A stretch of DNA of 64,000 bases from Okamejei kenojei (lineage: Eukaryota), in NCBI GenBank assembly GCA_035221665.1, contig CM069137.1, positions 25,234,001 through 25,298,000 of the forward strand, written 5' to 3'. The position numbers were made by a program, and so were the translations under genes. The notes under the pieces are model-generated. The model made no database searches, had not been told where the DNA came from, and worked only from the letters and a program-made list of their open reading frames with translations. Numbering within the stretch: the first letter of the stretch is position 1; every line of letters begins with the position of its first letter. Shown in pieces: positions 1-64,000 of the stretch.

Positions 1-178
1 CGGCGGGGCTTGATGTTCTGGCCTTTCTTGGTTCGTTGCTGGGATGTGGGGTTGGCGCATCTTCCAGGCTGGTCGCTGTGGGCCCTGTCCTAAAAAAAGG
101 CTTTTGTTGATAGGGTGCGACTGGAGGGTTGGTTCTAGTTGCCCAATCGGGTTGAACCCGAGTCCTGTTTGATGTTGC

Positions 179-1845
179 TTAAGGATGCTGTCTATGATAC
201 GCCGGTGGTCTGCTCGAGGATGGTGGTTTCATCAACCCGATCGCTTTTTCCTCCTCGTCCAGGTCTTTTACCTGTTTTGGCAGGTCTTCACCGAACAGCT
301 GTCTTGGTGGCGGCGTAACATTGGCTTTGCACAAATCCGCGAATTTTGGGTTTAGTGTTGGGCGGATGGAGCTCTTGCGAAAGCAGTTTATTTCATATTG
401 TGTATTGCACAGCAACGCTAGTGCATCCTGCTGCTCCTCCGTCATGTCTGTCCCGTCTATGAACCTGGCAAAGGCAGTAATGCCTGAGGTAAATAATTTC
501 AGGATTTTTTGTATTTTTAATTCCTGGGCCCTGATCCCAGGACTGATGTTACCCCAGATGGGTGTGTTGACGGAAGGGACATTGAGCGACACACAATTTT
601 CCGAAGCTTTGTATTTGTTGGTAGTTTCCGTGAGCACCTGTTGCTGCAGCTGGTGTGTGGTTAAATAATTGATGCTGTCGCTAGCCTAGGATGAAGAGGT
701 TGCCCTGATTGTGCTGGTTGGGCGAACTTCGACACAACTTCCAGAAGTTCCTCTTCAGGCATCTCTTGCAACACAGGTTCTTGCACCAACCCCTCTTCAA
801 AGTCAGCTAACGGCTGACTTCTGGCACTCCCTATTGAAGAGGGAGAGATGTTTGGTAGTTCTGCTGTGTGCCTTCTGGATCCTATGGACACACGCTCTTG
901 ATGGAGAAGGTCCCTTTCGAGCAGCTGCTCCACCATTCGCTCCATACGAGCCATGCGACCATCGCCGCTATCTGCGGACGGCAAGTCGACTTCCCCAAGT
1001 TCTGATGAACAATTGTGGCTTCTACCATCAGTCCGCACCTCAACGAGGTGATGTCTAAGGAACCTAGGTAGGTAGTCGGTGCCTGCTGCTCCTGCGGGGC
1101 TACACGACTCCCGCGCGGATTTGGCGCTTGTCCGCGGTCTTCCGGACTGAAGCGGTGGAGTATTGGTTCCAGCCGCTCCAGCTGGGGGTTCACAACATCC
1201 ACGCAGGCTTGCCGCCAGTCCTGGAAATACGGGACTGATGCGATGCAAAGTCGGTGCCAGCCGCTTCTGCGGGGCTACATGACTTGTGTATTCTACCACC
1301 GGTCCTCGATCTGGCGGACTGAAGCGGTGGTGAGTCGGTGCCAGCCGCTCCTGCGGGGCAACGCGACTTCCATGTTGATTTCCCACCGGTCCGCGGTCTG
1401 GCAGACTGTAACGGTGGTGAGTCGGTGCCGGCCGCTGCAGAAGGGCTACTCGACTCGGTGCAGTTTTTCCACTGGTCCGCCCTCTGGTGACCTGTAATAG
1501 TGGGGAAATGGAACGTGCCGTTGAAGTAGGCACTGATTTACGCACCTTTTTACCGCTGGCCCGGTGCTGTTTGGGTTGAAGCGGTAGAGAGTCAGGGTCT
1601 TGCCTACCCTGCTCCCGCGCGGGCCTCCTACCAGTGTGCAGCTCCCTGGCCTGCTGTGGTGGAGAGTCGGGTCCTGCCGACTGAGTGGGGCTCCCCGACT
1701 TCCGAGCTCTTTTCCCAGCCTTTGGTACGGGTGCTGCCGGTGTAGCGGGCAGCTCCGGGGATTGCGGCCGCTGACTTCTATCCGAATTCCCGCGATCCTC
1801 GGATGCATGCTTCGATGCAGCCTTCGTCCTGGTCCTCCGTTCCAT
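179..1845 (-). pseudogene. DIRS gag-like ORF, disrupted by frameshifts (about 1200, 1040 and 670) and a stop at 179
   Basis: ATG at 1845 (MERRTRTK...) starts a low-complexity N-terminus. The repeat peptide switches frame near 1200 (ORF 882-1202), and ORF 661-1869 ends just before the conserved gag block resumes in another frame. Confidence 0.65.
1075..1460 (-). repeat. Tandem repeat of about 86 bp, about 5 degenerate copies, inside DIRS gag (RVAPQERLAPTHHRFSPPDRGP-like peptide)
   Basis: GTCGGTGCCAGCCGC-like units recur at about 1075, 1162, 1250, 1335 and 1421. Confidence 0.8.
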
Positions 1846-2143
1846 CGTCTCTGTAAGTAAATAATACAACTACAGAAACTAACCAACTCAAGGTTAGTAA
1901 AAAACTTACCTGAGGGCCTTTTTGAAGCTGCTGGTAGAGGAGCGCACTCCACCCCCCCCGCCCCCCCCCCCCCCCCCCAGCTGTCGACTGCAAATGCGAG
2001 CCACAATATGGCGCGCATGCGTGCTGGCGGGGTCTTCACGAAGTCACTCACATGACTCCGATGTAAAATTGTTCATTGTCATGCACACTTGTCATCGGCC
2101 CACTAGGGAATTTGTGTCCCCCCCCCCATACACAATTAACCAA

Positions 2144-2790
2144 GGAGTACATGTGCCTTGGAGTTTACCTGGACAGCAATCTGGGCTGGTTCAGGACCGC
2201 TGAGGCACTGTATAAGAAGGGACAGACCCGTCTGTATGTTCTGAGGAAGCTCCACTCTTTCAAAGACTGCAGTAAGATGCTGCAGATGTTCTATTAATCG
2301 GTGGTAGCCAGTGGCATCTTCTTCGCTGTCATGTGCTGAGGCAGCAGGACGTAGGCCCCAGACAGCAACAGAATCCACCTCATCACCTCATCAGAAAGGC
2401 TGGCTCCGTCCTGGGAGTGGAGTTGGATTCATTAGAGGTAGTCATGGAGGGGAGGATGCCCCTCAAACTGTGAAGCATCTTGGGCAATACAGCTCACCCC
2501 CTCCACGACACATTGGTCAACCTGAGGAGCACCTTCAGCAACAGACTGGTTCCACCGAGATGCAGCACAGAATGCCACAGGAGACCCTTTTTCCCTGTGG
2601 CTGTAGACCTCCTCCCCCTTCTGTCATGGGGTAGACTGACTCCCAACACCCCTTTGCACATCCCCAATCCTGGACTTCCCACTCATCACTTTAATTTCAT
2701 GCTTCATGTATCTTGTTGTGTTTTATGAATGTTGGCTGACCAATTTCCCTCCTGGAATAAATAAAGTTCCATCGAATTGTACCGTATTGT
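2144..2790 (+). mobile_element. Rex1/Babar LINE 3' fragment
   Basis: Translates to YMCLGVYLDSNLGW...EALYKKGQTRLYVLRKL...MLQMFY and HPLHDTL...STFSNRL; ends with AATAAA and a short TCGTA-like tail. Confidence 0.8.
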
Positions 2791-3110
2791 TACTGTGAGT
2801 GGTAATCACACCATTAACTGTGCATTTCATAACATTCTGAACCTTCTAAATTTGTAATCGGCAGGGCAGTACTCTGCATATCGCCAACTCATATCATGTT
2901 GTGACTCACTTTGCTGATAAAATCAGTTACTTTGAACCAGTGTACTGCTTACCAAGCAGAGTATAGTGGTTTTCCTCCGCAGTATAATTGCTGTGTACCT
3001 GTGACTTTCTTCATTTCAAAGGAGCTATTTTATGTGATGGTGCTTTCAGTACGGGGTGGCAATGGTGGTTTGCACCCTTGGTTTTCCTAGCGTATCTTCC
3101 AGTATCTATT

Positions 3111-3206
3111 GTAGACACAAAATGCTGGAGTAACTCAGCAGGACAAGCAGCATCTTCAGAGAGAAGGAATATGTGAGGTTTCGGGTCGAGACCCTTCTTC
3201 AGACTA
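3111..3206 (-). mobile_element. Penelope-derived mini-element with hammerhead-like core; 14-bp TSD
   Basis: TTCCAGTATCTATT at 3097-3110 and 3207-3220. Minus-strand core CTGAAGAAGGGTCTCGACCCGAAACCTC at 3175-3202. Confidence 0.8.
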
Positions 3207-3850
3207 TTCCAGTATCTATTCATTTCATGACAATACTACCCAAAAGTTCAATTGGTTTAGTTCTATTTTTGCAACAATCAACTGGAAATTATTACGTTTT
3301 CGAACAAGACAATAATAACTATTTCTGAACTGTTTCATGTTACTACAGAAATTACAAGTTTACAAACCTTTTCAACAAATGCTTCAATGACATAAAATGG
3401 GGTTGAGTATTCTACTAATATAAAACTACACTACCATTTGGAAAACAGAATATGACTGAAGGAGATTGGGAGGAGTAAAAACCAAAACACAATATTTATC
3501 CATGAACACAGAACCGCTTGGATTTTATTGGCAGTTTCCTATTCCAAGGTCTCAAATTCCATTTAGTTAATCATCAATTTTGGGATTCATTCTTCAAGGG
3601 TCTTATGCTGAGGTGCAATATTCAAATTTGGTTGCAAGAATCTTTGTTTGATTTTTCAGAACTTGCCATTCAAAAAAACCCCAACAATTCATGACTTTTC
3701 AACCCATCACTGAAGTGGTGAAATGTAGAGTAATATTTCTCATGTTTTGGTATCAATAGAGTTGTTGCTGTTGGCTTTTGTCAATGCAGCAAGTAGATGA
3801 ATGAAGCATTTCTGTGAATGCTACTATACAGTGTTTCAGTTACCCCTTCG

Positions 3851-4154
3851 TTTAGATTAGCTTATAGATGCTTTGGCCCACCAAATCCTTGCCAACCATC
3901 GATCACCCGCATACTTGTTCAATGTTATCGCACTTTCACATCCTACAGACTGGGGGCAATTTACACAAGCCAATTACCCATACAGACCTGCATGTCTTTA
4001 GAAGTTGGGGGGGAAACCCGAGCACCCGAAGAAAACCCACACAGTCACTGTGAGAATGTACAAACTCTGCAACAGCAGGACCCGTCGTCATGATTCGAAC
4101 CCGGGTCTGTGGCGCTACGAGGTAGCAGCTCTACCGCTGCACCGCTATACTGCC
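3851..4154 (-). mobile_element. HE1-type tRNA-derived V-SINE
   Basis: B-box GGTTCGAATC on the minus strand near 4095, V-domain-like core and TAAAC-like tail; similar to the copy at 22699-23001. Confidence 0.8.
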
Positions 4155-7100
4155 TTAATTCTGCAGATGGAGCTTTCCTTGTGTTTTGGAATAAACCGTT
4201 TCAGGGCAATACACACACAATGAGGTAATCATGGAATTCCACCTTGATGTGATGTATTTGCATCTTGTGATGTTGTGTTCAATGGAAAACAAACATCTCA
4301 TGCATTTACATATTTATTACTTTGAATGCAGTTTGCAGACCAACACCATAGAGGTATCAAATTGTTTGTTGAAAACAATCCCATGGCATATCCCTTTAAG
4401 AACAACTCTGTGATTGCAAACTAGACAGAGAAAAGAGAATATTATTTTCTATTTGGCATTCTTGAAAGTGACTGCATATACAACCCCAGTAGCAATTTAC
4501 AAAATGTTCTGTATTCTCACATCTGATTTTTTTACTGCAGTTCATTTTGTTTTGGTCAGATAAAATCTATCAAGGAAATGTCTTTGAGCACGCTGTTAAA
4601 TTGCCTGGTCTAATGAGGGTTAAATTCAGATTCAAACCATAAAAAATATTCTGTACCTTTTACATGGTAGACTGGATAAAAGGATCAAATCAAACTAAGG
4701 AGTGTCATGTTAATAAGGTTTATCATATCACCATGAATCTTAAATCATGTTCAGCAATGCCTGTTTTAATTGCATTAAACTAACAATATGTTCTTTCCAC
4801 TAATTAGGCCCTTTAGGAATGTCTACATTAAAGTATCTTTAATTTTCCTATGTACTGCTCATAAAACAAATCACAGATTCTCCCTATATGCTCACATGAT
4901 TCAACCGAAGGCTTTTGAAAATATGCAAAAATTGAAAAGACCTCTAGGAGTTATTAATTTATGAGGTTTCAGTGAATATGAAGAAAGAGCAGATTAGTTT
5001 GTACCTAGTGAGATTGCAAAGCTCTAAAGTGTCAGAATTGATGTGCCTTCTTGTCATAGTCAGGAGCTGTTGCTTAGCTTCTGAACGAGAGATCTTCAGA
5101 ACCTCAAGCTGAAATAGATATCTGAACAAAGTAAATATAGAGCAAAAGATTGGGGAGGGGATTACAAGAGCAGCAAGATGATATTGTGTGCGGCAAAAAT
5201 AAGCTCAGGTTGTTTATCGTGCAATCTGAACCTTGAGCTTGTGTTACTGCCTTTAACTTCTTCTTCTCCAGCCTTTGGTCTTTTTTTTACTAGATATTGC
5301 TCTGATTTATATTTCATAGATGCCACAGACCCTCAAAGGTTTACCAGTATTCATAATGGATTGAGATCCCAATGGAGTGATGCCACTGAGTGTTTGTAAC
5401 AATCTTTAAGACATGAAAAAATTGTAAGAAATTAAATACATGCCCAGTGAAGATGCAGTAGTAAAAAAAAAACATATACTGCCAGAAGTATAAGTGGGAA
5501 GGATTCAAAATGTTTCTCGTTATAGTTAAGTAGTAAGGTAAATTATTTTTACAGTGATTGGGATGGACAATCCATGGTTGTTTCTGCTCTGTTTTGGCAG
5601 CAATCCATTGGATTTGTTTAGGTTCCAAAGGAGTCCTATCTGAACTTTAGGTAAGTCAGAAATGAACGGAAAGCTGCCCATTATTTACTGGGTGGGCTTA
5701 GCACTGTCAGGGTCTACCCATGTAATGCAAGCCCAATGTGTTGGTTATTGATTTATACATGCTTTGATCAGCCATAACTACCCAGCAAGTAATGGTTATC
5801 ATGCCCAACTGAGGCTCAAGGCAGGATTAAGACCCAGACTTCTGAAAATAATTAATTTGGTGATAAATGATCTCTACGAAGTTCACTGCAGTGGTTCCTT
5901 ACTCTTAATCTAAAGTCAGTGAAGTAATATTACGCAGTTACTTTGATATTATAAAGCTACATATTCAAGTTCAAGCAGTTCTATTTCAAATATTTTTATA
6001 TAATCTACATCTATACTTATATAGGAAATCAACACCACAGATTATATAAGCATTATTCTTTTTATAGTACAAAAAATATATTTATAGTAGTGCGTGTGAT
6101 TTATTTGTATTTTCTCAGCATTCTTTGCAATATAAAATGGATGATTGTGCGACACAAGGAAGTGTTGTGTACCAAAGATGTCATTATAAACATAAATACT
6201 TCTGGCAACGGATCAGTACAATTTTATTGGTTGGTTTACCCCCATGCTTTTTTTTCGTAATCTTTACACCGCAGGCTGAATGTCACCTACCTGAAATGTA
6301 TCTCATTCCACTGTTCTCTGCTTCTCTGATAAGGGTTCAAAGGCAAACTCAGTGTTTCCCTGGACTGAGACTGGAAATTTGGTCGGGTGCATATGGCCAG
6401 TGAAAGGCAATAAATGGGAAGTTTAATAATGACTATTTCTAGAACTATATAACATGATAATTTATTTCACCACATTTGGAAAGGTGAAATAATGGAGTAA
6501 TTTCAAAACTAATCTGCAGAAATAACAGAGCATTTTGTCAAACTTGGAACAGGCTTGAGACAATGGAAGCATTAATATAATTCTAAAATAAACAGGATAG
6601 CCTTTTTACAGAAATTAATATTTTGGATTCAGGATATGGCCATTTTGTCAGTCATGTGGTTGAGATAATAAGTTAATTTTGGATCTATGATTTACTTGGA
6701 TCTATGATTTCATTACGACTACATACTGTTCTGATTGATATGCATTGATTGCTATGATTTAGTCCATAACTTCATTGTGTGGGAATTATATGAAGTAAAG
6801 GGATAGTGGAAGGCTAGGAAATATTGGTCTTTCTTTATCTACCAGTTCATACATGTGTGTGTTATATTTAGCAAAAACTGAGGAATTGAATGTCCACTCA
6901 TTTACTGTATATAGGCTATAAATATATGGGGTATGAACCATAAAGTAGAAATAATGGGACTGAAGCAGCCTCTGGTTCAAAAGAAAGCAAGAACAAAATA
7001 AATCAGATGAGTTGACGTTGTGCAATAAGCTTAAGCAGTTCCAATTTTATTTTCAATTTCAAAACAGATAACATGGTGGAAAAATGGTAATGCAGTTACC

Positions 7101-8837
7101 TAGCAAAACCAGATAGATACCTGTACAATTTTGCTTACAATTGAAGTATACAAAATTGTTGCACAATAGATAGCAAATTTGGGGACATTTTATTTAGGAT
7201 TGTTCCATAAAGGCCAATATCACTTTAAAAAGATGAAATATAATTTGGTCACTCAGACATATATTTTGGTTGAATAGTCGTTGTTCTCACTTGATGTTAA
7301 AACTCGAATAAAATTGGGCTTCAACGACCACTATCAGGTAATATAATTTAGAAAGCTGCATCCCTTTTTCTTCTATAAGTTTCCCTTTTCTGAATGGTAC
7401 AATGATAATTGAGCAGAAAACAAATGTTTTCTCTAGTCAGTTTTTCAATACATTCAATGCTGAAGAACGATTTAGAAATAGACCTGGAATCTTGATTAAA
7501 CCCTGTCCTTGCAGTGTTCACATCTTGACACAAACAAATACAGCCATCTGAAAATGGTTTATCTGCGCAGTTGGTTTGTTAGGAATTCAATGAATTACAC
7601 AGTTGCAGGACCATTTTTTTTTGTCAATTCCTATCAGCACAACATCATGTTGCTGGACTGACCGGAATTCGAAAATGGATCTAATTCGGAAAGGCTGATC
7701 ATCAAAACTGCCCAAAGTTGTTATTGCAATAACTTTCTAAATGTTGCTGATTTCTTGACATATATTTCCATGACATTATTAGGAGATAATCCTGCTCTTT
7801 CATAATGCAGATACAGAGAAATGTTTATACAACATATTTTATGTTTAATTTTTAAGAATACTAAATAATAAAAACAAATATTATCAGTATTGCAGTACCA
7901 ACAGAGTCACAATATATTCTCTTATTAAGTGAGAGAGAAGACATTTGGAGATTATATATTGAAGTATTTTTTTCAGCTGCCACTGTGTGTTGACAATTTA
8001 GAGACTCAAAGTCAATAGCAAATGTTGAACTCTAATTTTAAGTCTTTTGTGTGGAAAAGGCTCTGTATCCAAACCTTGCAGGTCAAATACAAATAGTTGT
8101 ACTCCCTGTTGTCTCTGGAAAAATTTGGCCTTGCGAGCTGTAAATTCCTGCCAGCAATGCCCTTTCAACGGTTGTGCAAAACTCATTGAGCTTTATGTTA
8201 ACTCAATCAATAATCAGTTGGAAGTGATTCATGCATGAGAACTGGATGTTAAGACAACGTTTAGTTCACACCCTACTGGAAGTGGTTTTTGATGAGAATG
8301 TTAGCATGGGCTGTGCTTCAGATCTGCCTGGCTCGCACCTTTGAGTCCAGCAAACATGCGTGATCAGTGTTACCCGTTCAAAGCCAAATTTTTGTAGGTG
8401 GGTAGAACTTTCTCACCTCAGTGAGGGTTGAAAAAAGCCAACATTTTGTCTCTCAGAAAATAAACTGTCTGGCATGAGGTAAACCTCTGAGTGCGAAAGT
8501 CAGCGGAAGTGAAAAAGGAACCTAGCAAAAACGAAAAGCAAAATATCAGTAGGAGAGACCCAGTTTTAAAGATAACATGAAATAGCTTTTCTGTTTGTTA
8601 GGATAGCTTCATTGCTCAAAGAGAAAAGCTATCTCCCAGTGAATTATTGAATTAACCATTGATCAAACCCGCAGTTGTATCTATGAGAGTGGGTATTAAA
8701 AAAAAGATGATCGATGTTCAAGTAGCTATAATTGGTTAATTAGAAAGTTATTACAATATTAACACTTGGCAACTTTGATCATCATTGCCAGCAACCGTCT
8801 ACTAATTCTTCATACTAGGCAATGAGTTTTGATAATC

Positions 8838-8966
8838 TGTAGAAACAAGAACTGCAGATGCTGTTTAATACACAAAAGGGCACAAAGTGCTGGAGTAACT
8901 TAGCAGGTGAGGCAGCATCTCCGGAGAACATGGATAGTTGACGTTTTGTGCCGAGACCCTTATTCA
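8838..8966 (-). mobile_element. Penelope-derived short element (degenerate hammerhead core)
   Basis: AACTGCAGATGCTG...GCTGGAGTAACT...GACGTTTTGTGCCGAGACCCTT is shared with the other copies. Confidence 0.7.
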
Positions 8967-9550
8967 ATCAAATTGAATAGCCTAATCAATCTCATGGAAT
9001 AGATGAGGCAAAATCCTCAAATTATGCAAAGTTTATCAATCTGTTGCAATCTGATCCTTCTTCTAGCCTTGTAGTGACTCAGAATGCTACACATTTCAAG
9101 GAAAATTAAGTTTGTCAGTAAATGCTGATTTGATTAACTACACCCACATCTATCGAAAGAGCAAAACAAGACACTTAGTATTTGGTCACAAGCCTTGATT
9201 TTTTTTAATGAAATAGTTGATGTGATGAAGAGTATGTGATGATTAGTTCATTGCTTGGTGTGATATTCAGATGGATGAGGAACTGGGATAAATCAGAAGT
9301 AAGATATCAGATTTCATTACCCAGGAAGCAGAGGTGGGGCTTTGGATAGATGAGTGCACTGAGAGATCTAAAGCAGAGGCTCAGATTTGGTGGACAAGGG
9401 TGGAGGCAAATATAAGAACAGAGGAGGGTCTATCGATCCCTATGTATGTTCCACCAATCTATCACCGATGATCCGTATCCAAGTTTATGAAGTCCTTAAA
9501 CTATTATATTCTTCTTGTTAAAATAAAGCCAGCTCAATTAACTGAGTCAA

Positions 9551-9644
9551 TTGAAGAAGGGTCTCGATCCGAAACGTCTCCTATTCCTTCACTCCATAGA
9601 TGCTGCCTCACCCGCTGAGTTTCTCCAGGATTTTTGTCTACCTT
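9551..9644 (+). mobile_element. Penelope-derived short element with hammerhead-like core
   Basis: TTGAAGAAGGGTCTCGATCCGAAACGTC followed by the family body ending TTTTGTCTACCTT. Confidence 0.75.
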
Positions 9645-9789
9645 AAATTATTTACGAGATAGTTTTTATGCCTTGCTATAAAGAGATGTCCTTTATCTTT
9701 TCTGAAATGTTCCAAAGCGATAAGCGATATTCTCCAGACTATTCCTTTAAAAAAATAACGTTAAAAATATGCCCATTAATTTACTCTAT

Positions 9790-9795
9790 TTTAAT
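9790..9795 (-). promoter_or_regulatory. Candidate ATTAAA polyadenylation signal of ARHGAP15
   Basis: About 380 nt downstream of the stop codon and followed by a U-rich tract on the minus strand; not verified. Confidence 0.25.
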
Positions 9796-10176
9796 AATTA
9801 AAATTACATTTTGTTGTCTTCAATCACTGACTGTTCAAATAATCATGCAGCTTTGAGTTTGACTGCAATCTGGCCAATATTAGCAGAATATTTTAGATTT
9901 CAGAGTAAGTGAAGGCACTTTTGTCCAAATAGTTTGTACTGAATCATATAAAATCAAGCAACCATCAATCAGTGATTAAAAACAAAACAAAATAATAAAA
10001 GCACAATCCCAGGTAAAATTAATCTGTACAGATTAATATAAATGAAACTGAGGGGGGAAAAAAATGAGCATGCTAATGTGCTTGCAATCTTGTGCATGCA
10101 GCAGAACCACAAATTAACAATGTTTTCACAAACATCATATCTGAGAACAAGATTAACCTCTGGGAGTACGGCACGA

Positions 10177-10360
10177 TCACATCCCCTCGGGGTTAAACAT
10201 TTCAGCATGCTCGGTAAGTATCAGATCGATTATCTGGTTTTGGTACATCATGTTCACTGCCATATTTGAAGTTTCAATTTCAGGCCACATAAGAGTTGGT
10301 CCAAATACGATGCCTACACTTTGCGACAACATCAGATTCACCATTGCCTTTGCTATTATC
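10177..10360 (-). CDS. ARHGAP15: Rho GTPase-activating protein 15, last coding exon (RhoGAP C-terminus)
   Basis: Acceptor TTCCAG|G at 10361-10362. Encodes (K)IIAKAMVNLMLSQSVGIVFGPTLMWPEIETSNMAVNMMYQNQIIDLILTEHAEMFNPEGM*, which has the RhoGAP NxM...IVFGPTL motif and resembles the ARHGAP15 C-terminus (IVAKASKNLMSTQSLGIVFGPTLL...MVYQNQI). Phase matches the upstream exon. Confidence 0.9.
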
Positions 10361-10429
10361 CTGGAATTTAAAAAAAGAGAAAAGAGATCAACGTTTTTGA
10401 ACCAGTCAGTCAGTTTCATTCCACTAATT

Positions 10430-10603
10430 AGAACATGAAACATTGAACATAGAAAAGTACTGCACAGGATCAGGCCCTTTGGCCCACAACTTCTGTGCCG
10501 AAAATGGTGCCAAGATATACTAATCTTATTTGCCTGAACATGATCCATACACGTCCAGAACCATGTGTCTTTCTAAGAGCCTCTTAATCACCACTATCGT
10601 ATC
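10430..10603 (-). mobile_element. CR1/HER1-type LINE 3' fragment
   Basis: AACATAGAA-like tail and CAGGCCCTTTGGCCCAC terminal stem typical of elasmobranch CR1 ends. Confidence 0.65.
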
Positions 10604-10989
10604 TTAATTGGTTGAAGATGGGCTAATACAGGTGAACTAATACAATCCTGAAGATGGACTGATTTCTGACTTACTGATATGAATTTGGTCAAAAACAAAA
10701 TGATTAAAACCTGAATAGATCCCTCTACAGACTTCACTAATCCGTCAATAGGCCATCTCAACAATGTTTTTCAACCTGGGCCAAACACCATCTGTCCTCA
10801 GTTTAGTAAAAAAAAGGCTGCATTTAAGGGTTGCTATTTGCCTATGCTGTGTTCAGTAAACCAATAAAGGCAAATAGTGATCAAAGAAATCCCATTTAAG
10901 ATGTCAGTTTGACACACATTTAGTGCACAGCATAGAATATAAAATGTTAATTCCTAACTTGCTTAGTTGCTTCTACAGTGTATGCCACA

Positions 10990-11213
10990 AAAGATCCTAT
11001 TTCCCTGCGGCTAACAAGCTGTACAACTCCTCCCCCTTCTGTCACGGGGTAGACTGACACTCCTTCCCCCTCCCCAATCTTTGAACATCCCCAATCCTGG
11101 TCTTTCCAGTCGTCACTTTAATTTTGTGTTTCATGTATCTTGTTGAGTTTCATGACTGTTGGCAGACCAATTTTCCTCCTGGGATAAATACATTTCTATT
11201 GTATCGTATCGTA
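10990..11213 (+). mobile_element. Rex1/Babar LINE 3' end
   Basis: Similar to 2585-2790 (TCCCCCTTCTGTCA.GGGGTAGACTGAC) with a (TCGTA)n tail. Confidence 0.75.
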
Positions 11214-11800
11214 TGGACTAATGTAATCCATATTTGAGTAATATTCCATTGCAAATTAAAATTATAGGTCAGATGGTACAATTTGCTGCATCAATAGCCA
11301 TCCTAATTTATTGAGGTAGAATTATTGGCAATCAATGACAAATTACAAACAGTAATTTGTTGACTTTCAGGAACTTAGTTGAGACTTTTCAAACATGCTT
11401 TGCAAAGTCCCGAGGCAATGAAAATCTATGACTTTATAAAAAAAGATTTTTGTCAGAAAGTTACCTCCAAATCCCAGAAAGAGAAGAAAATGAACCAACT
11501 TCACTCTAAATTGTTAATTTTTTTGTGATATTTTCAAGATAAAAAGCTCTCACAAATGATTTACAGATGAGAGAGCACTTTGCATTTTACTCAGTTTAGT
11601 TTAGAGATATAGCACGGAAACAAGTCCGCAGCGACCAGCAAACCCTGCACATTAACACTATCCTACACACACAAGGGACATTTTACATTTATAACAAGCC
11701 TGTACATCTTTAGTGTGGGAGAAAACCAAAGATCTCGGGTAAACCCCACGCAGGTCATGAGGAGAATGTACAAACTCCGTACAGACAAGTATCCTTCGAA

Positions 11801-11897
11801 GGTTACACAAAAAGCTGGAGAAACTCAGCGGGTGCAGCAGCATCTAAGAGGCGAAGGAGATAGGCGACGTTTCGGGTCGAGACCCTTCTTCAGACTG
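11801..11897 (-). mobile_element. Penelope-derived mini-element; 10-bp TSD
   Basis: ATCCTTCGAA at 11791-11800 and 11898-11907. Confidence 0.85.
11866..11893 (-). ncRNA. Minimal type-I hammerhead ribozyme core (Penelope type)
   Basis: CUGAAGA-A-GGGU(CUCG)ACCC-GAAA-CG-UC: both catalytic boxes, stem II, palindromic ACGU stem III and a GUC cleavage triplet. Stem I is weak. Confidence 0.6.
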
Positions 11898-12499
11898 ATC
11901 CTTCGAACCCAGCTCTCTGGTGCTGTAAGGCAGTAGCTCTACGCTGCACCACTAATGCCACCCCTCTGCTATAGAACACTACGCCAAGTCTGACAGTAAA
12001 GCTGTGGAACCAGTTGTGAAATTACTTTTGGAGATCAGCTGATGCCCCGCAATCCCACCTTAAATGTTATTGTTTTGAGCAACAGTGTACGCCTGGAAAC
12101 TATTGTAAGATGTGAAGACATCAATGGTAATCCTAAATAGGAAGGTCCAATAATGTTCTGAAATATTAACAGCAATTCCTGAACAATTCTGGAAGCAAAT
12201 TAATTTTAGGAACCCACACTATCCCTCTGTGTGCCAATTGGTGGCCACCAATCTTTGACAGTAAATAATTTGCTGGCATTGAGGAAAGAACAGGATATGG
12301 AACGGATTTGATTGCTTATGGACATGGTGAACCATATGATCTTTTTCATCCATTGACAATTCAATGGATTTTTAAATGCATTAATTCACACAATGCGAAT
12401 ATATCAGCGTTTATTGTCCATCTCTAACTGACCCCTGACCTGGTTTACTACGTCATTTCAAAGGGCACAACATCAATGAGTCTGGAGTTACATATATAC

Positions 12500-13075
12500 C
12501 AAGGAAATTCAGCATGTGTTCAATGACTCTAAACAATCTCTTCACTTCATCCAGAGAAAGTGTCCTATCTGGATACATTACAATGGCTCCAGAACTGCCC
12601 TGCCAAATACTGTAAGGAATCGCAGAGAGTTGTGAGCGCAGCCCAGTCGATCACACAAACTAGCCTCCCTCCAACTCCACGCTGCCTCAGGAAAGCAGCC
12701 AACATAATCAAGGACTACTCACACACCTGTCATTCTCTTTCTCCTCTGTTCCATCAGGCAGAATACGAAAACGTTTGAAAGATGATTCCTCCAGATTAAA
12801 GAACAGTTTCTTCCCCACTGTCCTCAAACTATTGAACAGATCTCTCATATGCCAGGGATGGATTCCTGACCTTCCAATCTTCCTCACTGTTCTTGCACTT
12901 TAAAGCAATTATTTCCCTTCCCCTGTACTGGCAACGTTATATTCTGCACAGGTTATTTTCTCTTTTGTGCTGCTTAATGTATTTGCATATGGCATGGCTT
13001 GCCTGGATAACATACAAAATACATTTTTCACTGTTTCTTGGTGTATGGAACAATAATAAACCAATACCAATCCAT
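12500..13075 (+). mobile_element. Rex1/Babar LINE 3' fragment
   Basis: QRVVSAAQSITQTSLP...RCLRKAANIIKDYSH; AATAAA followed by an ACCAAT tail. Confidence 0.75.
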
Positions 13076-13559
13076 ACAAATAGATCAAATAAGGGGAGAT
13101 GAATTTGTTCCTTCAAGAATGTTCGTAAACCAATAATACATGTTTCCAGATATCAGTCCTCATTATCACTAAGGTAGTGTGCTCTTAATGATGTCCCAAC
13201 CTATGATAACCTATCTTGTATGTTTAAATAACCCTAAAGAAGATAATAGACTTGACATCTCAATAGATTTTAGATTGTTTATTGTATATAGCATAGATTA
13301 GCTCAATTATTTTTAATGGCGAGATATATTTTAGTCAAAAACTTAAAAGAATGTTTATATTAAAAAGACAACATTTTAATATGTGGAAAATTGGTAGTTT
13401 TTAGTTTCAGTTGTGGATTGTCTGATCTCCCTTAGATGCTATATATTTGTTTACATCAATCCGCAACTGTAATCAAGATGTTCAAGGAAAATCTCTTGGA
13501 TTGTTCACATCAAATGAAGTACCTTGAATGAAGTCATGTAAAATAATGTGCAAGTGAGT

Positions 13560-13862
13560 AAATACATCACATACTGTCTATATCCAACACTGGATAATAC
13601 CATTGAGATCATGGGTTTCAATTTGGATGACTGAGAACTATTTTTGACCAGAAGATAAAGAGAGCACCATTTTTTTCAACTATTGGCAGAGTAACATTAG
13701 GATTTTAATTGGCAGATGGAATGTAATGATTAAAGGACAATACCTTGTCGCTCAGTGCTGCGTTGAAATAGCAGGTTGCATTGTATATTGAAAAAAATGG
13801 TTGAATTTGAACCCACGAGTTTTTGATCCTGAGGTGACAGTGCTACCAACTGAGCCAAGTTG
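13560..13862 (-). mobile_element. Degenerate SacSINE1-like DeuSINE
   Basis: tRNA-like head TTTGAACCCAC...GTGCTACCAACTGAGCCA; the body is heavily decayed. Confidence 0.45.
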
Positions 13863-15480
13863 CCACTTTTTAGTGCCATAAAGTACTGCATGTCTCGAGC
13901 AATCATTACAATAACTCAATTTATAAATGCACATCTGGTGGCAACTACCATTAATGGTTCAAGCTCTCTTAAAATAAAATTCTGCTGCAGAAAATTGTTT
14001 TCTTCCTGCAGCGACATGAAGCAATGTTAAAGGAGACTTCTTAATACCTCACTCACGAGTGCTTTGCAGGTTTTGTTCCTGCAAGGTGCTGCTATGAAAT
14101 AGTAACTATTATATTGGCGATTTGTGCTTTAGCTGACAGTATATTTGCTGGGTTGCATATTTTTATGTCTTTCCTTAAAACTGAAATAATACAACCAATT
14201 TGTACCAAGGAAGATTTCCAGGCAATGTTAGAAATTAAAAGATTGTTAAAAACAATTTAACTGATGAGTCACTCAATAATCATATTATATATGATCCATT
14301 CTTTTGATAATGCTACCATTATTCACCACTGTATGTTTTATTATATTGTTGTTTTTTTTTAAATGCAAGTTTTTCTCGTTGCACCATGCTACAGACTGTG
14401 CAAAACTGGTGCTCTGTTCATTGTGTCAATAAGCTGTTCTGATCTGAATGCCTTTATCTTAAGTTAATTTTACTCAAAGAATAGACAGTGGCATTCTTGC
14501 TTTTATTGACTGCAAGTTCACCTCCGGAGGTTGAGGCTCTTAATCAATTTCTTCAGAGGATGGCAAACTAAGCCTTTTTGAGAATGTGACAGAAACATCT
14601 CCACGTTAGGTTGGAACTATGGGACAGACGGGAAAATAAAAGAAAACAGCTTTTTTAAGATTGTCTGCATTTCTGCACATCAAACAGGCTGAGGTTATTA
14701 GTCCTTATTATGCATATTAAGTAAGCCCATTAATTACAACACCAGGGAAATGTTCATTGCTAAGTGAATGCCTCCTGATGGGTACTGATACTTGGAACTT
14801 TCAGATGTGGCCCCATCTGGCTTTGTATGAACCAGCCCGGGCAAATGAAAGATCACAAAAACTGGCGAGATACTCCTTTATTTAAATTATTGCCTTTATT
14901 ACAAAGATGTGGCTGTAATGTAAGACAAAAATGTTGTTTGTAAAGTTGGATATCCTTGCACCTGACTGGATTTTTACACGTAAAAATGCTCTTGGGCACC
15001 AAAGACAGTTAAAGTAATGTTAATTAATGAGTGAGCAATCTCAGGTTAGTTCCTGGTGGGTTTCAGTCCATGGCACAAAGCTGCCTATATTTCAGTACTA
15101 ATTGGCACTAAATTGGCAGCCTCGCTGAATGAGGCCTCAAGGATGATTAGCACAAATACCACATTAAAACACATGGAGGCTGTTGGAAAGCCACGGAAAA
15201 TGGTCAAAGTACACCAAACACATGCTGCCTGCTCCGTTGCATGCATTCTACATTGATGCAGTTCACTAATTATTCAGAGGGTGATTCTTTTCTCGTAATG
15301 AATGTGAGCTTAGTCATATAAGCCTGATGGAAGACATGTGAGCTTCAAAAGGACAGATGATACTTCCGATTATTATTGGACACTGATCAACCTGTTTCTA
15401 ATCATCATTTACTGTTATGTGCTCACACCTTTCAGTAAGATTGGACCAATATAAACACACCTCAGGTGCACATTCATATT

Positions 15481-18400
15481 GTAGGTATCTTATTTAGATA
15501 AATCCAGTCAAAAACAACGAGGTAATACGAAATCTAAAACTAGTGAACTTTTAAACACATATATAAAAAATACAAATATAACCGATGTTTGGAGGATTGC
15601 AAATCCGACAGGCAAGGAATATTCATTTTATTCATCGGTACACAAGACTTCCTCACGTATAGATTATTTCCTGGTAGACACAAAATTAATTCCGTATACT
15701 CTCAACCCAAAATACCACACAAATACGATTTCAGATCATTCCCCCCTAACTTTTTAAAAAAAATAGAAGGCATGTCTAAGAATACATCGTTCTGGAGGTA
15801 TAACCCCCAAATTTTAAAAGACCCGCAAGGGACTATATATCTAAGACAGCAAATGGATCTTTTTTTCAAAATAAATGATACACCAGACACACCACCTACA
15901 TTATTATGGGAATCTTTCAAAGCTTTTATTAGAGGTGTTATAATCTCATACCAAGCCTTTAAGAATAAAAAAAAATAAGAATGAACAACGGCAGCTAGAG
16001 GAACAAATTAGACAATTACATATAGATAATGCTAAAGACCCGTCCATGGATAAACACAATAAAATATTAATACTAAAATTCAAATAAAATAAATTACTAT
16101 CAGAGAAAGTTATAACATTATTCCAAATGACAAGACAGGAACAGTTTGAATTTGGGGAGAAGCCTCATAAACTTCTCGCACGCCAATTAAAAAACCGAGA
16201 AAAGGAACACACGATTTCAAAGATTAAATCAAACAAAGGGGAAGTATTAACATTACCGAATGAAATTAATAAAAGATTTGTGCAATTTTATGAGAATTTG
16301 TATACATCCAAAATGACAACAGACACCAACACAATCACTGAGTTTCTGGATAATTGCAATCTTCCCAAACTAGAATTGAAGGAACAAGAGGAATTGGGAG
16401 CACAAATCTCAAATAAGGAAATGGAAGAAACAATATTCTCATTAAAAAATGGAAAAACACCAGGCCCCGACGGATTTAGTAATGAATTCTACAAAAGTTT
16501 TTACGATATATTTAGTCCTCGTCTACAGAAAATGTACACACAGCTTTCAGTAGAACAAAATATTACCTGATACTGTACTAGCAGAATACGATTACATGTA
16601 CAGGGTCTTGGTGAGACCATAAGTTTTGGTCTAATTGCCATAGAGGGAGTAGACTGATGGAGACTGTCTTATGACTGATAGACTCGGTTTTATACTCTCT
16701 GAATCTTATAGAAACTTACAAAATTCTTAAGGGGTTTATAGGTCACCAGCTATCACACAGAGAGTGGTGAGTCTCTGGAACTCAGTTGAGGCCAGTTCAT
16801 TGGCGTCAGAGGGTAAATACATGATCAAAAAAATGGACTCCTGCACCTAATTTCTATGTTTCTATGTAAGATTAAGTAAGTACGCCATTAAACTAATACA
16901 TCCGGATCAAACGGGGTTTATCCCTAAGAGAAATTAATTTAATAATTTGAGACGTCTGCTGAATATAATGCACTCACACCAAACTAAAGATCCAAATCTC
17001 GCAATTATTTCGCTGGATGCAGAGAGAGCATTCGATCAGGTTGAATGGAAGTATATGGTTAAGGTACTGCAAAATTTTCAACTGGGAGAGAATTTCATTC
17101 AATGGATTAAATTAATATATAATAAGTCAACGGCCAGGATATTAACTAATAATATTTTATCCACGAAATTTCAAGGGGTAATAGACAAGGCTGTTCATTA
17201 TCACCATTGTTATTTGCCCTCATAATTGAACCACTAGCGGAAAGTATTAGAACTCATCCGAATATCCACGGATATAAGACAAAGTATTCAAACAATAAAA
17301 TATCATTATACGCTGATGATGTACTTTTGTACATCACAAAGCCTCATATCACTATACCCAATATTTTAAATTTAATTGAGGATTTCGGTTCATTTTCAGT
17401 TTACAGAATAAACTGGAATAAAAGTGAAATCATGTCAATAAAACCGAAAGATTCTATACATCTCATACAATTTCCTTTTAAAATAGCTGGGGAAAAATTT
17501 TAATACTTGGGCATTGAAATTACTAGAAGATATCAAGGCATGTTTAAAGCAAACTATAACCCTGTACTTAATTTAATTAAATTCTGGAAAACGCTCCCGA
17601 TGTCCTTAATAGGCTGAATAAACGCCATAAAAATGATTTTTCTACCACAAATTCTATACTTGTTCCAATCAATCCCACTATATCTACCCAAAAAAGTTTT
17701 TTTTTAAAATGGACTCAGATATTACAAATTATATTTATGATTATAAGACCCGTAGAATACAAAAACCACACCTGAATAAACCCAAAGTAGTAGGGGGATT
17801 AGCACTCCCTAATTTTATGTATTATTATTGGTCGGTAAATATTAGAAATATGATTCAATTGTTGGATAATGCTCTTCATCAATTGGAATGGATCATTATG
17901 GAAAAAGAGGACAGCCACCCCCCCCCCCCCCCCCCCCTTTAATATTGGTGCAATCCTTCTTTCACCATTGACGGTGAATAATACAAACTACAACAAAAAC
18001 CCAATTATACATAGTACAATCAGAATTTGGAAACAAATAAAATACAATTTAAAATTAAGAAACTTATCTCTCCTATCTCCTAGTGCTAAAAACCCTATGT
18101 TTAAACCCTCAATTATAGACAAAGCATTCATACAATGGGAAAGAGCAGGAATTAAAACTTAGGGAGATACGGGAAATGATACGGGAAAACTATTATAATT
18201 TAAACAATTACAACTAAAATACAATCTGGGTAACAATCAGTATTTTAAATATTTCCAAATATGTGATTATTTGAAAAAACATGCACATGAATTTCACAAA
18301 ATGCCATTAGACTTACTAGATGAAGTAATGAATACAAAGGCGGAATCACCAAATTTAATTTCACATATATATAATATTATACTAAATGCAGTAATACCAA

Positions 18401-19312
18401 CAACGGAAGGTATTAGAGGTGAGTGGGAAAATGAACCAAGCATAAAAATTTCCAATGAAAGGTGGAAAGAATACTTATTAAATGTGCACAAATGCTCAAT
18501 TAATGTAAGACACACTTTAATGCAATCTAAAATTATACATAGATTATACTACTCAAAAACTAAATTAAATAAATTTTTCCCTAACATTTGTGATAAATGC
18601 CAGTCAAGAAGCTACTATAGCACACTCATTCATCTTTTGTACAAAAATTCAAAGGTTTTGGATTGAAATCTTTGAAATTTTCACAAAAGTGTTTAAAATA
18701 AAAATGACACCAAAGCCAGAATGGATTATTTTCGGAATGACAGAAGGTAGTTCGGAATTAAATGCGTATAAAAAGAATTTATTTGATTACGGCTTAATAA
18801 TAGGAAAAAAACTAATCTTAAAATTCTGGAAAAATGTTCCTATACCAACATTAAATATGTGGATTTCAACTATGTTTGAAACAGTACATCTGGAAGATAT
18901 GAGACGCCGCCTGGAAGGAAAATCAGAACGCTTCTTTCAGGCGTGGTCTGCATTTGTAGAATTACTACAAAGATAGGGTGCAGGAGTACCTCGGGCCTTG
19001 GTGGGGGGGGGGGGGGGGGGGGGGGGATGAAAAACTATTGAGTTGATGGATTCCTTTTGCGAGATATATATAACATAGTAACTGGCCTTTTTTTTCCTTT
19101 TCCTTTTTTTTAGGGTCTATCTCTTAACCCCCTTTCTCTAATTCTTTGACCAAGAGTTTCTTCTTCCCTTTGGCACGCTCTTTCACTATCACAACTCAAT
19201 TCACCTATTTCGCTCTCTTTCTTTCTTTCTATTCTTTTTCTTTAAAAGCCATAAAATTATGGGGTACAATGATTGTAACACTATATGTGTGAAGTACATT
19301 GATGCATTTACC
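15481..19312 (+). mobile_element. 5'-truncated L1-clade LINE (degenerate ORF2: APE C-terminus, RT, Cys-rich knuckle, 3' UTR)
   Basis: DVWRIANP...YSFYS...SRIDYFL...SDHSP (APE); KTPGPDGF; DQTGFI; ISLDAERAFDQVEW; YADD at 17309-17320; GGLALPN; CDKC...H...C. ORF ends at 18976. Several frameshifts and stops; A-rich sense strand; G-tract in the 3' UTR. Confidence 0.92.
16597..16866 (+). mobile_element. Multiply deleted CR1/HER1 3' end embedded in the L1
   Basis: Collinear short CR1 blocks (GGTGAGACCA, CCATAGAGGGAGT, CTTATAGAAACTTACAAAATTCTTAAGGGG, CACACAGAGAGTGGTGA, CTCCTGCACCTA, TTTCTATG). Confidence 0.7.
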
Positions 19313-19585
19313 NNNNNNNNNNNNNNNNNNNNNNNNNNNNNNNNNNNNNNNNNNNNNNNNNNNNNNNNNNNNNNNNNNNNNNNNNNNNNNNNNNNNNNNN
19401 NNNNNNNNNNNNNNNNNNNNNNNNNNNNNNNNNNNNNNNNNNNNNNNNNNNNNNNNNNNNNNNNNNNNNNNNNNNNNNNNNNNNNNNNNNNNNNNNNNNN
19501 NNNNNNNNNNNNNNNNNNNNNNNNNNNNNNNNNNNNNNNNNNNNNNNNNNNNNNNNNNNNNNNNNNNNNNNNNNNNNNNNNNNNN
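19313..19585. other. Assembly gap (273 N)
   Basis: Run of N. Confidence 1.
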
Positions 19586-21270
19586 AACCCTAAGGTAGTC
19601 CAATGTCTAAACAAATCCAGGTTTCTCACCACAAGTGCTCTTTCATAATTAATTACATGTTTTGCTGAGCAATACTTTTAATCTATGCATTGGAGCTAAT
19701 GATAAATGTGGGTGCAAAATGCAAAAAACACTTCAATTCTCTTGCATTTTAATGATCAGAAAAAAATTTTTTGTGCTTAACTGCGTTTTGATCTCAACAG
19801 CCCTATGCATAAAAATTATTTATTGACCAGTAATGCTAAACTCCCGATACAATAGACTGCATTTATACTCTGCATCTGGGGGAACTGAATATTGAATTCA
19901 GTTGCATCTAAATAGCACATTTAACACTAATGATAATTTTCAAAGTGCGTAACTATTACAATAGTCTAGAATACACTGACATAGAGTTTCTTATATCGGT
20001 ACACAGAGAACATATATTTTTAATTATTTATGATTTGATACCCTAAGAGTTTCATGTATAATATCAAGTATTTCAGTGAGTCAAATTAGCTGCACAGTCT
20101 ACTTGAGTGATCATAGCTATTTGGCAAATATAGACATTGTCAGATTTTTTTTAACGTTCTGCTTGAATTGTGGGTCACTTTCATGATGGTGTTCTGGCAA
20201 ACATTATTGGTTCATTTTCTTCCAGGACCACTCTCACCTTCTCAATTGAAGGCAAATCCACTTAAATGGGAGGATTAAATAAAGCATCGGAAAAGGCATA
20301 TCCTTTCTCAAAAGGAATCCATAAGATTATGCATTAGTTGAGGACACTGTAACAAACATTTATGATAAGAAAACAAAACATTAATAAAGAAAACACGTTA
20401 GCTATTTTGACATAAACAAGGCTGAAGTGGACCAGATGTGCTTTTTTAAAGAATAGAATAACAAGCTGTTGTTAGCTGCACAAAATGTTCCATGTGGCAT
20501 TTATTGGCAAGTGATAATGAAAACAAGACTTCAGAACTCTGAGAACAATAAAACAAAACTTGAATCAAACACAATGGATAAAATAACCTTCAGCATCAGT
20601 TTAGAAGGTGCTTCGATGGCAGAAATGGAGAACTAGAGTTGAGCTTCTAAACATGCTGCCTAAATGCTAAGCACTTTATTGCCATTCAGTGACCACATTG
20701 AGCAAGCCGAGTGTTACTAATTAAGATTAGCTTTCAGTATATGGGTTTACTGCTTATAGAATTGGTCAGGCTTATTGAAAGAAGGCTGGTTGAATGTACC
20801 ATTTTGTCTCTTTTTCAAGACTCACATAAACCTTTCCTACAGTGTAGACCTTGTGATTTGCTATTTTTGACTGAAGTGTAATTGGGCTGTTCTGCTTGTG
20901 GAACATGGTGTTGTGAAAATAAATGCAGGGACCTATTGCACTTTTCAGTGCTGTATGTCAGTAATGTTGGAGGAGGAAAGAGTTAAAGCAAATCTTTGAT
21001 TCTATTAATGCATAATTTCTGTTTGATTGCTCCTCAATAATCCAGCACTGTACTTTCACTGTTGCAGTTGTGTAAAATATTGAGGATGGCAAAGGAGAAT
21101 GTTAAATACTTTGGGGAGAACAATTTCCACTAAGTTAGCCCTACTAATGTCACCAGTACTTTTTTTTTTTAACAAAATGCAACTTTTCTCACATGCATGG
21201 AGTTTATAAAAGTACATTTTTTAAGGAATTAATTCCATTGACCCCCACAGTGACAGTCCGTGGAAAGCGA

Positions 21271-21588
21271 CATGGTGACACAGCGGCAGAGCTACTGCCT
21301 CACCGAGCCAGCGACCTGGGTTCAATCCTGGTGCTGTCTGTGTGGAGGTTGCATGTTCTCCTTGCGATCATGTGGCTTTCCTCCAGGTGCTCCAATTTTC
21401 ATCCAACATTCCAAAGAAGTGTGGGCTTTTAGGTTAATTGGCCTCCGTAAAATTGCCCCAGATGTGTAGGAAGAGGATGATAAAGTGAGATGGCATAGAA
21501 TTAGTGTGAACAGGTGACCAATTGTCCATGTGGACTTGGTGGGCCACAGGACCTGTTTCCATGCTGTATTGTAATAAGTAAAGTAAAG
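21271..21588 (+). mobile_element. HE1-type V-SINE
   Basis: B-box GGTTCAATCC, conserved core and (GTAAA)n tail. Confidence 0.8.
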
Positions 21589-21751
21589 ATATGGATTGCA
21601 AGACCGGTGCATGTGTGGTGTAAATTGAAAACTAGTGATTTTATCTTATTCAGAGACAATTCTTATTAGTTCTTATTATGTTAAAGATTATCTACATTCA
21701 TTTTGCATTGGGGGAAGTTTCTGAATCGGATACGCCTCTACTTCATTAGAA

Positions 21752-22319
21752 GGCTTAGGAAGATTGGCATGTTCCCTACAACTCTCACCAACTACAGATG
21801 CACCATAGAAACCATTTTATCATGATGCATCACACCTTGGTTTGGCAAAAAGCTCCATCTAAGACAGCGAGAAATTGCAGCGAATTGTGGATGCAGCCCA
21901 GATCATTACACAAACTAACCACCCTTCTTTTGACTTCATTTGTACCTCACACTGCCTCGGCAAGATCAGCAGCATAATCAAGGACGAGTCGCACCTTGAC
22001 CACTCCCTCTGCTCTCCTCTCCCATCAGGCAAAAGGTATAGAAGTGTGAAAATGCACACCACCAGATTCAGCGACAGTTTCTTCCCAGCTGTTATCAGGC
22101 AACTGAATCATCCAATTACAACCATAGAGCAGTGCTGTTGACCCTTGGACTATTCTAGTTTGGACTTTACTGGCTTTACATTGCACTAAATGTTATTCCC
22201 TTATCATGTAAGCCACAATGGCTCGATTGTAATAATGTTTTGTCATTCTGCTGACTAGTTAGCACGCAACAAAAGCTTTTCACTGTACCTTCCGTGACAA
22301 TAAACTAAATTGAACTGAA
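21752..22319 (+). mobile_element. Rex1/Babar LINE 3' fragment
   Basis: QRIVDAAQIITQTNHPS...IIKDESHLDHSLCSPLPSGKRYRS...RFSDSFFP; TGACAATAAA plus ACTAA tail. Confidence 0.8.
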
Positions 22320-22698
22320 AGCTTGGGTTGCAAAAGAAATACATGAAAATGTATTATTTTCCCCCAACAATTCCAAAAGTTTCATGGGTGGTGGCTGTCT
22401 TCTGTCACCATTCTTGATCGTGTCTGTATCTGGTTATTGTCGTCTGCAGGATGTTTCGATGTGAGGTCATCACAGATCTATGTCCTCACTTTCACATGGG
22501 AGCCTTGGGCCTATGTTTGAAAGTAGGCACCCAGGATGATTTTACCTCTTTCCTTAAATAGTAAATATTGTGGACAAAGATGTCATCAGACAAGCTGGTT
22601 TTGTTTTTCATTATGTTAAATGGCATGGTGCAGCTAGACAGAATGGAGATGTTTAGGCAATTTTTTTGTCACACAAAACACTTGCAGATATGATTGGA

Positions 22699-23001
22699 GG
22701 CGGCACAGTGGCGCAGTGGTAGAGTTGCTGCCTTACAGCGCCAGAGACCCTGGTTCAATCCTGATTATGGGTGCTATCTGTATAGTTTTTTTTAGGTTCT
22801 CCCTGTGACCATGTGGGTCTTCACCGGGTGCTCCGGTTTCCACACCCACTCCAAAGACATACAGATTTGTAGGTTAATTCGGTAAAATTGTAAATTGTCC
22901 CTCGTATGTAGGATAGTGTTAGTGTATGGGGTGATCGCTGGTCAGCGCGGACTTCATGGGCCAAAGGGTCTGTTTCCATGTTGTATCTCTAAAGTCTAAA
23001 G
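22699..23001 (+). mobile_element. Full-length HE1-type V-SINE
   Basis: A-box TGGCGCAGTGG (22709-22719), B-box GGTTCAATCC (22752-22761), V-domain and CR1-like 3' tail. Confidence 0.88.
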
Positions 23002-23224
23002 ACTGATTCCTTGTATTTGATATAACTATTCTCCGCTTTTGCATTTTTTCTTCTGGATTAAGGACCCATTTTAATTGAGGGTGGAGTTACTGCAGTTTCT
23101 GTTTCTTCTTTTCTTTATATAGACTCTGCTGATCTGTACACTGTTTTCTGCAACAACATAAACTTCAGGTCATTGACTTATGTTACATTATCAATTGCTA
23201 CACTAATTTTCAATTTATTTCTGG

Positions 23225-23370
23225 AGACGTAAGCATCAGTATCAAGGTTGACATTATTTGCCCCAAGATATTTGCCCTTGAGTTGGTGGTGGTGAGTCAG
23301 CTTCTTGAACTGCAGTAGTCCTTCTGTGGAAAGTACTCTCACTATGTTTTTGCATTGGGAATTCCAGCTT
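23225..23370 (-). mobile_element. Old CR1/L2-type LINE 3' fragment
   Basis: TTGCCCTTGAG.TGGTGGTGGTGAG...CTTCTTGAAC resembles a common old chondrichthyan LINE end; related pieces at about 41690-41990 and 51000-51660. Confidence 0.5.
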
Positions 23371-24559
23371 TTCCCGAAAAAAAAAAAAATCTGATCTCAC
23401 GTATCATGCTACTTTCTGGTTCACATTTTTCGCAATCATCAACACGTGTGGCTGATGACCTTATAAAGAGGAAATTGCAACAATGGTGAGGCAATGTTAA
23501 CAACTTGGCTTCACCACTTAGTACAACTGCAGTATCCTTGAAGGGTGTAGTAATGTATTGTTTGGCATTGCACAAAGAAATGGAATCCAATTGGATATTT
23601 GATAAATATTAAGCAGCATGTTTTAATAACTAGCAGTCCTTCAGAGTTAAAACAGGAATGAGAAATAAACTTACTGGTGCTTCAGCATGCATTTAAATAA
23701 AAATGTAACTAAAATAAAACTTGCACAAATCAACTAGATTACATTACTGGCGTGCTTTAACATTGGAATGAGATAGATATACAAGACAGAAACAAAATAA
23801 TTTGTCAAAGATAAAATATGTAGAGAGTTCAGTAATAAACTGTATATGAATCCCCCCAAAAAACATGCCAAATTAAACACAAACAGGATGCTGCTTCTTA
23901 AGAAATTATGGCTTAATAGCACTAAGCAAGAATTCATCTTTACAGAAGAAGGCTTTGTACACCCATTAGTCTTTTGGCAACAGACAGAAAAGTAATATAA
24001 ATTTAATAACATAAAAGAAGTGGAAAGGAAATGCCAAAGCTATTCCTTGTCAAGCACAACTGGAAAGAGCAGTGATCCATCAATTTAAGATTATTACAGA
24101 GACAATCTATAATCCTAGGCTAAAGATGCTGGAACGTACAAGCATGGACTCTGGTTCCTTGCTATGTGTAATATTTTCCAAAGTTGAAAAAGTGTTGCAA
24201 TTTCAACAAAGCCATTACACACATAAGTCATGTGGTCATTTTTTTTACCAAATCAAAACCCTGCTGCTGGATTAAAGGCTGCTGCTTTCAGATGTGCATC
24301 ATTATTTGGTGAGATGGGTACTTTGTTATTACTAGTCTACATGTTAGGCAAAAATGATTTCCCGTTGAGAGGCAGCAATCTCCCCCAACTGCAAACTCTG
24401 TTTGAACATAATGCTATGTACATCAGTGTACCTTCTAATCAGTTGCAAAAGTATTGCAATTATATTTTGATTAAAAACTAGAGAACAACAAGAATATATA
24501 TTTACATACAGTTTCTTGTGTAAATAAGCTTCTCAGTAAGAGGAAATAATGGAAATATA

Positions 24560-24800
24560 AACATTTCTATGGTGCCTGATTGTGACCTCAAGTATTTTAT
24601 AGCAAACAATTTATTTTTGTGGTAAAAGGCACAATCCTGTAGATGTATTTGGTAGGTAATTTATGCACAGAAAGGCAACATGATGAAATAAATGAGTGAT
24701 GTCCAGGTAATTTGCTTTTGGTGACTTTATTTGGGAGCTGTATGTTCATTAGAACATAAGGGGAATTCATTCATAGTTTTCAATGGGTGTTAAAGGATTT
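24560..24800 (-). mobile_element. Degenerate DeuSINE (SacSINE1-like) fragment
   Basis: Decayed reverse-complement similarity to 43600-43875. Confidence 0.4.
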
Positions 24801-25064
24801 TTTTATTTCTCAAAGATAAAATTATTTCTGGTGCAGGTGAGTGACATAAGAATCAGAGTGATGGGCTTGTGAAAAACCATAGGCTGACAGGCCACAACTT
24901 AAGGCACTCATAGAATTGCTGGCATGGTCTGATGGGATGAAATGAATCCTGTGTTATGATACTTGAGTGCCAATGTCAGCAATGTTTAACATTGCATCCC
25001 GCAGATGCCAACTTCCCAGTATAAGATTATGCACCCAAATTCCTTGTTGAAACAATTGTATTTA

Positions 25065-25312
25065 CAAAGCCGCTCACACAAATTTACAATGTCCAAAAGT
25101 ACGTCATTGGTAATAAAATGCCTTACTGGTTTACTGTATTGTGGGAAATGCAAAAGCCAATTTAAAAGCAGATGGATCCCATAAAGAGTGAAGTGATAAT
25201 AACCATGTAAACATTGCTTGAAGACATTGATTGGGAGATAAATATTATCCAAGGCACAAGGGGTAATTTCCTTGTTCTTGACTGAAATAGTGCCATGTGA
25301 TCCCATGCACTC
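25065..25312 (-). mobile_element. DeuSINE (SacSINE1-like) Deu-domain fragment
   Basis: GGGAGATAAATATT...GAAATAGTGCCATGTGATCC is the reverse complement of the Deu-domain core. Confidence 0.6.
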
Positions 25313-25449
25313 AATTGCCATCATGAAATAATTAGTTTCTCTTTTATCATTTTCTAGTTAACATGGGACTATCTACATAAGAATGGGGGTAATGTAATAA
25401 GAAAATACGAATTGGGAGAAAGAGTAGGTCGCCCTTGAGTTTGCTATTA

Positions 25450-25573
25450 TCTCTGGAGAAAAGGAATAGGTGATGTTTGGATCGAGACCCTTCATCAGAC
25501 TCGTTGAGATGCTGCCTGACCTGCTGTTACTCCAGCATTTTGTGTCTATCTTTGTTGTAAACTAGGATCTGCT
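25450..25573. mobile_element. Penelope-derived fold-back fragment
   Basis: Family motifs in both orientations (GAGACCCTTCATCAGACT / GAGATGCTGCCTGACC). Confidence 0.7.
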
Positions 25574-25666
25574 AAATGTATAGAAGTGTGAAAACGTACA
25601 CTTCCGGATTCAGGGATAGTTTCTTCCCAGCTGTTATCAAGCAACTGAATCATCCTACTACAACCA

Positions 25667-25975
25667 TCTTGGATAGAGTGGATGTGGAGAGGATGTTTCC
25701 ACTAGTGGGAGAGATTACGATGAGAGGTCAGACCCTCAAAATTAAAGGACGTTCCATTAGGAAGGAGATGAGGGGGAATTTATTTAGTCAAGGGTGGTGA
25801 ATCTGTGGAATTCTTTGCCATAGAAGGCAGTGGAGGCTGTCAATTAAGGGTGTCAGGGGTTATGGGGAGAAGGCAGGGGAATGGGGTTAGGACAAAGAGA
25901 TACATCAGCCATTATTGAATGGTGGAGTAGACTTGATGGGCCGAATGGCCTAATTCTGCTCCTATCAATTATGAC
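25667..25975 (+). mobile_element. CR1/HER1 LINE 3' fragment inserted into a Rex1 3' end (25575-26050)
   Basis: LDRVDVERMFPLVGE...RGQTLKIKGR; terminal GATGGGCCGAATGGCCTAATTCTGCTCC. Confidence 0.8.
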
Positions 25976-26084
25976 CTAACCAGAGAGCAGTGCTGAACTA
26001 CTTCCTACCTCTTTATCGGCTCTTGGACTATCCTTGATCGGACTTTGCTGGCTTGAAAACCTCAATACCTTTCCAAGGATCTCG

Positions 26085-27615
26085 AATATTTTACTGTCAT
26101 ATTCATTGGCACCAGAACAATACAATTCTTACTCACTGGAGGGAATATTAACGCATCAACATTACAAATACTTATATGATAAACAATAATGCAACAAATG
26201 ATCTGTTATACCAGGTGATCATACCATAATAGTGCAAGCCGAACGACGTAGTATAACCTTTAACAAACTCCATAGTATGATGGTGAGGTAGGGCTGTGCA
26301 GGGTGGTTTAAGAGCCTCATGGCTGATAAGAAGTTGTTCCTGAACTTGGAAGTAATGGTTTTCAGGCACCTGTATCATCTTCCTGATGGTAGCTGTGAGA
26401 TGAGAGCATGGTTGAGGTAGTGCGGATCTTTGATGATATTATGCTCCTTTCTTGAGGCAGGGCTTCCTATAGATTCCTTCAATGGTGGGGAGGTCAATAT
26501 CTGTGATGGTCTGGGCAATGTCCACCACTTTCTGTAGTCCCTGTGATCCTTGGTGTTCAAGTTACCAAACCAGGCTGTGATGCAAAAAGTCAACTTGTTC
26601 TTCATCATACACCCGTAAAAGTTTGTAGGAGTATTCAACGACATGCTGAATCACCACAAACCTTTGAGGAAATAGAGGTATGGATGACCTATCTATGTGA
26701 TTTTATCAATGTACTGAGCCCAGGATAGAGATGTGCAAGCAGAGGAACTTAAAGATGTTGACTCTTTCCATCAATACCCTGCTGATGAAGACAGGTTCAT
26801 GGGCCCTCTGCTTTCCCTTTTTGCTCAGCTCCTCGGTCTTGCTGGCATTGAGAGCAACATTGCTATTCTGACAGTACTTAACCTGATTATCAATCCCCCT
26901 CCTGTATTCTGATTTGTTACAAATTATTCATTCAACAATGGTAGTATTGTCAACAAATTTAAAGATGGTGTTGCAGCTGTGTTTGGCTACACATCATGGA
27001 TTTAGAGTAAGTAGAGCAGGGAACTAAGCACATAACCTTGAGGTGTCCCTATACTAATAGTCAGTGAGTAAGTAGTGTTGTTGGGAATTCATACTGCTTG
27101 AGGTCCGCTGATAGGAAGTCAAGGATCCAGTTGCATAGGGATAAATAGATCCCCAGTTCCATGAACTGATGAGTTTAGAGGGTGATGGTATTGAATGTTC
27201 AGCTTTAGTCAATGAAGAAGGGTCTCGACCCGAAACGTCACCCATTTCTTCTCTCCAGAGATGCTGCCTGTCCTACTGAGTTACTCCAGCATTTTGTGTC
27301 TATATGTAGTCAATGAACAACAGCCTGGTGTGCTTATTCCTATAGTCCAAGTGGTCCAGTGCAGAATGGAGAGCCAGAAAGATTGCATCCGCTGTTAATC
27401 CATTGTGGCAGTCAGCAAATTGGAGTGGGTCTTGATCCATACAAAGACTGGAGTTGATATGCATCACAACCTACTTCTTGATGTACTTCAATCACAATAG
27501 ACCTGAGTGCCACCATTTGGTAATTGTTGGTCTATCACTTTGCTCTTCTTGGACATCGACATTACGGGTATCCCTTTAAAGCAGGTGGAGACCTCAGAAC
27601 GTGGTGGTGAGAGGT
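26085..27615 (-). mobile_element. Rex1/Babar LINE, degenerate RT and 3' end
   Basis: GTPQG (27033-27048), KFVDNTT (degenerate FADD, 26943-26960), CITAWFGN, IIKDPHY...LPSGR. Confidence 0.8.
27217..27306 (+). mobile_element. Penelope-derived mini-element; 11-bp TSD; nested in Rex1
   Basis: TAGTCAATGAA at 27206-27216 and 27307-27317; core ..GAAGAAGGGTCTCGACCCGAAACGTC. Confidence 0.85.
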
Positions 27616-27674
27616 TTTACCACACTTCCTAAAATCAAGTGTACACTATCCTCCAGCCAAAGTCCAAGAACATG

Positions 27675-27802
27675 TTGAGGGTTCTGACCCCAAACATCAT
27701 CTATTCTTTTTCTCTAGAGATGCTGCCTGACCTGCTGAGTTATTCCAGCATTCTGTTTCTATCTTTGGTAAAAGCCAGCACCTCCAGTTCCTTCCTACAC
27801 AC
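27675..27802 (+). mobile_element. Penelope-derived short element, degenerate
   Basis: AGAGATGCTGCCTGACCTGCTGAGTTATTCCAGC...TTCCTTCCTACAC. Confidence 0.7.
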
Positions 27803-27867
27803 CTGTTTTATGTGTGTAGCTGTAGTTACAAGGCAAGTGTCTCAAAGATCCATTTTATCTCTCCTAT

Positions 27868-28702
27868 TGTGGGATACGATCCCGAAATCAAAGCGAGAAG
27901 CCAGGTGTATTGGGAAGTACCTTTTATTATGTCCTTCCGTGTCGTAAGGAAGTCCACGAGAGAAAGATGGCACCCAAAACCCTTGCCTTTAATCCCTCTG
28001 GTTAAGGGCCCCCTCTGAACTGAACCATTCCCGTGCCGAGGGGTTTGACAGTTAGGATGGCCTGACCCTTGAGAGCCGCCACAGGACCCCCCCCCCCCCC
28101 AGAACCCGAGGCACGAAACACACCGGCGGGCGCACAACCCGGCCGGACCGCGTGCGGAAGTTAGCGGACCAAGGGGCTGGCGGAGGCACAGGTGGAGGGA
28201 CAGGTGGAGGGACAGGTGGAAGGACCAGCGGGAGGACAGGTGGAGTGACAGGCGGAGGGAGCCATGAAGGGGGCCGCCCTCGAGGCCGAGGTCGGGCAAC
28301 CAGCACCGGCTGGTCAATGTCCAGATGTGCCGGCTTCAGCCAGTCAATCGACACAGCCTCTGGCCGGACCCCCATGTCCAACACAAAGGTCATCTGCCCG
28401 TGTTCCAGCACTCGGAACGGGCCCTCGTACGGCCTCTGGAGTGGCGTCCGGTGGGCATCAAGGCACAGGAAAATACACCTGGTACCAATGTGGGGTACGA
28501 TCCCGAAATCAAAGCGAGAAGGCAGGTGTATTGGGAAGTACCTTTTATTATGTCCTTCCGTGTCATAAGGAAGTCCACGAGAGAAAGATTGCACCCAAAA
28601 CCCTTGCCTTTAATCCCTCTGGTTAAGGGCCACCTCTGGGCTGAACCATTCCATTGCCGAAGGGTTTGACAGTTAGGATGACCCTAATTGGGAGCCGCCA
28701 CA
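27868..28702 (-). mobile_element. Internally deleted Gypsy LTR retrotransposon (two LTRs, PBS, integrase C-terminus, PPT); 4-bp TSD CTAT
   Basis: LTRs 28489-28702 and 27868-28083 with TGT...ACA ends; CTAT at 27864-27867 and 28703-28706; PBS TGGTACCAGG at 28478-28487; G-run PPT next to the 3' LTR; GPF motif PLQRPYEGPFRVL...VSIDWLKPAH. Confidence 0.92.
28183..28260 (-). repeat. 12-bp tandem repeat encoding (VPPP)n in the Gypsy integrase tail
   Basis: GGAGGGACAGGT-like units, about 6 copies. Confidence 0.8.
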
Positions 28703-29770
28703 CTATCAACATTCTCTGGCATATTCAATAATACATGCACTAATAAAGTTCTTTAATTTTGCACCTCCTGGACATAGTACTGCCTAGAATCTGACTATGG
28801 CGAGGAAGGAATGCATTTACTAAAATAGGTCTACAAAATCTCGTGACCTCGTTCTCTCATGTTGATTGCTTTAGAAGGTCCTCAAGAACTTTCTTAAATC
28901 CACTATTAATATGATTAGACACAAAAATCACAGTTTTTCACTTCTGTGGCCAACTGTCAGAATGATTTTAAATATATTAAGCGATATACAGATGTGATGG
29001 ACACTGAAAGGACTTCAAGCTGATTTTTGTTATGTTAACGTCTTTCTTTACATTGCAGCATCTTTACTAAATAATTACAATTAATGCAAATCTCCTGTGG
29101 CACATGGAAGTTAGTGTGCCAGGTAGGAGGGTAGTGACATGTGTCAACGATTTAAAAAAATGGATGCACAGATGATAATTCCATTCTTGGTCTAGGTAAA
29201 ATTGACTTGCGTAATGAATTCCAGTGAGATTTTCTTTGTACATTTATTCTGCGCTCTCATAAAACATTTGCCAGTTTGTTGGTCTTAGCCATTTCAGTCA
29301 TTGATTCCTGTTGTGACCACATTCCTACTTAAGCTTAAGCACTTCCTGGCAAGCTAAAGTTGACCTTAAGAGCTTCATGCTGTTAGTTAATCATTGCCAA
29401 CCATCCCCTCATCAACCAACAGAGATCAACTTCCCAGAATAACAGTGTAGCAGGACACCAGGCACTCATTCCTTTGTGTAGTCTTTCTGAATTGAGGGAA
29501 ACAATAATAATACAATGGTGTCTACATGCTGTGATTCCAGTCCCTCTGCCATCTTTACCCTCTTGCGGAATGATAAGTTAAATGTTTCATATTTCATTAC
29601 GATGTCCAGTTATGAATAAAACTAGGGATTTTGAAGTCTTTCCCTTGTGGGATCTTGATTTTCTTTAAGATCATGAGAACCAAGGCATTTGCTAATGGCT
29701 ACCGACTGTGCTAAGATACCAATTTCTCAATCAGCAAATTGCATGATATAGAATCTGACAAAGATTGAGG

Positions 29771-29918
29771 TAAGAAGATAGATACAAAAAACTGCAGTAG
29801 GGTATCGACCCAAAACGTCACCTATTCCTTTTCTCCAGAGATGCTGCCTGACCTGCAGTTACTCCAGGTTTTTGAGTCTGCCTTTGGTTTAAACCAGCAT
29901 CTGCAGTTTCTTCCTACG
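29771..29918 (+). mobile_element. Penelope-derived mini-element with inverted 5' piece; 12-bp TSD (1 mismatch)
   Basis: CAAAGATTGAGG at 29759-29770 and CAAAGATTAAGG at 29919-29930. Confidence 0.75.
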
Positions 29919-30727
29919 CAAAGATTAAGGCAATCCTAATTTAATGAAAAAAAATAGTCCAGGCAGTTGTTGATTTGTAGGAATAGTTTAAAGTCTTATT
30001 AAACAATAGTATGTCATGAGATCCGAGAGTCTATCAGATACTTGATATAATAAATGGTGCATAATAGCTGAGAATTGTTTCTAAAGTTTTGCAACATTTA
30101 TGTTGTTATTCCTCTGTCATACCTGACAAGTTCATCTTGTCTCCACTTTTCCATTTTTTTACAAACATATCCTCTTTGCATATTACTAAAATTTCCATTT
30201 GCCTTTACATTTTAGAGTGTGCGTCTTGATGTCTTTGTAATAAAGTTAATCCCAAATCAAATCCCAAATTAATTAACCTTAGATCAGAAAGAAAGATCAG
30301 GTTGTTCGAGATAATTCTTGCAAAATTATAATATTAGTTTAAGTAAAATAAACTGTATCATCATTGACAGTAATTCTATTTAATCTCCCGTTAAAGCTTA
30401 TAATTATTGTGTTGGAATATAAATAAACAAAACATACTAGTTATCAAAAACAAGTTAAGGAATGCTCATGGTTTTGATTCCTGTTTATAAAATTATATTT
30501 TAAATGAGTAATTATACTTTGTTGATTCAATTGGAATAAAATTAATAGTCTCTAATTTCTTCAGAGCCTGGGTAGAATAAAATGATAATGAGTCGTCAAA
30601 TGGAAGCAGGAAATTGGACAAGACCTGGAAATGCACTATATCATTTTGAGTTCTCCTTTTTAGCCAGAGCCTTGGGATTGACAAAGATCTGTTTTCTATC
30701 TGGCTTTGTATATTCTGAGGTCATTGA

Positions 30728-31000
30728 TTCATAGATTCATACAACGTGTGAACAGGTCATTTGACCCAACTCATCCATGCCCACCTAGGTGTCTCCCTCA
30801 GTTAGTCCCAATTGTCTGTAATTAGGCTCATGTCCCTCTAAACCTTTCTCATCCAGAGCCTGTCCAAATATATTTTAACCATTGTAATTGTACCTGCCTC
30901 TGCCACTTCCACCAGCAGCTCATTTCATATACACACTATCCTCTGTGAAAAAAACATGTCCTTCAGGTATTTCTCACCTTAAAACTATGCCCTCAACTAT
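30728..31000 (-). mobile_element. CR1/HER1 LINE 3' fragment
   Basis: (CATAGATT) tail; TGTCCCTCTAAACCTTTC...ATTGTACCTGCCTC. Confidence 0.7.
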
Positions 31001-31004
31001 GCCC

Positions 31005-31985
31005 TATGAGGCCAATGTGGGAACCACAGATCACATCACAAAGGGGCAGGCAAGTGTATAGATTGCCAAGTGATGCACTCCTGCTGTTTCTACAGGTCTT
31101 CAATGCACTCCTGACACATGGACTTGAGGTTTTCTACTCCATCTCAAATGCTATCTTTCCTTTTTGATAGTCATGTATGAACGATTCCCACAAGTTAGTG
31201 GAGATGTTGTGATCCTTTCAAGGAGGCTTTGAACACAACCTTGAATATTTTCTTTTGTCCACATGATAATTTCTTCCCACAAAGAGCTTGGAATTGAGTA
31301 TCTGTTTTGGCAATGTAATGAAGTGAATGCAAATGACAATAATGAAAAACGTTTTCACCCAGAAAGTTGTGAACCTGTGGCACAGAAGGCAATGGAAGCC
31401 AATCCACTGGATGTATTCAAAAGTGAGTTAGCTATAACTCTTAGAGCTAATGTAATCGAGGGATATGGGGAAAAAGCAGGAACAGGGTACTGATTCTGGA
31501 TGATTAGCCGTGATCATATTGAATGGCGATGCTGGCTCGAAGGGCTAAATGGCCTACTCCTGCACCTATTTTCTATGTTACTTTCTATGTAATGGCCTCT
31601 CTGAAGTAGCTGACAGAATGCTACTGGGAGTCTCAATGGTGTAGATGTTGGCTTCGAATAGGACACCTGTTGTTGTTTCACTTATCTTACATTATCTTAT
31701 TCTCCAAGATAGGGTAAGCCATCTGAACCAACACCAGTGGAGGATTCTGTGGAAGCAGTGTTGGTGGTAGCATTCTTGTGCCTAAAGGCATCTGTGGTAG
31801 TAGTCCATGTAGCAAAGGAGCAATGATCATTGTTGTTCAATGGATCATGAGTATGAAGTTGCAGATCAGAAACATGCATTTTCTCTCTCCAGCACCAGTA
31901 CGCCCTTTGTCAGTCCAGGGAAAGAGTGTCTGAAGAGCAAGACTTTTGAATTAATTGTCTACTGGACCTTGTTTGTTCATCAAAG
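31005..31985 (-). mobile_element. RTE-clade LINE 3' fragment, interrupted by a CR1 3' end (31345-31590, +)
   Basis: Minus-strand peptide remnants YHQHCFHRIL, LPKQILNS and GQKKIFKVVFKASL match the RTE C-terminal region. Confidence 0.65.
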
Positions 31986-34900
31986 GTGCTACACAAGCTT
32001 AGGTTGATTCTTTATTTTTTTTTTTCAGCAACTCAGCATAATGTAAATAGTAAATCAGGGAAGAATACACAATTAATTGGGTACACTTTTTTACTAATTT
32101 GTTACTGTGCTGATACATTGAACTTTTGCCATCAACATTTGAGCCTCATCTTTCCCTAATATATAATATTTGCACCCTTCAATTTCACTTAGCATGTCGG
32201 ATGTTGCACACATTCTGCTTAACTGAATTTGAATTTGTCAATAAAGAAATTATATTTTTCACTTTTAACCAATTTTTGCACATCCTTCATCAGCAATAAA
32301 TGTAAAATTATCAGCTAATAGTCCATCTATATTATGCTTATCTTTACCAAGATCAAGTAGAGATTGGAATGGTCCAGTACTGCACAACTTACTTAACAAG
32401 AACCAAGTTTACAGTGATGGATTTATGCCAGACATGAACAAACATTAGAACTAGGTGCATGTGTCCCATCTGTACTTTATTTTAGACACATTCAAAAATA
32501 ACATTTGAGGTCAAAGTCTTTTAACAATGAGCCATGTACATATCAGCACATCATTTTCTGTTCCTTTACATTAGAAAATTGCATACTGACTATCTCAAAA
32601 TTAGAAAATCTCAACCATGTGCCGCATGCAGACATTTCCCTGTCAATCTCTCTCCAATTTATATTTTCATTACCATGCCTTTCTTTACATATGCAAAAGT
32701 TTAGTGCATTATAAATCATGCAGAACTCAGTATTTCCTTTCCTACTTTTGCTGTTGAATTAATCACTCCTTTTGTTTAAAATGTTTTATTTGGTTTGCTT
32801 TCTTTCCTGTTTTTTTTTTTTATTGCACCATTCATCTTTCTGACTTCGTTTTACAAAAAGGTGGATAATTCAGTTAGTATTCCTGAGGAATTGTTAACTA
32901 CTTTTTAAGCTTGGTACCTGCTGGTATCCGCTGGAGAAAATAGCACAGCTGTGCATCTGGCCTTCTGCTGACCCAGAACCTGTAATGGCATTATCCCATA
33001 GTTTTTGCCAGGTGGGAATGCCAGTGTCTGCAGATCGCTGCACTGTGTGCACCTGGTCTGTCAATTTAAGCTGTCTGTGTAGTCCCCTGGCATAACATCA
33101 TACTTACGATATCACTTAAAGATTGACATACTGTGATTGGGACCTTTCCAGGAACTGTGCTGCATTAGCCAGTCACACCTTCACAAGGCATATTTGTGCC
33201 ATTGCATCTGGCATCACAGACTCCTTTGGAAATTTAAGTTTCTGCACGCACTGATTCTCTGCCAAGGCAAGACGCGCTGCTCACTGCTGGTAGCAGAAGG
33301 GCATGGGGATACTGAGGAACAGGTACAAAAAACCTCTGACACTCGACATACTCCCATTTGTCACTTTGCTCCAAAATTTCCATCTGTGGGGAGTTCCACT
33401 GGGAAATCCTTTGGTGGCAGAATTGGAACTGAAGAGTGAAAAAATAAGTTGCCAAAACAATCAGATGATGCTCCTGAAAGGTTAAGTTAAGCATCATTTT
33501 TCCAGGTGGGAGTTCTTAATCTAATTAGTTTTCTACCCAGAAATGCATGCATGGTATTAATTCCACAGAGATCTGTTAGATGAAGCACTGCCAGATGTTC
33601 CCTTTGTTACACCTCGTAATCATTCCTGAAAACCCTAGGGACATCAAAGTGTTTATTCTATTCCTATTAGAGTACTACTGGTTTCTGAACACATTATGGG
33701 TGGGAGCAGGGGTATGTACCAGTGTTGAAATATGACTGCAAACCGAGCCACATTAAGTGCACCCCTTATGTCCTTGGTGATATGGGGCCATGTGTAGGGC
33801 ACTGTATAGGAGTTTGTGCTAGATTGCACTGTTTATTTGAGTGCAGCTTGCAAGAAATTGTCCAGACTGCTTTAAAATATTTCAGAATTTCCAGCACAAA
33901 TTACATATATTTCATGTTGAGTTTCAACAATCTTATTCATAGATTAAAAACTTCTGCACAAGATGGCCCTGTGTAATATAAACTAGCTACACCCTCAGAC
34001 TAAATTAATCACCATTCTGAGGTTTCCGTTTTGTAAATACTTGCTTTATAACAAGCAAATGTTTGAATATTGTTCCTAAAATTAATTTTCAGTATTTTTA
34101 TTTAAAATGTTTTCATGTTTTATTTTGTAGTTGGACTAATCAGACCGAGTGTTTTGTTTGATGTATTATCCAACTTTTACCATTAACCTGTAATATTTTT
34201 CAATGCAAAATGGTTTCTGAAACAGAGTCCAATTTGGTGATTCATGACAGATTTTGTATTCAAAAGAGTTTGTTCAGAATTTTGGGGAAAAATTACTTAC
34301 TAAAACCATCATTACTCTACATCAGAGTCAGGGATTTTAATCCAAATTGGAAACTCTACCCTCTGTACACTGAAAGTTGCAAGCCTCACTAACCTGTTGA
34401 ATAATATCATGGCTGTGGTTACCTGAACAATGGTACAGCCTGTGAAATTTACCAGTGCCTAAATGTTTATCATTATTCAAAATATAAATGGATAAATACT
34501 CAATAATTCTAATACTAAATTGTTAGCAACCTCAAATAAGAATCTTTCAGGATGCTTACACTGGTACAATCATACTGATATGAAACAGTTTAATTTTCCA
34601 TGTATACTGCAATCACCAATTATGTACAGTGTAAGTTTGATCTAGGGACTTGAGAGTGAAGTCTAATGCAAATTCACTCCAGAGATACCATCGCCAAAAC
34701 TAAACTAAACACCTCATGCTGAAGTTAAATTGTCAGTAATTCCATGCTTAAGGATATGATTTCAACCACTTTTGCCATGCTAAGCAGGAGATAAAACCTT
34801 TGGGCTTCATCACTCTGCCTCTATTTCAACACTTGGGAGCAGGGGTGATCACTTGAATCAGTGAGACAACTTGTACATTTTAACCTGATCGGAGAACCAG

Positions 34901-36146
34901 TCAGGACTCAAAGAACATTCTGAGAGCCAACTGACCCAGAGAAATAATAATGAACAGGTAAAGCCTGCTAGGGTAGAATGGAAGTCAGCAGGAAACTACA
35001 AAGCTTATCATTGTGAGTTGTGAGTCAATTGGATCAGCATAGTATGCCTGGGACCTCAACTTGAATCACCAAGACATCGAAAGCTACAAAGCAAGTGCTG
35101 TAAGTTGAATAGTTGGGTACTGGATATTTGCCATATGCGTGGTGCACTATAGGGACTGATTGTGTGCTGTCACCTGCAAAACTTGCTATGACTGCCATTT
35201 GCAAAATTTACCTGGAGAGCTTTGCAAACCCAAAGCGTGATCTATTTGAGATTTGCGGAGCAGCAGACAGCTGGTATCCTCTCTTTATCCACCAGTGAAA
35301 CATTAACTCCAGTACAGGAAACCAAACAATACTTCCTTCAGTTACTGCCTGAGCTCATTTTCTTCTCCATTGAGTCTTCCTAAATGTACACATACCCCAC
35401 CCCCACCTGAGCACCATCAATGGTGCTGAATTGTTTCCTGTGGCATCTGGTCCACTCACGTCTCAAATTTGACATATTTTTGGTTCTAGCTACTGCCACA
35501 AAGATTGATGATTAAATATGTCTTTCAATTGGAATCACATAAAATGTTTGATAATTTTGGCATGTTGACTACATGACAAATTTGACTCAAGTCAACCTGA
35601 AATTTCCAGAATGAAAAATGATTTTATTCTAGGATTATAGTTCTCTCAACATTTGGATTACAGTCCTGTTGTTGGTGGAACATTAAAAAGCAGACATGTA
35701 CCAAGTCCCACCCCTGTCTTTATTAAATGGTGCGCATGACATCACATCCAGTGGGCTAAGTTCAAACAAAAATCCTTTGATGTTCTTCTGTGTTACATCT
35801 GTGCGCATTTGCTCTTTATGTTTAGTCAGCAGTGCTTAGCTGCATCGGCCAAAATCGTTTGGATTTAGGGTCTAAACCATTATTTCATGTTGCTTATTTT
35901 AACCCACGCTCAAGAACTAAGTAGGAACACACCAGCTAATCACAATCCCATATTATACCTAATAAACACCCTTGCGAACTTGTGTATATAAGGAAGTTAA
36001 AAGGTCAAGGGGGAGTTCAGTACAAATTAAAGTAAATAGGTCAAAATTATTTTTATTTAAATGAAAAACAGACTCGACTGATGAAGATTTTAAATGGTTC
36101 CTTTTAGTGCGCTGCCTCATGGAAACTGATTAATCATATTGTCCTG

Positions 36147-36327
36147 GAGACACAAGGAACTGCAGATGTTGGTATAAAATACAGTGCTGGAGTAACTCAG
36201 CGTGTTAGGCAGCATCTCTGGAGGGGATGGATAGGCAATGTTTTAGGTCGGGAATTTACTTCAGACCCTTGTCTTCCAGAGATGCTACCTGACCTGTTGA
36301 GCAACTCCAGCACCTAGTGTTTTTATC
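36147..36327. mobile_element. Penelope-derived fold-back mini-element; 15-bp TSD
   Basis: AATCATATTGTCCTG at 36132-36146 and 36328-36342; arms GTGCTGGAGTAACTCAGC...CTCTGGA and TCCAGAGATGC...CTCCAGCAC. Confidence 0.85.
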
Positions 36328-36581
36328 AATCATATTGTCCTGTTCCACCTACTCATCAATGAAAGTCAATATATTTTTACTACACTTTTTGGTCACAGCA
36401 GTTGAAACAAAAGGAAATAGGTAGAAATGTGGAATGTAAAGTGTTCATATATTCTGGATATGATTCAGCTTTAATATGATTAGATATTAGATTGGTCAGT
36501 TCAAGGATGCCAGTGTACTCAGCCTGGCAAAGTTGAAATTAGTTCCACTCATTTGCAACCATTTGCCTCAAAAGTGCACAT

Positions 36582-36716
36582 GACATGAATTGAACGGATG
36601 TGATCTGCCAAATCTGGACTGGAGCAGAAACTGGTCTGGAATTGGTCCCAACAGCAGTTGTAAGTGATATTCTTTCCTGAAGTAGTGCTTCCATGCCCAT
36701 TTATCAGCGCTGGAGT
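36582..36716 (-). pseudogene. AEBP2: Captured coding fragment of AEBP2 (first C2H2 zinc finger region)
   Basis: 45 open codons [45 protein letters not shown], closely resembling vertebrate AEBP2 ([46 protein letters not shown], recalled). Flanked by the 11-bp direct repeat TCAAAAGTGCA. Confidence 0.85.
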
Positions 36717-36746
36717 AAAAGTCAAAAGTGCAGGGTAAGTGCCTGC

Positions 36747-37100
36747 TAGAGTCATAGAGTCATACAGGGTGGAACTTGCCCACAGCGACAAGATGCCATA
36801 TCTACACTTGTTCCACCTGCTTACACTTGGCCCATATCCCTCCAAACCTGTCCTATCCATGTATCTGTCTAATTGTTTCTTAAACATTGCAATAGTCCCT
36901 GCCTCAACTATCTCCTCTGGCAGCGCGTTCCATACACCCACCACCCTTTGTGTGAGAATGTTACCCCTCAAATTCCTATTAAATCTCTCCCCCTCACCTT
37001 AAACCTTTGTCCTTTGGTTCTTAATTTGCCTTCTCTATGCAAGAGACTCTGCATTGATCCGATCTATTCCTCTCATGATTTTATAAACCTGTATAAGATC
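36747..37100 (-). mobile_element. CR1/HER1 LINE 3' fragment
   Basis: MRGNILTQRVVGVWNALPEEIVEAGTIAMFKKQLDRYM; (CATAGAGT) tail. Confidence 0.85.
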
Positions 37101-37759
37101 AATACACCTCCATAAGACCAATACACCTCTATAAGATCATCGTTTTATGCTGTTCTCCTTTGTGCTGTTCGAGTTTCACCATGACCACCTGACTGCACAA
37201 ACATGAATCAGAGAGATGAATTCCAATTGCAGAGGTGAGATGGGAAAAAAAACTCATCTTGATATAAGAAGAATATTTTACTGAGTGTGAGCAACAATGG
37301 GGACACTGTCCAATGGGCTGCAATCATTTGCTGCACAAAGAAAGATGTTTGTGATTCTTTCCAGAGTCCTATATAACTCAGGGTTATGGATTGCGGTGTT
37401 AAGGGTTATGGGAAGAAGGCAGGTGAATGGGGTTAAGAAGGAAAGATAGATCAGACATGATTGAATGGCGGAGTAGACTTGATGGCTGAATAGCCTAATT
37501 TTTCCCCTTTCACTTATGACCATATGAAGCCATCACAAACATGCATAATTGATCAATTCACCTGATAACTCAGATAGCCAATGCTCATTTTGACTGGATT
37601 AATGGTCTACTATAATTTTATATCAACAATATAGTTCTTTAGTAAACCTTTCCTTCTCTTTGATGTTCCAAGGATTGGATGGTTCCCGCTTGTTGTTTAA
37701 AAGCTCAGTGGACTACTCTCAAATGGCAACATCCTCTTACTGAATATTTTAATTGCTAA

Positions 37760-38073
37760 AGGGCCTGTCCCACTGTACGAGCTAATTTAAGAGTTTCCCC
37801 ATGTTTCCCCTGATTCGAACTTGGAGAATTACGGTAATAGCCGCTTGTAGGTACTCGGGGCTCTCGTGGACATTTTTCAACATGTTGAAAAATCTTCACG
37901 AGTCTTCACGAGCTTATCGCATTTCCCGAGTACCTGCCGTTAGCGTTACGAGTCGCTAAGAGACATCCCGAGCTCCGACATACCCGTTACGTACATTCTA
38001 CGTGCTTACCACGAGTTTTTTTGTTTTTTTTAACTCTAGAGAGCTCTTGAATTACCTTGTATAGTGGGACAGG
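37760..38073. mobile_element. PIF/Harbinger-type MITE
   Basis: TIR AGGGCCTGTCCCACTGTACGAG ... CTTGTATAGTGGGACAGG (right tip eroded); TAA on the left flank. Confidence 0.75.
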
Positions 38074-38459
38074 AGTATCTTACCTTCAAAAGTAGGAGAT
38101 ATGTCACAAGCTCTAATGATAGAGTTTGCTGTATCTGCTATATTGAACACGGGGGTGGAAGTCCAGTGGTTAGTTGAATCAGGCTGTTTTGATGAGTCTG
38201 ATCTGAATCATTTTGATTCCCACACAGATTAAGAACAGCAGTATAACATTTTTACTTTGCAGGAAAAGCACTGTAATCACATTTGCACCATGCACTTGAA
38301 GTTTTTTGATGTGGACCAGCTGTAAGTTCTGCACAAGACTCAATTAGCAGCTGCATTGTACACAGCATTGTGATTATCTGTCTACGGATGATGTGTGGAT
38401 CTAACTGATGCCCTTTACATTGAGATTTATTAGCTAATGAAGATAATGCATTAAGTAGT

Positions 38460-39340
38460 ACTTTACAATGATTCTGAACCCCATTCTAATTAAACCTAAT
38501 TTATCCTTTCCCTTTCTAATGGCTTGCTGCATCTACGTTTTAGATTTCTGTGATTTGGGTACTATCTTTTCTTTTGGATGCCCAAAATTTCCCAATCTGT
38601 CTCCTTTAAAACTTATTTTACTTTCTAGCTTTTTAACTGAATGTGAAGTGGATACATTCACATTTCCCATATTGTACCCCGCCTGGCACTTTCTCGCTTA
38701 ATCACTTAATTAGTCTGCATCGTTTTGCAACCTCCGCATATCCTCCTCAAGGTTTATTTTTTCTCCTATACCTCCCAGCATGGTATCATTGGCAAACGTA
38801 AATATATTATACTGAATTCCTTCATTCGAGATGTAACTGTAGATTTCAGGTAGCTGAGATTGAAGCCCTGATCCTAGCATCTGTTTACATCTGCCGTCCT
38901 GACAGTGGCCCGCTGACGTCTACTTCCTGCTCTGCCATGTGTTGTTAATCCCAGTTCATATGAGCAAAGATTCCTTGAGCCCAGTCTTGTATAACAATCC
39001 ATTATGCAGCATTTTATCAAACCTCTTGTGAACATCTAAATTTTCCACTTCCACTGGTTCTCCTGTATCCACCTTGCCAGTTTCTGCATCAAGAAAATCT
39101 AAAAGGCCCATAGATATTATTTCCCTTTTATAAATCATATGGTTTTGCACCAATACCCAATGATAAATTCTGACCATTTTTTTCTATTACTTTTATCAGA
39201 GAAAAACAATAATAAGTTTTCTCTCTCTCTTCTTTTGAATAATTCTTTTATTGGATACTTTCCAAATCGAGGGAACCATTCTAGAATATAGGAAATTATG
39301 GAAGATCACAGCTAATGCATCCTTTGACCTCTGTAGCCAG
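38460..39340 (-). mobile_element. Old CR1 LINE RT fragment
   Basis: VDTGEPVEVENLDVHKRFDKMLH (LDFxKAFDKVPH-like), FANDT (FADDT-like), VPSIWK. Confidence 0.65.
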
Positions 39341-39777
39341 GTGGCAAAATTGGCTTTGAAATATAATCTGATGTGATACATTTTTGTTTTGTTGTCCAGA
39401 ATTAAAAGATACTAATACATTATTTACATTATGGTATTGCTCCATATGAAAATGTTCATCCATTTTCAATATTGTTTTGGATTCAGGAGGATCTGCACAC
39501 ATAGCCCCTCATTAAAGGAGTACTTCTTAACGTCCACTGACTCTTTGCACAGAGGCATGACCTGAGGGCACTACAAGAGTACCCCCTTGTGGTCCGAATT
39601 AGATGTTCTGGGTGTTGCATCTAATATAAAGTGCACCTTGCCAATCTGCTCGTAGCCAAACTGAAGAGATTTGAATGAGTCAAGGCCGATTACAGAAGGC
39701 AGGTTATAATCAAGAAAAACTTCATTTAACTTTTGCTCATGAATAAGAATAAGAATAATCCACAGAGAAAGTAGAAA

Positions 39778-40920
39778 TAAGGAACTACATATGCTGGTTT
39801 ACAGGCAGAATCTCTGGAGAACATGGACAGGTGACATTTTAGGTTGGGACCCTTCTTCAGAATGATTTTGGTGGGGGTGGGCAGGGAAGAAAGCTGGAAG
39901 AGATGACGGACAGGAGAAAGTCTGGCTGGTACAAGGTTGATATGGGTGAGGGGATTTTTGATAGGTTGATGGTCAGACAAAGGGGGTGGGGGTAGTTATC
40001 TAAAATTCGATGTTCAGATTGTTGGATTATAAACCACCAAAGAATATGAGGTGTTGTTCCTCCAGTTTGTGTGGCCTTAGTCTGCCAATGGCGATGGTGC
40101 AAGGCAAAAAGGACGGTATGGGAATGGAAAGATGACATAAAATGGTTAATAATTGAGAGACCCAGAAGGCCTTGGAGGATCAAGCACTTGCTCTCAGTCC
40201 GCTAAGGCCTACTAGATCTCCTGGATGCTAATAATTTAACTCCTCTTCCCATTCCTAACATGACCTTTCTGTCCTCAGCCTCCTACATTGCCAGAGTGAG
40301 GCCACATGCAAATTGGAATAACAGCACCTCATATTACACTTGGGTACTTACAACCCAATGAGTATGAATATTTGAATTCTCCAATTTTAGGTAAGCACAA
40401 CCCCCACCCCTTACTTCTATCCCCACATCCAACGCTTCTTTCCCCTAGCCCCTGACCTTTTCCCCACCTGAACCTGCACATATTTCTCTCCTCCCATTGC
40501 ACCTAATTCCTTCTTCTAGCTTCACTATTTGTAACTCTTCAATGTTTTTGTCTCACACATTCTATCTTTTCATTACTGGCCTTTATCCAGCCATCTGCCT
40601 GTAAAAACACCTCATCACCTGTGTCAGGCTATTACAAGTATAGGAAGGAACTGCAGATGCTGGTTTCCACTGAAGGTAGACACAAAATGTTTGAGTAACT
40701 CAGCGGGTCAGGCAACATTTCTGAAGAAAAGGAATAAGTGGCGTTTTAGGAGACCCTTCTGTCTATTGTCCTGCTCTTCCTTTCTTCCAGCTTTCTTGCC
40801 CCCCCCCCCCCATCCCCCACAATCAGTCTGAAAAGGGTCCTCTCCGAAGAGTCATCTATCCATGTTCTCCAGAGATGCTGCCTGATCACGCTGAATTACT
40901 CCAGCACTTTGTGTCCTTTG
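39778..40920. mobile_element. Penelope-like element remnants: two GIY-YIG C-terminal/pLTR segments in inverted orientation
   Basis: Plus strand 40280-40380 encodes LHCQSEATCKLE*QHLILHLGT-like GIY-YIG end; an inverted homolog lies at about 40000-40090. Both run into the short-element family terminus. Confidence 0.75.
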
Positions 40921-42118
40921 CTATGTCACATTATCTCACATTTTCTGTTTAGCCTTTTGGGTCAAAACTGTTCTGTGAGTCAGATTTTCCTATCTAAACT
41001 CGTTTCTGAAATGTAACAAGAACAGAGAATGATTTATTTCCTCCTCTTTTATTAGTTTTACTCACGTGAGAAAAAATCTTCTGACTTTTGTTTGCTATTG
41101 AATGATGCACTAGGAATTCTGTCAATTAAATAGGTTGACTCTACCTAGATGTAGTCAATGACAAAACTATGTTTGACTCAAATGAAATATGATATCTCAA
41201 TTATAATATGTATAGATTAACCTGAGATGTGGCTTAACATATATCGTTAAGAATATCCTCAATGCTAGCCTATTTACTTTCACTGTCCTGTAAACATTGG
41301 TGGAATGTATCCTTTGGAATACTTCAGATTTCATTGCTAAAGTATTTCTGTAATGTTATTAGAAGAGGGAAATTTGGGATTTGACCTTTGCATTGTTAAA
41401 GGAAGATACAATAGTGTTGTTTAACAGGCTTTTAGAAAGGCACATGGAACTGCAAGAAATAGAGTAAGATCGATCACGTACAGACAGATGAGATCAGCTT
41501 AACTGGGCATCATGTTCGGCACAGGAATTGTAGGCAGAAGGAGCCATTCCTGTAATGCACTGTTCTATGAAGAGCGACATTTGTCCAAGTTAAAATTGCA
41601 TACTACTTCAAGGCTAATTTGAAAGTAGAAATATTGACCAATAGAATATCTCTCTCCATGTACTGTATATAATAATCACTGCAACCATGTCACAGTAATG
41701 TTGGAATTATTGGATGTTTAACTTGGTGGATGGGTATTCGATGCATTGACCATGGTATGATGAACTTGAGTTATCTTGCACCTATCCAGGCTAATGGAAA
41801 GTATTCCATCAAGGTTCAGATTGAATACCTGGTAGATAATAGAAGGGGTTGGTGTCTCAGTTAGGTATCACAGTACTCAGCATATGAGAGACTGTTATAG
41901 TAACCTTGGTAAGTGATTGATTTAATTGAGTTTCTAACTAAAAATGCTTAAGCAATAAATATCAAAGAAATGTGGTGACATTTTCTCTTTTTGGCAATGA
42001 TTATTGTCTTTCACAAGTTTATTCGTTGGTTCTTATTTGAAGGTAGCCACAACGATTCCATGTGCATTCTGTGCAAACATGGTTTAAATACAACATTATA
42101 ACCATAATGAGATAGTAT

Positions 42119-42716
42119 AGGGCCTGTCCCATTTAAGCGATTTTTAGGCAACTGTCATAGTCGTAGCAGGTCGCCGAAAAACCGGCGACTGGACCCCCTA
42201 TGACAATGTCTAGGACAATGTTTACGACAAGCTACAACAACCTACCACCTAGTCAACGTCAAGCTACGCCAAGTAACTGACAACTGGCGACTCATTAGGA
42301 CGTCCATCTATGACCATACCTATGACAACTTACAACCTACGACCACACAGGCGACAACCTAAGACAACCGGTCAATCTACCACACCCGCGGCAATCTCCG
42401 ACCCTGTTAGCGACAACTGAAGACAACTGAAGACAATTCAGTCACCCGTATCTGAAGCTGGTTGATGTAGGTAGTCACCAATTGAATTCACCAAAGTCAG
42501 CACCGGCGACAATCTATGTCACCTGCCGACTGTCGCCGACTGTCGCCGAAAAATTCTGAACATGTTGAAAATCCAATGGCAACCAGAAAGATGCTACGAC
42601 TCTTTGGGCGACTGAGGAGACTACTCATGACCATTCAGGCGACACCCCGGTGACCATGTGGCGACAGCCTGGTCACCCGTAGTCACCTAAAAAATAGCCT
42701 AAGTGGGACAGGCCCT
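42119..42716. mobile_element. PIF/Harbinger-type MITE with internal GACAA-rich repeats
   Basis: TIRs AGGGCCTGTCCCATTTAAGCGATTTTT / AAAAATAGCCTAAGTGGGACAGGCCCT; flanks TAT/TAA. Confidence 0.85.
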
Positions 42717-43444
42717 TAACTGATGCACGTGGACTTCAATGCCACCACTGCCCCATGAACTATGTTAACACTGGCTCTCATTTTTTTGATGGAGATTTAT
42801 GCTTAAACAAAATGGGTGGTGCAAACATACAAATCTTTAAAAACTTAATTGTCAATGAAAAATACCACGTACTAAGTAATTGAAAATTGGACATATATGC
42901 AGGGCAATGAATAAAAAAAGAATGAGATGATGATGAATGTGTGCAGCCTCGTAGTTGGCATTAGCTGGAGTATCTTGTGTGGTCCAATGAACTGCCAATG
43001 TCATTCTTCATTAGGTGCCAAGAAAGGAGGCATTAATGGGCTGTATTGCAGCTTCATTTATTTTCAGCAGTTCTTAATTATACATCAGGGGTAGATTTAC
43101 AAGTACATGCTGCTGACACACACCCTCACCTGCTGGCAGCACAAATCAGAGACTGAGCAATTCACAGACCACCATTTTCCAACCAATGGTCGGAAAGTCA
43201 TTCAGATTTTTAATTTGCACTGCTGGTGGGCCAAGTTCCTCACTGGTGGCCTGGAGTCGTAAAGTTACGCCCATTATTGACAGATAGTGTTACAGGTTAC
43301 GTACATAGCTGAGCAGAGCAGATAAAACTGACAATACTTAACATTTTGATAATTACTATGATTCCGAAGACAAAAGCATTGTGGAAATGTTGCTAGTCTT
43401 TCCTTTAGAGAGTGCAATTAAAATCAACTCGAAAGCAATCTAAC

Positions 43445-43878
43445 AAGCTGTCAGCTTTGGCTCAATGATAGCAGTTTTGCCTCTGAGTCATGAGGTTGTG
43501 TTTTAAACCTCTACTCCAGAGAACGGAGCTTGTAAACTGGCTGACAGTTTAGTGGAGATAATAAGGAAGCACTGCACCATCTTTCTGATGCATTTTTAAA
43601 TCGAGACACTGTCAACCTTCTCTCAGTAGGATGTAAAAGATCCCATGCTACTATTCAAACCAGAGCAGCAAGGTTGTCAAGGCCAGTATTTATCTCTCAA
43701 CCAATATGGCGAAGTAAACAGATTACAGGGTCATTTAATTCTTGTCATTTATGGGACTTTGCTGTGTATAAAGTTGGCTTCTATGTTTTCTTGGGTTACA
43801 AGCATTAATCTTCAAGAATTGGCTGTGAAGTGTTTTGGAACATAACAAAGTTGTGAAAGATTTAATACAAATTATTTA
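43445..43878 (+). mobile_element. Near full-length ancient DeuSINE (SacSINE1-like)
   Basis: tRNA head TGGCTCAATGATAGC...GCCTCTGAGTCA; Deu core GGATGTAAAAGATCCCATG.TACTATT...TATTTATCTCTCAACC...GGGACTTTGCTGTG; tail GTTGTGAAAG. Confidence 0.75.
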
Positions 43879-46159
43879 TTTCTCTTTCATATTGAATTAC
43901 ACCCACAAAGAGTTTAAGGATGACTTCCCTTAAATGATTTTCCTGTTGTGAAATACTTCTATCTGATTTGACAAATTTGAAAGAAGTTTAAAAGTTAAAT
44001 GTCTTATGAGTTCAGTTAGTACAACAGTCAAATGTTTTTTTTCAAAAATCCATCTAGCTACAAAAGAGAAAGCATTGTTACTAGTATGGAAACGCAACTG
44101 TTACAATTAGCGTCATTGAACTCTGACCTGCTCCCAATTCTTAGCAGAATAAATCACATTGTACGGACTAATTGATTCCATGCAATAGCAGCAATTGAAG
44201 GTGGAAACCAGAAAGCAGGATGTTTATTAATGAAGGTTCATTAATCAAGATTGACAATAGTTAAGAACGACAAACATGGAAGGCGTAATGTTAGTTAGAA
44301 TAGATATTAAGTATTAGGGGAGCTAATGCAGTAACAATAATGGCCAAACACATGGCACGGAGGTGGTATGGAAGCCAACATAAATGGGCAACATCCCAAC
44401 ATGTTTATGCTGCACTGAAGATTCTGTGAGTAATTAATTATTATCTAATTTGAACCATAATACACAGGATATAGCAGTTGGTTACTGATGCTTTCTTGCC
44501 CTTCGGCACACCTCATTAGGGTCATAAGTACAGCGGTTGTGTTGAAGGTCAGTTAGATAGGTTTGAGATCACTTTTACACAGGATTTTCTTTTGTGCACA
44601 GAAGATCTTGCTTCCCTGCCTCCAGCAACCCCTGACGATCGGAACATCGTGAGCACTGAACAATGCAAACTTGTAATCACGTACTTTGTGTTTAGTTGAC
44701 GTTTACATAAAATTGGCACATTTACAAAGTCTACACAATACACATCTTAGAAAACTGTGTGGAGGTTACCTTCTGCCTCAAATCAATTAAACATCAGGAT
44801 TGTTTAAGAAATATTCAACTACATTTTCTCATTTTTCACCACAGGAAATAAACTGGCACCGTCATATGTATTTATGTTGGAAAATAATTACATCACATTT
44901 AATTGTGCAATCTCTCAAATGGCTTTGATTATACCACATAACACGATTCTTCATTAATCTTGGTGCTAATTTTTATTTCTTGCGAACATGATAGCAAATT
45001 TGAAACAATACTTCATAAAGTACATTAAAATAGCTAAAAGATGTCAATGGGTGTACATTAAAACTTTTCTATAATATGTAAAAGGAATATCCCTGGAGTT
45101 CTTTCTGAATAAGTTCATTTTTCCCCCTTGACATAAACATGTGCCTAAAAGAGTTGATGTTGTTTCTACCAGACATATGAAACAAACATTTCACATTTTT
45201 ACAGATGCTTTTAATTTGGGAGTGGTTTCCAATGCAATTTAGATCAAAAGTATCCATGTAGACAATCCAGAGTTGCTTAATTCCATGCCTTTCCAGGATA
45301 AAGTTGAACCACATCAGTAGGTATGGGTGTGACACCCACAATACTGGATGCACTCCCAAATACTGGAGGCACTCCCATAAAGTATCCCAGAAATATTCGA
45401 GGCAGGCATCCATCTGTCTTTATAAAGCTAAAGAGCTGTTAGAAATATGTTGTCTCAGATAGTCTATTTTTATCTTAAAGGTAACATGACGTCACCAGCA
45501 TGAGAGCAAATTAAGCATGATAATGACCAATGCAACTCTAAAGATGGTGGCTTAAATAGATAAACAATGATTAGCAGCTGTCTTGCACCTCAGAAGCATA
45601 ATTCTCATTGTATTTTCTGGTAAGTGAGGGTTTTCAATATGTATCAACAAATTCACTGATGTCATTTCATTTCATGCTCTCTTATTTTGACACTTTTGGG
45701 TTCATTCTATTGCTCTTCTGTAATCAATTTCTTACCATAGAAAGAAAATTAAATATTTAAACATCCCATGATTTATCAGTTAAATGATCAGATTATTTTG
45801 AACCAATAAATGAACCTAAAATGGTTCCACTGCTTCATATTAATCGATTTTCCATTATAACACGAGGTAGTCTGCCACAACAAGAAGGAAGCACCCTTTT
45901 GCTAAAAGCATTTACAGCATACATATGGGTGCAGCTCTAGAGATTGTCAGTAATAGAACTCAACCTCTGTTCTTTCCATAGTCATGTGATTGCGGGTGTG
46001 GGAAAGTGAGTGCTGACAATGGGGGCGAGAGAGAATGTCATCAAGTAATTTCAGTAGTTTTGTAGGCTGAGAATTCTGAGAGGTATAGGAAATAAACTTC
46101 TACAAATGCTCTCTCAGTTGCAATGGAGCTATTGGGAGCCAACATTTGAAGTTGCCATC

Positions 46160-46437
46160 GGCACAATGACTGGTAGGATTGTTGTCTCACAGTGCCAGAA
46201 TCTTGGTTTTCATCTTGATCTTGGATGCTGGCAGTATGGAGTTTGCATGTTCTCCCTGTGACCACTTGGATTTCCTACAGGTGGGTTTCTAGTTGGCCTC
46301 TGTAAAATTGCCCTTATGTGTCGGAAGTCAGTGAAAAAGTGGGATAATACAGAACTAGAATGGATGATCGATGATTGGTGTGGACTCCATGGGCAGAAGA
46401 GTCTGTTTCCATGCCGTATCTCTAACCTAAACCTAAA
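46160..46437 (+). mobile_element. HE1-type V-SINE, internally deleted
   Basis: GGAGTTTGCATGTTCTCCCTGTGACC core; (CTAAAC) tail. Confidence 0.75.
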
Positions 46438-46772
46438 TATTAGCTCGATTGACAAAGGGAATGGTCCCTCATTGCAAACTGTTCCACAGCTAATTACATA
46501 AATCAATAATATTCATATCCTCCAACAAAGACTTGTAATACAATAGGGGCATCTGTTAACCATCTATTTGTTGGTAAATTTCTCTTTGTACATAACTCAA
46601 AAGAAAATGGTAGATGACACTGTCACAAAAATAATTATCACATGCGAACAACAATTGGAATTCAGATATATGACTTTTGAGCTTTAATGGAGGTAATGGG
46701 TATCCTCTATATAATCTGTAGCCAACTTATCAGTTACTCAGTTATTCACCAGATTTTCACCCAAAATAAGAT

Positions 46773-46867
46773 AGACACAAAAAGCTGAAGTAACTCAGCG
46801 GGCCAGGCAGCATCTCTGGAGAGAAGAAATGGGTGATGTTTCGGCTCGGGACCCTTCTTCAGCCTTC
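46773..46867 (-). mobile_element. Penelope-derived mini-element; 17-bp TSD
   Basis: TTCACCCAAAATAAGAT at 46756-46772 and 46868-46884. Confidence 0.85.
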
Positions 46868-49800
46868 TTCACCCAAAATAAGATGGAGGATTAGCAAGTG
46901 ACTCTGACTCTATGTGCTAAATCACCAAAAACAATTTAATAACATAAATCAAAATATCCAAATTGCTCATTTGTACTATAACTATATGACAATTAACAGA
47001 TAACTCAGCTTGAATTCAAATCAGCACACTTGAAGATGGATGAAAATTAGCTTCATTGCATCTTTTGGTTTTGTCCCTTCACAGGTCATTTACCTCCTGA
47101 AAGATTAATGGATATGGCTCCCTGGTAAATTCAGAAGTTGATCACAATGCATAATGAGGATGGTCTTGCAACATGATGCTTGCCGAGTAAGGAAAGCACT
47201 CTCTTCCTGCAGAAGAGCCTCCTTTAAAAGTATTAAACATTTTGAAATTGGATACTCCTGGAAGTTGCAGGGCATTTGGGTGGGGTATCTTTCCTTGTTT
47301 ATTTCAAACTGATGTTTTTCATCAAAATGTCTATCTATATACAAAATGTCTCTATACCTACCTTTGCCCTCAGCATTTCATCAAAATGTTCATCTATATA
47401 TCTTTGCCCTCAATTAAACATTTCAGGTGAAATTATATGCATCAAGCCTACTTTCGAGATAAATAAATGCGAAACATTTCAGTATACAAATCTGTACAAA
47501 AAAAATCCCAATCTTGAACAAGAGTTCCAAATACTGCTAACTGTATTGGAGTGACATTGTGTTTTCATATGGTCTGAGCATTAGGCCACTTTAAAGGATT
47601 GCAGTTTATGATTGCAGTAATGCTGTTAGTATTCACAGTCATTAGATATTGTGACACCAACACTAACTTCTGGAGTACTTAAATATGGATTTAAAGATGG
47701 AAATCCAAAGGTTGTCATGAATTATCCCCTGCATTATGCACTGACTTGCAATCTTCCACAGTATGATCTCCCTGTGTCAATGAACTCATGAAAACTTTAG
47801 GTTTTAAAAAACTTTTTTCACTGTAAACATCCTTAAAGTTTATACATTGATGTATGATATAAGTGACATTTTGGTGCTATTCTGAGCCCATAATTATAGA
47901 TCACCAATCTGTCTGGAACTAAATATCTAATTTTATATGTGGTTTGCAATTTTCCTGGAAAAAAATATATTCAACCATGATGAATTTGAAGGTAACAAAA
48001 ATATATATATATATATTTTTTTTTTAATACAGAGCATGGTATTTCACTATCTCGTATGAAATTTCAGTGGCTGCTTACTTACATTGATGATATTACAATC
48101 ACTGGATGCCAAAGGTCCTTTTGAATTTACACCTGTCACAACCAGTGTTGGGAAAGAGGCCATGCCATAGAACTGGCAAGGTAATTGTAGGGAACTTTTT
48201 TAAAAGTCAGAATTGTTACTGTCCCTTCATCAATGACTGCAAAATCCATTCTTAAATATTAATTAGGGACAACTCCCCTCTCCCAGGACCCATTTATAAA
48301 GTTCATTATTGCTGAAGAGTTGGATGATTGTAGACTTCAAGACCAAGAATCATCAACTAAAATAACAACATGCATCCCTGATTAGTTGTAAGAAGTATGC
48401 AGAATACTCATGGCAACATGTGTAAATGATGCACAGCCCAGCCGAGTTGAATGTTCAAGAAACATACCTTAAAAAGCTTTTCTTCCTTTTTCCTGACCAC
48501 AAAAGGTATCACTATTGCTTCGCCATTTTCCAATATTAATTCAACACATTCCCTTCCCTCATTCACAAGGACCCCTTCTCTCCTCACCTTTCCACTCCGC
48601 TCCTCCCCTCCCCATCTCCCAGGATTTTACGGAGGAAATGAATCAATCCTCAGCTCCCTTGCTTCAGGCACACTATGGTAACGCAGTTAATTCATGACAC
48701 ATGAAAGAGGGTCTGAGTAATTCCACATAAAAGTGAGCAATTGTACACCGGTTACATGATAAAATAACGAGTGGCAATTACTGTAATGTAAAAGGTCAGA
48801 TGGGAAAGGTAGAAGCTGAGTTGTCTGTTTTGTTGTTTTGCATAGAAGATAGATATAAATCTTCACCTAGCTGATATCTTAATCATAATCTTGCATATCT
48901 CTGACAGGTTTTTTTTCCATGAGCTAGAGTATTATTAAAGGAAATGGGTGTTGAAATGATTACGATGTTGTTTAAATACTATCGACCTTCAAGACCATTT
49001 CACTTGTACTCTCCCCACCTACTTTCGGGGTTGGACAGTTATGTCAAACAACTATCTCTGAGAAGGAAATTATACAAAACCCAGATATTGCTAAGGTATA
49101 TTGCTTGAATAGATCAGCTCGATGGCTTTCCAATATTATCAGGAAATACTATTAAATGCATAGGCAGTATATCTGGGCTAATGCATCACTTAGGCAACAA
49201 CCTGAGTTGCTACTTTTTTTATATGGTCTTGATTAGTTTGAAAAAGCTTCAAAATTTCTGCTGCCCAATATATTCTTCTTTAATAAGTGTACAAATAATT
49301 CATTTGTTTCAGTTTGAAACATTTTATAATCAAGCCAATCAAAAGTTAACTAAAGTATCAGTGTTCAGTGTAAATATCAAGGAAAGAGCTTTCATGTCGC
49401 AGCCCTGTTTCCACCAATTTTTCCACCACCACGTACAAGAAGCACAAGAAGCGCAATGCAGACATCATTGTATGCAGATGCCGAGAAGTGTGCTCATCTC
49501 TGGCTGAACAACTTCTAATCTTGTGTGTGGATTCGACAAGAAGAAGTGTCAGTTAATGCTAATTAAATTAAATTTATTTTGCATTTATCAATCTGTCTAT
49601 ATTTTAAATGTGATAATCTATGATATGCACAAAAGGTGTCTGCAACTTTTCTCACCTTGTTTATACTTGGAATGTATTTGTCATTTGACACTTTGACTCA
49701 CGTCGAGCTGCTACAACATTTAGTTAGGAGAGTGGTTCTGTGAATATTTACATGTGATTTTCCAATATAACATAAAATTATAACAATAATATAATAATAG

Positions 49801-49927
49801 AAATGTATTAATCCAAATTGAGAAATGACTTGCATCACCAAATCTGGAAACCTGGTACAGGTCATAGTTGACTGTGACTATCCTTGAATATAAGAATGCA
49901 ATGTGTGTTCAGTTATGCTATCAACTT

Positions 49928-50320
49928 TGTGTAGGAAGGAACTGCAGAAGCTGGTTAACACTGAAGATAGACACAAAAAGCTGGAGTAACTCAGCGGGTC
50001 TGGTAACATCTATGGAGAAAAGGAAGAGGAGATGTTTCAGGTCAAGACCCTTCTTCAGACTGAGAGTCAGGGGAGAGGGAAATTAGAGGTATTAAAATGT
50101 TCAGAACAAGTCAGAGCCGACACCTATGACCAAGACAAAGTGGAACCCCCAATGGTTCATTGTTGGCTGTGGAAGAGGTGATAATGAAGGGATATATGGA
50201 TGCAAGCAATGGAACTAGCAGGATGACTAGGCTGAGGGAGGGGCAGAGAAAGATGGAATGCTGGGGTTACTTGAAATTGGAGAAATCAATATTCACCTAT
50301 TCCTTTTCACTAGAGATGCC
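49928..50320 (-). mobile_element. Penelope-like element 3' region (pLTR with hammerhead-like core)
   Basis: Family terminus GTAGGAAGGAACTGCAG; core CTGAAGAAGGGTCTTGACCTGAAACATC on the minus strand; continues to GAAATTGGAGAAATCAATATTCA (GIY-YIG end). Confidence 0.75.
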
Positions 50321-51666
50321 ATCAACTTTCCACGTTACAATTTTTTGTATTCAAATTCATAATGGAAGTTCCTTTTATATGCTTGCCATTACTGGCAAAA
50401 GTGTACTTATATTCTGTTCAGTTTATACAGGTAGATACAAAGGCCTAATGCTGTGGATGCATTTGAGATTTTACCAGAGATTTTGGAACTACTCAAGAGG
50501 TTAAGCAGAATCTGTGGAGAAAGGAGCTAAATAAGTGGGGCTGAACTTCCAATGTTCTAACACCACTGTCTGCCTAACTTCATTTCTTCCATCATGGCCT
50601 GGGATGTATTCTGCCACTGGAAGCCTGACTCCCAGCACTTTGGCTTTGCAGTGCAGAGCACAGTGGCACAGGATCTATCTCTGCCCAGGCAGATGGCTGT
50701 ACTTACAGAATTACTTTTAAATCTGGTGAAGCCCCGCCACAGAACTAGCCAGCTGTTAAAGCTGTCACAGCTGCTGAATGAGTGTTTTATACAGACAAAT
50801 AGAGATTCAATAATTTAATTAAAATTTTAAAAAAAGTTTCACTTATCTTTCTCCCAGCAGCCAATTTCTTCTATTTAACCCGAGCGCAGGTTCAGCAGAC
50901 AGCTTTTTCTGTCTTTTTAAAAATTCGACATCCAGGCCTGTGTCCTTGAGAAAGTACTGATGAGGCATGTACTGTGCCGAAAGCCGTTGCCATACTTTAA
51001 GTGAAGGCACTTCTGTACATTCTGTAGTTGATTATGGGTTCCCAGGATTTAAATCCAGTGATAATACATTTCCAAGTCAAAATAATGGTGCCACTTGAAG
51101 AGCAAACCGCAAGTGGTGGTATTTCTATACACTTGCTGCCTTTGCCATTCTTGATGGTAGAGGTCACAGATTTGAAAAGTGTGTTAGCATAGTCTAGGAA
51201 AGTAAATGCAGTCCATTTTATAGATGGTTCATACTGCAGCAGTGGAAGGCAAAACTGATATTTAGGGCATCTGATGTTTAGGGCATCAGATGTGGTACCT
51301 GTCAAAATGATGACTTGCCTAGAATAGTGTTGAGCTTCTTGCTGTGCTCATCCAGGCAAGTGGAGCAACTCATCTCACTCACGACTCTTGCCCTGGAGTG
51401 TCAGGAAGAGAGTCACTCACCACAGGATTCCCAGCCTCTGACCTGTTCTTGTAGCCACAGAATTTACATGGCAGGCCAGATGAGTTTCTGGTCACTGATG
51501 ACCACAGGAATATCAATGGTGGAAACTCAGTGAGGGTAATGCCATTAAATGCCGGGGTAGATGTTCATTGAGATTACTTTTGAGGAACAAATGGTACTTG
51601 CCACTTAACAGCCCATGTCTAAATGGTGTTTGGGATTTGTTGATTGCAGGCATTTATTGAAGAGCT

Positions 51667-51990
51667 TAGTTTAGTTTAGTTTAGTTTAGTTTAGAGATAC
51701 TTCGCAGAAACAGGCTATTTGGCCCACCACGTCCATGCCGATCAGTGATCCCCACACACTAACGCTATCTTACACACACTAGTGACAATTTACATTTATA
51801 CTAAACCAATTAACCTACCAACCTGTAAGTCTTTGGAGAGTAGGAGGAAACCGAAGATCTCGGAGAAAACCCACATAGATCACGGGGGAGTATGTACAAA
51901 TTCCGTACCGACAGCTCCCAAAGTCAGGATTGAACCCAGGTCTCTGGAGCTGTAAGGAAGAAACTCTACCACTGCGCTGCCATGCCACCC
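51667..51990 (-). mobile_element. Full-length HE1-type V-SINE
   Basis: (TAAAC)n tail, core and tRNA head with A/B boxes. Confidence 0.85.
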
Positions 51991-52169
51991 TATTGTGAAT
52001 TGTGAATGGAAATGAACTTCTGTGCAATCATCAATGAATAATTTTACTCCTGAACTTATGATGGAAGAAAGGTCATTGATAAAGTAACTAAAGACTGTGG
52101 GCGGAAGACATTGCCTTAACAAGCTCTTGTAGTGATCTCCAGGTGTTCGAATGGTTGATGCTGGAATGA

Positions 52170-52465
52170 TTAGCTTGCAACAGCCACGACACAGTGCTAG
52201 AGACCTGGTTTTGATCTTGACCATGGGTTCTATCTGTATGGAGTTTGTACATTCTCACTCTGACCGCATGGGTTTTTTCTATGTATTCCAGTTTCCTCCC
52301 ACCTTCCTAACATGTGCAGGTTTGTAGGTTAATTGGCTTCTATAAATTTCCCCTAGTGTGTAGGATGCAAAACTGGGATAACGTAGAACTACTGTACAGG
52401 TGGTCGTTGGTCAGCGCGGACTTCTTGTGTTGAAGGGGCTTTTTCTACACTGTATCTCTGTAAAT
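52170..52465 (+). mobile_element. HE1-type V-SINE, eroded 5' end
   Basis: GGAGTTTGTACATTCTC...TTTGTAGGTTAATTGGCTTC...CTGTATCTCT. Confidence 0.78.
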
Positions 52466-53517
52466 GGAAGCTTTCTATTACCTGAGGTATAATTCCAACC
52501 ATGTTTGTCCTTTGATGTTCACAGACCAGAGTGCCTTGATGGCACACAGTAAAATGCTGCATTGAGGGCAATAACTGCAGAATTCATGTTTGAGATGTAT
52601 GCTTGGACCAAGGCTGTGTTGAGACCTGGAGCTGTGTAATCATGGTAAGACCCAAACTGGGCATTGGTGAGTAGGTTATTGGAGAGTAAGTGCTACTTGA
52701 TAGCACTGTCCATAAGATAGGAAGCCAGTGGGACTAAATGCTACACAGTTGTACTCGTGAGGAGTTCACAACAGCAGCTGGCAGCCCAGGCTTGTGTCCA
52801 TCTCTGTGTTGACATTGGATCTCCAATATGGGCAGATCCTGGCATTGATGCTGAAATCAGGTTAGAAGAATAAGCCCATTATTTCACTTTCATTTAAAAA
52901 AATAGAATGAGCCTGTGTAAGTCAGCAAGTCAATGAATATCCCTGCAGAAATGGATAGGTGATGTTTCAGGTTGGGACCCTTCTGATTATTGATAGATGC
53001 TCTTGATTTCAACTTGTTTGGAAAGTTTTATACTTTATAGTGTAAATCAGACAATATGAATTGGCAGGTTAAAATAAAACCATGTCTTTATATCCAATAT
53101 CACTGTTGTACTAATATGCATTTCTGTTTGTGCATGCAAATACTGACTTATTTATAAATTTATTCTACGAGTTTATTTTCTCTTGACAAAATAGGCAATT
53201 CTGGACTATACTTACACTCGACATCATTTGAGATTAAAAATAATATAATATCTCTTGTCTTCGTCTCTTCTACCTTTATGATACTTTCATTTTCTCTACT
53301 CTGCATCTCAAGGCATGTTTACATTAATGGTGGTAGCTAAGTGAATGTACAGCATGTCAGGACAACCATCATTATTGAGTTAGTAGACCATAATTCCTGT
53401 TTGATATTCATAAATATGTCTCACTATCTGCTAATTTCATATGTCACTCTAGGAACTTAGTCCAATAGCTACAAAACGTGTGCTAATCTGCAGATACAAT
53501 TCAGCTAATCTGCACTT

Positions 53518-53717
53518 CACACAGACACAAGGAACTGCAGATGATGGAATATTGAGCAAAACACAAAGTGCTGGAGTAACTCAGCAGGTCAGGCAGCATC
53601 TCTGGAGAACATGGATACAGAATATGGTTTGAAGAAGGGTCCGACCCAAAATGTAGGCTATCCGTGTTCTTCAGAATTAATGTCTGATCTGCTGAGATAC
53701 CTCAGCACTTTTATGTG
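53518..53717. mobile_element. Penelope-derived fold-back mini-element; 8-bp TSD
   Basis: CTGCACTT at 53510-53517 and 53718-53725; inverted arms. Confidence 0.7.
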
Positions 53718-53786
53718 CTGCACTTATTAGGTCTCTACTTCTCAACAGAGCACACCAGTGCCTCTACCCATCACCTTATCACATGA

Positions 53787-54010
53787 GTAGGAGGGAACTG
53801 CAGATGAAGGTTTACACTGAAGATACATACAAAATGCTGGAGTTACTCAGCAGGACAGGCAGTATCTCTGGAGAGAATTAATGGGCGACATTTCGGCTTG
53901 AGACTCTTCTTCAGTCTGAAGAAGGGTCTCGACCCGAAGCATTGCCCATTCCTTCTCTTCAGAGATGCTGCTTGCCCCGTTGAGTTACTCTAGCATTTTG
54001 TGTCTACCTT
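53787..54010. mobile_element. Penelope-derived near-perfect fold-back element (two hammerhead-like cores back to back)
   Basis: Arms of about 95 bp centred on CTTCTTCAG-T-CTGAAGAAG (about 53906-53924). Confidence 0.85.
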
Positions 54011-55154
54011 ACTACATATGCTGCCATCTCTGTTGAATCCTAGTGCTTTCCAGTAGCTTCAGATACAATTCAGCTGGTTGCAGTTTCTGTTCGGATCAGG
54101 TATTGCCAATTATAGTTGCCTACTGGTTTAATCCAGCTCTGTACATTTGTTTATTGTGAGTCAATTGCAGCTCCAGTCAGATACTAGAATTCACACTATT
54201 CCTTGAATGTCTAATGAAATATCAATGCTCCTCAAAACTTGTACAAGATGTAAAATAATTCAGCAGATATAAAATGTGTGCATTCATTAAAGGAGTAGAT
54301 CCAAGTTTACAGAATCAAATTGGCCCATCTTGCCGTCAAGATAATCTTACAGTAATTACTTCAGCAGCAAGAACAAATAAGAAAAAATTCCCATGTAGGG
54401 TCAGTCTACAAAATCATTTTATGTAGAATTATTGCTAAGTGTCTGCTTTTGAATGTTGTCCTGATGCACCATATAGCTGCAATGCATAGTTATGGTCACT
54501 TTCTGCTTATTGCTGTCATCTTACTTAATAAAGCCAAACGATCATATCATTTCTTATCAAAATAGTGAAGTCTTCTGAAAGAAAAATAAGCAACTGAAAC
54601 TAAATGCTTACGCTGAGAAAACAGTCTAAAAACTGCTGATGTTAATAGGATCCTTACCAGTTCCTGCATTTGGAATGCAAGCCTTAGATGTTAATGTAAT
54701 AATGCATTCCTTTTTCTGAACTGTTCCACTGGACAATGCCATATGTTGAATCCAAAAGTTTAACAGCACAGCTGAATCCAGATCTTCTCAGCAGGATAAT
54801 CAGCTGAGTGTGGGAGGGGCACTCTGTGTTTGCCAATTTGAAAATATAGGCCTGTATTCCAAGTTAACAACTGTTGTAAATTATTGTTTGCAATAATGAC
54901 TGAAAATGTAAAAAGCTGCAAGATTTAGAAGCCATGTCTTTGTTTTTAGTAGAGCTTTTTTTTTGGCTGAATAAGACAATAGATGTGGGTCCGCTCCATC
55001 TCATTCTGAGGTAGAGAGCAGGAAATTTCTCTTGAACTCTTGTGCAAATATCCTTTAACCAAAACGGTAAAACTACGATAATCCAGCACTCACAGGCCTG
55101 AGATATTGGTGGACCAGCAGATATCCTGAGTTAGCCCTATTAATGCCCAAACAC

Positions 55155-55215
<61 letters not shown>
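55155..55215. repeat. (TTA)n microsatellite, about 20 units
   Basis: Perfect trinucleotide run. Confidence 0.97.
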
Positions 55216-55978
55216 TTATAATAATGCTATCATAATAATGCTAATTATTTAAACATATTACACAATAGGAAGTGGAATATATACAAGCTCTCTGAACTGT
55301 GAATCCAGTTGCAAAATCACCCATTTTCTTGATCCCTGATGTACTGGACCCCAACCCCAACTCCAGTTCCTATTGTTCTCTGGCCCACAGTCCATAACCC
55401 ATACCCTGAAGCTCTGGCTCTGGCAGCACTCCACGCTTACCCTCTAAACTCATAGTCTAGATAAATGAGTGAACCAGATGCAGCACCATCAGGCTTCCCG
55501 AACAATCAGTTGCTAGGTCAGTGTACTACCAAAATAATCTTAGTACTTATCTCTGTGCTTTCTGCATTTTTATTTTCATAAAGCAGACCTTGAATCATTA
55601 TTATATGCTTTGTATCTGGAAGGCATCATATAAATGAAAATTCTTTCTTTCTTGCAAGGGAACATAAAAAAAGCTTCCTGATTGCCTTTTTGCAAACTGG
55701 TAGCCGCCTTAGTTTCAGGGATGCGAGTGCAAAATCCCTCTATTAATAGCACCATAATTCTACGGTAGTAGTTTCTACATTTAATCTCTTCCACCATGTA
55801 TTTTGAAAGAATGCATTTAACATATTGCTAAAGCAGAAACGATCAGATGGAACCTTTCGCCTGCAGTTTTAAGTGCTAGAAGACCAGAATTTTATACTTC
55901 TAGTAAAGGGAATCAAAACTACAGAAGGAATCTTGCATATTAAAATAAATAATAAATAATATTTTTTTGTGTGCTTAC

Positions 55979-56084
55979 TTTTGTAAATGTGTAACGAGAA
56001 CGCTCAAGGTATCGTGGTTAGGTTTTGGAAGTTTCTTCACCAGTTTTGCAACACACTGAACACGTTGATCGTAATCCTGATTTT
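55979..56084 (-). CDS. ARHGAP15: Rho GTPase-activating protein 15, penultimate coding exon (106 bp)
   Basis: Acceptor TTTTCACCCAACAG| and donor |GTAAGC. Encodes xNQDYDQRVQCVAKLVKKLPKPNHDTLSVLVTHLQ(K), with the RhoGAP LPxxNxxTLxxLxxHL motif. The terminal AA plus G of the last exon gives AAG and keeps the frame. Confidence 0.9.
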
Positions 56085-56784
56085 CTGTTGGGTGAAAATG
56101 ACTACAGTTAGGACACGAGTTGAATACCATTATTTTTCCTCAGCTGGTTTCTCGTGACACATTTATTGCATTCTGATACATTTGTGACAGTGACAGCTGA
56201 GTAAAGATACTACAATAAGAGAGAAACTGAATGCATTTTTAGTTCTTTTAACTAAACAATTGTTCACTTAATACAAGAGATTCATGACAGTGATGGAAGG
56301 CAGGCATGACCCAGATTGCCATCTGAGTTTTCTACAGTTCTGTTTCTGAATCTTTAAAATCAAACAGTAGGTCTAATGAAATACATCAGCATGGAAAGAA
56401 ACATCTAAAATACAGAGGTTTTTGAGTTCAAGGTAGCAGAGATAATTCATTTTAATTGGTTTATCAGATACAACATATCATAAGATGTTAACCTGTTAAT
56501 CACAGCTCTGAATCTTAGAGTTGTACGGCAGAAATTACTGCCAATAGCATGAGTGTATATTGGCCTAACATTCCAGCACCAAGTTTCACTAGTTTAAAGA
56601 GGTTAAAGCATTTATTTCATGCTGGGATTAAAATAGAATTAGATACACATGCTTTAAATTTATCTGATAGGCCTGGAATTTCCTGGAATATTTTTGCCAT
56701 TATTAAGCTGCAAGAACATTGTAGCACATTTTCGCTGGGTTGAGAAATTTGCATGACTTTCTTCAGTTTAAACAGAACAATCGG

Positions 56785-57190
56785 TGAGTCATAGAGTTGA
56801 ACAGCACAAAAACAGGCCCTTTGGACAACCACATCCATGCTAACTCTTTTACCCATCTACATCAATCGCATTTGCCTATACGAGGCCCAAACCCTCCCAG
56901 AGACACAAAATGCTGGAGTAACTCAACAGGACGGGCAGCATCTCTGGACAGAAGGAATGGGTGATGTTTCGGATCGAGATCCTCCTTCAGCACTTTGTGT
57001 CTATCATCAGTGTAAACCAGAGTCTGGAGTTCCTTCCTACACCAAACTTTCCATGTCTCGTCAATTTATTTGCCCATAAATATACCTCTTAAACTTCATA
57101 GTTGTATCTGATTCCAGCACGCTCCCTGGCCGTGGTTTCCAGACATCAACTATTTTCTGGGTAACATTCCATACAAATACTTTTAAAAAC
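56785..57190 (-). mobile_element. CR1 3' fragment with a nested Penelope-derived element (about 56900-57041)
   Basis: GAGTCATAGAG tail and CAGGCCCTTTGG stem; family motifs GCTGGAGTAACTC and TTCCTTCCTACAC inside. Confidence 0.65.
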
Positions 57191-57649
57191 TCCTTCTGTA
57201 AAAAAATCTGCCAGGGCTGCAGTTCCTCCTTTGCTTATCATATGAATCAAGGATAGATCTCATCTAGCCTTTTGGATTTATTGGCTATTATGCGCCCCGT
57301 AACCTTTGCTTCTACTTAATATGAACCCACTCTAAATTATCTATGTACTATTCTCTGAACTCACCACCTTCCATGTCCTTCCACATGGTGAATACAAATG
57401 AGAAATATTCATTTAGATCCTAACCCACATTTTCTGAAGCCATAAACAAATTCCCCCTTTGTTACTATGAGGACCTGCTATTTCCCTAATCCTTACAGAA
57501 TGTCTCCTTAATCTTGCTTGCCAAGGATATTTCCTGGCCCCATTTTGCCCTTCCAAATTTGTTCTTAAGTTCTCTATACACACTCTATATATCTTAAGAG
57601 ACACTCTTAATCCCCTTTGCCATGTTTCCTTTTTTCTTATTTGATCATA

Positions 57650-58620
57650 TCCGGAAGTGGCGGCGCTGCCTGGCAGCTGCGGCTCGCCTGCAGTCCGTCT
57701 GTTTTTTTCTTTTTGTTGTTGTTTTTCTTATGTCTGTTTTAGTTTAGTTTAGTTTAGTTAGTTTATTAGGTTGTGTAAGTGTGGGGGGGGGGAGAAACAT
57801 GGTTTAGTCTCTTCCTTCGGGGGGATACGACCTTTTCTTGTCGTGTCCCCTGTCTCCATCTGCGCTGTGGCCTAATGGCGGAGCTGACGGCCTCGGGGCT
57901 GTGGCGGCAGTTCCGGCAGCGGCAGTGGCCCGACCTGGCAGCAGCCCGACTTGGAGCCGTGGCGGCACTCCAGCGTTCCAGCAGCGGCCCGACTTGGAGC
58001 TGTGGCGGTGTTCTGGCGTTCCGGTAGCGGCCCGACTTGGAGCCGTGGCCCGACTTGGAGCTGTGGTGGTGTTCTGGCGTTCCGGTAGCGGCAGCGGCCC
58101 GACTTGGAGCTGTGGCGGTGTTCTGCCGTTTCTGCGGCGGTGGCTGCGCGGCTTCAGAGGCCCGGCCGCGGGCCCAGTGGACGACATCGTCGGGAGCTCG
58201 CAGGTCACAGGCCGGTGACCTGTTTTTCCGGAGCTCCCGCAACAACAGCTGCGTCCGCTGGTCTGGAGGGCAGCAGCTTCGGCAGCTTTGACCACCCCGG
58301 GCCGCGGAGTTGAACCAGCCCGTTCGCGGAGCTGGATTCAGCCACGGGACTGACTCGCTTACCAACACCCGGCGGGGTCACAATATCGGAGGCCTGGATC
58401 GCCTCAGCGCAGAGGGAGAACAAGGAGGGAAGAGACAAAGACTAAGACTTTTGCCTTCCATCACAGTGAGGAGGTGTTTGGTGAACTCACTGTGGTGGAT
58501 GTTACATTTGTGTTTATTGTGTGTTTTTGTTACTTTTATTATATGTATGACTGCAGGCACGAAATTTCGTTCAGACCGAAAGGTCTGAATGACAATAAAG
58601 GTAATCTAATCTAAATCTAA
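57650..58620 (+). mobile_element. GC-rich non-autonomous retroelement (about 970 bp) with internal tandem repeats and LINE-type 3' tail
   Basis: CpG-rich body, GGCCCGACTTGGAGC repeats, 3' hairpin + TGACAATAAA + (ATCTAA)n tail; candidate TSD ATCATA at 57644-57649 and 58621-58626. Confidence 0.65.
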
Positions 58621-58626
58621 ATCATA

Positions 58627-59338
58627 GACTATATAGACAATTGACATTAGGTGCAGGAGTAAGCCATTTGGCCCTTCGAGTCAGCACCGCCATTCAGTGT
58701 GATCATGTCTGATCATCCATAATCAGTACCCTGTTCCTGCCTTCTCCCCATATCCCTTGACTACACTATCTTTAAGAGCTCTATCTAACTCTCTCTTGAA
58801 AGCCTCCAGAGAATTGGCCTCCACTGCTTTTTCAGGCAGAGAACTCTACAGATTCACAATTCTGTAGATCAACCATATTAATCTCCGTCAATATAACCTT
58901 CACCACGTATATATTATGCATGATACACATTCCACCAAGTAATCCAGTCCGGGATTTGAGTAGGAATGCAGCCACTGATAACAGCCTGCTCGTCTCTTAG
59001 TTTGGTAGTCTGTAAGATGATGCAATGAGTGTAACAGTATGTATTGTTCTCTCTGCATGGGTTTTAATAAATGCTTTGTGGTTCACCTAATACTTTATAA
59101 TGGTTTGATTACAAAACAAACTCTCTGTATGATAAAGTTTTTCCTCATCTCCGTTCTAATTGGCTTACTCCTTATTATTAAACTGTGGCCCCTGGTTCTG
59201 GACTCTCCCAACATTGGGAACATGTTTCCTGCCTCTAGCATGTCCAAACCCTTAATAATGTTATATGTTTCAATAAGATATCCTCTCATCCTTCTAAATT
59301 CCGGAGTATACAAGCCCAGCCACTCCATTCTATCAACC
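58627..59338 (-). mobile_element. CR1/HER1 LINE 3' fragment split by a solo LTR
   Basis: LGLYTPEFRRMRGYLIETYNIIKGLDMLEAGNMFPMLGESRTRGHSL; terminal GGTGCAGGAGTAAGCCATTTGGCCC. Confidence 0.85.
58863..59118 (+). mobile_element. Solo LTR (256 bp)
   Basis: TGT...ACA termini, internal AATAAA (about 59066), 5-bp TSD AATTC/AACTC (58858-58862, 59119-59123); cleanly interrupts the CR1. Confidence 0.7.
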
Positions 59339-61199
59339 AATGATCTTATACTCCACCTTCCTTTTCCAGTAGAATCCATCATCTGCAGTCATCCATCATC
59401 TGCAGTTCTCATCATGGCCAATCCTTTGCTGTTATCATCACCCCTCTTTCCCCACTTAAATCCATCCACCAAACCACCCCTCCTCAAGTGGATCCATCCA
59501 TATGCCAGCTCCTGCCTACCTCACTCACCCCTTTTTCACTAGCTATTTCCTCCTCCCCACTTCCCCCCAGGTGGGGGGAAGTGGGAAGCAAAGAACAATT
59601 TACAATGCATCTTGCAGTAACTCCAGTTTATCCTGGCTGCTTGTAATGCAGTTACCTGTTATGTGCTGACATTTATCAAAATAATTTAACGGCATTGGTC
59701 ATTTGCAGTAAAGGTACTTTATCTTGATAAGAACTCAGTATGAATTATAGTTTGCAGCTAGGTAGAAAATTGTGCTTTCTGGATACCTTTTTTTGTTATA
59801 AATCACCCAGTCACAACACTCTGTTCTTTCGTACAAACCTGCTGAGACTAGTTTTTCTGACACCATTTTCATGCTTCCTGGAAAACTTTCAACTACTTCA
59901 GCTAATGGTAAATAGACCATTATTTTTAAAGATGTTACCTCAGCAGCTCACCGCTGAATATAATGAAGTGTTTGTGTTAAAGGGGGAGAACACTTTGGGC
60001 TTCCTATTCAGAATGAGAAAAAGGAAGCTTTCACAGTTTAAATCTACATCCTTTCCTTCAAGCACGTTATCCTTTTTTCCGGCTTTTAATAAACTCCTTT
60101 GAAGTTAGTAATAAATTAAAAAAACAACATCCTATTTTAATTTATTCGATTTTAAATCTATAATTTTCTTTTTTTTTTTGCAAACCAATGAGTCGATATT
60201 TTATGTCAATCTAGCACACAATAGCTGTTACATGAATAAATGTGATTATTTGATATTTCGCTGAAATACTCAGGTCAGTGCGAGCAGTATTAAGAGTTTT
60301 CTTTGTTAAATGCGATGCATTTTCATGCGGAAAAATCATCCCATTTTCTTATGTAATCTAACCTCCTTTCTTTAACTTCTTTGCCTTATATTCTTACAGA
60401 TGAAAAGATGGGTTTGTGGCTTAATCCCATGCCTTTTCCCTTAGGGGAAACTACAAAAAGACAGAGGAATGTCCATTTAATTTCCTGCGATATGACGTTC
60501 TTTCCCCATCCTGGAGTCAGCAATTTGCATCATTCTACTCAACATGGCTTAGATGAGGTAACTAACTGCGACACCAACTAAAGCCAGCAGTACAAAGGGT
60601 TAAGGTTGTTCAGTACTGGAGTTTTGTTTTAAAGCAATCAGATCATAATACATAAGGGTTATGCAATAGCACCCCTTTTTTCGGATTTCATGATTATCAG
60701 TGGAACAAATTTCGCTGAAACTATGGAATTATAGGGACCAACTTTTTTTCTCTAATTAAATTCACAATTTGCATTTCAACAATTAGGCTATAAGTAAACT
60801 TAATATATGTTCATTTATAACAGATGGATTATGTGATCTTAAAAATGACAATCCTGGTTACATATCATTCCAATTTTGTGTCAGAATAATATATTATGGA
60901 TTACATGGTGAGTGCTCCAGTCCCATTAAAATGATATCCTTCTTGACTTACAATGAGCAACAGCATAGGAGATCCATTGCAGCTTTTCAAAGTTATACAA
61001 TGATATCAAATCTATTATGGAGTGGACTAATACTATCAATCCTAATGGGCATTTACTATACCTTCACAGAAATCACCTAGCTGAAACAGAACTCAAATGG
61101 TTGAGGACAATTTATTAAATGAGGTGTTAAACCTGGAATATCCTAACACAAATTATACTTTGATAGCACGGTGTTTGGTGTCGATGGAAGAATGAGTTA

Positions 61200-61922
61200 A
61201 CATTCTTGCACAAACCTCATGATACCCCAAACTGCTTCAGTTCAATGATACATTCGGAAACACCGTTGCATCTTCGTACTTTTGTACCATCGGAGAAACA
61301 TCAGCTCACTTGCACAAAGCAGTGGTAATGATCAGGAAAGATTTCTTTCAAGTCTTTGGACAATTATATATTGGAGAATTGCTATGCTTTCCTTCAGTAA
61401 TACCATGGGAACTCCCGTCCTCCAACATTTTGTGTAATTTCTGATAAATATTCAGCATTTCGTTTATTTGTAATATATCTTGATTAGTACAGGTCAGAGG
61501 TTGTGGGGAGAGGGCAGGAGAATGGGGTTGGGAGGGAGAGATAGATCATCCATGATTGAATGACAGAGTGGAATTTTACACCTGTCCCTTATGACCTTAT
61601 GATTTGCATCTCATTCCTTTAATTTTTCCCACTTTTCATCTGTTTAACGAACTTGCCTTCCCTGGTTCCGATGATAGGTCAAAGACCTGAAACTTAGTTC
61701 AGTCCCTCTCTTTCTCTCTCTCTCCAGATGCTCCTTGACATCCAGCATTTATTGTTTTGTTTATGTGTGAAGTCAGGGAGTTGGTTTAACACGCTGTCTG
61801 AAAAAGAAAAAATCTCTTGCCTTCGAAATGCACTAAAATATCAGTCTGGACGATGTACTTTCATCCCTGGATTTCAACCTGTGGCCTCTTGACTCAGAGG
61901 CAAGAGTGCCAGCATTGAGCCT
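61200..61922 (-). mobile_element. Degenerate DeuSINE interrupted by CR1 (about 61490-61600) and an old Penelope-type fragment (about 61665-61755)
   Basis: Head TGACTCAGAGGCAAGAGTGC...TGAGCC; Deu core remnant TAATACCATGGGA. Confidence 0.55.
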
Positions 61923-63503
61923 GGGTCAATTCCTCAGTATACTGTACATGTTAAATTTTAACATGGTTGTGAAGGTGATTAATAACAGTGGTGTTTTAAA
62001 AAATAATAATTATTTCAGTTGCACAATGCTCTGGTTAATTATATATCTGAGATCTGTTATTGCAAGCTGCAGGTTAAATGACTCAAGTGAATACAATTGT
62101 TCATGAGAGAATGTGATGTTTGTAATTGTGAATTAGTGTTCGACAGGCACGACTCCAAGGCAATATAAAGTCAAATGCAGTTAGCTCGAGTTTTTTTTTT
62201 TTGGCCTACCATATTAACTAAAAACAACAGTTGGTGGAATCTTTGCAGAATGTACTTAGCTTTTTCTCGGATGCCTTTGCGCATAGCTTTTATGTGCAAT
62301 TTGCGCATAAAAGCCAATTTGTTCACATTTAATTGTGCTAGTCATCATTTCTAGACCAATTATTGACCAAGAGGAAATGGGCCCAGCTTTTCCAGAAACG
62401 ATTCTCATTAGTGCACTGTAAGTTTACCCGGGGTCAGAAGCTCAACCAAAGATGTTATCTGGTATGCCGTGGACATTTCTGATTTCAGTTGTGGAAATTG
62501 ACTGTCAAAGCTGCCTCTTAAAGCTTGCACACAATGCACAAATTGAAGGAGCCACCATTTTAGCCACACTCATTTTTCTGCACTTTTCTATTCACGACCG
62601 TCACTAACAACGACAGCAGCATCTCTATATTATGCATCTCAGTGCAAGATGATGTGATCAGCCTGAGCCTCTCAGCAAGTGTGTGGACTATTACAAGATC
62701 ACATCTGATGTCCCCCTTCACCACCATTTTTCATCAAGTCTCTGACCACATTTCACATTGATGTACTCACTATTTATGCTCAGCTTGGAAATGACACATC
62801 AACTTTGTTCTTCTTGTGCATTTACCACGAGGAACCATGCAAATTAATGATTTATTTCAATGGGTTTTTCACTAGATTTTCTTTTGTACGTCATTGATTG
62901 GATTGAATGTAGGTTCCCAACTAAAACACAAAGATGGTGAACTTCATTTTCTAGAAATGTGTGTTTATTTCAACTATTGCTACATCATTTTTTTAATATT
63001 GCTGATCATTACTGACTGTTTCTAGTGGTTCTATTGGATATTGCTTAGATGTGACCCACTGGTATTTTTTTCCTCTTCAAAAGTAGCCATTGGTTACAAC
63101 AGCTATTTCTACTTCGGGGATCAGCAATCCCTGCATTTTATTTATACATTTCCGTTAAGGATGTCAGAATAGAACAGCATCATGCTCGGCAAGGATACTG
63201 TGGGCTGAAGGACCTGCTCCTCTGCTGCACCGTGCTATGTTCTAAATCGTGAAGCCCTTTGATCACAAGAATCACCATTATCGTACTTGCTGAGATCATT
63301 AATGCAAACAAAAGCAGGAATTCAATGCAGCATCTTTCTGATCTGCATAAATATGTTCCACATATGGTGACAATGGGATTAATTATATTGCTCGTTAGTT
63401 ATCGTGCATGTAACAAAGCATTCTGTATGTATATATCTGCATGGCAACACAGAATGTGTCGGAGGTCAGATGTGACTGACAAATAACTCAGCACTGAGTC
63501 TAA

Positions 63504-63889
63504 AGCCCCTATCCCACAGGAGACCTAAACATCAACCTCTGGTGACCTTGCCCGTCACCCAATGTTTCCTTGAGGTCACCGGAGGTTTTGGTCACTCTCC
63601 CTAATGGTCGAAAGTGGTTTCTGTGGGTCGAGGCTTCATCTAGTTTGCTGCTATTTTTTCATCATGATTAAAACCGGCCTCGACGAAAAATAGGTTGCTG
63701 TTTTAAAAATCGATCATTTTTTTGTCGCATGTCTAGTTGAAAGCCGGTTTTCTTCATATCGAGGAAGGTTTTCAACATATGCATGGGAGGTGGTAGGAGG
63801 TTGCAGGTCACCTCGACCTTGATTTTCTTTTGGGTGGCGGGCAAGGTCACCAGAGGTTGCTGTTTAAGTCTCCTAAGTGGGACAGGGCT
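63504..63889. mobile_element. PIF/Harbinger-type MITE; TAA TSD
   Basis: TIRs AGCCCCTATCCCACAGGAGACCTAAAC / GTTTAAGTCTCCTAAGTGGGACAGGGCT; TAA at 63501-63503 and 63890-63892. Confidence 0.85.
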
Positions 63890-64000
63890 TAAGTGTCCTC
63901 CATTATATCTAGAGCTGAAGAGCTACATACACCACTCGTCTCTCTCCTCTGATATTACTTATTGAATGGAGCCACTGGCCTCAGCTAAAGTGGTAAGATA

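Follow-up and report, generated by a model that had tools for sequence, protein, structure and literature searches.

The 64,000-nt window of the Okamejei kenojei genome analysed here (assembly GCA_035221665.1, contig CM069137.1, positions 25,234,001 to 25,298,000) raises the question of whether four short inserts of almost equal length form a discrete, ribozyme-bearing family of retrozyme- or SINE-like mini-elements, as a first, sequence-only reading had proposed, or are pieces of a larger element. We found that the inserts are probably the end piece of a Penelope-like element (PLE) and not a separate ribozyme-driven mini-element.

First, the four tail-less inserts were recovered at the positions where they had been described (Table 1), each flanked by perfect direct repeats (target site duplications, TSDs) and devoid of poly(A). 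Repeats of at least 10 bp at both edges occurred in only 4 of 1500 random 95-bp intervals, a set that may contain the real inserts themselves. Second, the boundary reported at or just upstream of the CTGAAGA box does recur, but the edge of 27217-27306 falls within the box: this insert begins with GAAGGG and the target contributes TGAA as a microhomology. In 46773-46867, 5 additional bases (GAAGG) precede the box, and a target microhomology of 5 bases was found at the 3' junction. Third, two copies do sit inside other sequence, as stated. The empty site of 11801 aligns with three paralogous copies of the short repeat, with the target present once in each, and the 27217 insert breaks up a decayed RT-like frame (0 matches in a Pfam scan of the frame around it). 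Insertion by an endonuclease/RT acting in trans, also suggested earlier, is supported by the TSDs.

One module has 23 copies in the window, the four inserts among them, and together these cover 3.6% of it. Three longer copies (49928, 40157 and 39778) link the module to the decayed C-terminus of a GIY-YIG endonuclease, the module beginning 139-313 nt after the endonuclease stop, and this continuity with the 3' UTR and coding end supports the Penelope origin of the inserts. The module is the 3' end of a Penelope element that appears Neptune-like, the clade having been assigned through homologues only. The decayed GIY-YIG fragment gave 67 protein matches at E<=0.001 (best 4.9e-14), and the C-terminal half at 40157-40387 shares 46-54% identity with skate and ray proteins that have weak GIY-YIG matches. 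Such weak matches were obtained for 3 of the 15 homologues scanned, and 6 of the 7 looked up were named from skates and rays. Some of the homologues have RT motifs of PLE type and a CxxC linker: the linker, as CX2-5CxxC, in P0024, P0027 and P0035 (the window copies stop short of this region), and RT-like motifs, recognised by eye and without a Pfam match, in P0024. The alignment used was built in three pieces, a four-piece version being poor and discarded. A direct Pfam scan of the decayed endonuclease DNA returned 0 matches, and a word-indexed protein search with a 51-residue fragment as query gave no match. Within the window we saw no full-length autonomous copy, no full ORF and no telomerase-like RT linked to the module, and exact-pattern scans of viral contigs, metagenome contigs and prokaryote genomes gave no match.

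Table 1. Module copies and related features in the window (positions count from its first letter).
Feature	Position	Strand	Details
Tail-less end module	3111..3206	-	96 bp; TSD 3097-3110 / 3207-3220 (14 bp); stem III palindrome broken
Tail-less end module	11801..11897	-	97 bp; TSD 11791-11800 / 11898-11907 (10 bp); host is a short interspersed repeat
Tail-less end module	27217..27306	+	90 bp; TSD 27206-27216 / 27307-27317 (11 bp)
Tail-less end module	46773..46867	-	95 bp; TSD 46756-46772 / 46868-46884 (17 bp)
Minimal type-I hammerhead core	11866..11893	-	CTGAAGA-A-stem II-GAAA-CGTC; layout as in PMC4209133
Solo module with tail	8846..8974	-	
Solo tail-less module	9550..9647	+	sequence type as 11801; clear TSD absent
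Solo module with tail	27677..27801	+	
Solo module, decayed	52910..52985	-	
Head-to-head pair, atypical ends	25449..25572		model positions 68 and 132
Head-to-head pair	29774..29918		26-bp inner-ended arm (-), tail-ended arm (+); TSD 13/15 bases
Head-to-head pair	36147..36327		tail-ended arm (-), inner-ended arm (+); 15-bp TSD, 15/15
Head-to-head pair	53518..53717		tail-ended arm (-), inner-ended arm (+); 8-bp TSD, 8/8
Head-to-head pair, joint CAGTCTG	53785..54005		tail-ended arm (-), inner-ended arm (+); TSD 10/12 bases
Head-to-head pair	56901..57042		inner-ended arm (-), tail-ended arm (+); candidate TSD 9/13 bases
Long copy, inverted partner side	39778..40201	-	decayed GIY-YIG C-terminus (KLEEQHLIF), 139-nt UTR, hammerhead 39860, internal deletion, tail
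Long copy, second subfamily	40157..40918	+	decayed GIY-YIG C-terminal half 40157-40387, 3' UTR, hammerhead 40828, inner end
Tail-ended module nested in 40157..40918	40637-40761	-	
Long copy	49928..50295	-	endonuclease last codons NIDFSNFK-stop, ~208-nt 3' UTR, TCAGTCT, hammerhead; short inverted arm 50293-50322
Initiator-like TCAGTCT at common 5' edge	50057..50063	-	A at 50061; called from sequence

The copies have sharp edges on both sides. At the 3' side, 10 of the 23 end at an inner site and 10 of the 23 at a tail end, and the 35-36 nt between these two sites are the known Penelope tail; in four read runs, the top loose ends fall at 49963-49964 and 49928, which are the inner and tail ends of the long copy 49928..50295. 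At the 5' side, 16/23 ends cluster in a 16-nt stretch at the front edge of the hammerhead, and none of 20,000 draws reached this number under any of four nulls. Read depth drops 7-35-fold at the 5' edge in four runs (run X22 being probably DNA), and further upstream five well-matching bins stay within ~2-fold of one another. Since depth summed over contigs overcounts branched high-copy parts and upstream UTRs vary by subfamily, the true step may be closer to 16 to 3, the ratio of short modules to UTR-linked copies in the window. The 5' edges, spread over ~16 nt, are absent from the top loose ends shown in the reads. A contig of organism B extends 25 bases into the 49928 copy, too few to count as bridging it. 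Most PLE insertions are 5'-truncated, and LINE-like elements leave chiefly short 3' ends, as expected if the modules were random truncation debris with no preferred edge. However, clustering beyond all four nulls and a depth profile that drops and then levels off in four runs make such an origin hardly credible; the breakpoints are not uniform, and the earlier claim of non-random boundaries is borne out by the nulls together with read depth and loose ends.

The common 5' edge carries TCAGTCT, which we take to be initiator-like. Alone this match is weak, YYANWYY occurring 12.9 times and TCAGTY 0.75 times per kb. The CAG/TCTG at the module edge fits a splice acceptor as well as an initiator, as 50057..50063 also reads as a CAG acceptor behind a pyrimidine tract. 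In the reads, the tandem joints resume at 50060 and 50063, next to the A at 50061. These head-to-tail joints correspond to units of 133-136 and 99 nt. Two positions are each backed by 24-30 contigs, the 99-nt form by 7-13 (three runs), and joints of this kind are present at no more than a few per cent of tail ends.

The "longer variants" previously noted at 29771, 36147 and 53518 do have TSDs, but they turned out to be head-to-head inverted pairs of the module. All five complete inverted pairs combine one tail end with one inner end, as described for PLEs, for which an antisense self-priming model of inverted pairs has been proposed. Two further partner arms have atypical ends. We also considered 53507-54059 as an older copy hosting two of the pairs, which was unsupported (score 0.6 bits).

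We then looked at whether the ribozyme could define these units. The minimal type-I hammerhead layout is indeed present in the majority sequence and in copy 11801, with the CUGANGA and GAAA boxes, the extra base at 9/10.1, stem II and a palindromic stem III. Among the four inserts, the whole core with its ACGT palindrome is kept only in 11801-11897, the palindrome being lost in 3111 and 46773, and of the 16 copies aligned a single one has its core intact. Stem II is paired at 88% with covariation not above shuffles, the named helices showing no excess, and helix I spans ~2 bp. Rfam gave 0 matches to the window at E<=1, and single-strand folds of 8 copies were not more stable than shuffles (z -1.44 to 0.71). 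The catalytic boxes proved no more conserved than the rest of the module, one of the outcomes named beforehand as refuting. The predicted cut is internal in all four inserts, and in the intact 11801-11897 insert it falls after 11866, 32 nt inside and 28 nt after C3. A true retrozyme, whose tandem copies would self-cleave as dimers, circularise and re-insert, would fit the hammerhead layout, the rare head-to-tail joints and the partner arms 50293 and 53617, whose starts lie only a few bases from the cut site; moreover, animal retrozymes derive from pLTRs. Against this, the window holds no head-to-tail tandem units and no circular permutation, the cut site lies inside the inserts, intact cores are rare, helix I is very short, and the predicted active dimer fold reaches -6.7 kcal/mol vs -19.7 kcal/mol for its rival. 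We therefore regard a retrozyme as very improbable.

More generally, the discrete retrozyme- or SINE-like family put forward at first is not supported, because its edges are common to inverted pairs and tail-bearing copies, the longer copies extend into the 3' UTR and endonuclease of Penelope, the cut site falls within the intact insert, the boxes lack extra conservation, and a grouping of the four inserts as one clade was rejected (p-AU 0.008; 91 columns, 16 copies, 0/13 branches strongly supported). Short copies of 95 or 133 nt could still propagate themselves in a SINE-like manner, with their own internal promoter and RT loading site, transcription from many loci and re-insertion in trans. 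The excess of short modules, in the window as in read depth, as well as the sharp edges and the repeated head-to-tail joints, speak for this; with only three long copies available, missing UTR-linked partners mean little. However, the inserts are intermixed with tail-bearing, paired and long copies, inverted pairs share the same edges, and the anole template discussed below required sequence to +172, past the start sites, which short copies would lack. Self-propagation thus seems unlikely to us. We see as similarly doubtful its most elaborate form, namely that the 133-nt module would by itself make up a minimal retroelement, complete with initiator, hammerhead and RT loading stem and born as a Penelope run-off, of which some copies would be re-transcribed and re-inserted and dimers would yield self-cleaving circles; it would then be a polymerase II mini-element without poly(A), exceeding its parent at least tenfold and making up ~3% of skate DNA.

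The reading that we favour, with a probability of about 55%, is that the inserts represent the last 90-97 bases of a PLE, for which RT would start inside the RNA and run off its 5' end, predicted to lie just before the hammerhead. PLE transcripts are driven by an internal promoter and begin in the upstream pLTR. In PMC11167929, an anole PLE is described as starting in vitro at two internal sites bounding the tail, with a product length that tracks the template 5' end and hammerhead cleavage being dispensable. By analogy with this element, the two 3' ends seen here would mark the internal points from which RT starts. Transcription of a tandem element may begin at the TCAGTCT of the upstream pLTR, so that the RT start sites would be present twice per RNA: starting at the 5'-proximal pair would give run-off copies of ~95 or 133 nt, and starting at the 3' pair would give the rarer long copies. 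A staggered GIY-YIG cut could produce the 8-17 bp TSDs and priming from both strands the head-to-head pairs, while the hammerhead would be passively carried, setting neither boundary, with most copies later decaying. As a limit of the analogy, the element studied in vitro belongs to Poseidon, whereas the module here is Neptune-like.

Alternatively, full-length RNA could be copied from its 3' end up to a strong stop, or a hot spot for template switching, at the hammerhead front edge, where most copies would then be truncated; the cause could be a splice junction, the near-palindrome CAGTCTG or a bound protein. The microhomologies seen at 5' junctions, of TGAA (27217, 46867) and of CAG/CTG (53911 pair), agree with this, as does the CAG behind a pyrimidine tract, which resembles Drosophila, where the intron ends at helix I and the front of the hammerhead serves as splice acceptor, 46+75 nt downstream of the start. 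However, a predicted hairpin joins the module front to the pyrimidine tract ~50 nt downstream, so that a stall due to structure should fall at the 3' base of this hairpin and not at the 5' edge. In addition, a spliced template should bring a shared upstream exon, none of which was found among edge copies, and upstream depth is flat beyond the edge. This alternative is thus rather improbable in our opinion.

If, as in the run-off reading, the sharp 5' edge is the RNA start, hundreds of thousands of copies would record both an RT start and a template end. The abundance of solo minimal hammerheads in animal genomes would then be explained without selection on the ribozyme, and it would be misleading to count such copies among active ribozymes or to take them for a SINE family. 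In our search of the literature we came across no account of the sharp 5' edge.

Compared with known systems, the module shares with non-LTR retrozymes (PMC7229834; bioRxiv 10.64898/2026.07.22.740005) a type-I hammerhead, a non-coding, pLTR-derived sequence, dispersed monomers and TSDs >4 bp. However, retrozymes form tandem arrays, mostly of 150-450 bp units, and circular RNA, whereas the copies seen here stand alone or in inverted pairs, in units whose limits are not set by the cut site. Solo PLE minimal hammerheads, as presented in PMC4209133, have the same extra base between 9 and 10.1, G10.1-C11.1 pair, palindromic stem III and very short helix I, and occur mostly as single copies, with opposite-strand pairs; the text covered names no cartilaginous fish and maps neither insertion edges nor TSDs. 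With the Poseidon element PAc of the green anole (PMC11167929), the module shares two 3' ends bounding the tail, AT-rich targets, a hammerhead ~120 nt upstream of the AC-rich start site and a ribozyme apparently unneeded for insertion. It differs in belonging to another clade and in having no ORF start in stem II, and fixed-length genomic run-off products are not described in the text covered. Finally, EN+ PLEs of the Neptune clade (PMC8557442, PMC3846280) likewise have a GIY-YIG C-terminus followed by the pLTR, TSDs of ~8-17 bp, an optional tail of 30-40 bp, which measures 35-36 here, head-to-head inverted partners carrying a tail at just one end and a CxxC linker, seen here in the skate and ray homologues; in contrast to them, the copies in the window are mostly a fixed module of 95 or 133 nt with a sharp 5' edge.

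The four inserts of about 95 nt lie exactly where the sequence-only reading had placed them (table), and, as it had described, they lack poly(A) and are flanked by perfect direct repeats of 14, 10, 11 and 17 bp (3111, 11801, 27217 and 46773, respectively, each named by its first position). Since only 4 of 1500 random 95-bp intervals had repeats of at least 10 bp at both edges, the inserts' repeats are target-site duplications. Nesting within other repeats was also borne out: three paralogous short repeats align to the empty site of 11801, with the target present once, and a decayed RT-like frame is interrupted by 27217; we take this frame to resemble a Rex1-type RT, and a Pfam scan found no match in it. 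The supposed longer single copies at 29771, 36147 and 53518 are actually inverted pairs, that is, two head-to-head arms. Around 53491-54075, a perfect 16-bp direct repeat encloses a 553-bp block holding two such pairs, without which 111 bp are left that match the module at a chance-level score. At 9545-9560 and 27206-27225, unrelated copies have AGTCAATGAAG or AGTCAATTGAAG at their 5' edge, the target resembling the element's own start.

A profile of this module, built from 16 copies, gave 28 matches in the window, of which 23 with E<1e-9 were used (3.55% of the window) and 5 weak ones dropped. Three copies extend upstream, through a UTR that is rich in pyrimidines and about 139, 208 and 313 nt long, to a protein's last codons. 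By searching with a three-piece alignment of these codons, we found 67 proteins with E≤0.001 among 1.84 billion. GIY-YIG matches were weak and under the Pfam cut-off in 3 of 15 homologues scanned; read by eye, several homologues have a YIGET motif and a CxxC linker, and one with features of this type also has RT-like motifs. Leucoraja, Rhinoraja and Hypanus were the sources of six of the seven homologues looked up. Such a CxxC linker is characteristic of Neptune and Nematis Penelope-like elements (PLEs), according to the accessible part of PMC8557442. Together, the UTR-linked copies, the GIY-YIG-like homologues and the CxxC linker assign the module, by sequence, to the 3' end of a PLE, probably of the Neptune clade. 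Two of the proteins (P0005 and P0046; neuromedin-U receptor and RecQ5-like) are public gene models of skates or relatives with the element's endonuclease piece fused in, which are either annotation artefacts or exonised copies.

The module has a sharp 5' edge. First, a stretch of 16 nt around the first hammerhead box contains the starts of 16 of the 23 arms, a clustering that four null models failed to reach in 20,000 draws each; of the others, four start downstream, all of them partner arms (the second arm of a pair), and three extend upstream. Second, contigs of four sequencing runs were placed on the long copy 49750-50409 (120,000-135,000 records in each of three runs and 11,843 in the other), and in all four the depth of the two hammerhead bins was 7-35-fold that of the best upstream bin, although summed contig depth overcounts branched regions and is not copy number, so that 16 to 3 may come closer to the true short-to-long ratio. 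Over the 220 nt past the edge, five well-matching upstream bins differed by no more than about 2-fold, the other five, lower where this reference has private changes, being omitted. The recurrent boundaries proposed earlier therefore stand against a uniform spread of breakpoints.

At the 3' side, with arm ends assigned by hand, the 23 arms fall into two groups of 10, which end at model positions 103-113 and 140-148, and 3 arms with other ends. The top loose ends listed in runs X5, X6 and X18 fall at 49928 (at least 1540, 1545 and 1151 contigs) and at 49963-49964 (at least 1089+1299, 1037+1256 and 818+1040). The 35-36 nt between them are the PLE tail, which in the anole element is the interval bounded by two internal RT start sites (PMC11167929, in part). 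All five complete head-to-head pairs combine one tail end with one inner end (chance about 0.03 at even odds, calculated by hand), a layout described for PLEs in excerpts of PMC3846280. Partner arms at 25449-25501 and 50293-50322 fall outside this pattern and end near AGAGATG (model 68-70), possibly a third, minor 3' end. Element and target share microhomology where they meet on the 3' side, of 5 bases in 46773 and about 4 in 11801, which accounts for the few-base scatter of 3' ends. Within 29839-29906, AGATGCTG is predicted to pair with CAGCATCT in the tail, forming a stem that encloses the inner 3' end; this stem is a candidate for RT binding and would be missing from tail-less copies. In each run, some 200 contigs connect the tail end with an opposite arm's inner end, tail-to-tail (49928 / 49961-49970), and in some 55 it is followed by a new head. 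New copies seem to land preferentially at the tail end, which would be expected of an endonuclease that recognises the element's own tail.

The 5' edge coincides with TCAGTCT, which we take to fit the initiator consensus, a match that is weak alone, and the positions at which the unit resumes after a head-to-tail joint, 50060 and 50063, lie next to its A (50061). PLE transcription has been described as using an internal promoter and starting in the upstream pLTR (PMC2377424 and PMC6765202, as far as available). A transcript beginning in the upstream pLTR at the initiator-like TCAGTCT would carry the RT start sites twice, and RT starting at the 5'-proximal pair would run off after 95 or 133 nt. 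For the anole element in vitro, the product shortens with the template 5' end and ribozyme cleavage is unneeded (PMC11167929, in part). We favour such run-off copying to the RNA 5' end from internal RT starts as the origin of the inserts, with a probability of roughly 0.55. A hot spot for stops or splice junctions at the edge is favoured by a Drosophila intron ending at hammerhead helix I (accessible part of PMC4209133), but the edge copies share no upstream exon, and we hold it unlikely.

The module also occurs beyond the inserts. Both insert edges are found in inverted pairs and with both UTR types, and in a tree of 16 rows and 91 columns, weak in that 0 of 13 branches were strongly supported, the inserts intermingle with paired, tailed and long copies. 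As one clade, the four inserts were rejected (p-AU 0.008), which does not support the discrete mini-element family suggested earlier. An element copying itself would predict the same edges as run-off; it seems improbable to us, since the anole template required sequence past the start sites (PMC11167929, in part), which, if the analogy holds, the short copies would be missing. Counting against run-off copying are head-to-tail joints in the runs, direct or through a spacer (133-136-nt unit, two positions with 24-30 contigs each; 99-nt unit, 7-13 contigs), and two module sequence types that have no long partner in the window. Retrozymes are by definition tandem units with circular RNA (available portions of PMC7229834 and bioRxiv 10.64898/2026.07.22.740005); we rejected the module as one in the window, where no tandem array of it was found.

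The full feature set of a minimal PLE hammerhead is kept by 1 of 16 aligned copies, 11801. At non-CpG positions, differences from the majority were as frequent in the core (15 of 143 cells) as downstream (118 of 953; p=0.58), and this lack of excess conservation in the catalytic boxes is part of what the sequence-only reading had held to speak against itself. Aligned window copies showed no covariation beyond shuffles in any hammerhead helix, and an Rfam scan of the window gave no match, hammerhead included. Predicted dimer folds reach -6.7 kcal/mol for the active form versus -19.7 kcal/mol for a rival. The predicted cut falls 32 nt inside 11801, so the ribozyme cut would define neither insert edge. 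The starts of the partner arms at 50293-50322 and 53529-53617 lie a few bases at most from the predicted cut site, which may be a trace of a minority of events that used cleaved RNA as template.

Other features were listed with the inserts (table). The stretch at 36549-36998, which we take to be like an AEBP2 zinc-finger exon, gave no Pfam match, and the GC-rich frames look like the region of the first ORF in DIRS-like or LINE elements. The repeat-flanked unit at 27868-28683 is inserted directly after the module at 27677-27801.

Inserts and other features of the window
Feature	Position	Strand	Basis
Insert 3111	3111-3206	-	
Insert 11801	11801-11897	-	
Insert 27217	27217-27306	+	
Insert 46773	46773-46867	-	
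RhoGAP-like exon, C-terminal end of domain	10177-10572	-	Pfam E=0.003
Stretch reading CCWDQFQTSFCSSPDLADHIRSIHV	36549-36998	-	Sequence
Frameshifted L1/Tx1-like LINE	15547-18976	+	Pfam RVT_1 E=7e-15 at 17153-17500 (RT fragment)
GC-rich open frames, internal repeats of 84-87 bp and 43-61 bp	179-2070	-	
GC-rich open frames, as preceding row	57766-58377		
195-bp direct repeats, 621 bp apart, around integrase-end-like fragment and 12-bp tandem run	27868-28683		

A literature search that covered few subscription papers found no published account of the skate element or of a fixed PLE 5' edge. Solo minimal hammerheads of truncated PLEs, tails and inverted arms are already known. The features given for minimal PLE hammerheads in the accessible part of PMC4209133, namely an extra base after CUGANGA, G10.1-C11.1, a palindromic ACGU and a very short helix I, are all present in the module's majority sequence.

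What the first reader, a model, noticed from the sequence alone, without database searches (positions are those of the whole stretch)
36568..36732. AEBP2 zinc-finger fragment pasted into the ARHGAP15 intron with an 11-bp duplication and no poly(A)
Seen: a 143-bp insert (36579-36721) between two copies of TCAAAAGTGCA (36568-36578, 36722-36732). 135 bp of it encode TPALINGHG...[27 protein letters not shown]. Established: this is the first C2H2 finger region of the PRC2 cofactor AEBP2; the second zinc-ligand Cys has become Phe (TTC). The insert is truncated at both ends with a few non-matching junction bases, unlike a classic L1 retrocopy. Inference: an internal mRNA or cDNA piece captured at a staggered break, with the same geometry (about 100-150 bp, 10-17 bp TSD, no tail) as the Penelope mini-elements, hinting at a shared capture mechanism.
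Basis: partly seen in the sequence, partly recalled or inferred. Interest (0 to 1): 0.7.

Follow-up and report, generated by a model that had tools for sequence, protein, structure and literature searches.

The report
Tailless AEBP2 fragment in skate intron
A 136-base piece from the middle of one exon of the chromatin gene AEBP2 sits between two copies of an 11-base sequence in an intron of another gene of a skate, likely pasted there recently by a jumping gene's copying enzyme; it is real but probably inert and of a kind already known from mammals.

Summary
An exact 11-bp repeat flanks 143 bp. Of these, 136 bp match a contig from a probable RNA run of the same species at 135/136, and 44 of 45 residues match skate and sawfish AEBP2. 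The insert lies in the last intron of ARHGAP15, in sense orientation. A second sample has both junctions. A relative about 3% diverged appears to have the empty site (inferred from contig ends and depth), so the insert is young. The piece lies wholly inside one exon, so RNA versus DNA origin is not shown. Best reading (0.58): a doubly truncated, tailless retrocopy made by a non-LTR reverse transcriptase that primed inside the mRNA, a class described in mammals. There is no Penelope terminal repeat, 10-17-bp duplications are generic, and the local mini-elements are much older. One post-hoc hint favours it: a 10-nt junction word shared with 9 of 19 mini-elements. Unexplained: read depths hint at further partial copies of this exon in two skate species. 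A LINE tail 14 bp away is older and unrelated.

The parts
36568..36578 (.). Left copy of the 11-bp target-site duplication
   Evidence: Exact, not extendable. A second-sample contig spans this junction with 0 differences, 36338-36611 (X4 record 17).
36579..36581 (-). Three bases at the 3' end of the fragment not matched to the parent contig; either a 5-nt stutter of the fragment's end or parent sequence after a 1-nt deletion
   Evidence: Parent match stops at 36582. Local-copy chance 0.17; with one parent base skipped, 6 of the next 7 positions fit the codons of the following parent residues.
36582..36717 (-). AEBP2-derived segment, 136 bp, from the middle of the exon encoding zinc finger 1; no start codon, no parental splice site, no poly(A)
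   Evidence: 135/136 to a 2554-nt contig of a probable RNA run of the same species (X21 record 9). 44/45 aa to P0001 and P0002. Exon limits from read-through ORFs.
36640..36640 (-). Single difference from the parent: second zinc-ligand Cys codon reads Phe
   Evidence: Not seen in the one contig listed at this base for the second sample.
36718..36721 (-). Four extra bases at the 5' end, part of a 6-nt copy of the adjacent target sequence
   Evidence: chance for random bases 0.047.
36709..36718 (+). 10-nt word at the 5' junction shared with the window's Penelope-type mini-elements (9 nt parent-derived, 1 nt extra)
   Evidence: In 9 of 19 mini-element loci; background 37 of 60,175 positions. Found post hoc.
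36722..36732 (.). Right copy of the 11-bp duplication
   Evidence: A second-sample contig spans 36688-36851 with 1 difference (X4 record 18).
36747..37141 (-). Neighbouring 5'-truncated LINE 3' fragment (CR1-like, label recalled) with an 8-nt repeated tail and a 19-bp triple repeat at its 5' end; older than the insert and not part of it
   Evidence: Summed depth up to millions in all four runs; the relative that lacks the insert has this element's 5' junction (X6 record 32).
10363..55977 (-). Host: last intron of ARHGAP15, about 45.6 kb
   Evidence: tblastn of skate, sawfish and catshark ARHGAP15 finds only the two flanking exons in the window.

Best explanation
This is a 136-bp piece of one AEBP2 exon, flanked by an 11-bp direct repeat in the last ARHGAP15 intron, likely made recently as a tailless retrocopy when a non-LTR retrotransposon enzyme primed inside AEBP2 RNA and stopped early. 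Shown: identity, limits, orientation, presence in two samples. Inferred: (1) staggered nicks 11 bp apart, from the apparent single-copy empty site in a relative; (2) the left target end primed copying about 18 nt short of the exon end, probably through an imperfect match of a few bases; (3) synthesis ended after about 140 nt and was joined to the second nick with four target-copied bases; (4) the copy has no start codon or usable donor and is probably neutral. The enzyme is not identified. An L1/Tx1-type LINE is my first guess because this class is documented for L1 and a decayed endonuclease-plus-RT LINE lies in the same intron.
For: Exact 11-bp repeat. In the relative (X6), a 449-nt contig of depth 11.2 matches 36335-36567, leaves the window exactly where the repeat begins with 75 letters to spare, and the only X6 depth at 36734 is also 11.2. 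Depth arithmetic fits one copy of the repeat better than none (implied parent depth 12.5 versus 16.9; single-copy contigs 10.9-11.2). The source is exonic and matches a probable RNA-run contig at 135/136. The 3' extra bases plus the start of the repeat fit the parent's next codons at 6 of 7 positions if one base is skipped; with skips of 0, 2 or 3 bases, at most 2 of the first 7 positions fit. PMC5322556 defines tailless retropseudogenes by 8-35-nt duplications, no A tail and internal priming, and reports doubly truncated forms from mRNAs and L1 RNA. A LINE with RVT_1 (E=7e-15) and a weak endonuclease match (E=0.017) lies at about 15540-19300.
Against: No exon junction, so RNA origin is untested. 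The nick that would prime on sense RNA lies in a site that is not T-rich; the only L1-like TTTT/GA word is on the other strand, 2 nt inside the repeat (the site consensus variant is recalled). The target does not fit the TT/WAAAAWW consensus of tailless copies in the sense orientation. The local LINE is broken into at least 10 open stretches over three frames, so it is not itself the active source. Parent nucleotides beyond the match were not displayed, so priming homology is inferred from codons only. The joint row for the empty site was not among the 15 shown (208 hidden). The RNA label of X21 is the tool's guess.
Confidence: 0.58

Rival explanations
1. Repair-templated insertion: a staggered break was patched by a repair polymerase that switched to AEBP2 DNA (or a loose cDNA), with end slippage adding the extra bases. 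No transposon endonuclease was needed.
For: Both junctions carry short local copies (6-nt match at the right junction, chance 0.047; at the left 0.17). The size is within the 73-414 bp of experimental break patches (PMC5110952). The piece has no splice junction.
Against: Class 2 templated insertions are defined by having no duplication and often a microdeletion; here there is an exact 11-bp duplication and no sign of target loss. A random genomic donor would rarely be a coding exon (general knowledge).
Confidence: 0.2
2. Penelope-like element machinery copied AEBP2 RNA in trans; a 9-10-nt match to the element's own RNA may have ended synthesis or bridged the 5' join.
For: 5 of 19 mini-element loci have exact duplications of 10-17 bp and 2 more have one mismatch. 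A purified Penelope protein starts inside its RNA without homology to the target and cuts both strands (PMC11167929).
Against: No terminal repeat or hammerhead is carried, whereas described Penelope captures lie between terminal repeats. The purified protein needed the first 172 nt of its own ORF RNA. The shared word is at the end where copying would stop, not start, and only 1 non-parent base continues the element's sequence. Local mini-elements are far older (mean 80% identity over 91 pairs). The Penelope label itself rests on a recalled motif and on papers; Rfam gave no hammerhead hit.
Confidence: 0.12
3. The insert is one member of a small repeated family carrying part of this AEBP2 exon, amplified in this skate lineage, rather than a one-off copy.
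For: In relative B, 4 contigs sum to depth 92.7 at 36640 and about 50 at 36582-36586 against about 11 for single copy, with no variant letter listed that would explain the branching. In the second sample of A, about 727 extra depth lies at 36582-36586 (single copy about 32) and a depth-30.5 piece ends at 36648. Relative F has one unbranched 1658-nt contig over the exon.
Against: Summed contig depth is not copy number (tool warning); overlapping contigs and repeats elsewhere in a contig inflate it. Both junctions of this insert are single-copy depth. Ordinary 5'-truncated processed pseudogenes would give the same signal. Three protein searches returned no skate-like partial ORF.
Confidence: 0.07
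4. Artefact or by-product: a mis-assembly, a chance repeat, or a chimera formed with the neighbouring LINE.
For: The LINE tail is 14 bp away on the same strand, and the two read through as one 149-codon stop-free frame.
Against: Both junctions are present in an independent sample and study. The relative has the LINE's 5' junction and the flank at 36734 but not the insert's left junction. The duplication encloses the AEBP2 piece only, and no duplication of 7 nt or more flanks the LINE.
Confidence: 0.03

Closest known systems
Tailless retropseudogenes (Noll et al. 2015, PMC5322556; parts 1-4 of 5 read, 6 supplementary files searched by term, file 1 not searchable)
   Same: No A tail, 3' truncation inside the source RNA, duplication within 8-35 nt; doubly truncated mRNA-derived forms are described (51 histone copies; 5,593 doubly truncated L1 forms).
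   Different: Reported there for therian mammals and the anole; no mention of shark, skate or fish found in the text or the searched supplements. The target here does not fit their consensus in the sense orientation, and priming complementarity is only suggested.
Templated sequence insertion polymorphisms, classes 1 and 2 (Onozawa and Aplan 2016, PMC5110952; parts 1-2 of 4 read)
   Same: Short sequence copied from a distant locus into a new site; extra junction bases as in class 2; duplication as in class 1.
   Different: Fits neither class fully: class 1 has poly(A) and a polyadenylation signal, class 2 has no duplication.
Host-sequence capture by Penelope-like elements (Arkhipova et al. 2013, PMC3846280, 12 of 13 passages; Frangieh et al. 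2024, PMC11167929, parts 1-2 of 4)
   Same: Duplications of 8-10 bp in the cases quoted; internal, tailless initiation.
   Different: Captured sequence there lies between terminal repeats; here there is none, only a 9-10-nt shared word.
AEBP2 zinc finger 1 (PRC2 cofactor; PDB entries)
   Same: 44/45 aa to skate and sawfish protein, including a one-residue deletion seen in 3 of 3 batoid and 0 of 11 shark proteins shown.
   Different: An isolated fragment with one zinc ligand changed in the assembly; no start codon or splice sites of its own.

Membership tests
Tailless retropseudogene | Flanking duplication of 8-35 nt | tested here: met
   11 bp exact; empty site inferred in a relative.
Tailless retropseudogene | 3' truncation inside the source RNA with no oligo(A) tail | tested here: met
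   Ends 18 nt before the exon end; 3 extra bases, no A run.
Tailless retropseudogene | Target complementary to the RNA at the 3' breakpoint (2-18 nt) | tested here: inconclusive
   6 of 7 positions fit parent codons only after a 1-nt skip and with one mismatch; parent bases not displayed.
Tailless retropseudogene | Target consensus TT/WAAAAWW in element sense (a population trend, not required of each copy) | tested here: not met
   In sense orientation the repeat begins TGCAC; an A-rich start exists only in the opposite orientation.
Tailless retropseudogene | RNA origin (spliced junction or other RNA mark) | tested here: inconclusive
   Single-exon piece; matches a probable RNA contig and a genomic exon about equally (1 and 2 differences).
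Tailless retropseudogene | Active L1 system in the genome at the time | tested here: inconclusive
   One decayed endonuclease-RT LINE in the window; no genome held.
Classic processed pseudogene / class 1 TSIP | Poly(A) tail at the 3' end | tested here: not met
Class 2 TSIP (break-repair patch) | No target-site duplication | tested here: not met
   Exact 11-bp repeat.
Class 2 TSIP (break-repair patch) | Extra or locally copied junction bases | tested here: met
   3 and 4 extra bases; local copy chance 0.17 and 0.047.
Penelope-mediated capture | Captured sequence flanked by pseudo-LTRs | tested here: not met
   Longest match of the insert to a mini-element is 10-14 nt.
Penelope-mediated capture | Penelope family active at the time of insertion | not testable with these tools
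   Window copies are old; no genome held.

The most novel reading that the evidence does not exclude
Penelope-like elements in skates retro-copy host mRNA fragments without any terminal repeat, using a 9-10-nt match to their own RNA to end the copy, and have done so repeatedly from this AEBP2 exon in one lineage. That would be an undescribed source of tailless exon fragments in cartilaginous fish.
Probability: 0.1. Interest if true: 0.65.

Novelty: new member of a known kind. Interest (0 to 1): 0.25.

Why it matters
As it stands this is one small, young, probably neutral insertion. It is useful as a presence/absence marker among skates, and as a sign that tailless, doubly truncated copies of mRNA exons form in cartilaginous fish, a group not mentioned in the main survey I read. 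It would matter more if a genome-wide set showed which retroelement makes such copies, or if the extra depth proves to be repeated capture of the same exon. The join also created an acceptor-like sequence in the host gene's orientation, the raw material for a cryptic exon, but no good donor follows it.

Tried and rejected
Pfam finds no family for the 46-aa piece. A search for skate-like partial AEBP2 ORFs found none: 1 of 1 candidate at 24-79 aa was 76% identical, and none of 49 representatives exceeded 80%. No AEBP2 locus was found in metagenome contigs (583 pattern matches, none confirmed), so parent nucleotides beyond the match remain unseen. The sequencing-run search listed no holder on record as RNA; X21 shows one contig at flat depth over the AEBP2 part and nothing joined to the flanks, which is no evidence on exonisation. 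Relative F has no cover of the left flank at 90% likeness, so its site was not seen; only its unbranched parent exon is informative. The fragment as RNA folds no better than shuffles (z=+1.3). Rfam: 0 matches at gathering level in the window and no hammerhead at E up to 10 in 53450-54100. The Atlas gave only unnamed clusters for the LINE fragment beside the insert, so 'CR1-like' stays a recalled label. Twin priming with a Penelope RNA was considered and rejected: the shared word is identical, not complementary, to Penelope first-strand cDNA as I orient the element. A LINE-AEBP2 chimera was rejected on age. Literature: ten searches, listings only unless named above; none of the listings described an AEBP2 retro-fragment or tailless mRNA fragments in skates. 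Earlier findings by place, by sequence and by one word set returned nothing; the AEBP2 word search returned one unrelated red-alga note.

Full report
Observation. The sequence shows an exact, non-extendable 11-bp direct repeat at 36568-36578 and 36722-36732 around 143 bp. The minus strand encodes 45 residues matching AEBP2 (PDB E=5e-19). Among 134 proteins passing the cut-off (138 candidates, 120 listed), the best two, from a skate and a sawfish, are 44/45 identical, differing only at the second zinc-ligand Cys. The piece shares a one-residue deletion with 3 of 3 batoid proteins shown and with 0 of 11 shark proteins, so it was copied from a batoid gene. A flanking repeat like this arises at only three places in the window for a segment of this size, and the other two are simple repeats. 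The host is ARHGAP15, nearest named match a skate at 93% over 59 residues; the insert lies in its last intron, in sense orientation.

Limits within the parent. Single-exon read-through ORFs from other vertebrates leave the AEBP2 frame six residues after the fragment's end, and several enter it about 18 residues before its start. The fragment is therefore the middle of one exon, with neither splice site and no junction. This is the main limit on interpretation: the sequence cannot say whether the template was RNA or DNA.

Evidence from sequencing runs. One search listed 24 runs: five of the same species holding 0.89-0.93 of the words, 14 from five related species at 0.24-0.44, two probable RNA runs at 0.05 and three same-label runs at 0.00. 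I laid 4 of the 24. The probable RNA run gives one 2554-nt contig matching 36582-36717 with one difference, the Cys/Phe base, so 3 and 4 bases at the ends are extra. A second sample from a different study has contigs across both junctions, at depth 34.1 and 24.6, which argues against mis-assembly; at the Cys/Phe base its one listed contig shows the parental letter, so that change is unconfirmed. In the closest relative, a 449-nt contig follows the left flank to 36567, has 75 further letters that do not enter the insert, and has the same depth (11.2) as the only cover at 36734. I read this as the empty site; the joint itself was not among the rows shown. Depth arithmetic favours one copy of the repeat there. 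Flank divergence to that relative is 16 of 568 bases (2.8%), and one change in 136 fits any age up to that split (1.9 expected at the split). The most distant relative laid shows one unbranched contig over the parent exon with two differences, so it has no near-identical second copy; its own intron site was not seen.

The neighbour. A 5'-truncated LINE fragment (CR1-like, recalled label) ends 14 bp from the right repeat on the same strand. The relative that lacks the insert has this element's 5' junction, so the two events are separate and the LINE came first.

Junctions. The four 5' extra bases complete a 6-nt copy of the adjacent target (chance 0.047). The three 3' extra bases are either a stutter (chance 0.17) or parent sequence after a 1-nt deletion; in the second reading 6 of 7 positions, running into the repeat, fit the parent's next codons, which would be the imperfect pairing expected for internal priming. 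None of these is strong alone.

Mechanism. The simplest account is target-primed reverse transcription begun inside AEBP2 RNA at a staggered nick and ended after about 140 nt. PMC5322556 (parts 1-4 of 5) describes this anatomy as tailless retropseudogenes and notes many doubly truncated forms. PMC2912911 (12 of 19 passages) reports 3' microhomologies for such copies. Against it, the priming nick is not in an L1-like site and the target misses their consensus. Break repair with a templated patch is the main rival; it explains the extra bases, but the described class lacks duplications (PMC5110952, parts 1-2 of 4).

The Penelope proposal. The window holds 19 loci of a short repeat family, 5 with exact 10-17-bp duplications. 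I take them to be Penelope terminal stubs from a recalled hammerhead-like motif, from two alternative ends 35-40 nt apart like the 'tail' in PMC11167929 and PMC3846280, and from PMC4209133 (9 passages); Rfam did not confirm it. They are old (mean 80% identity among 14 of the 19), and the insert carries no terminal repeat. I found it after the fact, other repeat families were not counted as alternative coincidences, and it lies at the end where copying would stop. I give this reading 0.12.

Unexplained. Summed depth over the 3' half of the fragment is several times single-copy in the close relative (92.7 from 4 contigs against about 11) and about 727 over a few bases in the second sample. Summed contig depth is not copy number, but branching without a listed variant suggests other partial copies of this exon in these two species. 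Ordinary processed pseudogenes would explain it.

Function. None is evident. The join forms an acceptor-like sequence ending at 36710 on the host strand, but no donor scoring 6 of 9 or better follows down to 36480.

Verdict. A real, young, single-exon fragment with a true duplication; most likely a new example of a known by-product of retrotransposition. Interest 0.25. A bioRxiv preprint on L1 chimeras (10.1101/2025.02.02.635956, 12 of 20 passages) did not bear on it; its supplements were not seen. Supplementary file 1 of PMC5322556 could not be searched and may list species relevant to the claim that fish were not covered.

Noticed in passing
window 36582-36680 laid against runs X4 and X6: Excess summed depth and branched contigs over the AEBP2 part in two species but not in a third: possible further partial copies of this exon elsewhere.
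   Followed up: partly
window 36735-36710, minus strand: The target-insert join forms a pyrimidine-rich acceptor-like sequence in the host gene's orientation; no good donor follows.
   Followed up: partly
window 36132-36342: Palindromic 181-bp mini-element with an exact 15-bp duplication, 240 bp left of the insert.
   Followed up: partly
window 3097-57045, 19 loci: Family of 45-190-bp Penelope-type stubs, some head-to-head; exact duplications of 10-17 bp at 5 loci.
   Followed up: partly
window 37083-37139: Three tandem copies of a 19-bp unit at the 5' end of the LINE fragment, suggesting slippage at its 5' join.
   Followed up: no
window about 15540-19312: 5'-truncated endonuclease-RT LINE (L1/Tx1-like, label recalled; zf-RVT lead) with many frameshifts; its 3' end runs into a 273-base N gap, so its duplication cannot be read.
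   Followed up: partly
window 179-2072: GC-rich region with long minus-strand open frames (168 and 402 aa) and 87-bp tandem repeats; resembles a DIRS-type element (recalled); no Pfam match.
   Followed up: no
window 27868-28702: 216-bp direct repeat at 92% around a proline-rich frame resembling an LTR-retrotransposon integrase end (recalled).
   Followed up: no
window 37764-38073, 40043-40335, 63507-63887: Elements with terminal inverted repeats, MITE-like.
   Followed up: no
window 3872-4155, 11622-11963, 21267-21569, 22698-23000, 46159-46425, 51685-52459: Another diverged repeat family of 200-300 bp, SINE-like.
   Followed up: no
window 57892-58130: GC-rich array of 18- and 43-bp units.
   Followed up: no
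window 37197; 36734, 37120, 37176, 37281: Relative B has 11 extra bases behind 37197; the second sample differs from the window at three bases and one 1-nt deletion.
   Followed up: no
proteins P0253, P0059, P0061: P0253 contains the same AEBP2 exon twice in tandem; two hamster records of 1156 and 1253 aa named as pleckstrin-homology proteins also contain AEBP2 sequence, probably annotation fusions.
   Followed up: no
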